Assembly (NCBI RefSeq): GCF_004010195.1
Contig: NC_057723.1
Span: 15,832,355-15,896,354 of the forward strand
Origin: Chiloscyllium plagiosum
Taxonomy: Eukaryota
DNA length: 64,000 bases
Reading direction: 5' to 3'
Shown here: piece by piece, positions 1 to 64,000 of the stretch
How the letters are laid out: each line of letters begins with the position of its first letter
How positions within the stretch are numbered: position 1 is the first letter of the stretch
Notes under the pieces: model-generated
What the model saw: the letters and a program-made list of their open reading frames with translations, nothing else
What the model was told of the DNA's origin: nothing
Database searches by the model: none
Translations under genes and position numbers: made by a program

Positions 1-1029
1 CAGTTATTTTACAAAATGCTGAGAACTTTAACTTTCGATACTGCTGGTATGGTGAGTATTCAAAAGTGGTCAAAAACAGCACCAGTCTTTATTAGGATTA
101 CAGCTATCCTATAAATTATAGGAAAATTTTGGCCCAAAACACTTGCTATTATTTATATAGCCTGTATTTAATCACTGCCAGTGAAATCACTAAAGTGCTT
201 ATGTAGTTATGTAATAAAAAATGAAAAATGATTCCTTTGACATCAAAACTAGATGGGGTTTTGGTGATGACTCATTAGCTCACAGGCTGACATTAGTGTT
301 TCAGCTTTATGAAACAGAGAGAGGAGAACATGATATGTTGCAGTAAAACATTTCTCGTTGAACCTGTGAATCTTTTTTAATGACCATAATGATGAAGACC
401 AGGGAGCTGGATAAAAGTACATTTGCCACTTTAGATTTACAGAAATCATGTTAACTGGTTTTAAATTTATTGCTGCCAAGATCAGCAGCAACATGAAAAA
501 TCTTGACATTTCCCACTTATAATGCTGTCGCAATTTTCACCACACCGCCTCTATCCAACCCCCATACTTTCTCAATGCAGGGAACCATCTTTATTCCTGT
601 CAATGTGTGTTTGTGAAAGTTTAGAATGTTAACAGCCTTTTCTTTGCGACCAATCCTTCTTGTAGCAGGATTAAAGTAAAACAAAATCACTCCTATTAAA
701 CAGGAATCACTGGAACTCACTTCAAGTTACTTGTTGGAGAAAATTGGACAAGTCTTTTTCTTTTTAATATCACAGTGTGTTTTTTTAGGAGAACCCAGAG
801 TGCCTGTTGAAGATTCAACTGTTTTTAAGTAAAGCAACAAATATTGCTACTGAAGCATTTGCTAGCATCTTCATCCAGAAGGGCTGAATGGAAGACCCAT
901 TTCTGCCTGTTCCTGCTATCCCAACCATCACAAGTGTTAGTTTTCAACCAATTTGTTTCAGTCCAAGTGACAAAGAAATGGCTGATTGCATAGGACACTT
1001 TAAAAACTATGGGATGACAACTTGCCAGC

Positions 1030-1400
1030 AACTGTAAAGAAAACTTGTACTCCAGAACTAACTGTGCTCTGGCAAAGCTGTATAGCTATATATCTATAAC
1101 ACTGGCATTGATCCAGCAATGTTGAAAATAGCCCAGTTATGTCCTGTTCACAAAAACAGGACCAATCCAACCTGACCAATTACTGCCTCTTCTGTCTCCT
1201 CTCAGTCATCAGCAAAATGATGGAATGTGTCATTAACAGTGCTGTCAAGTGACACTCACTCATCAATGCTGCAACATTTGGGTTCTGCCAATCAGCTCTT
1301 GATCTCTTAGGGCCTTGCCCCAAACATTGACAAAAGAGGTGATATAAAGAGGGGTAGTGAAGATGTACATCCCTGATATCAATGCATTCTTACACTAAAG
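1030..1400 (+). mobile_element. Degenerate CR1-clade LINE RT N-terminal fragment
   Basis: Manual translation resembles the CR1 ORF2 segment KIAQLCPVHKxQDxSNxxNY...LSVISKMMECVIN, with frameshifts; ends approximate. Confidence 0.65.
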
Positions 1401-3278
1401 TCAGTCATCTTAATCCTATTTACCTTAATCCTATAAATGTGCTCCAATCTTCATTACAGTCTCTGATAAATGATTAATAATAGTGCAAGATAATCAACGT
1501 TTGGGTCATTGCTGTGAAGGTAACTGCTGCCATATTTCCTTGCATTCTACCTCAAAAGCACTTCTTCTGCTGTAATGCTCTTTGGGACATCCAAAGACCA
1601 TGGAAAGTCCTAAAGATGGTGTTCTTTCTCTTTTTTGAAGAAGAGATATATTCAATGCAATAGATGCTACCAAATAAATGGATGAATGAGACCAAACCTA
1701 ATGGAGGTAACTGAAGGTAAAATCAGACTGGACTCAATGGAAGAGTTCATGGGCTGAATCTTACTTATCAATGCAGATCAGTAGACCTACACTTGTAATT
1801 GCTTTTAGTTTCCAGACACAATTTTACTGCTCTGAAGAGGTCCTGAGAAAGAATAGGGCACAATGGAAAGAAGAAAACATGAGAAGGTGAATCACTTGTG
1901 TTGCTCTTGTGACCTTGAGCAGCCAGTTCCAAAGTGACATTCACCTGGCCTCAGAATAGGATGTGTCTTCTCACATTGGCATGATGGGTTCTGAGATGGT
2001 TGATGTCCAATGTAAACCAAAGTGGAAATAATCCTCAGGAACTGCCTTAGAAGATTATTCTGTGATGTTTGACCACACTGCTCAAACCTTGAAAGTACAG
2101 TAGTTTCTTTTTTAACTCGGTTGCGACCATTTTTATTTTGTGTGATCAGCCACACATTATTTCGGTGATAATGCAGTTGAAAGCGGTTGTGGTATAATGG
2201 GCTAGTGATCTAATATCAGTGGTGTTACACTATTGCCTAAAATTAAAATGGCATCCTACATCCTGTTAACTTTATTTTCTGCAAATAATGAATCCCTGTA
2301 AAGCCACAAACATTGATACAGAATAGAAATAATGAGGTTCATGAAATCATGCCGACAGATGTGTGCTTGCAAGACAACAAGAGAAATCATGTTTTTAAGC
2401 ACTTTTTACATAGATGTGCTCTTCTATCAATATTAGAACAAATGGAAGATTATGACGGTTAATTGTAAACTTCACTACATAAATGTCAGTATAGATTAAC
2501 TGTCACAATTTAGATGCTATATTTTATTTCTGTGACTGACTGAATTGAAAATTCAATTTATAGACTAATTACATGAAGAATAATGGAGAAACTAGGTAAT
2601 GATTACAACTGAGGGGTTCGGCTTGTTTATCTGCAGATTGGGTACGCTTCAACTTGAATTACATTCTGCTGGCTCACTAACAAAATTTTATTGTTATGCA
2701 ACTGAGTTATGAATACCAAGACAGGAATCTGCAATGAGATTCCAATGGTTTATCCACTAAATAATAGTTACCAAGGAGCATGATACAAGGCAATAATTAA
2801 ATGTCTGCATTAGTCTGGAATTATAAAGCAGTAGAGCAAAGCCAGTGTAATTTATAATCATCATGTGAGCCTCGACATTAAGTGACACCATTGAATTTAG
2901 TTTCTGCTTTCTCTTATTTGCCAGGAACAGGTGCAGGAGTAGACTGTTCAGCCTTTCTTGCCTGCTCAATTCATTAGTGAGACTGAAGATGCATACTTTA
3001 AATACATGTAGCCTCTCACTCTTTTGGGTCTGAACAATGCAATTCTGCATTGACACCAACATGTTGAAATTGTATTGCGCAATGTAAACAATCGATATAT
3101 CACGACATTTCCATGATTTTTTTCTTACCTTTGGATATAATATTGTCAAAGCAGACAAGGGAATTGAAGATAAACATGTTGGGCATCCATTATTCATATT
3201 GCTCTGGTCCATTTAACTTTCAGGTATGTTGTTAGTAAAGGTTGATATTTCTCTGAGAGAAGCAACAATTCAATTATG

Positions 3279-3374
3279 ACACAAAAACAGAAGTTGCTGG
3301 AAAGGCTAAGCAGGTCTGGCAGTATCTGTGATAAGAAATCAGTGTTAATGTTTTGGGTCCAGTGACCCTTCCTT
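3279..3374 (-). mobile_element. Short PLE-derived insertion (family B) with 12-bp TSD
   Basis: TSD aattcaattatg (3267-3278) / aattcagttatg (3375-3386); body matches the arm at 5792-5887; decayed hammerhead stem GGGTC-ACTG-GACCC on the minus strand. Confidence 0.75.
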
Positions 3375-3588
3375 AATTCAGTTATGGTGTCTTTTGGGAG
3401 ATACTTTGTGGCTGATTACGCTCAATATTATTAAGCACTATACGTTCAAACATAGTTGAGTTGCAAGATTCTTGTACCATCCAAAATCTCATGGAGAAGG
3501 ACATTTGTAAATTGTAGTTGAGCAGGTATTGGTGCTCAAGGTGCTTAGAAGGGATTTTTGCAGTAATATAGTACTGTAGGGTAAATGG

Positions 3589-3730
3589 AAACAGTGAGGA
3601 CTGCAGAGGAGATAAGAGTCAAGAGTGTTGTGCTGGAGAATCCTGATGAAGGGCTTATGCCCGAAGTGTCAATTCTACTGCTCTGCGGATGCTGCCTGAC
3701 CTGCTGTGCTTTTCCAGCACTACACTCTTA
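3589..3730. mobile_element. Fold-back PLE mini-insertion (family A) with 16-bp TSD
   Basis: TSD actgtagggtaaatgg (3573-3588) / actgtaggataaatgg (3731-3746); inverted arms; CTGATGA-A-GGGC-TTAT-GCCC-GAAG from 3643. Confidence 0.85.
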
Positions 3731-3959
3731 ACTGTAGGATAAATGGGTTTGTTTGGAATTCAAAGAAGACAATGGAACAATGGCCCTCAATTTTCAATTT
3801 TTATGCAGTACACAAACATATTTCTATTCTATAGTAAAACTTAGAACTTTCATGGCATGGCCTGTGAATAGAAACAGTTTGAATCCTTGCCAGTGCTCTT
3901 GGTCTGTAAGGTGTCAGCTGTGGCTCAGTTAGGAACACTCTCAGATTTGAATCATGATA

Positions 3960-4270
3960 TGGAGGTGCTGGTGTTCAACTGGGGTGGACAAAAATCACAC
4001 AACAGCAGGTTATAGTCCTACAGGTTTATTTGGAAGTAACAAACTTTCAGAACACTGCTCGTTGATCAGGTAACTAGTGGGGCAGGATCATAAGACACAG
4101 AATGTAAAGAAAAAGATCACAGTGTCATGCAATTAAAACAATATATTGAACAAACCTAGATTGCTGTTAAGTCTTTCATCTTTTAGAGTGGGTTACAGGT
4201 TTTGGTTCATTAATATGTAAATCCCAGAACTTCTTTTCAGTCACATTCTTGAGATAACTTAAAGTTTTAT
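3960..4270 (-). mobile_element. PLE-like terminal fragment (family E), interrupting a tRNA-like SINE head at ~3912-3958
   Basis: Same sequence as 9998-10341, 38998-39184 and 52274-52409 (ggaggtgctggtgtt...ccaggttatagtccaacagg). Confidence 0.6.
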
Positions 4271-4453
4271 AAGAGCATTGCTATCATTTTAGGTGAGGCG
4301 GTTGAGGAGAAATCATCAGCAATGACGAAAAAATGTCTTTTATCAACAAATTGGATAGCAATGCTGATCATTGCAGAGTGCAATGCCATCAACTCAGCAT
4401 AAATCAAGATGCCTTTTGGTGAAAAAAGTTTGAAGAATATCATAGATTTACAA

Positions 4454-4770
4454 TAATAAGTAAAAGCAGAAAAGCAGAGAAACTCAGCAGGTTTGGAAGA
4501 TCTGGCAGATCTGTGGAGTGAAAAAACAGTGAACATTTCAAGTCTCTTATGACTTACCGAGTTTTAAGAAGATTTGTACCTCAGGTTGAGGATCTAGATG
4601 GAGGTTTGCTCAGCCAGCAAATCTCTCATGACTTCCTCAGAACCCTGAATTCAAGCTGTTAACTCTGTTTCTCTCTTAACAGATGCTGTGAGATCTGCAG
4701 AGTTTTTCCTGCACATTCTGTTTTTACTTCAGGTTTCCAGCAACTGCAGCATTTTACTTGTATTTGAGGT
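4454..4770. mobile_element. Old fold-back PLE-like insertion with 11-bp TSD
   Basis: TSD tagatttacaa (4443-4453 / 4771-4781); decayed inverted arms; 3' end resembles ...ccagcatctgcag. Confidence 0.6.
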
Positions 4771-5791
4771 TAGATTTACAACTTGCTATTTGTGTGTACC
4801 ATTGGTATTCAGATCAGCTACTCCACATAGATAACTGTGTGACTTTAATTTCCAATGAAATCAATGGGCAGTGGGTGGAAATGCTACCCAAAGTGAAGCT
4901 CCAGCCAGGGTTCTCAGTTGTTGTTTGGAATTGAACATTCCTGATTACTTCGAGCAAGCGAGGAATCTGATTAACACTTGCTCAGTTTGGTCATTTATTC
5001 TTCATATAATTTTAGTAACTTGGTTTGAGATACCAGTTTTAAAACATTATAAACCAACGTAATGTATCATTTACATGATGTATGTAACATGCTTGATATT
5101 CTTATTAGAATAGATGTTTTATCAGGCATTGGAAGCATTCAGGTAGTAAATCAGTGATAAACCTAACAATTTACCTTCATTGTGAGTTACAACCCCAGGC
5201 TATTTTCTATTATCTAGACTGTGTTGAATTAGTGTGAATTAAATTGTTGATTCCAATTTGGAGGCTAAAGGATTTAAAAGTTCATGCAGAAAAATGATAA
5301 TTGAGTTTTAATTGTTTTGCACTGATTATCCATTGAATGCATTGGAGCATATAATTTCCACTTTTAATGGTTTTTGTGACGTCACATGCATAAACTCATC
5401 AAAACACACTCATCATAATGCTAATCAGGAACTTGTTTTCAAGCTTCTTACCATAGGATAAAACATATACCTAATGGCAATTTAGCTTGGGTGACTGGAA
5501 AACTGTGCATGATGGAATATAAAAGTTGTGAAAGATAAACAACAGTTCAACAATGATGGTGTGAAAGCTCTGTAAATGAAATGAAGGTGTGTATTAACCC
5601 CTTCAAGAACAATCAGCAAATAGATAATATGTTGAAAAATAAAAGAGAAAACTGCAATTCTAGAAGATATTTCACAAGTTTATAATGTCGTGAGATATGT
5701 TGCCACAATTAAGTATATTTGAAGTCCAGTTAGTTATAATCAATTTTACACAATAGCCAGTTTGCTCTCAACAAGATATAATAAACAGCAA

Positions 5792-6032
5792 CAAAAACAG
5801 AAATTGCTGGAAAAGCTCAGCAGGTCTGGCAGTATCTGTGAAGAGAAATCAGAGTTAACGTTTCGGGTCCGGTGACCCTTCATCAGGACTGGCATCTCCA
5901 AGAAAGGTCACCAGACCTGAAATGTTAATTCTGCTTTCTCCTTACAGTTGTTGCCAGACCTGTTGAGCTTTTCCAGCAATTTCTGTTTTAGTTTCTGATT
6001 TATAGCATCCACAGTTCTTTCTGCTTTTATAA
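5792..6032. mobile_element. Fold-back PLE mini-element (family B) with perfect 12-bp TSD
   Basis: TSD aataaacagcaa (5780-5791 / 6033-6044); arms ~5792-5880 and ~5900-5990 are reverse complements. Confidence 0.85.
5855..5887 (-). ncRNA. Minimal type I hammerhead ribozyme motif
   Basis: Minus strand reads CUGAUGA-A-GGGUC-ACCG-GACCC-GAAAC-GUU-AA; intact core and perfect stem II. Confidence 0.7.
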
Positions 6033-6886
6033 AATAAACAGCAATCTGCGATTGATGTTGGGTGAATGACAAATATTTGGCAGGACAATTGTGATATATG
6101 ATATTGTATATCCACTTGAAAATGGGTGGCAAGCCTTTGTTTGAAGTTTTATTTTTTTTTTAAATGCATTTCTGTCATTGCAGCTCCTTCTTAGTACTTA
6201 ACTGAGTGCTAGCTCTGGAAGAGGCTCAAAGAGGAAATCAGTGCACTCATAAAGCATTCAACATTTTTGGGGATAATGCCAAGAAGTTTCTATATCATGT
6301 GAGAGCTGTAAAAATTAAGTAAGATCCCTGGTATTTGGCCAAGAGGGCTAAAAGGAAAACTTGAGGAAGATTATTGCCTCAACCCAATATTCTAGTCATA
6401 CTCCACATGAAGTTAGCAATCACGCCTTATTTGAAAGGGACCCAAGGATGATTGCATGAGAGATTAGAATACATAAGAATGTATTCTTACATCTTGTGCT
6501 TTGGATATAGAACTAACTACCCATAAAGTGATAGTGGTTAGCGTATCTTTAAATAACAATAGCCTCTGACGTTGATGTCAGAGCCATGATGAAATGACTG
6601 GGGTGATCACATAAAGAGATAATTTAAAATGGCATCTGTGAGAGGAAATTATTGCAACTGCAGGAATTGTGAGAAATGAGGAGAAGAGAATGGTATATTT
6701 CACCACGAAGGCTTATAGAAATGCTTCATATCATGCAGCGAGTAATGGCATCATTCATGATTACAAAAATTGGTCACTATGAATGTTCTTTCAGATCCAG
6801 TATTGTCTGTCATTCCTAAGAACTTACCCAATGCCTTTTATGAATCAGCTTACTGTCTGATATCTAATCATACATGGCCTGTAGAG

Positions 6887-6992
6887 GGCTCTTGTGGTGC
6901 TGTGGTAGTATACTTATCTCTGCTGGAAAACCCCTAGCTTGAAATCCCATCTGCTCCAGAGATGTGCAATAATATCTCTGAGCAAGTTGATG
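6887..6992 (+). mobile_element. Old short tRNA-derived SINE
   Basis: A-box-like ttgtggtgctgtggtag and B-box-like gcttgaaatccc; related copy at ~26672-26765. Confidence 0.5.
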
Positions 6993-7047
6993 TGGAAAAT
7001 ATCCATGTGATGTGCAGAGCCGCAACACTGAACCTATTTTTGGATAT

Positions 7048-7373
7048 GAGGTAAAAACTACCACAGCCACATTTGCTTCCAGCTCAGCACTGTCCCCATG
7101 ACTTGTCCGGACTTGTCCTACCTGCCTATCTCTTTTTCCACCTATCCACTCCACCCTCTCCTCCCTGACCTATCACCTTCATCCCCTCCCCCACTCACCT
7201 ATTGTACTCTATGCTACTTTCTCCCCACCCCCACCCTCCTCTAGCTTATCTCTCCACGCTTCAGGCTCTCTGCCTTTATTCCTGATGAAGGGCTTTTGCC
7301 CGAAACTTCGATTTCGCAGCTCCTTGGATGCTGCCTGAACTGCTGTGCTCTTCCAGCACCACTAATCCAGAAT
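7048..7373 (+). mobile_element. PLE 3' fragment (family A) with hammerhead motif and 14-bp TSD
   Basis: TSD ctatttttggatat (7034-7047 / 7374-7387); C-rich 3' UTR; CTGATGA-A-GGGC-TTTT-GCCC-GAAAC at 7282-7306; begins with a short inverted stub gaggtaaaaac. Confidence 0.85.
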
Positions 7374-8846
7374 CTATTTTTGGATATTGTAACCTGTAGT
7401 TTTTTTTTCAGAAAAGCCAAAAGTTAATCAATGAGTTGCAATATTTTGTAAACACATTTGTCTATTTTCAGTTCATGGGCTCACATAAGTGCATGTTTGT
7501 TGTTTTAGAAGTCATTTCATTTTATTTTCCATTAGTTTCCATAATTAACAGTTTTTGCTTAAATGACAGGTTAAAGAACTACCATATAAGTGGATGTACA
7601 CCATGAACAAATTGCAATTATTGGTAACAGAAATACATTTTACTGAAAGGCAATCACTTATGCTTTTGAAAGGTATGAGTTCACAATGGCTTGCTTCAAT
7701 GTATTTGGTGATAGAATCAAGGTAATCATGTGTGAGAGGTCCTGAAAATGCATTAATCTATCACCATCTCTGCTCAAATATCTCAGTGGCCTTTATGAAG
7801 AAAACACAGCTTACAAGTCATGAATGCATCAATCTCAAGGATAGATTGTGGTCTTGTGTCATCATCAAACCCAAACCATTTGTACAACAGGCAGAAGCTG
7901 TTATGAAATCCAAAATTGCACATTCTGAAATAGAGACCAGGCCTAAGGACATTTAAAGTATAGAGATAGAAATAATCCTTAATATTGAAAGCTGCCTTAT
8001 AACTATCATCTGATCTTCCTTCAGTTGTGAGGATTACCTGGAAGACATTTATAAGGTAGAGAGAATCAGGCCCAGAGAACAAAGGTACTTAAGCTAGCCC
8101 CACCATTTTTATTGCAGGTACAATGGCAGAAATTGAATTCATATAATGCCTCAACAAATTGAATTTATTGCATGTTTTAATGGAATCATGTACAAGACAT
8201 GGGTTGTAATGTAGCAATATTATAGGTACCTATAGAATTGAAAGAGCTACAACGTTTCTCCAAGTTGCAAGTAAGATGCTATTTGAAACAAATGTGTGTG
8301 GTGTGCAATGGAGTGCTGCTTTGTTGCGTTGGAGTGCAACTGAAGTTTGGTGAAATAGGGAGTCTCAAGGATAAATTCTAAGGAATAATTTAATTTACAG
8401 GCTCATTTCTATTCAATCAAAAGTCTAGACTGTTCTTTAATAAGAAATTAACTAGAAGGTGCTCTTTTGATTGGATGCAGTTTAATTGCAGCTCTAAAAT
8501 CGGAATTTACAGGTATTCAGTTGAAGCTACTTCCTTAGTCAATCGGTTTAATCCAGTTCCAGAAGCCTTTGAATTAGGCGTCCATAAAGGAGGGCGACTT
8601 CAGTGATACCTTGTTGCATTACAGTGTAACTGGAATTTGGTGAAATGTCCCTCCTTTTCTCTCATTGGTGAGGGTGTCTACTGTTTAATATCTAAGTAAG
8701 GTCTGAGGGAATTTGGGGCATCAGGGAAAGAGGAACCAGTAATGGAGGAGACTGGAGGGGGGGATTAAAAAAAACATAAGGAACAAGTGTCTCCATAGTT
8801 CATTGGTTGGTAACTGTCAATTTGAATACATATTCCATGTTGCTTA

Positions 8847-8969
8847 AAGGGCTTTTGCCCGAAACATTGATTTTCCTGCTCCTCGGATGCTGCCTGAACC
8901 GCTGTGCTTCTCCAGCACCACTCTAATCCAGAATCTGGTTTCCAGCATCTGCAGTCCTTGATTTTACCT
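8847..8969 (+). mobile_element. PLE 3' terminal fragment (family A)
   Basis: gggcttttgcccgaaac...ccagcatctgcagtcc, matching the other copies; no clear TSD. Confidence 0.75.
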
Positions 8970-9324
8970 TTCAGATTAAAAGTCATTTGGAGAAATATTT
9001 CATCAAAAACTAACAACCAATGGGAAAATTTAAAAATACTTATTGAATAATTTACCTGTGTGATGTGGGAGCTGGTTGATCCCATTGTGGTTCATAGTGA
9101 TCACATCTGTACTAAGTGTTGGTTGCTTGAGAAACTGGCTATGGGTTGATGAGTTGGATTCTGAGCTTTGAACACTGCAAAAAAACCATAGATTCTGTTG
9201 AATGGGAAAGATACAAAGTCTAGCAAAGGACCATAAGACAACTTTTAAAAAGTTACTAAAAGAATTTATGGCAGGAAACTTGACTGGGACATTAAAATTA
9301 ATGAGAATAAGTTTTATAATAACA

Positions 9325-9624
9325 TACTGCTGCCTCATAGCACCAGGGTTCCAGGTTCAATTCCAGCCTTGGACAACTGACTGTGTGGAGTTTGCACATT
9401 CTCCCCGCATCTGCGTGGGTTTCCTCCGGGTGCTCTGGTTTCCTCCCACAACCCAAAGGTATCCAGGTTAGGTGAATTGGCCATGTTAAATTGCCCATAG
9501 TGTTAGGTGCATTAGTCAGAGGGAGATGGGTCTGGGTGGGTTACTCTTCGGAGGGTCGATGTGGACTTGTTGGGCCGAAGGGCCTCTTTTCACACTGTAG
9601 GGAATCTAATCTAATCTAATCTAA
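9325..9624 (+). mobile_element. HE1-type V-SINE (5' truncated)
   Basis: V-domain gtgtggagtttgcacattctcccc...tttcctccgggtgctc, CR1-like tail gggccgaagggcct, (taatc)n end. Confidence 0.9.
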
Positions 9625-9985
9625 AGGGAAAGCTAATGGTCAGGACTAATGTTGGCTCACTAAACACTGAAAGTGGGGAGATTGTGTATGACTATGGAGA
9701 AATAGCAGACAGGTTGAATAATTACTTTGCCTCAGTATTGGCAGTAAAAAAAGGATTGCCTGCTGGAAGTCCCAAGGAAATGGATAGTAGATTGGGAACA
9801 AAGACTAAATAAAATCGATGTAAGTAAAACATTGGTAGTGAGGAAATTAATAGAATTAGAGTGAAATATCCCCAGGACCTGACAGTTTCCATCTGAATGT
9901 GTTAAAGGAAGCACATTGTAGCTGCCATAAGTTCCCTAAATATAAGAATCATCTCTTTGGATTGGAAACTTGCACATGTCACTAG
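9625..9985 (+). mobile_element. Degenerate CR1 ORF2 fragment
   Basis: Translates as NVGSLxTESGEI...LNNYFASV...xPGPDxFH...DWKLAHVT. Confidence 0.7.
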
Positions 9986-9997
9986 GTGTTTTTAATT

Positions 9998-10341
9998 TGG
10001 AGGTGCTGGTGTTGGACTGGGGTGTACAAAGTTAAAATTCACACAACACCAGGTTATAGTCCAATAGGTTTAATTGGAAGCACTAGTTTTTGGAGTGCTG
10101 CTCCTTCATCAGGTAGTTGTGGAGTCACGATTGTAAGACACAGAATTTATAGCAAAGGTTTACAATGTGATGTAACTGAAATTATACATTGAAAAATACT
10201 TTGATTGTTTGTTAAGTCTCTCATCTATTAGAATGACCATGTTAGTTTCATTTCTTTCATACGTGTATCACAAAACCTTTTTTAAAAGTTACATTCTCAA
10301 GTGAACTTTAACAATTAGTGCTCAAGTGAACTTTAACAATT
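9998..10341 (-). mobile_element. PLE-like terminal fragment (family E)
   Basis: Minus strand cctgatgaaggagcagcactccaaaaactag at ~10082-10113 is a decayed hammerhead; 21-bp tandem duplication at 10296-10341. Confidence 0.65.
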
Positions 10342-10344
10342 GTT

Positions 10345-10950
10345 AAATTAAGAATGTGGACATAAGTATTTTAAAGGTTGAGAGGGACAGAGAAGTATAA
10401 GGTCAAGGACCATAAACAGGGTAGACAAAATGCAGCTGTTCCCCTGAGTCAAATACAAGGGAACATAATTTTGGAGTGAAAGGTAGGAAGTTGAGACGGA
10501 ATTTGAGGAAAATATTTTTCTTCCAGAGGATGGTGGGGGTCTGGAATCACGGCCTGGGAGAGTTGCTAAAGAGGGTAACCTCACAACCATTCGAAAACAC
10601 TTGGATGAGCACTTGAAGTGTCATAATATTCAAAGTTATGGACCTTGCGTGGGAAAGTAGAACTACTGTAGGCAACAATGTATATTTGGCAAAAATGAGT
10701 ACTGCAGCTGCTGGAGATTAGAGTCAAGAGTGTGGTGCTGGAAAAGCACAGCAGGTCAGGCAGCATCCAAGGAGCAAGAAGGTCGACAAATAATTCCTGA
10801 TGAAGGGCTTTTGCCTGAAACATCAATTTTCCTGCTTCTCGGATGCTGCCTGACCTGCTGTGTTTTTCCAGCACCACACTCTTAACACCAATGTGTATTT
10901 GACAGCACAGACTTGATAGACTAAAGGCCCACTTCTGTACTGCGTGATTG
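10345..10950 (+). mobile_element. CR1 3' fragment interrupted by a PLE
   Basis: FFxQRxVGVWNxxP-type CR1 C-terminus and 3' UTR, continuing after 10901. Confidence 0.7.
10689..10888. mobile_element. Fold-back PLE mini-element (family A) with 13-bp TSD
   Basis: TSD caatgtatatttg (10676-10688) / caatgtgtatttg (10889-10901); CTGATGA core at 10797. Confidence 0.85.
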
Positions 10951-11172
10951 TTGAAGCGACAAATGTGACTTGTAGTCTTGGATTTTCTCAGGTAGGTTTG
11001 AGTCAGAAAAACAGGTACCGAGGTTAATACATCCTAGTGCATGGATCACATTTTCACAGCGATTAACAATGCCTTAGTTTTGGAAGTTATACTGGTAACC
11101 TACAAATGCTTGATTTTAACAGTATCTTTACATTGATTCTATGTTGGGATTCATGGGGTAGATGTTGATTTT

Positions 11173-11819
11173 AGGCAAAACTGAGGACTGCAGATGCTGG
11201 AAACCAGAGTTTAGATCAGAGTGGTACTGGAAAAGCATAGCAGGTCAGGCAGTATCCGAGAAGCAGGAAAATTGACGTTTTGGGCAAAAGCCCTTCATCA
11301 GGAATAGAGTCAAATCAACCTTACTGCCCCATGGCCCAACATTTCAACTCTGCCTCCCACTCTGCTGAGGACATGCAGGTCTTGGGCCTCCTCCACCCCC
11401 GCTCCCTCATCACCCGATACCTGGAGGAAGAACACCTCATCTTCCACTTCAGAACACTTCAACCTCAGGGCATCAATGTAGACGTCCCCAGTTTCCTCAT
11501 TTCCCCTCCCCCCACCTTGCCCCAGATCCAACCTTCCAGCTCAGCACTGTCCCCATGACCCGTCCTACCTGCCAACCTCCCTTCCCACCTATCCACTCCT
11601 CCCTCCCCTCTGACCTATCACCTCCATACCCACCCCCATTCTTTGCTACCTTCTCCCCAGCGCCCCCTCCCCCGCCCATTTATCATTTATCTCTCCACCC
11701 TGGAGGCTTCCTGCCTCTATTCCAGATGAAGGGCTTTTGCCCGATCCGTCGATTTTCCCCAGTTCCTCGGATGCTGCCTGACCTGCTGTGCTTTTCCAGC
11801 ATCACACTGATCTAAATTC
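11173..11819. mobile_element. PLE with inverted terminal arms, GIY-YIG C-terminal relic and perfect 14-bp TSD
   Basis: TSD tagatgttgatttt (11159-11172 / 11820-11833); + strand AQHFNSASHSAEDMQVLGL...RYLEEEHLIFHFRTLQPQGINVD is typical of the PLE endonuclease C-terminus. Confidence 0.9.
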
Positions 11820-12364
11820 TAGATGTTGATTTTGTCCAGCAGTGTAAAATATAATGATTATGAGTTGGCAGACCCAAATGGCATCTTTCCTAATTATTTC
11901 ATCTCCACATTGCTTCAATGTTTGGCAATTTAAAAATTCCTTTTTTGAAAAAAGATATCCTTGTGTGTTTTATATGCACGAGAAAAGGCAGACAAAAGCT
12001 CATTTTCATGCTACATTCAAAAGATCATGCAGTGCTCTTTTAGGACTGTATTAAACTGTCAAGCAAAATGATGTACTCATATCCTGAATTTGAATCATAG
12101 GGTGACAAATGAAATACAAGCAGGAGTAGGTCAGTTCATCCCTTGAGCCTAATCCAGCATTTAATAAGATTGTGGTTGATATATACTGGAGTCACAACTC
12201 CACATTTGCACCTATCCCAATACTCTTTGATTCTTTCACGAGGAAAGAATCTACCTAAATTGTATTTTAAAATATTCAATGAAATCACCTCCACTGTTCT
12301 TGAGAGAGAAGCATTGTAAAGGGTCACTCCTCTAAGGGGAAGAAAAACCTCATCTCCATTTGTC

Positions 12365-14045
12365 TATCTATGAATGGACCTGGGTGTTCTTGTTTCCCAG
12401 TCCATTAACGGCAGGTACAGCAAGTAACTCTAGAGTTGTAATGAAGTTCCACTAGAAATTTTATCCTGAATAAAAGCCAGCAAGCAATTAGAAAGACAAA
12501 TTGTATGTTGGGCTTCACCGCAAGAGAATTTGAGCTCTAAAGTAGGCATGCCTTGCTGCAGTTATAGGGCACTTGGTGTGTTGTGTGTAGTTTTGGTCTG
12601 CCTACTTCAGAAAAGATATAGTTGCCATAGTATGTGTGCAGCAGAGGTTCATTCGGCTGATATGGAAAATGGCTGGATTGTCATGAGGGGAGATGTTCAA
12701 CTGGGCCAGTAACCATTGAAGTTTATCAGAATGAGGGGTTGATTGAAGTATAGAATTCTAACAGGGCTAATCAGATGAGATGCAGGGACAATGTTTCCAT
12801 TGGGTGGGGAGGCTAGAACCAGGGGTTACAGTCTCAGCATACAAGATAGGCCATTTAGGACTGAGATGGAGAACATTTCTTCATGCAAAGGGCGACCAAC
12901 CTGTACCACCGCAGAAGACTGTTAGAACTCTCGGTGATCCTTCATTATTTTTATTTTATTATTTTATCAAGTTTGCTTTGAAACTGAGCATCTTTGGACT
13001 GTGGTCCAAACGGGCACCACGTACGTTTTTTTGAAGAGGGAGATTAACAAACAAAGCTGCTGCTTGTTTGAGGCCAGACCTAGAATTTAATTGCAGCCTG
13101 GTTCTTGATCAAAAGGATTCCATCGTCTTTTCAACACTGGGGAAGAAGCACATTTAACCCGATAGCAGATGTTTGTCTGCTAATGGGGTCAATACCTGGG
13201 AATTGGCACCAACAAGTCGGGAAGGGAAAGTGATGGTCAAACAGAGGGTGAGAGTCAAAGTTTTGAACTGGATTTTGGACTATTTCTGTGAGGAGGATTT
13301 TGGCTGACATGTTTCAGCATGAAGATTAGGAAGCTCTCTGCCTAACCTCCCAGTATCAGCTTCTAAAGTTCAGAATAGAAACATGTTATGAGTCTCACTG
13401 ATATTGTTAGTGAACTGAAGAGGTGACCTTGATCAATATCAGAAAATCAACCAAGAAACAATCATCTATGCTTGTGCAACAATAGACAATGAAAGCTGCT
13501 TAAACTGGTCATTCTCGTTACTTTCTTTTATTTAGCCCTTAATTGTAAGTGATTGCTTGTCAGACAATCTTTTGTATGTGGGACTCCAAACAGAGGTTAT
13601 TGGGTTTAAATCATAAACATCAGTTCGATTACTTTGCTGTTTGAATTTGCTCTGTTAAAGATACTGTATTGTTAATAAGTTGCTAAGTTTTTTGTTTAAG
13701 CTACAAACCCAGGGTCAAGAACTTGGTATTCAGAGTCTGGGATTGATTGTGCAAACAAAATCTGGTTAGGAACCACATTCAATTTTGAGCGACTTGAAGT
13801 TTTACTGTGTTGCAAATATAGAAGAAGAGGGGCTGACTTGATTCAGCTGTTCATATCTGTGTTATAAAGCTGTGAAGGTTAAATCATTGAATATATTCAA
13901 GAAAGAGATTGATAAATTTTTTGATGTTAAAGGCATCAGCAGGTATGGAGAGAAACCAAGAGTATGGTATTGAGATAGAGAAATAGCTATGCTCATTGAA
14001 TGGTGCAGGAGACTGGCGGGCTGAATAGCATACTCCTGCTCCTAG
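12365..14045 (+). mobile_element. Old CR1 3' fragment split by an ~950-bp insertion
   Basis: CR1-like sequence ends ...ccaccgcagaagac at 12919 and resumes gctgtgaagg at ~13869, running to the 3' UTR tactcctgctcct. Confidence 0.65.
12920..13868. mobile_element. Possible solo LTR
   Basis: Sharp insertion into CR1; starts TGTTAGAA, ends GTTATAAA (near-inverted TGTTA...TAACA); no ORF; TSD unclear. Confidence 0.4.
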
Positions 14046-14291
14046 TTGATTAAATAATGCTATTATTTAAATGAAAGACTTACTCATTATTGTCTTCTGT
14101 CCTCTAGCTCTTTTCTCCCATTTGAGGGAAACATCTTTTCATCTCAAGTTCCTCAGGATCTTGTACAACCCTCATTCTTCTGAACTCCTATCAGTATAGG
14201 AGAAAGTGAGGTCTGCAGATGCTGGAGATCAAAGCTGAAAATGTGTTGCTGGAAAAGCGCAGCAGGTCAGGCAGCATCCAGGGAACAGGAG

Positions 14292-14327
14292 AATCGACGT
14301 TTCGGGCATAAGCCCTTCTTCAGGAAT
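14292..14327 (-). ncRNA. Minimal type I hammerhead ribozyme motif
   Basis: Reverse-complement copy of 14840-14875. Confidence 0.7.
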
Positions 14328-14589
14328 GAGGAAAGTTTGTCCAGCAGGCTAAGATAAAAGGTAGGGAGGAGGGACTTGGGGGAGGGGCGTCGGAAATGTG
14401 ATAGGTGGAAAGAGGTCAAGGTGAGGGTGATAGGTCAGACTGGGGTGGGGGCGGAGAGGTCGGGAAGAAGATTGCAGGTTAGGAAGGCGGTGCTGAATTC
14501 GATGGATTTGACTGAGACAAGGTGGGGGGAGGGGAAATGAGGAAACTGGTGAAACCCGAGTTCATCCCTTGTGGTTGGAGAGTTCCTAG

Positions 14590-14714
14590 NNNNNNNNNNN
14601 NNNNNNNNNNNNNNNNNNNNNNNNNNNNNNNNNNNNNNNNNNNNNNNNNNNNNNNNNNNNNNNNNNNNNNNNNNNNNNNNNNNNNNNNNNNNNNNNNNNN
14701 NNNNNNNNNNNNNN
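14590..14714. other. Assembly gap (N run)
   Basis: Run of Ns. Confidence 1.
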
Positions 14715-14839
14715 GCCCCCACCCCAGTCTGACCTATCACCCTCACCTTGACCTCTTTCCACCTATCACATTTCCGACGCCCCTCCCCCAAGTCCCTCCT
14801 CCCTACCTTTTATCTTAGCCTGCTGGACAAACTTTCCTC

Positions 14840-14875
14840 ATTCCTGAAGAAGGGCTTATGCCCGAAACGTCGATT
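14840..14875 (+). ncRNA. Minimal type I hammerhead ribozyme motif
   Basis: AUUC-CUGAAGA-A-GGGC-UUAU-GCCC-GAAAC-GUC-GAUU. Confidence 0.72.
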
Positions 14876-17874
14876 CTCCTGTTCCCTGGATGCTGCCTGA
14901 CCTGATGCGCTTTTCCAGCAACACATTTTCAGCTCCTATCAGTATAGGCCCAGTCTGTCCATTGTTTCTCATTAGAAAACCCTCTGGAATAGTAAAACAT
15001 CCCACTTTTATATTCTATAAATGACAACACTAACCTTCTTATTCATTTCCTGTACCTACATGCTAACCTCCAGTGATTTATATACTAGGACCCTAGCTTC
15101 CTCCATATCTCAAGTTCTGCAATTTCTCTCCATTTATATCATATGCTGCTTTTCTGCCACTTACACATTTACCCACATTACATTCCAACTGCTAATGTTT
15201 TTCCCTTTCACTTAATCTATCTATATCCCATTGCAGATTCCATATATCCTAAACTTTGTGTGACCAGCAAATTTAGCAGTCATACCTTTGATCCCATCCC
15301 CAAAATAATTGAGATAAATTGTGAAAAGTTGAGGCACCAGTACTGATCCATTTGGCATTCCATTCATTTTATCTTGCCAAACTGACAATGGCTTGTTTAT
15401 GCCTACTGTTCCTTGATAATCAGTTCTGAATCCAAGCTAACCCTCCACCACAAATTATTATTCTGTGAAGTGATTGTTGTTTAAGAGTTCATATTGGAGA
15501 CTGCACTAAGGTCCACCCAATCCGATGTCATACTGCATGGTTGGGAATAAGGCAGAACATTTTTAGATCCCATGGTTCGTTGACCATTTTTATTCATTTC
15601 GTGAGATGGTGGTATCACTGGCTATGCCCATTGTTCATTGCCTGAGAGCAGGCATTGGTGAACTGCCTTCTAGAACTGCCGCTGACATAGGTTTGTAGGG
15701 AACTCCTCAGTAGTGTTAGGGAGGATGTTACAGGATTTTGATCTGGTAACCACAAAAGGAGGCAAATGCAGTTCTAAGCTAGGATGGTGTGTAGCTTGAG
15801 GGGAGCTTGCAGGTACTGCATGCAGCTGCTGCCCTTGTCCTTCTAAGTGGTCAAGGCTTCCATCTTGGCCAGCTGACCCCAAACACTCAAGATACACTCA
15901 TAGGCAGTGAATACTCACACAACATGTCTGTGGAGGTTGGCATCAACATAGGCCATCCTCACCACATCATGGCACAGCTCTGACCCATATAAGATATAGT
16001 TAGCCACTTCAATACTGCTGTGACACCTAGCTGCTGCAAGGCTCCTTGGCGTGGAGGGATAGACACCCATCATGTGGATTGGAGCCACTCAGGGCTTTTT
16101 GCTTCTCTTTTTGAGGTTACTCATTTTGTGCCTACTAGGATGTTCATAGCAGCTCTGCCTTGCTTTGTATTTCTTTTCTAAGCTTTTGCATTGCCTGCTT
16201 TAGAATTTATAAACTCACAGTACTTCTGTTTTGACTTGTCTTTTAGCACAGACAGATAATCAGGCAACTAGTCATGCTAGTTAACAATAATCAATCAATG
16301 GGGTGGACATGTTGCTGCATGACATTGTGCTACATCAATGTCACATCGATGACAACTTTCACAGCAAACACCAGCATGTCTTTCAGCCAATAACACCCAT
16401 GAACTTCTATGAGGAAAGGTCCATGATCTGGTCAAGGGCGGGGGCTGCTGTCATCAGTCAGTGCAATGTCGGATCTATTTGGGGGTTGGACATGGTTATC
16501 TGACTGCTTAGGGGCAGTCAGGTGTTCAATATCATTACAGTGGAGAGTCAGCCACATTCATTCTTGCACATCCAGGGCAACAAATCTGAAGATTATCATT
16601 ATCAGCTGGAGAGAGGCACAAGCTCCACATTTCAATTAAAAATGAAAATGGCTACCATCACTCTCAGAATAGGTGGAATAAGTAGTGGTGTCTATTTGAT
16701 CATATGAGTTCTACATGAAAGTGATGTCAGGCCCTTCAAGGGGCAATTACATTAATCATACATTTACACAGTTCAAGTTAAAGATATCCATCTTCATAAA
16801 ATTCCACATAAAACATATGCACTGACCATTCTGAGTCACCTCAGTGAATCAGAAGTTACAACACATGACCTTTAAAAGTGTTACCTGTGGACCACAATTC
16901 ACAAAGGCAACCTGAAGTTTAATAGGCTGCACAAGGGCACAGAGCTCATTTGTTCTCACCTTGACCTATGTGCAGTGAAATGCAATGTTGTTTTTCTTAG
17001 GTGATGTAGGTAGTTGGAGTTCAGAGCATGGTTTTGGGAAATGAACCACATTTAAAACCTTCAAGATGGCTTGTGCTGTTGTGGAATATGGTCCATTTTG
17101 TCAGCTGTCCGTGTGGAATAATATCATGGCCCTCCTTGTTGGAATCATCAACATCCAGCTAAACCGTCATGTGAATGTTTGATGTGAATTCTGACTGCTC
17201 ACACTTACAAGAACCTGGTCTGTTTATGACCTTTCCCACACAGAAATATTGGCACTGTGGCCAAGGGTTCCAGCCACAGGGGCTGCAGTACAATAAAGGC
17301 ATAGGAAAATGGAAGAACAACAAATTTATTAGCATACCCTGGACTCAGCTTCCAAACAGCCTCTGCATGAAGTAGCAGCTCAATTTGATTTGAATTTTTT
17401 GGGGGGCACAGATTCCATGTCTTTCCCTCAGCATCTTTCTTCCTCACTAGAATATGTCTTTTCTGAGCGTTCAGAAATATTTCCTCATACCTTCCAATCA
17501 CAATGCTATCCTAGACTAAACTAAATGTCACGACATGTTGCATTAATAGAAGATAGTTGCATTGCAAAAACCCATCTCAGCGAAAAGGTTTGCAGGTGCT
17601 TTTCAACACTGAAATGGCAATTACATGGTTATATTCAATGGCCAAGGATGCACAACAGAGAAAATCTCGAATTACACAATGTACCATGAATATCAACAAT
17701 ACTCTTCCACTCAAGTGACCTGGTAGATGGCTCATAAAACTATGTAGAACAAGACATGAATATTGGCATAATAGCACAGGGGTTATTTACACAAGAAAGA
17801 AAGTTGTAATGGGAAATTTTAGGAAGAATATAAGAAGGATACAAATGGATTTGTGTGGGATGAAAGCAGGCAGT

Positions 17875-18300
17875 GTAGAGCCATACAGTCATACAGCAAG
17901 GAAACAGACCCTTAAATCCAACTTGTCCATGCTGACCAGATATCCTAATCTGACCTAATCCCATTTGCCAACGTTTGGCCCACATCCTTCTAAACCCTTC
18001 CTGTTCATATACCCTCCAGATCCCTTTTAAATGTTGCAATTATACCTGCCTCCACCACTTCCTCTGGCAGCTTGTTCCATCCACACCAGCAACGGCATGG
18101 AAAGTTACCCTACAGGTCCCACCTTAAACCTATACTCTCTAGGTTTGGACTTCCCCATCCTAGGAAAAGACCTAGGATATTGACCTTATCTGTGCCCCTC
18201 ATGATCTTATAAACCTCTGTAAAATGACCCTCAGTATCCAACACACTGAGAAAAAAAAAACGCAGCCTGTTCAGCCTCTCCCTTTGTCTCCAACCCTCAG
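17875..18300 (-). mobile_element. CR1/HER1-like LINE 3' end
   Basis: Minus-strand 3' UTR ggacaagttggatttaagggtctgtttcc, shared with HE1 SINE tails. Confidence 0.8.
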
Positions 18301-19589
18301 TAATGCATTAGTCTGCCGACAAATACCGTGTTCCAGTTTCAGTTCTATTAACTTCAATGCGATCAAAAATGAATCATGTCCAATACAGATCGCCAAAGAT
18401 GTTTCTGATTGTTTTTCATTTCTGTCCAAGTCCAACTCCACTCACAATACGTAAGACCTTTAACGTGAGAACAACAGTAAGCTCTCATATGAATCACTCT
18501 GCTCCTGAGACTCATAATTCAGTCTGCAATTTTCATTTGAAAATTCCATTAATATTTTAAAATCTCAACTTTTCTTTACCCATATTCTTCAGCTGTAGAA
18601 ATCTTCAACACAGAGAATTTTTGTTTCTATTTTCTCCCATTATTTCACCCAAATATTTTGCAGGTCCATTTTTTGCTGCAGGTTGCATGACACATGAATA
18701 CCAACCACATGGTTTTTAGTCAAGCATCTCTTCCCACCCACAGACATAATTGATTTTCTTCCATTATTAATCATCAAACATTCTCAGCTGTTGGAAACCT
18801 AATAGTGGGAGGCTTTAACAAAATATCCTGACCAGCATGGTGGAACGGATAATTTATGGTAAATCACTAATCACATTTATAGAGATACTATCATAAATCA
18901 TATAAAAAGCATCATCTAACACAATCTAATATATTCAGAAAGCTCAAGAAAGTTAAAGCCTTTCATCATCATCGTGGTGTATGTGTCATCGATTTTACTA
19001 TTACTCACTGCAGTAAGTATTCATAGATAACAATGCTGCAATGTTAATGTGCTGAGGAATTCATCCTCAAGACAGATGTGTTTATTTTTCAAACATCCAA
19101 TGTTGCATTCGCACAAGAAGGTATTGTAATGAAGACATCTGTAATGGTATTGCACAAAAGGTATTTGGAAATGAATTCAGTGACAGCAGGCCATGGGGAT
19201 GAAGAAGTACAATGGGTGTGTAAAAGTGATTGGTGAATCAATATTTAGTTTGGCAATATGTCAATTTCTTGCTTGCATAATATAAAGAATACATTGAGTC
19301 TAAAATCCATTTGAATGTGTTTTAAAACATGTTCCGTGATATATTTATACAGTATTGCAAAAGGAAGGCATGAAGCAGCATTTTTGGAAAATTGAACATT
19401 TCAGAGGGATGTCATTCACTGATGTGCAATGTGTATATCAGTGGCTTGCACACTCTTTCAGCAAAGCAAGTGAGTTATGCACCAAAGTTTGACATTTTAT
19501 TAACTGGTTTACAGGTGCATCTACTCTCTTGTAGAGTAGTTTTTTTATATGACATTGATAATTTAAAAAAAAGACACTTGTAGGTCATG

Positions 19590-20340
19590 GACCTTGTTGG
19601 TTAGCCAGCGTTTATTACCTGTCCCTAGCTGACTTTGAAAAGGTGTTGTTGAGCTGCCTTCTTTAACTGTAACAGTGCACATCTCTAGGTTGGCCTATAA
19701 TGCCTTTAAAAAGGCAATTCCAGAATTTTAACCCAGCAACAGTGAAGGAATAATGATATATTTCTGAGTCAGGATAGTGAGTGGCTTGGTGGGGAGCTGA
19801 TAGGTAGTGATGTTCCTGTGTATCTGCTACCCTTGACCTTCAAGATGGAAGCGGTCATGAGTTTGGAAGGTACTGTCTAGGAATATTTGGTGATGTTCTG
19901 CAGTGCATCTTGTAGACAGTAGTCATTGTTGCTACTGAGTGTCGGTGTTGGAGGGAGTAGACGCTTGTGAATGTGGCGCCAATCAAGCAAGCAGCTTTGT
20001 CCTGGATGGTGTCAAGCTTCTTGAGTTTTGTTGGAGCTGCATCCAACCAAGCAAGTTAGGAGTATTCAATCACACTTCTGACTTGTGTCTTGCAGATGGT
20101 GGACAGGCTTTGGGGATTCACAAGGTGAGTTGCTTGCCATTGACCTGCTCTTGTAGCTGCTGTGTTTATGTAGTGAGTCCTGTTGAGTTGCTGGTCAATG
20201 GTAACCACAAAGATGTTGATAGTGGGGATCCAGTCATAGCAATGCCATTGAATATCAAGGGGCACTGGTTAAATTGTGGTTAGAATGTATCTCAGTGGAG
20301 ATGGTCACTGCTTGTCATTTGTATCACACGGATGTTACCA
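19590..20340 (-). mobile_element. Old CR1/L2-type LINE 3' fragment
   Basis: ORF track: QSLSTICKTQVRSVIEYS and AAPTKLKKLDTIQDKAACLIG...SLQHRHSVA. Same family at ~15590-15855, 50990-51770 and 61650-62105. Confidence 0.8.
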
Positions 20341-20530
20341 TGGCTCATTTTGTGATAGTATCATGATTTTTGCCCATGTCCAACCTGAATTTCACGATAA
20401 CCGTAGTCATAAATATCAGCTTGCTGAAATGTAAGATCTGAATCACCTATATCCCTCAGAAAAAAAAAGTTGTATCTTTTGTTGAAGATTATTCTACCAC
20501 ATTAATCTCTTTGTGTGGAAAGATATTTAA

Positions 20531-20668
20531 TTCTGAGAAAGGGTCACTCAACCTGAAGCATTAACTCTGATTTTTCTGCACAGATGCTGCCAGACCTACT
20601 GAGCTTTTCCAGCAATTTTTGTTTTGTGTTTCTGATTTACAGCATCTGCAATTCTTTAAGTTTTCATT
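20531..20668 (+). mobile_element. PLE 3' fragment (family B), decayed hammerhead
   Basis: ttctgagaaagggtcactcaacctgaag...gatttacagcatctgca matches the right arm of 5792-6032. Confidence 0.7.
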
Positions 20669-21016
20669 AAATTTCTTGCTTTTCTGAAGCTATGTTCTAC
20701 ATCTGTACATTTTCTGAAAGTGACCTATTATGTGACAGGTAAAGCATTTATTTTATATAGTTGGTCACTGCCTGTGCCTGTGTTTATTTACTTTACAACC
20801 CACACGAGGGCCTTTAATATCTCATACTTGAGCTCCTGGCTGGATTGGTTTCTCACTTGTCATTTGCGATGATGTATTTTGGGAATTGAATAGACTCTGC
20901 TGATTTCATGTAGCAATGGTAATCTCCTGATGTCATGGTATTTTCAGTTAACTAGTACTCCAGAGAGATAATGCTCTGATGTCCTAGGTTTAAATCCTAT
21001 CATGACTGATGGTACA

Positions 21017-24000
21017 TAGATACACAGGATAGGCCATTGAGTCTGCTCCACTATTCAATATGATCATGGCTGATCCTGTAACTCAATGTCATATTTCTGC
21101 TTCCTTCCCTTAATTCGTGATGCCTTTGAAATCTAAAAGCTTACGTCTTTTGTGAATATATCCAGTGAGTTGGCCTCCAATAGCCTAATGTGGTAGACAA
21201 CTCCACAAGTTCGTGAACGTTTGAGTGAAAAAGGTTTTCCTTATCCCAGTCCTAAATGGCCTACCCCATACACTGAAATTGTGTTCCCTAGTTCCAGACT
21301 CCCCAACCAGGGATAACGTCCTCCCTGCATCTCATCTGTCCAACCCTTTTAAAATTTTATACATTGCAATCAGATCCCCTCTCATCCATTAAAACACTAG
21401 TAAATACAGGCTCAGTTGAACCAATCTCTCCTCATACGCCAGTCCTACCATCCCCAGTACAGCTGAGTGAACTTTTACTGCATTGCATCTCTGGGAAGTA
21501 TATCCTTTCTTCAGTAGGGACACTCTATACTCTAGGTGTTCTCACCAGGGCCCACTATAACTGTGTAAAACATCACTACTTCTCATGTCCAATCACCTGA
21601 CAATGAAGACCAATATACCACTTGCCTTCCTAATTACTTAGAACATCGAACAATACAGCTCCGAACAGACCATTCGGCTCTCGATGTTGAGCCGACCTGT
21701 GAACTAATCTAAGCCCATCCCCTTACACTATCCCATCATTATACATATGCTTATCCAAGGACTGTTTAAATGCCCCTAATGTGGCTGAATTAACTACATT
21801 GACAGACAGGGCATTCTGTGCCCTTACCACTCTCTGAGTAAAGAACCTGCCTCTGACATCTGTCTTAAATCTATTACTCCTCAATTTGTAGCTATGCCTC
21901 CTCGTACAAGCTGGTGTCATCATCCTAAGAAAAAGACTCAAACTGTCCATCCTATCTAATCCTCTGATCATCTTTTATGTCTCTATTAAATCCCCTCTTA
22001 ACCTTCTTCTTTCCAATGAGAACAGACCCAAGTTCCTCAGCTTTTCCTCATAAGACCTTCCGTCGAGACCGGGCAACAAGCTGATAAATCTCTACTGCAC
22101 CTCTTCCAATGCTTCCACATCTTTCCTGTGATGGGGTGGCCAGAACTATACACAATATTCCAAGTGAGGCCGCACTAGCATTTTGTACAGCTGCAACATG
22201 ACATCATGGCTCCAGAACTCAATCCCTCTGCCAATAAAACCTAACACACCATATACCTTCTTAACAGTACTATCAACCTGGGTAGAAACTTTCAGGGATC
22301 TACATACATGGACACCAAGATCCCTCTGCACATCTGCACTACCAAGAATCTTTCCATTGACCCAGTATTCTGCCTTTCTGTTATTCTTCCCAAAGTGAAT
22401 CACCTCACATTTATCTGCATTGAACTCCATTTGCACTTCTCAGCCCAATTCTGCAGTTTATCCAAGTTTCCCTGCAACCTGCAACATTTTTTCACATTGT
22501 CCACCACTCCACCGACTTCAGTGTCATCGAGAAACTTACTAACCCATCCACCTATGCTTGCATCCAAGTCATTTATAAAAATGACAAACAGCAGTGGTCC
22601 CAAAACAGATCCTTGTGACATTCCACTCGTAACCGGACTCCAGGCTGAATATTTTCCATCAACCACCACTCATTGCCTTCTTATAGAAAGCCAGTTTCTA
22701 ATCCAAACTGCTAAATCACCTTCAATCCCAGGCCTCCACATTTTCTCCAAAAGCCTACCATGTGGAACCTTATCAAAGGCTTTACTGAAGTCCATGTATA
22801 CCACATCAACTGCCCTACCCTCATCCACATGCTTGGTTACCTTCTCAAAAAACCCAATGAGGTTTGTGAGACAAAACCATGTTGACTATCTCCAATCAAA
22901 TTGTTGCTCAAATCCTATCTCTTATTCTCCTTTCCAAAATGTTTCCTACAATAGACTTAAGGCTCACTGGTCTACAATTACCTGGGTCATCTCTACAGCT
23001 CTTTTTGAACAAGGGCACAACATTTGCAATCCTCCAGTCCTCTGGTACTAAACCTGTCGACAATGTTGACTCAAATATCAAGGCCAAAGGCTCCGTCATC
23101 TCCTCCCTAGCTTCCCAGAGAATCCTCGGATAAATCCCATTCGGCCCAGGGGACTTATCTACTTTCACACCTTCTAGAATTGCTAACGCCTCCTCCTTAC
23201 TAACCTCATTCCTTTCTAATCTAATAACCCATATCCCAGTCTTCTTCTCTACAATATTCTCTTTTTCTTGGGTGATAACAGATGAGACATATTCGTTAAA
23301 CACCTCTCCAATCTCCACAGGGTCCACACACAACTTCCCACTTCTGTGTTTGACTTGCCCTATTTGTACCCTAGTCATCCTTTTATTCCTCACATACCTA
23401 TAGAAAGCTTCAGAGTTCTCTTTTAATCTACCTGCTAAAAACTGCTCATGTCCCATCCTTGCTCTCCTTAACTCTCTGTTTAAATCCTTCTTAGCTAATC
23501 TGAACCATCTCGTCTCAATGTCACATAAGCCTCCCTCTTCCGCTTAATAAGAGAGACAATTTCTTTAGTAAACCACAGTTCCCTTACCTTATCACTTCTT
23601 CCCTGCCTGATAGGGACATACCTATCAAGGACACGCAATATCTGTTCCTTAAATCAGCTCCACATTTATATTGTCTCCATCCCCTGCATTTTGCTACCCC
23701 ATTCTATGCCTCCTAGGTCTTGCCTAATCACATTATAATTGCCCTTCCTCCATCTTTAACTCTTGCCCTATCCCGTTCCATCGCTAAACTAAATGTAACC
23801 AAATTATGGTCACTCTCTCCAAAATGCTCACCCATGACTAAATCAAACACCTGGTGTGGTTGATTACCAATTACCAGATCCAGTGTGGCCTCCCCTCTTG
23901 TCGGCCCTTCGAGATATTATGTCAGGAAACCCTCCTGTACACATTGGACAAAAACTGATCCATCTGATGTGCTAGAGTTATAGCATTTCCAGTCAATGTT

Positions 24001-24650
24001 GGGGGAAGTTAAAGTCCCCCATAATGACTACCTTGTCCTTTCACTCCTACCCAGAATCATTTTGCCAATCCCCTCCTCCACATCCCTGGAACTTTGCAGA
24101 GGCCTATAAAAAACTCCCAGCAGTGTGACCTCTCCTCTCCTGTTTCTAACCTCAGCCCATACTACCTCAATAGATGAGTCCTCATCAAAAGTTCTTCCAG
24201 CCACCATTATAGTGTCCTTGACTAACAAAGCCACACCTCTCCCTCTTTTACCATCTTCCCTGATGTTAATGAAAGATCTTGCTGCATCTGTCTATTTATT
24301 TTCACTGACTGGTCTTTAAGGACATCCAGTTGCTTTTCTACATCGACATCTCACAATATACCACCATTAAATGAAACTCTTCCTTTCTGCTTTTCACACT
24401 AAAGTGTACAAATTCATATTTAGCCATGTTGTAGTATAGCTGTCATGTATTTACCCACACACTCAACTTGTCTCAATCAGTTGAAGCTTCCTTGCAGTCT
24501 GCTTACAAATCACAATCTCTCCCAGTTTTGTGTCATCAGCAAAATTTGAAAATGTTGTGTTTGGTTTGCTCATTCAGGTTGTCATGAATAGCTAGGGCCC
24601 AAACAGCTCACCTTGTGTACCCATCTAGTTACTGTCTGCCACTCAGTAAT
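21017..24650 (-). mobile_element. Older CR1 fragment hosting a nested younger CR1
   Basis: Host sequence cttcctaattact|tgctgcatctg is split at ~21638 / ~24279. Confidence 0.7.
21639..24278 (-). mobile_element. CR1/HER1-like LINE, 5' truncated; ORF2 endonuclease plus RT pseudogene
   Basis: EN: ALLVKD...EVVWAEV...LLGVFYRP. RT: KSPGPNGIYPRIL...DWRIANVVPLFKK, VTSGMSQGSVLGPLLFVIFINDLD, KFLDDT, LYKMLVRPHLEYCV. Frameshifts and stops throughout. Confidence 0.95.
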
Positions 24651-27149
24651 GACGCAATTCAATTTTTTAGGTTTTGTTTTATTCATGCAATATGAGTCTT
24701 GATGATTAGGTCAGCATGTATTGTTCACCCACATGGCAATTAAGAGTCAACTACATTGCTGTGGGCCTGGAGTGACATGTAGGGATAGCAGATTTCCTTC
24801 TCAAAAAGCCTTTTGTGAATCAGATGAGTTTCTTGACAGGGTTAGTACATGTTTGTTAAAGGCAAAGTTACCAGTTGGTGAAGATTGCACTGTTTTAATG
24901 ATGGGATTTGAACCCATGTCAACAAAATATTAGGTTTAGAGTCATGAATTACTAATTGAATGATATTACCACCATATCACTGCTACCCCATGCTTACACT
25001 TTTAATGAGCCAGTCCAGTGAGAATTGTAAATGCTCTCATTGTTAAGTCTCAATTTCAGACAGTAGATCCAAGATCCCACTGGTATTGAGCTTCGGGACA
25101 AACCACAAACAAAAAGTGTGAATTCAAGATATTAACAAAAAATGGCAGTGGTCAAAAATAAACTATTTCCACTAGTTGGGGATTCTAGAACTAGGGCCAT
25201 GATTTCAGGATATGTGGTAAGTCATTTCGACTAAGATAGGGAAGACTTTCTTATATAGAGAAATGGAGCCAGCCCATTCAGAGGCAATGTTAGGAAGCAT
25301 TTCTACACACTGAGGGTGGTAGATATTTGGCACGTTCTTTAACAAACAGCAGTGGATGCTGAACCGGTTGTTAATTTTAAATCTGAGAAAGATTATTTTT
25401 TGTTAAGCAAAGGTAGTAAGGGATATTGACTAAAGGCAGATACATGGAGTTAGGCCACAAATCAGCCATGATCTCATTGAATGGTGGAACAGGCTTGAGG
25501 GACTGAATGGTCTATTCCTGTTCTTTTATTTCCCTGTTCCGAACTGCATTGGTAGGTTTTGTCTTTGTCCACTCAAGTGAGAGCATCTCAGTAATGGTTA
25601 CATATATTTTGAGGAAATATCTAGAAGTGTTTTCAGACAGGAGCTATTTCTCTGTGCAGAAATCATGGAAGATCACCTATCTTTGGGAACCATCTTGGTC
25701 AAGGTAAAGCGTGCTATGCCATGTCATTCTTTACATCTCCTTCTATTTCAAATGCTCTTGGGCATAAGTCACAAGCTGGACAGTGACTAACAAAATCAAC
25801 ATTTTTCATCTGCAACCTGGTCTCTCATTTTATAGTAGGAATCAGTCGTCAGTAATGTCACACTTCAGACTCAGCTGAGGTCCTTGAGAAGTTACAGAAG
25901 AAAGAATGTGTGGGTATGTTATAAGGTCTACTACTATCGCGCATATGTGAATTAAATAAATAAATAATCAGTGAATTCACAAATTGTTTCTAAGTGGCAT
26001 AATAGCAGGTAAGTAACTTAGCAGGTGAAAAGCAATTATATTAATAATAGATGAAAGTACCTGAATAACTGACCCGATGTCGCAGATGTACCTTCATGCA
26101 TTGATTAAATCTCAGCTTGCTGGATGTTTCCACAGTTGAGTACAGGCACAGCTGAATTGAATGCTCAAGCAGCAGCAACTAATTAAGTCTAAAGTACAGT
26201 TCATATTGATGACTGAAGTAGTCAAAGTTGACAGGCCATTGATCAGATGTATCTAACTGGATTCAAGTTATATTCACTTGTCTGATTAATAATCAGTTTA
26301 TAATATCTTTTATGGAAAGATGATGAGAGTAAAAGCATTGTGTAATGTTTGATAGATTCTGGTTGTATGGTGGCAATACAGTAAAGGACGAGATTAAAGG
26401 AAAACATTGAACTCTAATAATTTCAGTAACCTATATTCACAGAGAAACTCCATAAGATAATTAATTGACTTCACTATTCTGGCAATAAATATAACACAAA
26501 GTAAAGACAGATGGTAGCCTTGTCATCATGTTACTGGACTAATAAGCTAGGTGCCCACACAATTTTCTGTTAGCATGCTTGAGAGGTCTGTGGCACTTGC
26601 TTCAGGTTCATTCTACATGAAAGTATGTGTTTGAATCTTACTAGTAGCTGGTTATTTGCTATCTTCTTAAAGAGTCTTGTGTTACAGTGGTAGTTCTGGC
26701 CTAGAAGGCCTGGGTTCAACCCTATCTGCCCTGAAGATGTATCATAATGTGTTTGAATAGTTCTTCTAGCAGCAAGGTGATGATAATTGAGTCAAGGATA
26801 GGAGTCAGGGCCAAGTGTTGGATCCAGGACTGGAATTGAGATTCCAGATACAGGGGATTCAATCAGGTGGTACTTAATGGAATAATAGTTGGATCCAGTT
26901 GTCAGAGGATTGTCAAGATCAGGAGAGTGATTGGGGTTTGTGGCTAGGTGGAAAAGCAACAGGCATTTGTGAGTTGTTTGGATGGTGTTTGAAGGGGAGA
27001 GGTAGTGGTGGTTGATCTCTTTTCTTCTGGCTCCAAGGTTATAATTACATTTATTTCTTTTCTGGTGCCCTGATTGATCTGCAGACCTGGTTTATCTGAA
27101 TGCAGCCGAAGCTGAAATCAGCTTCTTCAGGGCAGCCTAATCTTGAGAA

Positions 27150-27347
27150 GGAAAATTGGAAATTGCTGAAAATACTCAGCAGGTCAAGCAGCATCTGTGG
27201 AAAGAAAGCAGAATTAACATTTCAGATGCTGGACTCGAAACATTAACTCTGTTTTCTCTCCACAAATACTGTCTGACCTCCTGAGATTTTCCAGCAATTT
27301 CCAATTTTATTTCCAATTTCCAGCATCTGCAGTTCTTTGGTTTTTAG
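27150..27347. mobile_element. Fold-back PLE mini-element
   Basis: TSD tcttgagaa (27141-27149 / 27348-27356); arms aaaattggaaattgctg...cagcaatttccaatttt. Confidence 0.75.
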
Positions 27348-28938
27348 TCTTGAGAAAGGATCACTGGGAATAGACTTGAGATCTGACTGAATTCATTTTG
27401 GTGTCCTAATACTCTGAGTTGAGTCTGGATAAAAGTCATTGTGCACACCAAGTTCTTGGATATATTTTTAAAAAGGTCTCATATTGGCACATTTTCAATT
27501 TAGTTATTTTCTTTGAAAAATATGTTGAATTTTTGAAAGAAGGATTGTTTTAAGTGTGTTAGCTTGATAAACTTTGACCAAAACAGTGAAAAATAAGTTT
27601 ATCGCAAAAACATTATAATTTTCATCATTGTGCCAATATGTCAACTTTGAATAAATTTTAAAGTACAAACATATGGTTTTAAAAGGTATATAACATTAAC
27701 TTCTAGTTAAATTGGTATGTGTTGTCTAATTTAGCAAATTGAATGAAAATCCCATTTTAAAGTATGAAACATGAAGTTTTTGTGTCCTTGCCTGAAAAGA
27801 ATCAAAATAGTTTTTAAGGCTTTCTAAATAGTCGAAATTCCCAAGAAATTCACTCTTGGGATGTAGCCAATCTTTTTTGCCAGCCCTGCTTCAAGTGTGA
27901 TGTTTTTGAAACTGTTATAGAAGATTGTAGAAATGTGAATTGCAATGACCAAATATTTTGCCTAAAACTCTGAAATCTTCTGCTCCAGTTATGTGATTTT
28001 GGCTGAATTGCACACATGAAATAACACAGTGAAGCAGGGACCAAATTTGCTCTTAACAATTCAGCCAGAACTTGCTGTTTAAATAATGGTGAGTCTATTA
28101 CTGTCAGACATTGTTTACGTATGGAGAGTACAGCAACTTTTAAGGTGGGTGACAGATGGACAGGTTGATGCAAGAGTTGCGCAACACCACCATTAAAATC
28201 ACAAGACAGACTTTTCACTAACTGCCTCATTATGTTGACATAGATGAAATTACTACATTTTTCCAACAGATAAAAACTAAATCCACAGTGGTTAATTAAG
28301 TTGAAGACTAGTGTTGTATCTAGCTTTTGGCTAAGGTATAGTGCTGCCATCAATCCTCTTTTCCATGTTTTCTGCCAAAACCTGGGATTGAACTTTGAGA
28401 TTTTCAGTCTATCACTCTGCCAATTGAACTATTTCAACTGAGAGGTTTCCTTTCTGTGCTGAGTAAAAGGGCCTTATTATTCAATGTAAACTTGCACCTG
28501 GAGCTGTCATGCAATGAACTACATCTTGTTAAGACTAGGCCGTGAGTGAGTCTCAATAAGTGGAGGTACCTGTATTACATAATAAGATGGGATTCATTAT
28601 ATGGTAGCTCTAGGTACAAGCTTACATTGCCTAATTAGGCATGATTACTTTAGACTAATCTGAAATTAGGAATAAGGCTTGTAACCCTGTCAGGGCGTCA
28701 TGCTTGACTTCCCAATTCTCCATCCAAAGATTGTGTGATATCACCATATTGAATGGAGCTTAGGGCATCTTCAACATGAGCTCTTTCAGAAGTAAATCCT
28801 TTTATGACAATTAGTAGCTTAATTTTGTAGGTTTTGTAGCGCAATGGGTAGCATGGCTAAGAAATGTGTGTTCATATCGTGACCAAACTGAGCGATTTGT
28901 CAAACTGCTAATCTCTCCAATACACTTAAGGCAGGCAG

Positions 28939-30212
28939 TGATCTTAAATTTGGCTGTTGAGAGCAAACCGTAAGATTCTATGTATAGATTGTGAAACCTT
29001 GAGTAAATTTTGATTATGAAATTCTCACAAAGAATTGTTCATTTCTTTTTTTTAAAATTCATATTTATTAGAATGGAACATAACAAGAAAACAGGACACC
29101 CATGCCAAATTGAAGATAAAGTATAGCCAGCAATTAATGATTTGTACTTGGGTGTAGCTATACATGTATAATGCATGGTCAGTTACATTCCTGATCTAGG
29201 ACATCCAACTGTAAATGACATATCATGTCCTATTAAACAAAAATGGCTTGCATCAAAATAATTAGCCATCATGGTAGTGACCTCTTGTAATGTGGGAAAG
29301 GCTAAGGCAAGAAGCTTAGTAGTATAAATACCTTTGTATTTGTATAATCAGCATAGTTACTGTCAATCAACTTGAACTATGGTAAAAATTAACCATTCTA
29401 AATGTGGAGATGTATTGAATCAAGTTCTGGATTTTTAAGGGGACATTTTAAAAATGCCAGATTTAAAAAATAATCTTTTTCTAATCATTTATTTTTCATT
29501 TTCTATCTTAATCAAATATTGCTTCCCCTTCCTTTATTCTGTTTCAGAGTTAGATTTGCTTAATTCACCCATCATCTCGTTCATTTGTGTGTTTATTCAT
29601 CAGTCTTTAATGCTGCTTGGATAAGAAGTGTGCTCTTTCTTGCCCTGTTATCTCCAGATCTCAAATATCCTGACTTTGTCACTGCAATACTGTAGGCTCA
29701 CAGCTCGGCAATTTTGTAGGCTGCAGAGCAAGAGCAGATACTCTTAGATGTCCTACCACAGAAATATTTCATATAGTGTTCCTTTGTTTCTCTTGGCTAA
29801 GTGTACTAATCCTGCACATACAGCATGTAGCCTTGCTTGAAGGGATGCGGATAAGAGATAAGTCTAAAACAAGTAGTGGTGTGTCTCTGAACCACTCCTC
29901 TTGTGTCTGCATCAGTGAATTTATTCATTTATCCAATTGTCTCTCTCATCAATGCACTTTTCCTGCTGATCTTAAATTTGGCTGTCAAGAGCAAACCGTA
30001 AGATCCTATGTATAGATTGTGAAACCTTGAGTAAATTTTGATTATGAAATTCTCACAAAGGATTGTTAATTTCTTTTTTTTAAAATTAATATCTATTAGA
30101 ATGGAACATAACAAGAAAACAGGACACCGTGCCAAATTGAAGATAAAGTATAGCCAGCAATTAATGATTTGTACTTGGGTGTAGCTATACATGTGTAATG
30201 CATGTACAGTTA
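28939..30212 (+). repeat. Direct duplication of ~246 bp (28939-29185 and 29967-30212)
   Basis: Both copies start tgatcttaaatttggctgt and end ...atgcatg..cagtta, with scattered substitutions. Confidence 0.92.
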
Positions 30213-31099
30213 TGTATTTGTATAAAATGCAGAGGCAGATTGACTTATTGCAGGATGAAATTACTTTAATCATAAATGGAACATCTTTGTGATGCTTGCA
30301 ACATTTTTGCAATATAAGCCTTTGAAACCTATGATTTTTTGTCAGCAAATTTTTAAATGCAGGAAGAAATGGAGTTGGCCTTTTTTGTTATGAGACACTT
30401 CACTCCCTCTGAATATGGAACAGAAATATGCTAACTTTTTGTTATCTTTATCTCTAACTGCATGTTGTCTTTAGTTCTTCATCTATCTTGTGTCTGCTTT
30501 GGTAAATAGTATCACAGAAAGGATGAATTTATTTATAGAAGCTTTTAAACAAACCAGCACAGTTTTAACTCAAAATGCATGCAAGTTGATGAATAGGAAA
30601 AAATTTCTGGCTTTGCTAATTTCAGTGTGTAGAGGGAATGCTTATCAGTAAATTATGCAACACCCAACTGGAAAATGATGAGCTGATTATGCACACTTTT
30701 TCGAAATTGGCAAAGAATAAAATTTCCCTCCAGATTCACAATATTGTACGTCAAATTTAAAAGAATCAGAAATGATCTCATTAAAATGTATAAAATTCAT
30801 AAAGACTTTGACAGTTGGATAGGGCTTATTCAAGCTGATCGTCCTGGTTGGAGAATCTAGTACTAGGGATCACAGACTCTGGGTAAAAGGTTGACCAATT
30901 ATGACAGAGATTGGGAGAAATCTCTTATCTTGGTGAGTTATGAAACTTAACTATTCTCTTCGCCAGAGCACTGTGGAGGTCCAATTGTTGAATTCATTTA
31001 AGTCTGAAATTGGTAGATTGTTTTGGAAACTCAAGAAAAGGGCAGCAATGTGTAGAAGAAATAGTAATCTTATTGAATGGTGAGCTGGGTCAAGGGATC

Positions 31100-32860
31100 A
31101 TATAGAAATGGGAAAGAAGAGGCCATTCAGTCCATTGCATCTGTATTGCTAAAGCTACACTAGTCCCACTTTCCAGTTTTTGCCCCATAGCTGTGAATGT
31201 TATAACATTTCAAGTGTTCATTCAAGTACTTTTAAAAGGTTATGAGATTACCTGCCTCACCTACCTCTCAGGCAGTGTATTCCAGACCTCCACCACCCTC
31301 TGGGTGAAACAATATTTCCTCAAATCCGCTCTAACCCTCCTGCGTTTCACCTTACATTTATGCCTCTTGTTATTGACCCTTTGACTAAGGGAACAGCTGC
31401 TTTCCAGTCACCCTGTCCATACCATCATAACCTTACACACTTCAATAAGGCCCCTTACTCCAACTTCACCGCTTCAAAGACAACAGCCCAAGCTTATCCA
31501 ACCTCTCTTCATAACTAAAGTATTCCATCCCAAGCAACACCCAGGTGACTCTCCTCTGCATATCCTCCAGTGCAAGTGGATCTTTTCTACAGTTTCTGCA
31601 GTATCCAGAACTGTGCAGAACACTCTAGCTGTGACCTAACCAAAGTGTTGTACAACTCTAATATAACCTCTTAGAGTTCTTCGAGGAAGTGACCAAGTTG
31701 GTAGATGAAGGAAGGGCTGTTGATGTCATATACATGGACTTTGATAAGGTTCCCCATGGTAGACTAACAGAGAAAGTGAAGTCACATGGTGTGCAGGGCG
31801 TTCTCGCTAGGTGGATAAAGAACTGGTTGAGCAGCAGGAGACAGAGAGTAGTAGTTGAAGAGAGTTTCTCGAAATGGAGAAAGGTGACCAGTGGTGTTCC
31901 ACAGGGGTCAGTATCNNNNNNNNNNNNNNNNNNNNNNNNNNNNNNNNNNNNNNNNNNNNNNNNNNNNNNNNNNNNNNNNNNNNNNNNNNNNNNNNNNNNN
32001 NNNNNNNNNNNNNNNNNNNNNNNNNNNNNNNNNNNNNNNNNNNNNNNNNNNNNNNNNNNNNNNNNNNNNNNNNNNNNNNNNNNTTGGTTCGGCCACATTT
32101 AGAATACTGTGTACAGTTCTGGTTGCCACATTACCAAAATGATGTGGACGCTTTGGAGAGAGTGCAGAGAAGGTTTACGAGGATGTTGCCTGGTATGGAA
32201 GGTGCTAGCTATGAAGAGAGGTTGAATAGGTTAGGTTTATTTTCATTAGAAAAAAGGAGATTGAGGGAGGACCTGACTGAGGTTTATAAAATCATGAAGG
32301 TTATAGACATGGTGGATCGAGACAAGCTTTTTCCCAAGGTGAAGGATTCAATAACGAGAGGTCACGCTTTCAAGGTGAGAGGTGGAAAGTTTAAGGGGGA
32401 TACATGCGGCAAGTACTTCACACAGAGGGTGGTGGGTGTCTGGAACGCGTTGCCAGCAGAGGTGGTAGAGGCAGGCACGGTAGATTCATTTAAGATAAAT
32501 GATGAGTAGGTGGGGAGTAGAGGGATACAGGGAATTGACCGACAGGTTTAGACAGTACATTTGGATCGGCTCAGGCTTGGAGGGTTGAAGGGTCTGTTCC
32601 TGGGCTGTAAATTTTCTTTGTTCTTTGTTCTTTTATAATTGATGCCTTGACTGAAAAGGCAAGCGCCCTATGCGCCTTCTTAACTACCCTGTAAACCTGC
32701 CCTGCCATCTTCAGGGATTTTGTGGACACCAACCCAAGATCCCTCTGTTTCTCTGAGCTTCCTACTGTCCTGACATTCATTGAGTACTTCCTTGTCTTGT
32801 TACTTCTTTTAAATTACGTCATCCCAAATTGTAGAGAGTTAAATTCCATATCATCCACTC
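31100..32860 (-). mobile_element. Older CR1 fragment hosting an oppositely oriented CR1
   Basis: Minus-strand QRDLG...AGQVYRVVKKAHRALAF; interrupted at ~31665-32630. Confidence 0.75.
31665..32630 (+). mobile_element. CR1/HER1-like RT 3' fragment (contains N gap 31916-32083)
   Basis: VDEGRAVDVIYMDFDKVPHGRL...VTSGVPQGSV; LVRPHLEYCVQFW...LERVQRRFTRMLPG; (tttgttc) tail. Confidence 0.95.
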
Positions 32861-33149
32861 TTACTGATAATTATGATTTTCCTATTTTCACTTCATGGAG
32901 AATGTTTTAGTCAGCAAGCAATTCTCAAAACCGGCACTTTGTAAACTTTGTCATGCCACCAATCCACAGACAGAACAAATGATTTTTGAAAAATGACAGA
33001 GAATCCTTCCTATTAGCATATCACTCACATCTTATACAATCAAACATCAAAGTGGCAAAACGTTGAAACGTTTGGTTATTTCATGTGATTGGGAGTTAGT
33101 GCAATGTCTATCAATATAAAAATGTCTCCACAAGAAAATATTTCATTTG

Positions 33150-34900
33150 CATGTCTGGGGTACTAGTTGCGGTTCAAAGTTGATTTTAACAACCTGCTCA
33201 ATGTCTTCAGCTGAGCTGGTGTGAATGGTTGTCACAGGGAAAGGCTCTCTCAGTGTTGAAACTCTATGCATGTGCAATGGTCTGAACAGAATGGCCACAG
33301 TCACAACTCAAACATTTCCTCATGTTCCAATTGTGGAACAAATAGCCACAGCTTCACCCATCGGTCTTCATATGCTGTTCAGATTATCAATAGAAGGTTT
33401 AAACTTTTATCATTCATGTCAGTTATTAGGTCAACCAGGAGGTGCGCCATCAAGAGGGCTGACTGTCAGCTGTTTGTTAGGTATGATGTGTGTTCCAGTA
33501 ATGTCAATGAAATTTCGGTTAATGACATGTAATTATTTGACATCATTGTTAGTCTTTTATTGGCTGTCAGCTGGTGATGTTCTTTTGAGAAGGAAGTTAT
33601 CCCTGTAGACATTAGAAGGTTCAACATGTGTGAGCACAGGAAGTCATTTGAGTTGTTTTGCTCTGAACATCATAGAAATAATTTGTATGATTTCCAAGTT
33701 GGCATCTACCACATTTGTGTGGTGATCCATGTGCAATTTATCTCTTGCTAGATAGAACAGGGTGACCAAAGCAGTGTGTAATGTGTTGGCTCTGTTCTCC
33801 CTAATGATAACAATCAGTTTCTGTCTGAGATTTTTTTCTTGACCTTGGTTGTGATATTCTGAGGTTTTAACACTTGATCAATGTGCACTCAAGACTGATG
33901 CCAAAGTATTTTGTCACTGGTTGCGGGTGAATGGTCTGCCACAGAATTGGACATAAGATAACAGTATTGAAAGTGTTGATGTTTAGGCTGCATTAAACTC
34001 CATCCAATCTGGTATCTCTCAGTCTTTATGTAGAGAAGAAACAGGAGAAAGTGAGGACTGCAGATACTGGAGATCAGAGCTGAAAATGTGTTGCTGGAAA
34101 AGCGCAGCAGGTCAGGTAGCATCCAAGGAGCAGGAGAATCGACTTTTCAGGCATGGGCCCTTCTTCAGGAAGCCCTTCTTTCCTGAAGAAGGGCTCATGC
34201 CCGAAACGTCGATTCTCTTGCTCCTTGGATGCTGCCTGACCTGTTATGCTTTTCCAGCAACATATTTTCAGTAGAGAAGAAACAGTCTCATACAAGGTCC
34301 TAGTAGAGACAGATATGTCACTTCTGGCTCTTGATATTCTTTATAATTATGCCTAGTCAGTAAAACCTGTGTCTATTGCTATCATGCAATAAACTACATC
34401 TTGAGTAAGTCAAGTGTCTATTCACAATAGTGACTCATCCTCTGCCTCACTAATTATTCGGGCAACCTCACTAATGCCTGGAGCATGTAAATCCTTAAAG
34501 GTGAGTTCTGTTAGAAGTATGGTACACATAACACACTCCAGGCCAATGACAAGTTAGCAGTGTTTACTATGCCAACATTTGATAGATATTAAGTTCTTCT
34601 CTGGCCTTCAAGTTGTTCAACTGGCTGATCAAATTTTCCATTTTCTGAAGTAGGCCTCTAGAGAACCTAAATCTGCAGTGAGTATTCTGTCAGTGTCCAG
34701 AAACTCTTTAGCCTGGAACGCAATGGTCAAATCATCAACATGTGCAATGAGTTGTGACTTTGTGGAAGGGAGGTCACTAGTTCATATGGTGAAGAGAACT
34801 AGTGTGGAGATTGATCCCTTTTGGCTTTCTAAGATGTACATGGGACTGTCAGTTGCTGATCACAGTGCCAATTATTTATAGGGTTTTCACACGATATTTG
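33150..34900 (-). mobile_element. Highly decayed Vingi/ingi-like non-LTR retrotransposon
   Basis: Collinear minus-strand motifs: GSxxxxVLFTI..SDLP...AHVDDLTI...LTADLGSLEAYFRKWK (~34820-34635), LNNLKAREELNI, LTFKD, GWS..SVADHSP, LPVLTHVEP, CDCGHSVQTIAH (~33305-33270). Confidence 0.65.
34045..34270. mobile_element. Fold-back PLE mini-element with perfect 15-bp TSD
   Basis: TSD gtagagaagaaacag (34030-34044 / 34271-34285); arms meet at two opposed hammerhead motifs, the + strand copy at 34180-34214 being intact. Confidence 0.92.
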
Positions 34901-36512
34901 GTTTTAGAGAGTATCAGCATTGAGGGCGAGAAAGACTTTAGAAAAGTATCCTCAAATAGAGCATTGATGGCACATAGAGTGCTTTGCAACAGGGAACAGT
35001 TGATACAGAGATGATTGCATCTTTTACATGAAAAGGAGAGTAGATGTTTGAAGTGAATATAGTTATATGACTATCAGGAGACAGCGGGGCAGTATAATCA
35101 GTTTTGAATTGCTCTTGAAGTGCAAAGATCGGCACAGACACAATAACCTGAATGGCATCCTACCCTGCTGTATAAGTTGGTGGTTTTCTGGTGATTCCTT
35201 CGGATGTTGTAGCTAATTCAGTCTCCACAAACCTAACTGTATGGATGAATAATAAAACCATTTCCACCACATCTGTTTCCTGTACCTGACAGAAGCAAAA
35301 GGATAAGAAATCAATGTATTAAAATAATATTTTTGAATTGTGATGTGGGATTTCTTTTTATGTTAAAGTTATTGCGAAATAATTGCTAAGAATAATACAG
35401 CTAACTTTGTTTCTTCAAGAGGCATATATCATCACATTGCTGAATGTGATATTTGTATAGATTTGACCCCTACATCATGTTACAGTGACCTGATGCTTGT
35501 CACTATGCCGTACTCCTACCAGCTGTTGGCTGGTAGTATATGTCGCAATGGGAAAACATCATATTACAAACATACGAACATGATCAAAAATGGTACATGG
35601 AAAGAGGCAGGAAACTGAATTTGAAATAGAATATAAGCCTGTTGTTGCTTGTGAACCGTGATCAGTGACCCTATCAATTTTACATTATGAATGATGGCTA
35701 GAAGATCATGATCAGACACTTACCATCCACCTTCTGCTTCATTTCCTCTCCATTGCCCTTCTGCAGTCATGTGATCTTCAGGGAAAACAAAAATAAATAG
35801 ACAGGGGCAGTTCAGGAGAATACATATTTGGAAAAGTTCTCTACCACCCTCTCAGGCATTTAGAATCAGCACAGCAGCTCACCTGGCCTGAGTGTCTATT
35901 ATCTGTAAACCTCTTTTCTTTTGTAGGATGTAATCTCTGCTCCTGTCAAGACTAGCTCAAACTCAAAAGAAAGCCATGCTGAGAATCTGCATTTCCTGCT
36001 TTCGCCATCAGCACATTCCAATGGTTCACTATACTCTCTTTTAGGGTGGGGTAATGGGGATGAGGGGGGGAGACTAATAACACCTGAAAAAAATTGCTCT
36101 TCCTCAGTCTTGCATTGTTTCGATATGTATCTCTTGATTGCCTCCAACTTGTCAAACTGCAATGATCCTGATTTTAACTTTGTGCCAGTGAGTGAGATGA
36201 GTAAAAAATCTCAGCCAGTCAACAAATTGGCTATGATGTAGCCTTTGTCATTTTTGTTTTGTGTGGCAGGTTATTTATGCTAGACCACTGTTGATGTAAG
36301 TGGTCAGTTGCAGACTCAGTATCAGAGTGGCAGTTGTGAGCATCAAGGCAAACATGTTGGCTTGGCACATGCTAAAAATAAACTTGCCCATTATTAGGTC
36401 TGTGCAGTCCTTAACTGACTGCAAGTTCTTGCATTTCGTCCATATATCATTGAGCAATTATTCCCTCTGTAAAACATGCCTTCTGATGATTTAGTAAATG
36501 ATGAAGAGATAA

Positions 36513-37682
36513 ATAAGAACATGAGAACATAAGAACTAAGAGCAGGAGTAGGAGCATCTGGCCCTTCGAGCCTACTCTGCCATTCAATAACAACATGGCC
36601 GAAGTTTTCATGGTCACAGCTCCACTTACCCACTCTCTCACCATAACCCTGAATTCCTTGACTGTTCAAAAAATTATCTATTTTACCTTTAAAAACATCT
36701 ACTGAGGAAGCTTCAACCACTCCATTGGGCAAGGAATTCCATAGATTCACAACCCTCTGGGTGAAGAAGTTCCTTCTCACTTCAGTTCTAAATTTGCTGT
36801 CCTAATTTTGGGGCTATGCCCTCTTGTCTTAGTTCCACCCATCAATGGAAACATCCTCTACTTCTATCTTATCTATTCCCTTCATAATTTTATGTTTCTA
36901 TAAGATCCCCCCTCATTCTTCTAAATTCCAATGAATATAATCCCAGACTACATTATCTCTCTTCATAAACCAAACCCCTCAATTCTGGAATCAACCTAGT
37001 GAACGGTGGCACAGTGGTTAGCACTGCTGCCTCACAGCGCCGGAGACCCGGGTTCAATTCCCGCCTCAGGCGACTGACTGTGTGGAGTTTGCACGTTCTC
37101 CCCGTGTCTCCGTGGGTTTCCTCCGGGTGCTCTGGTTTCCTCCCACAGTCCAAAGATGTGCAGGTCAGGTGAATTGGCCATGCTAAATTGCCCGTAGTGT
37201 TAGGTAAGGGGTAAATGTATGGGTAGGTTGCACTTCGGCGGGTCGGTGTGGACTTGTTGGGCCAAAGGGCCTGTTTCCACACTGCAAGTAATCTAATCTA
37301 ATCTAATCTGAACCTCCTCTGCACCCCTTCCAGTGCCAATACATCCTTTCTCAAGTAAGGAGACCAAACCTGCTCACAGTACTCTCGGTGTGGCCTCACC
37401 AGCACCCTATACAGCTGCAACATGACCTCCCTGCTTTTAAACTCAATCCCTTTAGCAGTGAAGGACAAAATTCCATTTGCCTTCTTAATTACCTGTTGCA
37501 CCTACAGACCAACCTTCTGTGATTCATGCTCAAGGACACCCAGGTCCCTCGGCACAGCAGCATGCTGCAATTTTTCACTTTTCAAGCAATAGTCCTTTTT
37601 ACTGTCATTCCTACCAAAACAGATGACTTCACATTTATTGACATCATGCTCCAGCTGCCAGACCATTGGCTACTCACTTAAT
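36513..37682 (-). mobile_element. CR1 3' fragment interrupted by an HE1 SINE
   Basis: VIKKANGILSF...LYRVLVRPHREYC; RRNFFTQRVVNLWNSLP; (aagaacat) tail. Confidence 0.9.
37004..37308 (+). mobile_element. HE1-type V-SINE, near full length
   Basis: tRNA-like head tggcacagtggttagc...ggttcaattcc, V-domain, (taatc)n tail; short tgaac duplication. Confidence 0.93.
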
Positions 37683-38459
37683 CAGGAAATTTTAGTAAAC
37701 GAGTCTTCTCAAATTCCAGTGTGGATAATTAATTAATTTTAAGGATTCAGTTTAATGAAATTAAATTAATAAGAAAGTAGTTATATTAAAATATTTATAA
37801 AATATATATTTATCCAATATGAGACATAAAATGATAACCCTTGGAGTAAGAGTCTAATCAGATAGCAATTGAGTTACATTGGTTGTGTAGAAACCCATGG
37901 CACAAAGCCTTAACACATTAGATTTAACCTGAGGAGGCAGCACTCACCATTAAAATCTCATTCTGGCTTGTAACTGGAACAAATAGTCATTGATAGGATA
38001 ATCTAAATTACATAGCTTTAGATTCATCCAAAATGTTACTACTGACCAAAAAAGATGTCAGAAAGCAATTACACATGTGCTGGTGGCTGCAATATGGGAC
38101 TGCAGACACATTCAGATCTGTTTCTGATTTGCTTTTTCAGTCAGAGTTACCATGCTTTCTTTTCAAAGAAAATTCTGTCAGGTTTCTTCCATGAGCATAA
38201 GAGTGAGAAGACCCTTCTCTTGAAGTTTATCGTAATTCCTAAGTTTTTCTTTCCGTTGAGGAATCATTCCTGCAGCTCTCCTCTGATCCTTTTTTGAAGG
38301 ACAAAACATAAGATGTTCAAAACTGATCCCATTATTCTGTATACTCATGTCTTTATATGCTAATAGATTATGGAGTCCTTTTGATTTGTATGTTGTGGTT
38401 CTATTAATCTCACTGTCAGCTTTAACTACGTACATCAAGCTGGATTTTCACAACCACTT

Positions 38460-38772
38460 GGGGAGGTGATAGCTAATGGTACTATCTCTAGAATGCTAAT
38501 CTGGAGACCTAGGAAATGTTCTGGGGCCTGGATTTTAATCCTGCCATGACAGATGGTGGAATTTGAATTCAATAATAATCTGGAAATAAGCGTCTAATGA
38601 CGACCATGAAACCATTGTCAATAGTTGGGAAAAAAAACCCATCTCGTTCACTACATGTGACTCCAGATCCAGAACAATGTGATTGGCTCTTACCTGCCCT
38701 CTGGCCAATTAAGGATTGGCAATAAATGCTGGCCTAGCCAGTGACAACCTCATTTGTGGATGAATTTTTAAA
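38460..38772 (+). mobile_element. Old tRNA-derived SINE with LINE-like tail
   Basis: tRNA-like head and tail ggcaataaatgctggcctagccag, shared with the LINE end at ~62050-62105; partial copies near 20934 and 52915. Confidence 0.65.
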
Positions 38773-38997
38773 AACTTAGAAGCAGGCTTTGGGGCAGAGG
38801 GAATTGAGGAAAAATTGGGGAGGGCCAGGATGAATTTCTGTAACTAGATCAAGTGCCTACCCTGCACAAACCAGACAGCCAATTGATAAACTGAACTTAG
38901 GTCCTCTTTAAGGGCCATTTTGTGCATGAAGTGATATTTTTGTGCTGTCAAAGCCATCGCCTCTCCCCCCACCCCAACCCCCTCAATCATATGTGAC

Positions 38998-39184
38998 GTG
39001 GAGGTGCCGATGTTGGACTGGGGCGGACAAAGTCAGAAGTCACACAATGCCAGGTTATAGTTCAACAGGTTTATTTGAAATCACAAGCTTTCGAGCACTA
39101 CTCCGTCACATATGATTGAACTCCGAACGAGTGAGCAGTGCTCCGAAAGCTTGTGACCATTACCTGGTGTTGTGTAACCTCTGA
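38998..39184. mobile_element. Fold-back family E element with ~14-bp TSD
   Basis: TSD ctcaatcatatgtg (38982-38995) / ctcaattatgtgtg (39185-39198); GAGC-AGT-GCTC-CGAAAGCTT at ~39134-39152. Confidence 0.8.
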
Positions 39185-40736
39185 CTCAATTATGTGTGGA
39201 AGCTGTCAGCTTAATTAAGATAATCTCCCAACAACAAACAAGGGGAAGGAGACCATTGGAACTTCTGGCTCCATTTTCAATTATGTAGATGCACAAGCGA
39301 TTGTACTCCATCCCAAAAGCTTTAGATCATTTAATTTATAACTTCAATACACGCAGTCAAGTTGGCATCCATGTTGAGGTGCCATCTTATTCACCTGCCT
39401 GCTGAAATGGCAAGCACCTCTCCTTGTGGCACTGCCAATCTGACAGCACTAAGGGACCTCTGCTTGGGACTGCAGTCTCTGCCTTGAGTGATCTGTGCAG
39501 TATAACATCTGGTTCCTCTACTCACTGACTACTTTCATTATTGTGTTCATCCTGCCAATACGCATGACTCTCCATTCATCAAGATTAAATACTACTTGCT
39601 ATTGTGTGCCCTGTTCCCTGACCATGTCTAAAACTCTTTGCACCAGAATGCATTCCTCTCTGGCTGAACAGTTGCACCTGTTTCGGAATTATCTGGAAGC
39701 CTAAGAATGTATCATCAACACCACTGTGTGGGCAATTGAGAAGAACAATGAAAAATAATGTGCTCAGAATATATACTCACTGATGCAATATACTGCAAAT
39801 CAAGCTCATCTATCCTGGGAGTCATAACATGAGTTAAAGATTATAAGAGTACACAAAATTCCCCAATTTACCTATCTTTTACACATGGGTTGACAGAAAG
39901 CCTAGACCAGGCTAAGTATTACTAACAACTAAGTATTACATTAAGTAGAATCTAGCTACAGATAATGAACAATCAATATTTTAAAATATTAGCCCATTTA
40001 TAAAAACTCCTGACACAAACTGATGGAGGGAAAGGCAACTCAGTGGTTCCAGGCCAAAGTGTTCCCTGAGATGATTCTTTTGCCCTGTCAGGACTTGCTG
40101 ATCTTTGATCTTTCTTCTCTTGGTCCTTTCATTTGCTGACAGGAGGCAAAAGGTGACTAGTTCACATTTAAAAAGTATTTGACACATTGGTTAAAAGCCA
40201 CAGCTTAAAGCAACTGATAAAGAGAAATAAACTGGCTTTCTTAAGGCTTCATTTTTATTTTTTAACTTCAGGGAAAAGAAGCTCCTTTTTCAGGCATTCG
40301 ATGGATTCTGACCAAGCATTCATTCTCACAAACTGTTCAGCAACTTGGTTTTTCACATCACACAGTTGTTAGAATTATTAGCAAACAGAAGGCTTTTGTC
40401 ATTGACAACTGGTCGCCATTCCACAGATCAGTCAGCCAATTGTTGCCAGCTGAACCTCCCTCCGTATACCCCCTCTGGCTTCACCTCCTCTGGTAATTTG
40501 CCCCACTGCTTGAACAAGCAGCGGTGTGAACGGAATTTATAATGTGTGTCACTGACTTACTTTCAAAATGTGCCATAATTCTTTCCGCAGATGTTGATTT
40601 TCTAAAACAATCCTTTCCCCATTTTGGTTCACAATCAAAACTACAGAAAAGTGAAAAAAATAACATTGTCTTTGCAATTGGAATAGCAGGGCAGCACTCG
40701 ATATATGCTCAAAGGCTTCACAAACTTTAACTGCAA

Positions 40737-41025
40737 AGTGGCTCAGTGGTTATCACTGCACCAGGGTCCCAGGTTCAATTCCAGCCTTGGGTGACTGTCT
40801 GTGTGGAGTTTGCACGTTCTCCCCGTATCTGCGTGGGTTTCCTTCAGGTGCTCCGGTTTCCTCCCACAGTCCAAAGATATGCAAAGGTGAATTAGCCATG
40901 CTAAATTGCCCCATAGTGTTAGGTCAATTAGTCAGGGAAATGGGTCTGGTTGGGTTACTCTCTGGAGGGTCAGTGTGGACTGATTGGGCCGAAGGGCCTG
41001 TTTCCACACTGTAGGGAATCTAATC
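40737..41025 (+). mobile_element. HE1-type V-SINE
   Basis: tRNA-like head, V-domain and gggccgaagggcctgtttccacactg tail. Confidence 0.9.
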
Positions 41026-44000
41026 CAAAATGACAGTAGGACAAGAGTCAACTCAATCTTGTGAATCAGGTTTCCAGTAATGTCATAAAAAATCTATCTG
41101 GTGAATTAAGGTGTTGTGACACACTGTATCAACGTTCTGACAGCCCATATAATATTGCTCTGTGATGAGATAATCATATTATTGCATACTGTGGTTTGAC
41201 AGTGTAGATATTATCTACTTAATGATACACTGTTAAAATTGAACACATTACTTATGCATCAGTAGCTGCTATAGCTAAGCTTTTCTGTTGCAAATTGTTT
41301 AGTTAAAGCAGGACACTTGTCCCTTATTGTTGGTGGAATGTGTCAATTCCTACTGGCTTCTCCATGACAGCTCTATTCATGCACAATCTTTTGACATTCT
41401 CCCTCTGGCATTTTCTCAGCAACTGCCAAATGTGACTGAAATCCTGCAGCTATGGGCTTAGCCAAGCTGTGCTGCTCCAAATGAAGACAAATCCCTGTTA
41501 TGTGGAAATTAATAATTTGGTACAAGGCGTACTGCTACAGTTTAATTTTAGCTTAGTATAATTTGCTGTAAGTATTCATTGTCATTCTCAAATGGCAAGG
41601 ACCGTGATGAGTGCTTGTAAGTGCTGATTAAAAAAGGAAGTTGAGAGATCAGGACAGTTTAAAGATAATGGGGAAGCAAGGTTACAAAGATTGCATTGAT
41701 TGCTCAGGGACAGGAAGCACCCTGGGATGGTACCAATGCAACCTACATGGGATCCTTCAAGTACATTAATGACAAATACAAAATAGACCGTGCAGGTAGT
41801 GACTTGAGGTTCTGCCTTTCCAAGGATTAAAGATACATCGCTGTGACAATATTAAAACTGAAACTATGCAAGCTAATTACTTGCCGATGATATCATTACA
41901 CAGAATGATAAAGAGAAGAAATATGGTATAGATATTTGAACTGAGGGGCACTTAAAGAAAGGCAGAGAAGAAGGAAGACGTGCCAACGGTCCCACGAAGG
42001 TGAAGGTAACAACAAATGAATGACAAGCAAAGTAGGATAGCTCACTTAGCTGCCCTGACTATTTTCTGAAACAAACAATTAGTTCCAAATACTTTATTAA
42101 AATAAACTACGAAAACCATAATAACATGAAAACTAGAACCGGTCATTAAGGGATCTGAGAAAATTAGATTATTATAAGTGGCAGAAAAGTTGGAGATAAT
42201 TTAACTTTTGAATTAGAAGTTAACTGGAAGATATTTATATTTGCAAACCAGGTCTTTGGGTGAGGAAGCTAAAATTGTTGACCCAGGACATTTTTAATCT
42301 CAGAAAACAGAAGTTGTTGTTGAAACTCAGCAGGTCTGGTAGTATCTACAGAGTGACCCTGTTTCAAATCTGCAGCATCCACAGCTGTTTGTTTGTACCT
42401 GTATTTCTTTTAAAATTGACTTTCAAGACAAATAAGGATGCAAGCGTAACTCTACCTGAAGGTATTTGACAAAAGTTCTTTACAACATTTTGACAAGCAA
42501 GTAGCCCATTACTTAAAGGGTTCAACTCACCATTGGCCAGCAAATCTTGTACATCGACAATAGAAAGAACCAAAAGAGCTTAATAAATTATCACACAACA
42601 GACTGCATTTGTTTAATTTTAGCTGAATATAGTTTACTGTAATTACCTACGACCATTCTCAAATGGCAAGTGCAATGGTGAGTGTTTCGCTTTGGAAACG
42701 GTCTATACTGGAGCTAAGAGATGGAAAACTGTTAAACAAGCCATCGAAGTAATGGGGTATTTACATAAACCTGCAATATTTGACAGGGCTTTGATTTAAT
42801 GACTCATGTAAAAGATGACAGCCGCAGCTCAATATTGCACTGATGTGTCAGTCTCTGTGGCAGGCTCTGCCTAGCAAGTTGATGGTTTGTTCCATGGTGG
42901 TCAGCTTTCTGTTAAGCATCACCTGGCGTGACTCAGCAGTCCCACTCTGGCATGGCAGTCTTTGTTGCATCTGCTGCAGAGGAAGATATTGGACTGGGAA
43001 GGTGTAGGATTCTCTGGTAATACCAGCATCAAACAGTGACCTGTTTGACCCCAATTCAGCTCTTAAAAGACTCTGGATTTGCCTGTTATCACTGACTGAA
43101 CCCATTCTGTTGTACTGTGGTGTGTCAGCACCTGAATAGTCAGGGGCTTCCCGACTTGAGTTAGGCAGTGGCTCACGTGATCCCTCCTACTATCACAGAC
43201 AGCCCATAGCATCTGTTCTATGCGACTTTCAACTTGAGTTTAACACTCGAGACTGCAGTCCCCTGTGTTATATTAATGCTCTCCGGGGGAAAAACCTGGA
43301 AAAAGTGTATGGAGATTCATGACTACCAAAAAAGTCAGGGACCCCCTCTGAACCTCTAAGTTGAATTTGGAGGAAGCAAGCCATTGTGTTTGGTGCAGGT
43401 TAGTTGCAGATGTTCCTGGAAAAATTACCTCATTAGCCATCCACTTGACTTTGCACTCCAGTCCTGTTTCTTTGTCAGCATTTATTTCTTTAGCCTTCAC
43501 CTCTCCTGAAGTATTCACAAGCCAGGAGAGTTATTTGATCATAGCTGGGATTTGGATACATGAACAACAGCAGGCTGCTCAATGTATGCCTGAAGGTCAA
43601 ACCACTTCCAAGTTCGTGTTAAACTTTGGCCTGAGACTGTGAGGAACTCAGGCGTGTCATCATAAGGAAATATGACTGAGACATGTTGATGGAAAGTTTA
43701 TGTACTGACAGCGAGAGACATACACATTAGGCACTTTACTTCACATTTCTATGAAGCAGTGGTGTCATCTGAAAATGAGAAACAAACCAATATTCAAAAG
43801 CAGAAAGCAGTCTTTGTCTCTTCACTCATACATAAGACAAGGCGTTAGCCTGTTGGATGCATTATTTCAACTGACACTATAGCATCTTTAATCAAGTATT
43901 CCAGGTAAGAAAGAAGGATCTGTTTTTAAAAAAAATCTTTATTTTTGTTGGGAGAATTTTCATCAAATTCATTTTCAATAAACGATTTCATAGATCTTAA

Positions 44001-44420
44001 TAGTTACAGAAGGAAGCCTTTCAGCTCATCATAAATTTGCCAATCAAACACTAACCCAGCTGACCTACTCTCTTGTAATCATTCTCTGTTTCAAATGATT
44101 ATCTAATTTTTCATCAGGGATTTTAGTCTCAACCTCCCCTATACAGTCCAGGAGCCTGCTGCTTAAGTAAGTTTTTCCCCAGTATCATCATCAGTGATAA
44201 CTTTAAATTGATGGCCCATGCCAGTTGTGATCAAACAGAGAAATGTATCTTTTCCAATTGATTACCAAAGCTTATTAAATCGCTTGTCTTTTCTCCAACA
44301 ATAAAAATAGTCTCAGTGTTTTCAATCTTCTGTCCTTAATTATAATTCTTAATCCTAGATGTCATCCTAATGAATCTAAGCTGTGCTCAGCCCAAGAATT
44401 CATTCTTCCTTCTACAAACA

Positions 44421-44595
44421 CTCCTCCCTACCTTTTATCTTCTCCTGCTGAACACTCTCTGCTCATTCCTGAAGAAGGGCCTGTGCCCGAAACGTCGAAT
44501 CTCCTGTTCCCTGGATGCTGCCTGACCTGCTGTGCTGTTCCAGCAATAAAGTTTCAACTTTGATCTCCAGCATCTGCAGACCTCACTTTCTCCTC
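44421..44595 (+). mobile_element. PLE 3' terminal fragment (family A)
   Basis: ctcctccctaccttttatc...ctgcagacctcactttctcc, the same 3' terminus as the 14201 element. Confidence 0.9.
44465..44500 (+). ncRNA. Minimal type I hammerhead ribozyme motif, best formed in the window
   Basis: Stem I AUUC/GAAU, core CUGAAGA, stem II GGGC-CUGU-GCCC, GAAAC-GUC. Confidence 0.75.
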
Positions 44596-46047
44596 TTTGG
44601 ATACATGAACAACAGCAGGCTGCTCACTGTATGCCTGAAGGTCAAACCACTTCCAAGTTCGTGTCAAACTTTGGCCTGAGACTGTGAGGAACTCAGGCGT
44701 GTCATCATAAGGAAACATGACTGAGACATGTTGATGGAAAGTTTATGTACTGGCAGCGAGAGACATACACGTTAGGCACTTTATTTCACATTTCTATGAA
44801 GCAGTGGTGTCATCTGAAAATGAGAAACAAACCAATATTCAAAAGCAGAAAGCATGCTTTGTCTCTTCACTCACACATAAGACAAGGCGTTAGCCTGTTG
44901 GATGCATTATTTCAACCGACACTATAGCATCTTTAATCAAGTATTCCAGGTAAGAAAGAAGGATCTTTTTTAAAAAAAAAATCATTACTTTTGTTGGGAG
45001 AATTTTCATCAAATTCATTTTCAATAAATGGTTTCATAGATCTTAATAGTAACAGAAGGAAGCCTTTCAGCTCATCATAACTTTGCCAATCAAACACTAA
45101 TCCAGCTGACCTACTCTCTTGTAATAATTCTCTGTTTCAAATGATTATCTAATTTTTCATCAGGGATTTTAGTCTCAACCTCCCCTTTACAGTCCAGGAG
45201 CCTGCTGCTTAAGTAAGTTTTTCCACAGTATCATCATCAGTGATAACTTTAAATTGATGGCCCATGCCAGTTGTGACCAAACAGAGAAATGTATCTTTTC
45301 CAATTGATTACCAAAGCTTATTAAATCGCTTGTCTTTTCTCCGACAATAAAAATAGTCTCAGTGTTTTCAATCTTCTGTCCTTAATTATAGTTCTTAATC
45401 CTAGATGTCATCCTAATGAATCTAAGCTGTGCTCAGCCCAAGAATTCATTCTTCCTTCTACAAACAGGAAATCATAACAAAGTTCTGTAACCACAGTCAA
45501 GTCCAGCTTTTTTAGAAATGCAATGGTATGTCTTCATTTTTATACCCTTATTCATTAGAGTTATTAATATTGCTGTCTTTACATATGACTTAATTCACCC
45601 CTGGTTTCTCTTCCATGGAAGTATGCATTCAAACTCTTGGATTTCTCTGTACATACTCAACAGTTGTGACAGCATCTTTAAGAACAAGAAGCAAAATTAA
45701 TGCTTCTAGTCCTTGACCTTTTCTTCAAACTGTTCTAATGATTCTGACACACTGAGTGGAATTTCCTAAGAGTCTGTGGTGAGATTTGTGGTAGAATCAG
45801 ATGAGATGACCAGCGAGACCTAACTTGACATTGGGAGCATCTCACTCCTTCTTTTATGCTTTAGGCAAGAAGCACAGCAAGGGACATATTGCCTGTTGAA
45901 TGCCTTGTTTACTCGGCCCATTAATATTGAGCTTCCTCCTGAACAATTACACCAACAAATCGATATGTTGAGACAACTCAACATAAGAAGCTGAGTGGGT
46001 GCCTGGTGATTTCAACTTGTTGCTTGCTGTAAAGGACTCTTTGTTGT

Positions 46048-47060
46048 CTTAGAGTCATACAGCATGGAAACAGACCCTTCATTCAAACCAGTCCACACCA
46101 ATCATGTTCCCAAAACTAAACTGGTAACACTTACCTGCATTTGGCCCATGTCCCTGTAAAGCTTTCCTATTTATGTACTGATCCAAATGTCTTTTAAATG
46201 TTGTAACTGTACTTGCATCTATCACTTTCTTTGGCAGTTCATTCCACACACAACCCACTCTCTGTGTAAATATGTAGCCCCTCTTTCCTTTTTCAAATTT
46301 TCTCCTCTCACCTTACAGATGTGTCCCCTAGTTTTGAACTCACCCACCCTGGAGAAAAGACCCTTGCAATTCACCTTATCTATGCCCCTCATGATTTTAT
46401 AAACCTCAACTTCCTATAGTTCAGTGAAACAAGTCCGATCCAGCCTATTTTTATAACTCAAAACCCTCCCTTCCTGGCAAGATCCCGTTAAATCTGTTCT
46501 GAACCGTCTCCAATTTAATAATATCCTTCCTGCAGCAGGGTGACCAGAACTGCACACAGTACTCCAGAAGAGGCCGAAACAACGTCCTATACAACCTCAA
46601 CATGACGTCCCAACTCTTATACTCAAAGGCCCGAGCAATGAAGGCAAGCATACTAAACACCTTCTAAACTACCCCGTCTACCTGCGATGCAATTTATCCA
46701 CATTTATGTTTTCTAAGACCTCCAGCATTTCCTCTTATGTAATGCGAACTGTTTTCAAAATATCAATCTTTATTTCACTGAGCTCTCTAGTCTCCATTTT
46801 TTTCTCCACAGTAAAAACTGATGTGAAATATTCATTTAGTTTCTCTCCCATCTCCTGAGGTTGAATACATAGATGACCTTGTTGATCTTTAAGCAGCCCT
46901 ATTCTCTTTCTAGTTGCTTGTTTGCTTTTAATGTACTTGGATTATCCTTAACCATATCTGACAAAGCTATCTGAGGTCTGTTCCTTGCCCTCCTGATTTC
47001 CCTTTTAAGAATGCCCCTATATTCTTTATACTCTTCAAGAGATTCATTTGATTGAGTAGG
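46048..47060 (-). mobile_element. CR1/HER1-like fragments
   Basis: MLAFIARAFEYKSWDVMLRLYRTLFRPLLEYCVQFWSP; 3' UTR at ~46050-46100. Confidence 0.85.
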
Positions 47061-48750
47061 TCTACACATCATCCCAGGGCATGACCCACAGCCACAAGCT
47101 GCGTGTATCCATTATCCACAGACATTGATACCCAACATTTACCAAACCCTCATGGTTATCATGGCCCATCTCCATGCACTTGTCATCAGATCGGGAAGCA
47201 CAGACCTGCATTTCAGGGCAAACCAGCAACAAACATTGAGATGCTGCAGCAGGGGCACTTTGCACAGGGGCAGGCATCTCACTCATGGGCTGGGCCAGGC
47301 TGCATCTCAGGACTGCTTATGTACTCCCTTAGTGCTCATTCACTTCATACCTACCTGCATGTTTGTAGTAACCATGTCATGCCATTCAATGTAATGATCT
47401 TTAGCACATTGGAACTTTAGCATGTGTTCTTTACCACAGACACACAAAACAGATTGCTTGTCAGTGTTTTTCAACCAAATGGTCTTGTCCAAACCTCATG
47501 GGACTCCATCATGGCCTCCACAGGGGGAGTGTTGAGCAACAGGGTGGTCATCATTAAGGTGTAATGTCAGGGGCAGGGAGGATCTGAGAGCAAAATTCAA
47601 TGTGCTGGGTCTCCACAGGTTGAGATTGCATGGAAATGAGTTTTTGAGGTAGTGTGAAGTAAAAAGGAACATAGGGGTTCTGAGGGAGACCGAGGTGCTG
47701 ACAGTGTCCACCTTGAGCTGCCTTCCCTGTCAACATTTGCCATTCTTGAGATGTAAAACTGCTGCCACAAAATGGCTGCAATAATGTCCAGCTCAGGCAA
47801 AGTCACTTTGATGGGCAAAGGCATGGTATCCATGTTTACTGGATGCTAGAACATTGAAGAATCAAAATTAATAAAGCAGTCATTTGCAAATCCCAGCTAC
47901 ATTTATTTTGCAACATTTCATCACCCATTTGTATGGAGTGATGGTGCTTTGGAGTTAAATGCTGGTCAAAGATGATTTGCATTATGCCATTGGCGCTTGC
48001 AAACTGTTATGACATCACAATGACGGTGAAGTTAGCATCAATGACTTGAAAAGAGGCCAGGGGTGGCCAAAAGTGAACCATTGGTCCTGCAACTTCCAAA
48101 GGTGCTGTGGGAAATGCTGACCATTGCTCCATCATCTGCCATGTATGTTAAACAATGGTCATACTGAATGCAATGATAAGTTTTATGATTGATGTGGATC
48201 TAGGATGGGAAGCGGACTGGAGCGCAGTGGGCACTATGTTGTGATGTAATGTGCCGATCACAACACCTTCACATACTGAGGCTGAAGCTGAATGAATGAT
48301 GGAGAGATGGCCCTCGTTATTGGGGTGCAGTGTGTCTTACTATGGATGGAGGAGTTTGCTCAGCCTCCATCTGCAACGTATCCCACCACTGACTCTTCTG
48401 ATACCCACTAACTTCTTTTAGTCATTGTGTTCCTAACATTAGTTATTTCCACTGAGGGTCCTGTGCTCTCCTGGTGGTAGGATGCCAGTCACTGTGGCTA
48501 CCTTCTTAAGAAGGCAAAGGCAAACACAGGAAGACCAGGGCTGAAGGCACACCCAGGAGCAGCAGCCACAGAATATGAGGAGCACCCAGCTCAGTGAGAG
48601 GTCACAGCCCCAGAAACCCGTAACATGCTTGAAGTCGACAGAAGATCCAGAAGTTTCTAGCCACAGCTCTAATTCACAGTGGATGTCAGAGGCACAGTGC
48701 CCACACAGGCTCCAAATTTCCAGGGTATTTTGGTGGAATCGTGCTGGATG

Positions 48751-48950
48751 CTGGAACAGACAATAGAGTTGCTAACGATGCAGTTCTGACATTTGTTTCA
48801 TTCTGGGGGTTGCTTTCCACTTTAGTCCGGACGGAGTGTGCCACACCAACCTGGTGCAGTGTGCTCTGCACAAATGGGGCAGGCAAGAAGGCAATGAGCT
48901 GGATGCAGAGGGTCTGGAAGAGAAATTTTCTGAGGAACAAGACAAGGACT
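48751..48950 (+). mobile_element. PIF/Harbinger (HARBI1-like) transposase C-terminal relic
   Basis: LEQTIELLTMQF*HLFHSGG / (frameshift) AFHFSPDGVCHTNLVQCALHKW...DAEGLEE, compared with the HARBI1-type motif IEQTIGLLKMRFRCLDRSGGALQYSP..VC.II.ACC.LHN plus acidic tail. Confidence 0.65.
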
Positions 48951-48953
48951 TGT

Positions 48954-49264
48954 GGGCGGCACGGTGGCACAGTGGTTAGCACTGCTGCCTCACATTGCCA
49001 GAGACCCGGGTTCAATTCCCGACTCAGGCGACTGACTGTGTGGAGTTTGCACGTTCTCCCCGTGTCTGCGTGGGTTTCCTCCGGGTGCTCCGGTTTCCTC
49101 CCACAGTCCAAAGATGTGCAGGTCTGGTGAATTGGCCATGCTAAATTGCCCGTTGTGTTAGGTAAGGGGTAAACGTAGGGTTATGGGTGGGTTGTGCTTC
49201 GGCGGGGCGGTGTGGACTTGTTGGGCCGAAGGGCCTGTTTCCACACTGTAAGTAATCTAATCTA
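48954..49264 (+). mobile_element. HE1-type V-SINE, full length
   Basis: gggcggcacggtggcacagtggttagc head, V-domain, taatc tail. Confidence 0.93.
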
Positions 49265-49933
49265 AAAAAAGGACATTGTGGGGGGGATGAAATTCTCCGT
49301 GTTCACGAAAGAGCTCAGCTGCATCGGGATAACAAGCCAGACAGAACCTCATTGACAACCAGTTCCAACAGAGGCAGACCATTGAGGATTGTAAAAGAAT
49401 CATGATGCTGGAATCTGGTTTGCACTGTGGGGGTGAACTTCAGTCTCTGGTGGTTTTGCTTGTAAGTCCTTTTACAATTAAAAATAAAGTTAGAAATTGT
49501 AATGATTTATAAATAGATTACAACTAAAAGCTCATGCTTGATGTTGTCTGATTAGCTGCCTGTGTGTGATGATCCCCCACTGGACAATGCCAAACTGTGG
49601 GTCTATATGACCACTGAGGACAGGGTGGTACTGACTTGGAGTGGGTGTTCAGATGGGATGCATCTCCAGATATATAATGTGTGTGGCTGATGATTAAGCA
49701 GTGAGAAAATGGTGTTGTAAGAAGGATTATCAGCCTTGCTGGCTGTATTATGGACAACATCGTTTTGTGGCTGCTGTGCCATTATGTTGTTCTGGAAGAG
49801 CAATGCTGGATTGCCAACCCTTGTCCAAGTCCACAGTGGTCTTTCACAGACAGCATGAAGGCACAAGGGGTGCCAATCTTTTGGGAGATATATGAATGGC
49901 ATATTGTTCCAGAAATGGCATGTAGTTAGATGG

Positions 49934-50081
49934 AAATGTGTTGCTGGAAAAGCGCAGGAGGAGAAGGGCTCATGCCTGAAACGTCGATTCTCCTGCTCCT
50001 TGGATGCTGCCTGACCTGCTGCGCTTTTCCAGCAACACATTTTCAGCTCTGATCTCCAGCATCTGCAGTCCTCACTTTCTC
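49934..50081. mobile_element. Fold-back PLE mini-element with 15-bp TSD
   Basis: TSD catgtagttagatgg (49919-49933) / catgtagtaagatgg (50082-50096). Confidence 0.88.
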
Positions 50082-50989
50082 CATGTAGTAAGATGGGGTT
50101 GGAATCATACACAAGGGATAGCATGGGGTTGGGTAGGTAGTTAATAAGATGAATTTAGTAAGATATGACAAGAAAATTTGTTAGATCTTGCCATGAAAAA
50201 CCTTGTAGTAAAATCCAATGCAACTTGAACTTGGCCAAAGGAAAAGAAAACGTAAGATTTAGTCCACTAATTCTGTTTTTCTCTGAACACCTTTTCATAT
50301 TCTCATGACTTGTTCTTTTCCCTCCAATTGTATTATTTAATTGAGTATATAACTTATTGGTTTTTCAGAGTAGGCTGCTCCATGTTAATACTGCTGCAAA
50401 GCTCCTGCTCTTTCAGTGAATGGACCATGAAAAATGGAGACAGTATTTAATAGTACAAGAGAACAACAGACTTCTTCGATGGAAATCTGCATCAAAGACA
50501 AAACCTGATAAACATTGTTTTATTTAGAATTAAATATAGTCTCATAAATTAAATATAGTCTCTAATGACCTGTGATTCCACACATTGAAAGTCTATACTC
50601 ATGATGTATTTTACAATATTAGTAAAGTTTAATGGAAAGGTGTGGGTGGGTCAAATCAGTGTTCTTTGTGTGATCAGGTCCTTAGCGAAGTTGCACGTTG
50701 TGTCTGGGCTACTTTTGACAAATTTAGATTCCAGCAAATCAATGTGTTTTTCAAGCAGTTGCTGATTTATACCTTGGGAATGAGTCATGTTTGAAGAATA
50801 ATTAGAAAACAAATTTGAAGTTAATGGGCCTGCACATTGCCTCACTCTGTGACCTCCAGCTTCATTAAAGCAACTCCTAAGCTTGCTGCCTATCCTAATT
50901 CTAAAACTGGATTTATCCCTTATTGAAAACTAGTGATAAACATTTCAGAAAGCTCAATCAGCAGCTTCAGTTAATGTAACCCCTCTCTG

Positions 50990-51770
50990 GGATGTGGACA
51001 TTACTGGCTGGGCCAACATTTTGTGCCCATCCCTAATTGCTCTAGGTAGGTAGGGGTGGTGAGCTTCCTCCTTGAGCTGCAGCTTTTGGTCTGTATGGAC
51101 ACTTAAAGTATTGTCAGGAAGAGATTTTGACCCAGCAACAATAAAGTGGTGACAGATGGCTAAGTCAGGATGGCATATGGTTTGGAGGAGAACTTGTGGG
51201 CAGTGATGTTCTCATGCATCTGCTCCTCTTGTACTTTAAAGTAATAGCAGTCATGGGTTTGGAAGATGCTGTAAGTGAAGCCTTGGTGGGTTGTGGCAGT
51301 GAGTGGTACATAATGCTGCCACTGTGTGCTGGTGATGAAGGGAGAGAATGTTGGAGATGGTGGATGGGGTTTCAGTCAAGTGGCAGAAGTGGGTACTGCA
51401 GATGCTGGAGATCAGAGTCAAGATTAGAGTGGTGCTGGAAAAGCACAGCAGGTCACGCAGCTTCCGAGGAGCAGGAAAATCGACATTTCGGGCAAAAGTC
51501 CTTCATCAGGGATCCTGATTTTCCTGCACCTTGGATGCTGCCTGACCTGCTGTGCTTTTCCAGCACCACTCTAATCTTGACCCTGTCAGTCAAGTGCACT
51601 GTTTTGTCCTGGATGTTGTCAAATGTCTTGAGTATTGCAGGGGCTGCAATCATCCATGCAAATGGAGAGTACTCCAACAGGTTCCTGACTTTGTGAATTG
51701 TGGACAGGCATTGGCGGGACAAGAGATGAATTACCCGCTGTAGACCTCCTCGAGTCTGACCTGCTTTTTG
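50990..51770 (-). mobile_element. Old CR1/L2-type LINE 3' fragment interrupted by a PLE
   Basis: LSTIHKVRNLLEYSPFAWMIAAPAILKTFDNIQDK. Confidence 0.75.
51383..51585. mobile_element. Fold-back PLE mini-element with 11-bp TSD
   Basis: TSD tcagtcaagtg (51372-51382 / 51586-51596). Confidence 0.85.
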
Positions 51771-52273
51771 TAATCATTTGTAATGCTTATCATTTTTTGT
51801 CTTGGAGCCAAACCTTGGAGATCATTTTCTAACTCCTGAGGATTCAAGGCCTTTTCTAAAAGATAGCTCATCAAACGTCGTGTTAGATGTTATCAGAGTA
51901 CTTTCTCAAACTTTCAAAAAGTGTCAGTGTTAATTTCACCTTCCACAATTTGGCACTTAACCTATGGATTACATGTCCTTAAATGGCAACATTGCTCGAC
52001 ACTTGATTCTTTTTCTCTCGTCTTCAAATTTACCCAAACCCACCCGCTGAGGTTAGCTCTTTCCCTTTAATCATTCACAGGATCTGCACATTGATGACAA
52101 GGCCAATATTAAATTGCCATTCCTGATTGCCCTTGAGCTGTTGGTGATAATACACCTTCTTGAAAAAATTACTGCATGGTGTAGGTGCAAATCAAAGTGC
52201 TGTATGAAAAGGAATTTCATGATTTTTGTTTTTCAAATGAAATTGTACTCAATTCAGCCATACAGAACTGAGT

Positions 52274-52409
52274 TAAAAATCACACAACACCAGGTTATAG
52301 TCCAACAGGTTTATTTGGAAGCACTAGCTTTCGGAGTGTTGGACTATAACCTGGTGTTGGGTGATTTTTAACTTTGTCCACCCCAGTCCAACACTGACAT
52401 CTCCAAGTT
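52274..52409. mobile_element. Fold-back family E element with 14-bp TSD
   Basis: TSD atacagaactgagt (52260-52273) / atacagaattgagt (52410-52423); ~37-bp inverted arms. Confidence 0.85.
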
Positions 52410-52714
52410 ATACAGAATTGAGTAAGCAAAGAGTGACCGCTCAGCTTGGTGGATATTGTGGCAATCAAGTAGGCTCCTTTGGCCATCTTCCCAAGTCACA
52501 GCTTCCATAAACATGAGCTGATCGAAAACTCTGTTGCCCACATCCTAACTCTCACCTGATCATGCTTGTCCAGTACCACCATTCTTGATGACCTACGTTG
52601 GCTCCACTACTCCCTTATTCAGGAACCTCCTCCAGCCCCTGCCCCTGGATCCTCTGAGACATCCAGCACTGGTGAAGATGGGGAAGTAAATTAGTGCAGA
52701 GGCCAGAATCTGTA

Positions 52715-52908
52715 CTGAGAACAAAAAATCCTGGAAATCACAGCGGGTCAGACAGCATTCATGGAGAGAGAGCAAGCTAATGGTTTGAGTCTAGTTGAGT
52801 CTTCAGCAGAACTCTGATGCAGAGTCATTTAGACTGGAAATGTTAGCTTGCTGTCTCTCTACAGATGCTGCTTGACCAGCTGTGATTTCCAGCATTTTTT
52901 GTTCTCAC
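52715..52908. mobile_element. Palindromic PLE-like element (family D)
   Basis: tgagaacaaaaaat...attttttgttctca arms of ~95 bp; central ctgatgcagagtc-attta-gactggaaa is a decayed hammerhead. Confidence 0.7.
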
Positions 52909-53522
52909 GAGAGGAATGGGTTGTAGTGATCATGCCAATGGACTGGTAATCCAGAATCCCAAATCACTGTTCTGGGAACACAGATTCAAATCCCACCATG
53001 GCAAATTGTGCAAGTAGATTTCAATAAAAATCATGAATTAAAAACACGAACCTATTGGTGACCATGTAACTATGGTATGACTGGTCAGATAAGAGTGGAA
53101 CTCGAAATAAGAATGTGAATGGTAGTGGAGATAATCTAAAAGAATTATCTATAAACTCTGTAAAATTAGCAAACAAAATCACACACATTGAAATGCACAT
53201 TTCATTAAAAGCACTCCGATTCACATATGTTTCGTTCTATAAAAAGAGGAGGAAATGAGACAAATTGACTGCTGGTTGGAGAGTCTTGAACCCGAGGTCA
53301 CAGTCTCGGGTGACGGGGTAGGCCATATAGGACACAGGAGGAAACATCTCTTCACTCAGAGGGTGGACAACCTGTGGAATCCACTATCACAGAAGGCTGT
53401 GGAGATCAAATCACAAAGTATATTCAAGAAAGAATTGATTTTTCTTTTTAGATATTCAAGGCCTGAAGAGATATGGAGAGAAAATGGGAATATGGCTTTA
53501 AGATAGAGAATCAGCCATGATC

Positions 53523-53820
53523 GGCATGGTGGCTCAGTGGTTCACTGCTGCCTCACAGGCCCAGGGTCCCAGGTTCGATTCCAACCTCGGGTGACTGTCT
53601 GTGTGGAGTTTGCACACTCTCCTGTGTCTGTATGAGTTTCCTCCGGGTGCTCCGGTTTCCTCCCACAGTCCAAAGATGTGCAGGTTAGGTGAATTGGTCT
53701 TGCTAAATTGCCCATAGTGTTAAGTGCATCATTCAAGGGGAAATGGGTCTGGGTAGGTTGTGTGTCGGTGTGGACTGGTTGGGCCGAAGGGCCTGTTTCC
53801 ACACTGTGGGGAGTCTAATC
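53523..53820 (+). mobile_element. HE1-type V-SINE inserted in a CR1 3' UTR (~53240-53890)
   Basis: Host cagccatgatc|atattgaatgg is split by the SINE. Confidence 0.9.
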
Positions 53821-54618
53821 ATATTGAATGGTGGAGCAGGCTGAAAGGGCCAGATGGCCTTATTCTGCTCCTTACATCAATGTTTCTATGAGCAATCTGA
53901 ACAAGATGAATGTGATGATAGTGGCCTCACTCCACCTGGTCAATCTCGATTAAATCTGTAACCCAGCCTTGAATGTACACAGTTGTCTGATTCCACTGCT
54001 CTGAGGGCTGAGGAGTTCCAGAGGTTTATAACTTCCTATGAAATCCCTTTTCATCTTATCTGAAATCGTACAGCTCCTTTTTTTCCCAGTCCTGATCTCA
54101 GTACCCAGTGAACTGAAAGCCACTTCTTCCACAACCAACTTTGAACCACATATTGAATTCCCTTGCCTTCTCTGCCCGATATCAGCTTACCTGTGGCTCA
54201 GATAGTAATCCAGCGATCACTGTTTTTGTGATTCTGCTTTTTGTCTCATGGGTTCACTATACCTGGACAGAATCTTTAATGAAGGCATCTAACATTGAAC
54301 CCACTACCCACTTTCCTTCTCAAAGCTCTGTAACTCCATTTGTTTCAAATATTTACCCACATTTCCAGTGAAGTGGCAAATTATTTAACCATGGTCACTT
54401 TTTCGCAAGCAAAGAAATAATTTCTCTGTTTTCACATTATTAATTTGCTACATCATTTCAAAAACATGCTATTACATTTACATATCTCTGCTTCAGTAAG
54501 GAATATCTCAACCTCTCCTGGAACAATAGCAACTCAGCATTGTTTCGCCTTGCAGAGTTAGCATGGTACTCTGTCCATTACTTTCATTCCCTTCCCCAAA
54601 ATTTATTCCTGATGAATG

Positions 54619-56875
54619 GATCAGTCCTGGAGCAGTGCGTGTGGAGTCAGTCCCGGAGCAGTGCGTGGGGAGTCAGTCCCGGAGCAGTGCGTGGGGAGTC
54701 AGTCCAAGAGCAGTGCGTGCGGATCAGTCCTGGAGCAGTGCGTGCAGATCAGTCCTGGAGCAGTGGGTGGGGAGTCAGTCCCGGAGCAGCAGGGGGAGTC
54801 AGTCCAGGAGCAGTGGGCGGGGAGTCAGTCCCAGACCAGTGTGTGGGGCGTCAATCCCAGAGCAGTGCGTGAGGTGTCAATCCCTGGGCAGTGCGTGGGG
54901 TGTCAGTCCTGGAGCATTGCATGGGGAGTCTGTCCCAGAGCAGTGCGTGTGGAGTCAGTCCCGGAGCAGTGCATGGGGAGTCAGTCCCGGAGCAGTGCGT
55001 GGGGAGTCCGTCCCGGAGCATTGCATGGGGAGTCAGTCCCGGAGCAGTGCGTGGGGAGTCAGTCCTGGAGCAGTGCATGGGGAGTCAGTCCCGGAGCAGT
55101 GCGTGGGGAGTCCGTCCAGGAGCAGTGCCTGGGTGTCAGTCCCGGAGCATTGCGTGGGGAGTCTATCCCAGAGCAGTGCGTATGGAATCAGCCCCGGGGC
55201 AGTGCGTTGGGAGTCAGTCCCAGAGCAATGCGTGGGGAGTCAGTCCTGGAGCAGTGCTTGGGGAGTTAGCCCCGGAGCGTCATGGGGAGTCTGTCCCGGA
55301 GCAGTGCGCGGGGAGTCAGTCCCAGAGCAGTGCGTGGGGCGTCAGTCCAGGAGCAGTGGGCGGGGAGTCAGTCCCGGACCTGTGTGTGGGGCGTCAATCC
55401 CAGAGCAATGCGTGGGGAGTCAGTCCAGGAGCAGTGCGTGGGGCGTCTGTCCCGGAGCAATGCGTGTGGAGTCAGTCCCGGAGCAACGTGGGGAGTCAGT
55501 CCCGGAGCAGTACGTGAGGTGTCAACCCTGGAGCAGTGCGTGGGGAGTCAGTCCCAGAGCAGCAGGGGGAGTCAGTCCCGGAGCAGTGTGTGGGGAGTCA
55601 ATCCCGGACCAGTGCGTGAGGAGTCTGTCCCGGTTCAACAGGGGGTGTCAGTCCCGGAGAAGAGCGTGGGTAGTCAGTCCCGGAGCAGCAGGGCGGACTT
55701 CGTCCAAGGGCAGTGCATGGGGATTCTGTCCTGGAACAGTGCATGAGGAGTCAGTCCCAGAGCACCAGAGAGAGTCAGTCCCAGAGCAGTACAGGGAGTC
55801 AGTCCCGGAGCAGTGCGTGGGGAGTCAGTCCCGGAGCTGTGCGTGGAGAGTTAGTCGTGGAGCAGTGCGTGGAGAGTCAGTCCCAGAGCAGTGCGTGGGG
55901 AGTCAATCCCAGAGCAGTGCGTGGGGAGTCAGTCCCAGGGCAGTGCGTGGGGAGTCAGTCCAGGAGCAGTGCGTGGGGTGTCAGTCCCAGAGCAGTGCGT
56001 GGGGAGTCAATCCCAGAGCAGTGCGTGGGGTGTCAGTCCCGGAGCATTGCATGGGGAGTCTGTCCCAGAGCAGTGCGTGTGGAGTCAGTCCCGGAGCAGT
56101 GCATGGGGAGTCAGTCCCGGAGCAGTGCGTGGGGAGACCGTCCCGGAGCATTGCATGGGGAGTCAGTCTCGGAGCAGTGCGTGGGGAGTCAGTCCCAGAG
56201 CAGTGCGTGGGGAGTCAGTCCCGGAGCAGTGCGTGGGGAGTCAGTCCCAGAGCAGTGCGTGGGGTGGCAATCCCAGAGCAATGTGTGGGGAGTCAGTCCC
56301 GGACCAGTGCGTGGGGAGTCCGTCCAGGAGCAGTGCCTGGGCGTCAGTCCCGGAGCATTGCGTGGGGAGTCTATCCCAGAGCAGTGCGTATGGAATCAGC
56401 CCCGGGGCAGTGCGTTGGGAGTCAGTCCCAGAGCAGTGCGTGGGGTGTCAATCCCAGAGCAATGTGTGGGGAGTCAGTCCTGGAGGAGTGCGTGGGGAGT
56501 TAGCCCCGGAGCGTCATGGGGAGTCAGTCCCGGAGCAGTGCGTGGGGCGTCAGTCCCAGAGCAGTGCGCGGGGAGTCAGTCCCAGAGCAGTGCATGGGGT
56601 ATCAGTCCCAGAGCAGTGCGTGGGGCGTCAGTCCCGGAGCAGTGCGCGGGGAGTCAGTCCCAGAGCAGTGCATGGGGCGTCAGTCCCAGAGCAGTGCGTG
56701 GGGAGTCAGTCCCAGGGCAGTGCGTGGGGAGTCAGTCCCAGGGCAGTGCATGGGGAGTCAGTCCCGGAGCAGTGCGTGGGGATTCAGTCCCGGAGCAGTG
56801 CGTGTGGAGTCAGTCCCGGAGCAACGTGTGGAGTCAGTCCCGGAGCAGTCTGTGGGGTGTTATTCCCGGAGCAGC
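54619..56875. repeat. G-rich 26-bp minisatellite, about 85 units
   Basis: Consensus GGAGCAGTGCGTGGGGAGTCAGTCCC, with variant and shortened units. Confidence 0.97.
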
Positions 56876-57229
56876 AAGGTTAGCGAGTCTTGGTGTCTGG
56901 TGCAGAAGCCCTCCGCTGATCTGCTGCAGTGTAATATTTATTTGAAGTTTTTACCTGCTTCTAATGTCAATCCTTTAATGAGGTCTTATTTCTAACTCAT
57001 TTTTCAAACACCGTAAAGTAATGCCGCTACTTTTTATTCCTCTTTCTTAACCATGATTTGTACCTGAGATGGTGCCATAAGAGGCGGATTTGTAAAAGCT
57101 TTACTCTGTATCCCTGTATGTCTATAATGGAATACACCTGACAATAAAGAATATTATTTTTTATTCTATTAGAAAATTCCAATGTACAAAGGAACCTGCC
57201 TGACTTCATCAATAAGTCACAGAAGTCTA

Positions 57230-57840
57230 ACATGCAGTACCAACGAGTTATTAGGAAGGCTAATGGGATGTTAGCCTTTATTATAAAAAATGATTTGAGT
57301 ACAAGAGTAGCAAAGTTTTGATTTAATTGCTTAAGAGCTTAGTTCGTTCATAGCTGGAGTGCAGTGTGAAATTATTGTTCCCTTCCCTTACACACAGGGA
57401 GTGCAACAAAGTTTCACCAAACCTCTTCCTGGAAGAGGGGTGCTGTCCCAGAAGAAGACCTTTGGAAATCTCAGCCTTTATTCTGTACAATTTTGAAAAA
57501 TGAAAGGTGATCTCATTGAAAGCTACAAGATATTTCAAGGAACAGGTGGATAGTTGCAAGTAAGATCTTTTCCCTGGCTAGGAATCGAGAACGTAGAAAT
57601 AAGAGGAAGCCTCTTAGGATCAAGGTAAGGAGAGTTATTTTACTTAGAAGGCTGTGAATCATTGAAATTTGCTACCCCAGAGGGCTGTGGAGACTCGTCA
57701 TTGTGGCTGATTGACACCAGTGTCTTATATATGGAGATCATGAGGGAAAAAGGATTGAAGCTGATGATCAGTCATGACTGTATTGAAACATGTAGCAGGC
57801 CCAATGAACTGAATAACTACTCCTGCTCCTACTTTCTCAT
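57230..57840 (+). mobile_element. Old CR1 3' fragment
   Basis: ggaaggctaatgggatgttagccttt...gatctcattgaa...tactcctgctcct. Confidence 0.7.
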
Positions 57841-58042
57841 TCTAAAGTTACCTTCTACATCTCTGTACTAAATGACATCTCACAAATTTCATTTTAAAAT
57901 CATCACACAAACATCTTCATGTCTTCTTAAGGTGTGTACTGTCTGACTCATCAGAAAATGGAATATTCTGCTTCTCCTGCCTGAGTTCAACTTTCCTTAC
58001 AGTGTAACTGCAGACAATGTAATTTACCTGTTGCCAGTGACA

Positions 58043-58701
58043 AAGAGAAAGTAAGGACTGCAGATGCTGGAGATCAGAGCTGAAAAATGTGTTGCTCGAA
58101 AAGTGCAGCAGGTCAGGCAGCATCAAAGGAGAAGGAGAATCGATGTTTCGGGCATAAGCCCTTCTTCAGGAATGAGGAGGGTGTGCCAAGCAGGCTAAGA
58201 TAAAAGGTAGGGAGGAGGGACTTGGGGGAGGGGCGTTGGCAATGCGATAGGTGGAAGGAGGTCAAGGTGAGGGTCATAGGCCGGAGAGGGGATGGGGGCA
58301 TAGAGGTCGGGAAGAAGATTGCAGGTCAAGAAGGCGGTGCTGAGTCCGAGGGTTGGGACTGAGATAAGTGTCCCAGAGGTGTTCTCTGAAATGTTCCGCA
58401 AGTAGGCGGCCTGTCTCCCCAATGTATAGGAGGCCACATTGGGTGCAGCGGATGCAGTAAATGTGTGTGCAGGTGCAGGTGAATTTGTGACGGATATGGA
58501 AGGATCCCTTAGAAGGAGGGAAGTGAGGGGGGAGGTGTGGGCGCACGTTTTGCATTTCTTGCGGTTGCAGGGGAAGGTGCCGAGAGTGGAGGTTGGGTTG
58601 GTGGAGGGTGTGGACCTGACGAGTGAGTCGCGGAGGGAGTGGTCTTTCTGGAACACTGATAGGGGAGGAGAGGGAAATATATCCTTGGTGGTGGGGTCTG
58701 T
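58043..58701 (-). mobile_element. PLE fragment with Cys-rich linker and GIY-YIG endonuclease relic (Neptune-like), 12-bp TSD
   Basis: TSD ttgccagtgaca (58031-58042 / 58702-58713); GTFPCNRKKCKTC and FTC...IYCIRCTQCGLLYIGETGRLLAEHFREH; hammerhead motif 58138-58173 (minus). Confidence 0.92.
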
Positions 58702-61649
58702 TTGCCAGTGACAGGTGGGTTTACTGTAAAATGACTTGTTAATTGTATTCCTAAGATATTAATGGTGCAATCGTAGCTTTTGTGACAGATTACAAAATAA
58801 TGCAACTTATTATCCAGTTCCAAAAACAACTACATTGAAATCACAACTGGCTCTTTTTTTAATTGTACGATTTTCACCAAACTAATTTTCCCTTAACCAT
58901 TAACAGAAATACAATGGTCTTGGAATGTTTTGCAATTCCTTCTCATGTAATCAAGGGACCGATAAACACGCTTTTAAATAAGAAATCCTGAAATAGCCAA
59001 CTAATTAAAAGATATCTTCAGTTGCAACAACAATTGTGATAATCACAAGTCATAACTTTCCACTGTCAAACCAGAACAAATTATGTAAACTTATAAATTA
59101 GAGATGCTGTTGCTTTTTAAAGTTTTTTTTGCTGGAAGTGTTGTGAGTATTTTGGACAAACTGTATGCTATCAATTGTGGTAGAGCTGGTCCTGTCACTG
59201 GTTGGTACAATCTGTGCTGTTTGGATGTTAAACATATCAGAAACATTCTGATCTAAGCAGGCATTGAGCCCACTCGTTAGGCCATTGCTTGAACATGACT
59301 TCATTTGAGTCCTGTTGAATAACCCCTCTACAAAATGCTAAACTCTTCATCAGACACTGTGGATATGTGTCCAAGGTAAGTCTTAAAGACAAGCTTTCAG
59401 TGAAGCAGGAAGGAACTGGAGTGCTCTGTAATTGCCCCAGTAAATCTAAAGCTCTTGTAATTGCTATTCCTTCTACTGGCCCCATTATTGACCACTTCAA
59501 CCCCTCGCATCCCTCCACACCCCTTCACCCCACTCCCACCCTCACCGCCACCCAACACTTGTCTGAAGCCTCCATTGGCAATGGAGCTGACTGGAAAATG
59601 ATTCTTCTCAATGGTCAAGTACCCTATGGGAATACGAGTGACATTGATAGCCCACCCTGAGTATCTAGATGAAGCCCAAATTCCAACTCTTGTCAATCCT
59701 AATATCTGTTAAATTGAGCGGCAGCCTATCCAGCACTGAGTTTCACTTCAAAGTAGAATGATGATTATATCTGCATTTTATGAATTGTCCCTTATTTTGA
59801 TTGTTTGCCCGGTGTGTCTTAAATGACATCTTTTGTCCCTTATTTCTAGGACAGCCTGGGAGAAAGCCATTTCACTTTCTTTGGGAAAATGTGCAGAATT
59901 GTGTCATGAGAGTGTCACCAGAGAGTGTCATGAAACACTAAGGCCCCACCCACCTTTTTATTATTACCTTATTGCCCAAGTTGCAACAGATCCCTGTCCT
60001 TTACCAACACTCTGTCTCATTCATATAGTCACCCATCAACACAACCCCACACCCCTTTTCCCCTGTCCTAATAATTAACCAACAGCAACACATGCAACAG
60101 ATAGCCCCCACTTTGCCCCCACCCCAACCCGCCAGGGTCTCCTACTCCTGTTTTTCTGATTGCTCAACAGTTACTCCACACCTCTCTTAACTCCACAACA
60201 GTACTCTCCACTCAGTCTTTACCACACTGATGGTTACCTTGCTGCAACAAACATCTCCCTAACCATTATGGTCACCCACTACCCTCTGCTCATGTAGTCA
60301 CTAACACTCCAGCTGATCCCATAGTTGGAATCTTGTTAAGAGTCCAACTGATGATAATACTGACAAGATAGATCCCAGAGTGAATCTGGTTTAATAGATC
60401 ACTAATTTTATTTTTCTCTTTGATTACCATGGAGACCAATTATTGAAGATATCCAGAAGTGGCTGTCAATGTATTTTAAATTAATCATAAAAGAAAAAGA
60501 AAAATAACATAAGCTATATTACATTACATAATTGTTATTGGAATGTTATCATTCCAAACATCAGAAAGAATTGATTATTCCTGATACTCTAGCAACATCC
60601 TTCCAAACATTTAAAGCTCAGTGAATAGTTACTACCATCTTCATGTTCAAGCTTCTTGTTCAGCTGACGTGATTCTAATCATTTTCTTCATGGCAAATTT
60701 CTGTGCATTTACTGGGTGTTGCTTTCTTCAGTTAATGTCTTCCCTTGAAATCTTCAACAGTCTTGTATAATGTCTTCATCTCTGACACAATCCTCAGCTT
60801 TCTGATTTTGGAGGTTACTTCTTGGATTTCTAAACATCTCGGGACTTCAACCCAGGCCCTGACTTGTTGGCATCTGCTAAGTAACTGCACCTCTACTGTG
60901 ATGGACATCTTTCCCCTTCATGAACTGCATCAGCTTTTCCTCTCTTTCTGCATGTTGTAAAACTTGAGTGCAGCAGTCATATCGGACTCAAAATGTGAAC
61001 ATGTTTCTCACTTCACAGATACTATCAGACCTTGTGAGTTTCTCCTCCATGTTCTGTAGTGATTGTAATGAGATCAGCCAACTGTTAATCTGGTCCAATC
61101 AGGGAGATTGGCTGATGCAAAAGGTTGAATGGTAGGGATAGTGAGCCCCTGAATGTCTGACTCAGTGACAGGCAGGGCTTGTGTCAAAAAGTGTGGCGCT
61201 GGAAAAGCACAGCACATCAGGCAGCATCTGAGGAGCAGAAGAATCGACATTTTGGGCATAAGTAGGGTTATTGTCAAAGGCTATGCACTTGTATATAGAG
61301 GGTGATTGGTGATGGGATGCCAGTCTCTGAAGAATTATTTCACTTACCATTTTTGTTTCAGATTTCCAGAGCTGCAGTATTTTGCTTTTATTAGCAATTA
61401 TCTCCCTAGTTGGTTTGCCAGTCATTTAAGCTGAAATCACATGACTTCTTATGAATGTGGTTTTAAACTCAATTTTTAAAATGACTTTCTGACCATTCAG
61501 AACTTTATAGAGCTGAAAAACTGAAACCTATTTCCCCTCCACATTTGCATTCAAGTTCTCAAAGAATAACAATGACATATTATGAATCTCTATAACAATT
61601 TCCATAATTTTATTTCACAGGAGCTAGTAATTCTACTTCACTCCCTGGC

Positions 61650-62105
61650 CAGGCCAAAGCAGCCTGTTTGATTTGCATCCACATCCACCACTTTCAATAT
61701 TACCTGTTTCTACTAAGAGTTAACGTTGAGTGGTACAGAGCAGAACTGTGAACCATCGACAATATGCACTATAGCACTTCATCAAGACTTCTCCGACAGC
61801 ACCTTCCAAATCCATGAACTCTACCACTGAGAAGGACAAGGGCAGTGGATTTAAGAGAAAACCACTGCCTGCAGGTTTCCCTACCAGCAACATACCAACC
61901 TGACTTGCAACTATGTGTCTGTTCCTTCACTGTCATTGGGTTAAAATACTGGAACACTCTTTCTTATGGAACTGAGAGTGACCCGACAACAAATGAAATG
62001 CAGCAGTTCAAGAAGGAAGATCACCACCATCCTCGCCAGGGCAATTATAGATTGGCAATAAAAGTTAGTCTAGCCAATGAAGTCCACAATGCATAAGCAA
62101 ATAAA
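61650..62105 (+). mobile_element. Old CR1/L2-type LINE 3' end
   Basis: aaagcagcctgtttgat...gttccttcactgtc...ggcaataaa tail. Confidence 0.7.
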
Positions 62106-62417
62106 AGATACTAGATATCCAACACACATGGAAATAGTTCAATGTGACTTTACTTTTCTTTATTTCTTTGTCAGCTGAGTAACTGCTACTTTCTGAACTC
62201 ATGTTTGCGTTGAGGAACAAATTGAAGTGAGCTTAATCTTTGAAATCCTCACAAACCCAATCTTTCCAATCTGAGCTCAAGTTCTCATGCATGATCTTGC
62301 ACAATGAGCCGTGGAGACTTTCAATCTCTCAGCTCTTTCTTGCTGACCATCCATCTCCATGAGGTTCAGTAATACCTCAGAAAATCACTCTCTAAACCAA
62401 TCCTATAATAGAGTCTA

Positions 62418-62548
62418 GATTAGAGTGGTGCTGGAAAACCACAGCAGGTCAGGCAGCATCCGAGGAGCAGGAAAATCGACATTTCGGGCAAAAGCCCTTC
62501 ATCAGGAATAGAGGCAGGGTCCGGTTTCTGCAGTCCTTGTTTTTATCT
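62418..62548. mobile_element. PLE mini-insertion with ~19-bp TSD
   Basis: aatcctataatagagtcta (62399-62417) / aatcctacaatggagtcta (62549-62567); hammerhead motif 62474-62509 (minus). Confidence 0.85.
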
Positions 62549-63134
62549 AATCCTACAATGGAGTCTATTAAGTCTCTTCCTCTCAAAGCTCATCTCCAGT
62601 GCAACATGAATCGCATAGACCTGGCATCCAGATCAAATTGCAAATTAACTATCCCTTGAACTCCCAACTTCATTTTATCATGAATCTAAATGTGCAGTTT
62701 ACATTATAACTGTTTACAAAATCTGACATTCTGAACACTTTTCTGAAACTGTGGATGATAACAGTCCATATGCTATCAGCACAGATGCTTTGGTTGTTTT
62801 TTCTTACAGGTGTGAACATATTTCACCTTCTTCCCAAGAAAACAACTGAATCTTTAACACCCAAGCCACGCAGCCTTGCTTTCAGCCAAATTCAGAATAG
62901 ACACAGGTCCCTGCATTCCTCCATTTTTACCTGAAGGATGCCAGGCCTAAACAGAACAGACTGTAAAACCACCATTTGTTGCCTAATATTATGCTCAATA
63001 GCTTGCGCGCATTTAACATTTCTTGTTAATTTTTTATTGGTGTTTCTATCTCATAAAATCAAGAATTTAAAATTGTATTTTAAGAGATTTATTCATGCAC
63101 AATTTATAAAGTTTTGTAAATCTAAACAGTAAAC

Positions 63135-64000
63135 ATCTTTACCAGATAGACTGCACCCCAGAGGTCTAAGGGAGATAGCTGAAGAGATAGTGAAGGCATT
63201 ATTGGTAATTTTTCAGGAATCGCTAGAGCCAGGGAGAGTCCCAGAGGACTGGAAAATTGCTCATGTAACATTTCTGTTTAAAAAGGGAGTAAGGCAGAAG
63301 AAGAAAAATTACAGACCAATTAGCCTAACCTCAGTTGTGGGTAAGATTGTGGGAACCATTGTGAAGGATGAGATTTCTGAATACTTGGAAATACATGGTA
63401 AAATAGAGCAAGGTCAGCATTGTTTCATCAAGGGTAGGTCATGCCTGACTAATCTTCTAGAATTCTTTGAGGAAGTAATGAGCAGATTAAACCAAGGAGA
63501 AGCAATGGATGCTATCTACCTGGATTTCAAGAAGGCCTTTGACAAGGTGCCGCACATGAGGTTACTGAGAAGGATAAGGATCCATGGTGTCAGAGGCAAA
63601 ATGCTAGCATGGATGGAAGCTTGACTGTTTAGCAGAAAGTGGAGAGTGGAGATAGAAGGGTCCTTCTCAGGATGGTAGCCAGTGACAAGTGGTGGCTCAG
63701 TGTTGGGACCACAATTTTTCCCTTTATACATGAACAATCTAGATGAAGGAACTGAGGAATTTCTGGCTAAGATTGCATTTGATACAAAGATAGGTAGAGG
63801 GACAGGTAGCATTGAGGAGGCCGGAAGGCTGCAGAAGGATTTGGACAGGTTATGAGAGTGGGCAAAGAAGTGGCAGCTGGAGTACAATGTGGGGAAGTGT
63901 AAGGTCATGCACCTTGGTGGGAAGAATAGAGGCAAGGGCTATTTTTTAAGTGGGGAGAAAATTCAGAAGTCTGAAGTGCAAAGAGACTTGGAAGGTCTAG
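63135..64000 (+). mobile_element. CR1 RT pseudogene fragment, running off the window
   Basis: VPEDWKIAHVTFLFKKG...NYRPISLTSVVGK...GRSCLTNLLEFFEEV...IYLDFKKAFDKVPH; in-frame stops downstream. Confidence 0.95.

Follow-up and report, generated by a model that had tools for sequence, protein, structure and literature searches.

Short fold-back ends of Penelope-like elements in a 64-kb window of the shark Chiloscyllium plagiosum

Canonical endonuclease-positive Penelope-like elements (PLEs) follow a general scheme of an inverted pLTR plus a tail (PMC8557442). In Adineta vaga, Pen2a has an inverted pLTR and a 30-40-bp tail, with target-site duplications (TSDs) of 8-10 bp (PMC3846280), and Penelope of D. 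virilis shows a 34-bp repeat and variable inverted termini (PMC2377424). The tail has been traced to a pair of RT start sites (PMC11167929): in vitro, purified PLE protein nicks both target strands and extends them from these two starts, which bound the tail, and no difference in start site between strands was seen. Minimal hammerhead pairs on opposite strands, 100-700 bp apart, are described for Schistosoma (PMC4209133). The origin of the inverted ends and of the tail is only partly worked out, the later steps being unvalidated in PMC11167929. A genome with short, TSD-bounded copies at this density would allow start-site pairing, TSD lengths and inner ends to be counted at scale, and the model of a dimer priming on two strands could be tested cheaply in this way. 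Searches of the open literature gave no paper on shark PLE stubs and none on arm ends clustering at the hammerhead; Dfam, Repbase, subscription journals and supplements may contain such families.

Loci and target-site duplications

The window is the whole stretch analysed, 64,000 nt of Chiloscyllium plagiosum (GCF_004010195.1 NC_057723.1:15832355-15896354), one strand. A BLAST search seeded with 13 real copies gave 24 clusters, which were edited by removing 36250 (15 bp, E 0.026), dividing 52271-52907 into two and cutting 61011-61389 to 61187-61262. The 24 PLE end loci that resulted total 5,985 bp, or 9.4% of the window, at a density of one per 2.7 kb. The first-pass annotation had described a set of short PLE-derived insertions, many of them fold-back, and this is confirmed, 14 loci being both two-armed and TSD-bounded. 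Hairpins had been put at roughly one copy per 3 kb; palindromes alone number 15 in 64 kb and are sparser than that, about 1 per 4.3 kb. The loci, by family and subfamily, are:

3279-3374, minus strand: family B, lone tail-less arm ending in the hammerhead core; TSD 12 bp, 1 mismatch.
3589-3730: A3 fold-back, left tailed arm ~52 nt, right tail-less arm ~90 nt; TSD 16 bp, 1 mismatch.
3955-4265, minus strand: family C, one long arm of at least 310 nt; no TSD found.
4454-4770: old, degraded family-B-like fold-back, left arm tail-less (offset 31); TSD 11 bp.
5792-6028: family B fold-back, left arm tail-less (offset 37), right arm tailed, strict minimal hammerhead on the minus strand ending at 5886; TSD 12-16 bp.
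7048-7373: A1, left putative 12-nt terminal stub (by eye), right tail-less arm ~315 nt; perfect 14-bp TSD.
8847-8969, plus strand: A1, one tailed arm starting within the hammerhead core; no TSD at edge.
9995-10311, minus strand: family C, one long arm, degenerate hammerhead-like core; no TSD found.
10689-10888: A3 fold-back, left tailed arm ~99 nt, right tail-less arm ~96 nt; TSD 13 bp, 1 mismatch.
11173-11819: A1 fold-back, tailed arm 138 nt, tail-less arm ~509 nt that takes in the last stretch of GIY-YIG coding sequence (11301-11531, plus strand); perfect 14-bp TSD.
14201-14932: A2 fold-back with a central N-run, arm identity of 99.5% across 218 nt and a coding remnant at 14512-14589 (minus strand); perfect 16-bp TSD.
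20520-20672, plus strand: family B, one tailed arm that starts from the 5' edge of the hammerhead; no TSD at edge.
27150-27347: family B fold-back, both arms ending within hammerhead stem II; TSD 9 bp.
34045-34270: A2 fold-back, each arm stopping ~3 nt upstream of the core of the hammerhead, with 8-9 nt copied a second time at the centre, predicted fold a single long hairpin (z -22); perfect 15-bp TSD.
38996-39184: family C fold-back, the target sequence on its left repeated in inverted orientation at the centre; TSD 14 bp, 2 mismatches.
42301-42347, minus strand: weak family-B fragment (E 2e-4); no TSD.
44421-44595, plus strand: A2-like, one tailed arm, exactly separating the copies of an 870-bp direct duplication (43551-44420 and 44596-45466).
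49934-50081: A2 fold-back, left tail-less arm 28 nt (offset 39), right tailed arm 120 nt; TSD 15 bp, 1 mismatch.
51383-51585: A1 fold-back within an older repeat, tail-less arm ending at the predicted hammerhead cut site; perfect 11-bp TSD.
52274-52409: family C fold-back, left arm tail-less (offset 38), right arm tailed; TSD 14 bp, 1 mismatch.
52716-52907: family D (B-related) palindrome, outer ends equal, each arm stopping at the 5' edge of the hammerhead; no TSD called.
58043-58701, minus strand: A2, one tailed arm, 5'-truncated, with an internal deletion and with zinc-finger-like linker and GIY-YIG coding remnants (58376-58710); perfect 12-bp TSD.
61187-61262, minus strand: A3, lone tail-less arm that stops within hammerhead stem II; no TSD at edge.
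62418-62548: A1, left tail-less arm ~100 nt (offset 41), right terminal stub ~25 nt; TSD 19 bp, 2 mismatches.

TSDs are present at 16 of the 24 loci and range from 9 to 19 bp, 15 of them measuring 11-19 bp. This agrees with the earlier count of at least 14, mostly 11-19 bp, and all 13 TSD coordinates then named are among the 16. Fourteen of the TSD loci are two-armed, the one-armed ones being 58043 and 3279. In an ungapped flank search, a score of at least 11 was reached at 12/24 loci, versus 0.47% of 1,500 random loci. The loci at 3279, 10689, 27150 and 38996 scored only 8-10, which taken alone is within chance because the null gives 35% at ≥8, 13% at ≥9 and 3.5% at ≥10, but at these loci the repeats abut both element edges. 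The flank search gave no TSD at the other eight loci, and when the TSD-less loci were searched from the terminus out to 3 kb, the 870-bp duplication at 44421 was the sole result at an element edge. For 8847 and for 20520, a 12-mer matched at a distance of 1.4 kb; this was rejected as chance, because no element sequence bridges the gap. TSDs are 67% AT, versus 59% for the window, in line with the AT preference given in PMC11167929.

At 51383, the target is single-copy in two paralogous copies of the host repeat, near 19963 and 61692: the anchors are spaced 30 and 31 nt apart in the paralogues, versus 30 expected if the TSD sequence occurs once and 244 in the filled site. Of the 16 TSD loci, all of them searched for paralogous empty sites, this is the only one whose two flanks lie in one repeat at matching spacing. 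Microhomology between the TSD end and the element where the tail-less arm starts, assessed in 14 cases, amounted to 0-3 nt and gave no clear signal; the test is weak because overlap of that sort is absorbed into the TSD boundaries.

Arm geometry and inner ends

In each of the 14 two-armed TSD-bounded copies, one arm runs from the terminus and the other starts 29-41 nt inside it (median offset 36). The pairing of a tailed with a tail-less arm was established by alignment in 13 of them; in the fourteenth (7048), the terminal arm is a 12-nt stub read by eye. These offsets occur in families A, B and C, and the outer offset of the second arm is the published PLE "tail". An arm at the terminus had been annotated, and stands; the second arm had been thought to be cut at a variable outer point, and it starts instead at this near-fixed tail boundary. 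What varies is the inner junction, different in each two-armed copy. The rule of one tailed and one tail-less arm is not universal, because 52716 has two equal outer ends without a TSD, and the TSD at 3279 flanks a tail-less arm that has no partner.

Within subfamilies, centres and arm lengths differ among the A2 copies 14201, 34045 and 49934, and between the A3 copies 3589 and 10689. This supports the first-pass proposal that palindromes are built afresh at each integration. A check for identical arm breakpoints across copies found none in the window, no two centres being alike, and with an inner junction unique to each copy there is therefore no fixed MITE.

Both arms of a palindrome come from one subfamily: in all seven family-A palindromes tested, the partner arm ranked 1-4 among 14-19 arms. 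The tail-less arm outreaches the tailed arm in 7048, 62418, 11173, 3589, 10689 and 52274; neither arm is therefore a plain copy of the other, although central deletions arising later could imitate such asymmetry. Arm identity is 78-86% in most palindromes (values for 3589, 38996 and 49934 were discarded as alignment artefacts), whereas TSD copies are often perfect. This counts against priming by two strands, but ascertainment may be the reason for the discrepancy.

A family-A hammerhead core pattern has 12 matches in the window versus 0 in 100 shuffles, and six sequences (five family A, one family B) pass a strict minimal-hammerhead descriptor, versus 0.05 expected on average under the null; the cores of family C are degenerate. 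The minimal hammerheads noted earlier are thus present by sequence. As in the pLTR of endonuclease-positive PLEs, the elements carry minimal hammerheads, here as predicted ribozymes. An Rfam search of the window reported no hammerhead; its 14 matches were all microRNA-type hairpins below threshold, with 0 at gathering score. Inner ends are non-random, falling over the hammerhead in 23 of 36 arms (-28 to +14 of C3, mostly at the 5' edge), versus at most 18% expected under geometric truncation of any kind (P 1e-9), these ends having been read by eye from alignments and the 42-nt interval picked after viewing them; three degraded arms (4454 left, 4454 right, 42301) are omitted. For family A only, the figure is 12/22 arms (P 1e-4). 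Hammerhead cleavage as the origin of the inner ends was rejected, because just one of the 36 arms, in 51383, ends on the cut site itself, and another, in 10689, ends 3 nt past it.

Parent element and mode of insertion

Three inserts have endonuclease-coding remnants matching the shark protein P0001, found by tblastn at 58376-58710 (E 7e-34; insert 58043), 11301-11531 (E 9e-20; insert 11173) and 14512-14589 (E 1e-6; insert 14201). P0001 matches GIY-YIG above cut-off (23.2 bits), with RVT_1 upstream below cut-off (E 9e-5); 58274-58717 (minus strand) matches Pfam GIY-YIG weakly, below cut-off (E 0.016). No RT sequence was found within the 64-kb window. In homologue searches, the 70-aa piece at 58510-58719 matched 7 of 59 candidates and the 85-aa piece at 11301-11555 none of 33. 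A CX4CX2C linker occurs in the 58043 insert and in P0001; a CX2-5CxxC zinc-finger-like linker before GIY-YIG marks the Neptune/Nematis clades (PMC8557442). The predicted parent of family A is an RT + GIY-YIG element of Neptune type, the linker being common to Neptune and Nematis. The C-terminal GIY-YIG of endonuclease-positive PLEs was found for family A only. Families B, C and D gave no tblastn match nearby (157 proteins, within the window); family B is 69-78% like A over short stretches, and tail geometry and TSDs match the PLE pattern. The proposed PLE origin is supported for family A, while B, C and D lack a coding link in the window.

We consider it likely that these are hammerhead-bearing PLE ends whose fold-back was made at each insertion, both nicked target strands priming reverse transcription. 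The endonuclease would make staggered nicks 9-19 bp apart, and the nicked strands would prime at the two known starts, the element terminus and ~36 nt further in. The two cDNAs would usually be short and often halt at the hammerhead 5' edge, where the template RNA probably has its 5' end or the enzyme drops off. Host end-joining would then unite the cDNA ends head to head, at times adding a small templated insert. On this view the stubs would not form a family that replicates in its own right; autonomous elements would have produced them as by-products, dead on arrival.

It could also be that one cDNA (or an antisense template) snaps back and self-primes the inverted arm, later deletions at the unstable centre producing the asymmetry. 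An antisense-template version has already been proposed for head-to-head PLE palindromes (PMC3846280), the arms always share a single subfamily, and near-symmetric centres at 34045, 38996, 27150 and 52716, some in hammerhead stem II, fit a snap-back. We nevertheless regard it as improbable: in the six copies named above the tail-less arm reaches well past the tailed one (~315 vs 12, ~100 vs ~25 and ~509 vs 138 nt, for example), their tailed arm has sequence absent from the tail-less one, and a separate one-sided deletion is needed for each.

Less probable still is the copying of stubs from a short non-autonomous RNA (solo-pLTR, SINE-like or retrozyme-like) that starts at the hammerhead and is mobilised in trans. 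Arm ends do gather at the hammerhead 5' edge, and non-LTR retrozymes are reported as PLE pLTR derivatives in bioRxiv 10.64898/2026.07.22.740005, but the same subfamilies yield arms of 300-650 nt into coding sequence (7048, 11173, 14201, 58043). Such retrozymes are defined there by tandem head-to-tail arrays of hammerhead-bearing monomers; self-comparison of the window revealed no tandem arrays of the unit, only dispersed single or head-to-head units. Short size, inverted arms and high density look MITE-like, yet we give next to no weight to a fixed palindromic MITE or SINE copied whole, and within the window it is already refuted. A MITE has a fixed internal structure, terminal inverted repeats to both ends and a fixed TSD length. 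Here all centres differ, even with 92-97% arm identity, the tail offset between arms leaves no terminal inverted repeats, TSDs measure anything between 9 and 19 bp, and arms extend into RT-element coding sequence.

In vitro, no difference in start site was seen between the two strands (PMC11167929), a result from which the pairing of a tailed with a tail-less arm would not follow. We tentatively suggest, as a possibility and not as our expectation, that the strands are obligately primed at different starts on one template, given that all TSD-bounded palindromes here combine the two kinds of arm, and that the cDNAs run off an RNA whose 5' end lies a little upstream of the hammerhead and does not coincide with the cut site. 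If so, the transcript start would be locatable from DNA alone, and one mechanism would lie behind both tail and inverted pLTR; a hairpin about every 4 kb of shark genome would be a possible feed for double-stranded-RNA silencing.

Comparison with known systems

In LINE-1 twin priming, an inverted segment within one TSD arises when the second target strand primes at an internal position of the RNA; the two segments come from neighbouring stretches of the RNA that do not overlap, at a variable site. This geometry fits 7048 and 62418, whose tailed arm ends inside the tail; unlike in twin priming, the second start in the shark is near-fixed, and a palindrome results because the arms mostly overlap.

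The metazoan PLE minimal hammerheads of PMC4209133 share with the shark motifs the CUGANGA and GAAA boxes, an additional base ahead of stem II, a short stem I and palindromic positions 15.2-16.2, and are likewise mostly solo motifs of truncated PLEs with some opposite-strand pairs; its accessible part gives no shark example and no analysis of TSDs, tail or end clustering at the ribozyme. For the Anolis carolinensis element, a Poseidon and not a Neptune, PMC11167929 describes in vitro the cutting and extension of both strands, two tail-bounding RT starts, AT-rich targets and a hammerhead in the pLTR, all in line with the shark copies. For Poseidon no strand difference in start site was seen in vitro, whereas the shark inserts pair tailed with tail-less; inner junctions are not addressed in the accessible sections.

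A new hairpin-generating retroposition system, as first proposed, is not supported: inverted pLTR plus tail with TSDs is already published (PMC3846280, PMC8557442), and the tail starts and opposite-strand hammerhead pairs are also in print (PMC11167929 and PMC4209133, respectively). The shark feature is real but largely of a known kind, "inverted copy plus tail". Since the architecture is already known, its value lies in statistics and annotation. Like complex insertions of canonical endonuclease-positive PLEs, the shark copies have a head-to-head inverted copy, a TSD, 5' truncation, variable arm length and a tail on one arm only (31 bp in the canonical insertions, 29-41 here). They differ in that most consist of just the two ends (130-240 bp) and lack an intervening ORF, in TSDs of 9-19 bp versus the 8-10 bp cited for A. 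vaga, and in their density in the shark window.

Short Penelope-like inserts and their target sites

Comparison of the window with itself revealed many short matches, both direct and inverted. A search of the window with 13 real copies as seeds gave 24 clusters; with one 15-bp match removed, one cluster divided into two and one trimmed, the final set comprised 24 loci bearing ends of Penelope-like elements (PLEs) and covering 5,985 bp, or 9.4% of the 64,000-nt window, to which all locus and copy counts refer. Loci are named by their start coordinates, and the family labels A (A1, A2, A3), B, C and D were coined in the present analysis. Other repeats were seen in the window:

37003-37312, 40738-41030, 48957-49267 and 53522-53820: dispersed repeat of about 300 bp, copies 79–93% alike, SINE-like at a guess from its size
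28939-29185 and 29967-30212: 247-bp direct duplication, 95% identity
54616-56879: 2.3-kb tandem array, unit of about 26 nt and multiples, yielding long spurious open frames
22245-23543, 31658-32509 and 63133-63938: open frames that we take, by eye, to resemble CR1-type LINE reverse-transcriptase fragments

In an ungapped search of the flanks, direct repeats scoring at least 11 were found at 12 of the 24 loci, versus 0.47% of 1,500 geometry-matched random loci. Scores of 8–10 at 3279, 10689, 27150 and 38996 are within chance by score alone (null 3.5–35%), but in each case the best repeat adjoins both element edges. In total, target-site duplications (TSDs) of 9–19 bp were found at 16 loci, and this search found none at the other eight. 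The first-pass annotation had described a dense set of short fold-back PLE stubs with TSDs; the 13 TSD coordinates it named all fall among the 16, and the observation was confirmed by the 24 loci, their 16 TSDs and hammerheads above null.

Insert 51383 is located inside an older repeat. In two other copies of this repeat within the window the anchors lie 30 and 31 nt apart, compared with 244 nt at the filled site, or 30 nt there if the insert is left out and a single TSD copy is counted. This is a paralogous empty site, found for one element of the 16 examined. Separately, an 870-bp direct duplication (845/870 identical, 43551-45466) adjoins exactly both ends of a 175-bp PLE piece, 44421-44595. 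It resembles a giant TSD and could stem from second-strand nicking at a distance, or from a tandem duplication that trapped the PLE piece at its junction.

The inserts were read inward from both TSDs, then aligned to real long arms. Of the 16 TSD-bounded inserts, 14 have two head-to-head arms. One of the two, the tail-less arm, begins 29–41 nt inside the terminus in every one of the 14 (median 36 nt). Its tailed counterpart aligns from the terminus in 13 copies, at an offset of -9 to +2; that of 7048 is a stub of 12 nt, read by eye and left unaligned by the script. This arrangement is common to families A, B and C. The exceptions to the two-arm layout are a lone tailed arm (58043) and a lone tail-less arm (3279), both with a TSD; among palindromes only 52716-52907, whose outer ends are equal and which lacks a TSD, departs from the rule. 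The second arm had been described as variably truncated; its outer end is in fact near-fixed, and the variable part is the centre, where the two arms meet.

Junctions and arm lengths differ among all three A2 palindromes (14201, 34045 and 49934), whose arms are 92–97% alike between copies in the self-comparison, and between the two A3 palindromes (3589 and 10689), which supports the earlier proposal of assembly afresh at each insertion. Within each copy the two arms come from a single subfamily. In 7/7 family-A palindromes tested, an arm's partner ranked 1–4 among 14–19 arms, and the tail-adjacent diagnostic segment was common to both. The centre of 14201 is an N-run, so the near-identity of its arms may have arisen in genome assembly.

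Parent element and hammerheads

A PLE origin of the stubs is supported by protein homology, hammerheads and tail geometry, the coding link being in family A inserts only. A 70-aa piece (58510-58719) matched 7 of 59 candidate proteins, including a Chiloscyllium punctatum homologue (P0007); the best match was a Rhincodon typus protein (P0001), 73% identical. P0001 contains RVT_1 (E 9e-5, below the cut-off), then GIY-YIG (above the cut-off), separated by a CX4CX2C linker, of a kind given as a mark of Neptune and Nematis (excerpt of PMC8557442). It aligns to three inserts, at 58376-58710, 11301-11531 and 14512-14589. A wider search returned 546 relatives (E up to 0.001), some of 827–883 aa with the same linker. 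These homologues make a carpet shark or a close relative the likely host. Within the window, neither reverse-transcriptase sequence of the PLE parent nor a coding link for families B, C and D was found; the assignment of these families to PLEs rests on their tail geometry, TSDs, hammerhead-like cores and, for B, resemblance to A.

The family-A core pattern had 12 matches in the window versus 0 in 100 shuffles. A strict search requiring CUGANGA, 4 bp or more in stem II, GAAA, paired 15.2-16.2 and UH gave 6 matches (null mean 0.05), each with one extra base before stem II, a reported trait of PLE minimal hammerheads (excerpt of PMC4209133). An Rfam search of the window returned no hammerhead; its models presumably do not cover the minimal form.

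Inner ends and proposed assembly of the arms

The inner end falls between positions -28 and +14 relative to hammerhead C3, from the cut site to just upstream of the core, in 23 of 36 arms, with positions read by hand from alignments, the interval picked after viewing them, and three degraded arms (4454 left, 4454 right and 42301) omitted. Geometric truncation of any mean places at most 18% there (P 1e-9); for family A alone the count is 12/22 (P 1e-4). The cut site itself is the exact end of a single arm (51383), and one more (10689) ends 3 nt past it. Most arms stop at, or slightly beyond, the 5' side of the core, and hammerhead self-cleavage is therefore ruled out as setting the inner ends.

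The cluster probably corresponds to the 5' terminus of a transcript beginning in the pseudo-LTR (pLTR). Priming at the 5'-proximal pLTR would then run off after about 100–140 nt, and priming at the 3' pLTR would give the longer arms, those that include coding sequence. D. virilis Penelope has a reported promoter inside the pLTR, but one that starts further upstream, ahead of an intron (excerpt of PMC2377424). Alternatively, stalling or an end-joining bias at the ribozyme could produce the same cluster.

As to the pairing of arms, Anolis Poseidon in vitro cuts and extends both target strands, prefers AT-rich sites, and uses two reverse-transcription start sites, 111–118 nt into the ORF and close behind the hammerhead, the interval between them being the 30–40-bp tail (excerpt of PMC11167929). 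In our inserts, staggered nicks 9–19 bp apart would similarly provide two primers, one starting at the outer site to give the tailed arm, the other at the inner site to give the tail-less arm; both cDNAs, antisense and usually short, would be joined end to end by host repair. Such joining would account for small templated inserts at two centres. In 38996-39184, about 15 nt match its own left target and junction in reverse complement, a templated insert typical of end-joining; in 34045, 8–9 nt (34172-34180) repeat a stretch of its own arm, which suggests slippage before joining. Plain snap-back of one cDNA would also build a palindrome, but it does not account for six copies, whose tail-less arm extends beyond the tailed one, unless each underwent a later one-sided deletion. 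Against the two-primer scheme, most arm pairs are only 78–86% alike, yet many TSDs are perfect; 52716 and 3279 do not fit the two-site strand pairing, and no strand difference in start site was seen in vitro (excerpt of PMC11167929).

Relation to known systems

LINE-1 twin priming is a related prior mechanism. Among PLEs, Adineta vaga palindromes have an inverted pLTR, a 31-bp tail on one arm and 8–10-bp TSDs, and self-priming was put forward for them (excerpt of PMC3846280). An inverted 5'-truncated copy with a 30–40-bp tail is the general scheme for all endonuclease-positive clades (excerpt of PMC8557442), and Schistosoma has opposite-strand minimal hammerheads 100–700 bp apart (excerpt of PMC4209133). 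Inverted pLTR, tail and TSDs being already described, the proposal of a previously unknown hairpin-generating system is not supported. We found no literature describing these shark families or a concentration of ends at the hammerhead, though Dfam, Repbase, subscription journals or supplements may cover them; the relevant part of a whale shark study lists Penelope LINEs without detail (PMC8455134). Two features retain interest and could be tested cheaply across the genome: the strict pairing of a tailed with a tail-less arm, and the accumulation of arm ends at the edge of the hammerhead. Retrozymes derived from pLTRs are tandem (excerpt of bioRxiv 10.64898/2026.07.22.740005), unlike the shark stubs, which show the insertion signature already known for PLEs, at high density and reduced to its shortest form.

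What the first reader, a model, noticed from the sequence alone, without database searches (positions are those of the whole stretch)
43551..45466. PLE fragment sits exactly at the junction of an ~870-bp direct duplication
Seen: copy 1 (43551-44420), a 175-bp PLE 3' end with an intact hammerhead (44421-44595), then copy 2 (44596-45466), with no other spacer. About 3% divergence by eye argues against a simple assembly artefact. Other PLEs here have TSDs under 20 bp. Inference: either widely staggered nicks gave a giant TSD, or the PLE carried or repaired flanking DNA. The duplicated unit includes a strong splice donor CAG|GTAAGA (~43903 and ~44949), so this could be PLE-mediated exon duplication.
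Basis: partly seen in the sequence, partly recalled or inferred. Interest (0 to 1): 0.7.

Follow-up and report, generated by a model that had tools for sequence, protein, structure and literature searches.

The report
Penelope fragment bridging 870-bp duplication
A short piece of a Penelope-type jumping gene sits exactly between two near-identical 870-base copies of shark DNA that relatives carry once and without the insert, most likely because the insertion itself duplicated its landing site, although a join of two different chromosome copies is not excluded and the proposed exon duplication is unlikely.

Summary
The geometry is as described: 43551-44420 and 44596-45466 are 97.0% identical and enclose only a 175-bp Penelope-like (PLE) 3' end with a minimal hammerhead. 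Four other copies of the family in the window have 12-16-bp target duplications. Public contigs of three organisms (3 of 3 laid) hold the unit once, without the PLE, so duplication and insert arose together or were joined together. No run carrying the duplicated form was found. The nearest single-copy allele matches copy 2, not copy 1, at all 9 diagnostic sites listed and probably most of the other 14. A simple giant target duplication does not predict that. It needs later loss by recombination between the long repeats, or the copies are two haplotypes joined through PLE sequence, in vivo or in assembly. Best reading (0.5): a PLE-primed giant target-site duplication, as known for L1 and Dualen LINEs; I found no PLE case in my paper searches. 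Exon duplication is unlikely: a relative deletes the acceptor and copy 1 has a stop. The scan noted PLE end-pieces in this genome before, but not this junction type.

The parts
43551..44420 (+). Copy 1 of the duplicated unit (870 bp, 36% GC, unique in the window). Carries a letter not seen in organisms A or B at 9 listed sites (8 of them also not in C).
44421..44595 (+). 5'-truncated 3' end of a Penelope-like element, 175 bp, no inverted 5' arm, no short TSD; ends at the family's usual terminus (loose ends of other genomic copies peak at 44593-44594)
   Evidence: (table 7)
44465..44500 (+). Minimal hammerhead motif: helix I 44465-44468/44497-44500, CUGANGA 44469-44475, one extra base, helix II 44477-44480/44485-44488, GAAA 44489-44492, palindromic helix III remnant, predicted cleavage after 44496. 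Activity untested.
   Evidence: sequence; definition from PMC4209133 passages
44596..45466 (+). Copy 2 of the duplicated unit (871 bp); same letter as the single-copy alleles of relatives at the 9 listed diagnostic sites
44420..44421 (+). 5' junction (unit end to truncated PLE): blunt, no microhomology with either the target's continuation or the family's upstream sequence; relatives' contigs leave the stretch exactly here
   Evidence: (table 8)
44595..44596 (+). 3' junction (PLE terminus to unit start): no shared letters with the sequence before copy 1; inferred priming site
43837..43909 (+). Candidate 68-nt exon and donor-like site in copy 1 (counterpart 44882-44954 in copy 2); judged not a conserved coding exon
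   Evidence: (tables 4, 5)

Best explanation
A Penelope-like element likely began reverse transcription at a nick at the unit's first base (43551), and after 175 nt its cDNA was likely joined to a DNA end 870 bp downstream instead of the usual 12-16 bp, which would leave the 870 bp on both sides of the insert as one giant target-site duplication. Shown: the geometry, the usual PLE 3' terminus at the start of copy 2, the lack of a short TSD or inverted arm, and single-copy PLE-free sites in three relatives. Inferred: priming by the element, a distal second end (an unrelated nick, a replication-fork end or a sister chromatid, as proposed for L1), and an age after the split from organism B. To fit the organism-A allele, which resembles copy 2, that lineage would have lost the insert again by recombination between the two long repeats with the crossover near the start of the unit; this last step is inferred and is the weakest.
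For: Exact unit-PLE-unit geometry with no spacer. The PLE's 3' junction lies at the family terminus, where loose ends of other copies peak (44593-44594 in all four runs), so it looks made by the element; the 5' end is an arbitrary truncation. 4 of 4 other copies examined have 12-16-bp TSDs, this one has none except the 870-bp unit. In X1, X9 and X19 one contig crosses the unit start without an insert, stops fitting at 44420 and runs on for 600, 609 and 53 letters that are not the PLE; none of the 13 listed joints links 44595 to 43551. The run-on lengths of X1 and X9 would end 17-26 bases into the repeat that starts at 46049, as their left ends do at the SINE ending at 41030, so the run-on is probably the right flank (letters not displayed). 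Copy-copy divergence (2.6%) is below copy 1 vs B (4.4% over 548 bp) and vs C (5.5%), so a duplication after those splits fits. Differences include decay at 3 of 8 CpGs of copy 2 (P=0.008 against the mean rate), the mark of long residence, not of sequencing noise. Pieces at least 99% like this PLE copy are 15% of those laid in A, 2.5% in B, 4.2% in C: a subfamily that grew in the A lineage. Nearest N gap is 11 kb away. Precedent: L1 TSDs up to 6.8 kb and the prediction that they are erased by recombination (PMC5223499), Dualen median 900 bp (PMC9977147), a purified PLE protein cuts and extends both strands (PMC11167929).
Against: No run with the duplicated allele was found: best share of words 0.75, 0 of 3 laid DNA runs show either junction. 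X1 carries the copy-2 letter at 9 of 9 listed diagnostic sites, and a rough likelihood on its counts by kind of change peaks when all 14 unlisted sites also equal copy 2 (relative 1.0 at 14, 0.08 at 10, 0.002 at 2-3); the word share fits the same (0.72-0.78 simulated vs 0.60-0.70). A never-duplicated allele should be equally far from both copies. The rescue by loss through recombination needs an early crossover, 5-16% likely given loss, and copy 2 shows fewer private changes than the left flank (5 substitutions and 1 indel in 1.1 kb) would predict. Neither junction has microhomology, whereas 3 of 4 other copies share 1-3 letters with their target at the 3' end. A CCT lies 13 bases before the unit end, where an ordinary insertion would have primed (weak; about 1 in 15 by my rough estimate).
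Confidence: 0.5

Rival explanations
1. The two copies are two diverged haplotypes, each with its own PLE insertion 870 bp apart in the same orientation (one after the unit, one before it), joined through PLE sequence either by the short-read assembly or by a real unequal crossover. The long repeats are then pseudo-TSDs.
For: Explains directly why the organism-A allele groups with copy 2 and lies 23 or more changes from copy 1. Both junctions would be real and the assembly is short-read with N gaps. A CCT priming-like motif sits 13 bases before the unit end. The last 35 bp of the PLE are shared by many subfamilies (loose ends before 44561), enough for an assembly join. A pseudo-TSD model by recombination between two insertions is discussed for HERV-K (PMC5488345).
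Against: Needs two independent same-strand insertions within 1 kb, one of them absent from X1, and a haplotype 2.6% diverged, while the left flank differs from X1 at only 6 listed substitutions and 1 indel in 1.1 kb (at most 3 more if copy 2 equals X1). The PLE differs from the window's common subfamily along its whole length, with no visible switch point.
Confidence: 0.3
2. A break-repair or fork-restart tandem duplication made by the host, with PLE cDNA captured as a patch at the break and no role for the PLE endonuclease.
For: Blunt junctions without the 1-3-letter overlap seen in 3 of 4 other copies, and no inverted 5' arm, which 3 of 4 others have. 1-10-kb L1-bridged tandem duplications are ascribed to break-induced replication (bioRxiv 10.1101/2024.12.14.628481). 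A second local duplication without any recognised element lies at 28939-30212.
Against: The insert ends at the element's normal terminus and on the side expected for target priming. PLE priming without homology is reported in vitro (PMC11167929), so blunt joins are not abnormal. It has the same trouble with the organism-A allele as the best explanation.
Confidence: 0.12
3. Copy 1 was newly synthesised during the insertion by an error-prone polymerase, so nearly all differences fell on it at once while copy 2 is the old DNA.
For: All 9 listed diagnostic sites have the relatives' letter in copy 2; strand-displacement synthesis primed by the cDNA would make exactly copy 1 anew (inference).
Against: The listing is biased to sites where X9 differs from copy 1, so it cannot show copy-2-private changes. 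The spectrum is that of slow neutral change (14 transitions, 9 transversions, CpG decay, both strands). X9 has only one unlisted C>A, so at one or both of 44080 and 44179 B keeps the copy-1 letter. A 2% error rate exceeds what reverse transcriptases make (recalled).
Confidence: 0.04
4. PLE-mediated exon duplication or transduction: the unit holds a working exon ending at the CAG|GTAAG donor and the element copied it.
For: A good donor in both copies and a pyrimidine-rich AG 68 nt upstream; one frame is open for 23 codons in copy 2.
Against: Organism B replaces 43833-43872 by two letters, removing that acceptor and 36 of the 68 nt; C has deletions of 4, 6 and 1 nt further upstream. Copy 1 has a stop in the open frame; the other frames close after 4 and 18 codons; 68 is not a multiple of 3. 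The donor pattern occurs 21 times in the window, 10 on plus and 11 on minus. No host-gene domain in 255 frames scanned. Raw RNA reads of X21 give zero depth in 27 of 27 non-PLE bins, but only 2% of a single-cell polyA run was read (weak). Transduction needs a donor PLE before the unit, absent in 3 of 3 relatives.
Confidence: 0.04

Closest known systems
Large target-site duplications of L1 (Servant et al., PMC5223499; passages and Discussion read) and L1-bridged tandem duplications (PMC7058536 passage; bioRxiv 10.1101/2024.12.14.628481 passages)
   Same: A short 5'-truncated retroelement at the junction of a kb-scale direct duplication, 3' end at the start of the downstream copy; distal second nick, sister chromatid or break-induced replication proposed; loss by recombination between the long TSDs predicted.
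   Different: Those are de novo events in cultured or tumour cells with an APE-type endonuclease and poly(A) priming; this is a GIY-YIG PLE in a germline assembly, old enough for 2.6% divergence, and not confirmed by reads.
Dualen-4b_cRei LINE duplications in Chlamydomonas (PMC9977147, passages read); R9 126-bp TSD as cited there
   Same: Same size class (median 900 bp) and same flanking arrangement.
   Different: In Dualen more than half of insertions have them and two endonucleases are invoked; here 1 of 5 examined copies, the other four with 12-16 bp.
Ordinary insertions of endonuclease-positive PLEs: 5'-truncated, tail, optional inverted arm, short TSD (PMC3846280 and PMC8557442 passages; PMC11167929 parts 1-2 of 4)
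   Same: Hammerhead-bearing 3' end with tail, 5' truncation; a longer family copy encodes a GIY-YIG-like motif.
   Different: TSDs reported in PMC3846280 are 8-10 bp; this copy has an 870-bp flanking repeat and no inverted arm.
HERV-K(HML-2) loci with 111-450-bp TSDs and the pseudo-TSD model (PMC5488345, abstract and passages read)
   Same: The same ambiguity: true long TSD, repeats made by recombination between two insertions, or an empty allele regenerated by recombination between the long repeats.
   Different: Retroviral integrase chemistry; empty and filled alleles there were confirmed by PCR.

Membership tests
Endonuclease-positive Penelope-like element (fragment) | Minimal hammerhead in the terminal repeat (CUGANGA, one base before G10.1, G10.1-C11.1 pair, GAAA, palindromic helix III remnant) | tested here: met
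   44465-44500; criteria from PMC4209133 passages. Whole-fragment folding is no more stable than shuffles (z 0.42); Rfam gave no match at gathering score.
Endonuclease-positive Penelope-like element (fragment) | GIY-YIG endonuclease upstream of the terminal repeat | tested here: inconclusive
   Absent from the 175-bp copy. The longer family copy at 58045-58700 reads YCIRC..CGLLYIGETG, Pfam GIY-YIG E=0.013, below cut-off; its homologue P0004 passes the cut-off (E=7.6e-5).
Endonuclease-positive Penelope-like element (fragment) | Telomerase-like reverse transcriptase ORF | not tested
   No full-length copy in the window and no genome held.
Endonuclease-positive Penelope-like element (fragment) | 5' truncation, 30-40-bp tail, optional inverted arm, high copy number | tested here: met
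   Tail present here and lacking on the inverted arms at 14796-14934 and 34177-34270; tens of thousands of contigs per run lie on the fragment.
Giant target-site duplication of a target-primed retroelement | Element abuts both repeats, its 3' terminus at the start of the downstream copy, no additional short TSD | tested here: met
Giant target-site duplication of a target-primed retroelement | Pre-insertion site holds the unit once and no element | tested here: met
   3 of 3 laid DNA runs (X1, X9, X19); the letters beyond 44420 were not displayed, right flank inferred from length.
Giant target-site duplication of a target-primed retroelement | Both copies descend from one molecule, so they are each other's closest relatives | tested here: inconclusive
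   Leans against: X1 groups with copy 2 (9 of 9 listed sites; 14 of 23 not listed, inferred from counts). Compatible only with later recombination.
Giant target-site duplication of a target-primed retroelement | Both junctions on one DNA molecule in the source individual | not testable with these tools
   No run with the duplicated allele among the 3 laid; source reads not identified.
Duplicated coding exon | Acceptor, donor and frame kept in relatives and in the copies | tested here: not met
   Acceptor deleted in organism B; stop in copy 1.
Duplicated coding exon | Spliced reads at the donor | tested here: inconclusive
   No reads over the unit in 2% of one single-cell polyA run.

The most novel reading that the evidence does not exclude
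Shark Penelope-like elements sometimes complete insertion at a DNA end hundreds of bases from their nick and so make kilobase tandem duplications in the germ line, and these are later erased by recombination between the long repeats, restoring a site that looks never used. This locus would be a natural case of both steps: the window keeps the duplication and organism A carries a reverted allele built mostly from copy 2. With PLE ends this abundant, it would be a standing source of small duplications and of false 'empty sites' in shark phylogenomics.
Probability: 0.25. Interest if true: 0.6.

Novelty: new variant of a known kind. Interest (0 to 1): 0.36.

Why it matters
How PLEs make and resolve the second DNA end is unsettled; one in vitro system exists (PMC11167929). 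A kilobase target duplication would show that the second end can be far from the element's nick, as for L1 and Dualen, and would make PLEs a source of local duplications in genomes with very many copies. If the organism-A allele is a revertant, it is a natural example of the erasure predicted in PMC5223499 and a warning for presence/absence markers. If the join is an assembly product, it defines an artefact class that mimics giant TSDs. One locus, no gene affected, no read confirmation: moderate interest.

Tried and rejected
Whole-genome scan for further PLE ends flanked by long repeats: no genome held. Rfam: 0 matches in the window. Host gene: 255 stop-free frames (251 of 60 aa or more outside the 54.4-57 kb satellite, plus 4 shorter ones in the unit) gave only 3 RVT_1 hits and one sub-threshold V1R hit; small exons would be missed. 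RNA: no RNA holder listed, which is no evidence either way. Insertion of a PLE by chance at the junction of an older tandem duplication: rejected, it would add a 12-16-bp TSD that is absent, and 0 of 3 relatives have the duplication alone. A one-insertion haplotype artefact (bubble branch starting 31 bases before the first difference): considered and rejected, since a word length near 32 cannot keep 870 bp phased across gaps of up to 71 identical bases, and a gap filler would have continued into the short TSD (reasoning, not a test). 3' transduction: no source PLE before the unit in relatives. A count argument (32 differences in X1 vs 52 expected, P=0.002) weakens to P=0.12 if the flank is allowed to evolve more slowly, so I do not rest on it. 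Paper searches for a PLE with a long TSD (also 13) listed none; the library lacks most subscription papers and I read no supplements, so absence from print is not shown. Earlier scan notes: no finding held all words in two searches, none near this place, none by sequence.
Full report
OBSERVATION. The window holds two direct copies of an 870-bp unit, 43551-44420 and 44596-45466, 97.0% identical over 871 columns, with 23 substitutions and 3 gap columns at one T/A run. The unit matches nothing else in the window. The 175 bp between them are wholly a repeat end, 90.8% identical to the copy at 14198-14371. The window has two N gaps, the nearer 11 kb away, so the assembly is gap-containing and probably short-read (inference). 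No whole genome is held.

THE INSERT. It carries a minimal hammerhead at 44465-44500 with the traits listed for PLE ribozymes in PMC4209133 (passages read): one base between A9 and G10.1, a G-C closing pair, a palindromic helix III remnant. The core pattern occurs 7 times in the window and never in 100 shuffles. Folding recovers helix II but the fragment is no more stable than shuffles (z 0.42), Rfam has no match, and such motifs are reported inactive as monomers, so 'intact' means sequence only. A longer family copy (58045-58700) encodes a GIY-YIG-like motif (Pfam E=0.013); its best protein hit is labelled Chiloscyllium punctatum, 86% identical, which places the DNA among bamboo-shark-like genomes. 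Four other copies with resolvable ends (14.2, 34.0, 49.9, 58.0 kb) have TSDs of 16, 15, 15 and 12 bp; three have an inverted 5' arm and share 1-3 letters with the target at the 3' end. Older subfamilies in the window were not examined for TSDs. The junction copy has no short TSD, no inverted arm and no microhomology at either end. Its 3' end lies where other genomic copies end: loose ends peak at 44593-44594 in all four runs.

RELATIVES. The run search listed 24 runs, 20 holding part of 41030-46040; best share 0.75 (organism A), about 0.30 (B), 0.18 (C). In each of the 3 DNA runs one contig crosses the unit start without an insert, stops fitting at 44420 and continues for 600 (X1), 609 (X9) and 53 (X19) letters that are not the PLE. 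None of the 13 listed joints returns from the PLE end to 43551. The continuing letters were crowded out of the tables, but 600-609 letters would end 17-26 bases inside the repeat beginning at 46049, just as the left ends stop inside the SINE at 41030, so they are probably the right flank. Contigs drop rare variants, so this shows the single-copy allele is present, and an unbroken contig suggests but does not prove the duplicated allele is absent. The site is thus single and PLE-free in 3 of 3 relatives; the duplication alone was not seen. None of the runs confirms the duplicated form.

THE UNEXPECTED RESULT. The difference table shows 40 of 155 rows, all at places where X9 differs from the window. 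At 9 of the 23 sites that tell the copies apart, X1 and X9 carry the copy-2 letter, and X19 does at 8 (the ninth lies in a deletion). The other 14 are not listed. X1's contig has 32 other letters and 3 gap letters; 15 are listed. Its counts by kind of change are consumed exactly if X1 equals copy 2 at all 14 (C>A 2, T>A 2, T>G 1 left over). A rough likelihood, which borrows the RNA run's list for differences inside the PLE and ignores how the T/A run is aligned, gives 1.0 for 14 sites, 0.27 for 12, 0.08 for 10 and 0.002 for 2-3. Simulated word shares give 0.72-0.78 if X1 equals copy 2 and 0.60-0.70 if it matches at none of the 14; observed 0.75. So X1 probably groups with copy 2 and lies 23 or more changes from copy 1. 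A never-duplicated allele should be equally far from both. This is inference from counts, not a read alignment.

MECHANISM. Best reading (0.5): the element primed at the unit's first base and its short cDNA was joined to an end 870 bp downstream, giving a giant TSD. Polarity, terminus, missing short TSD and empty relatives fit. L1 does this in repair-deficient cells, with TSDs up to 6.8 kb, and that paper's Discussion proposes a distal unrelated nick and predicts loss by recombination between the long TSDs (PMC5223499). Tumour cases invoke a sister chromatid or break-induced replication (PMC7058536; bioRxiv 2024.12.14.628481). Dualen LINEs make median 900-bp TSDs (PMC9977147). A purified PLE protein cuts and extends both strands and primes without homology (PMC11167929). 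Copy-copy divergence (2.6%) is less than copy 1 to B (4.4% over 548 bp) or C (5.5%), CpG decay points to long residence (3 of 8 CpGs, P=0.008), and near-identical PLE pieces are enriched in A (15% vs 2.5% and 4.2%). To fit X1, organism A's allele must be a secondary loss with an early crossover, 5-16% likely given loss. Main rival (0.3): two diverged haplotypes, each with its own PLE 870 bp apart, joined in assembly or by unequal crossover; it explains X1 at once but needs two insertions and a deep haplotype next to a flank that differs little. Both paths are discussed for HERV-K long TSDs (PMC5488345). Host break repair with a PLE patch (0.12) cannot be told from the best reading at one locus. 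My weights rest on rough priors and could move by a factor of several.

EXON CLAIM. The donor is present, but the pattern occurs 21 times in the window, 10 plus and 11 minus (10.7 expected from shuffles; several lie in repeats). The best acceptor gives 68 nt; one frame is open in copy 2 for 23 codons, which is the only point in favour, and has a stop in copy 1. Organism B has lost 43833-43872, acceptor included, and C has deletions of 4, 6 and 1 nt in the unit. No host domain was found in 255 frames. RNA run X21 gave no reads on 27 of 27 non-PLE bins, from 2% of a single-cell polyA run, which is weak. A non-coding exon is not excluded.

NOVELTY. Retroelement-bridged kilobase duplications are known. 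Six searches of the held library listed no PLE case; PLE TSDs in the passages read are 8-10 bp (PMC3846280; PMC8557442). Subscription papers and supplements were not seen and may hold one. Papers seen as abstract or listing only: PMC2671141 (abstract), PMC8455134 and PMC6155905 (listing); PMC5402677 (two passages: precise loss by short TSDs is very rare). Earlier scan notes describe PLE end-pieces and local captures in this genome but not this junction type. Verdict: a real-looking, exact PLE-bridged duplication, a new variant of a known kind, unconfirmed by reads, without a credible exon. Interest 0.36.

Noticed in passing
window 28939-29185 and 29967-30212: A second direct duplication, 247 bp at 95% identity, around a 781-bp spacer that matches nothing else in the window; no PLE seen. 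Resembles a repair-mediated local duplication (PMC2671141 abstract) or another long TSD.
   Followed up: partly
window 14185-14948: PLE insertion with 220-bp inverted arms at 99.5% around a 125-N gap and a 16-bp TSD; one arm lacks the tail.
   Followed up: partly
window 58045-58700 (minus): 656-bp 5'-truncated PLE copy with a 12-bp TSD, no inverted arm, and a GIY-YIG-like reading split over two frames.
   Followed up: partly
window 42965-43415: All listed window-private differences of the left flank (5 substitutions, one 2-bp deletion) fall in the 590 bp next to copy 1; none is listed in 42450-42964. Unexplained; could mark the extent of a diverged haplotype block.
   Followed up: partly
window 54595-57000: 26-bp GC-rich minisatellite of about 2.4 kb with long open frames.
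   Followed up: no
window 22403-22885 (minus) and 63133-63621 (plus): Reverse-transcriptase fragments (Pfam RVT_1) of decayed retroelements.
   Followed up: no
window 36300-36491 (plus): Sub-threshold Pfam V1R hit (E 6.7e-4, 34 residues); probably chance.
   Followed up: no
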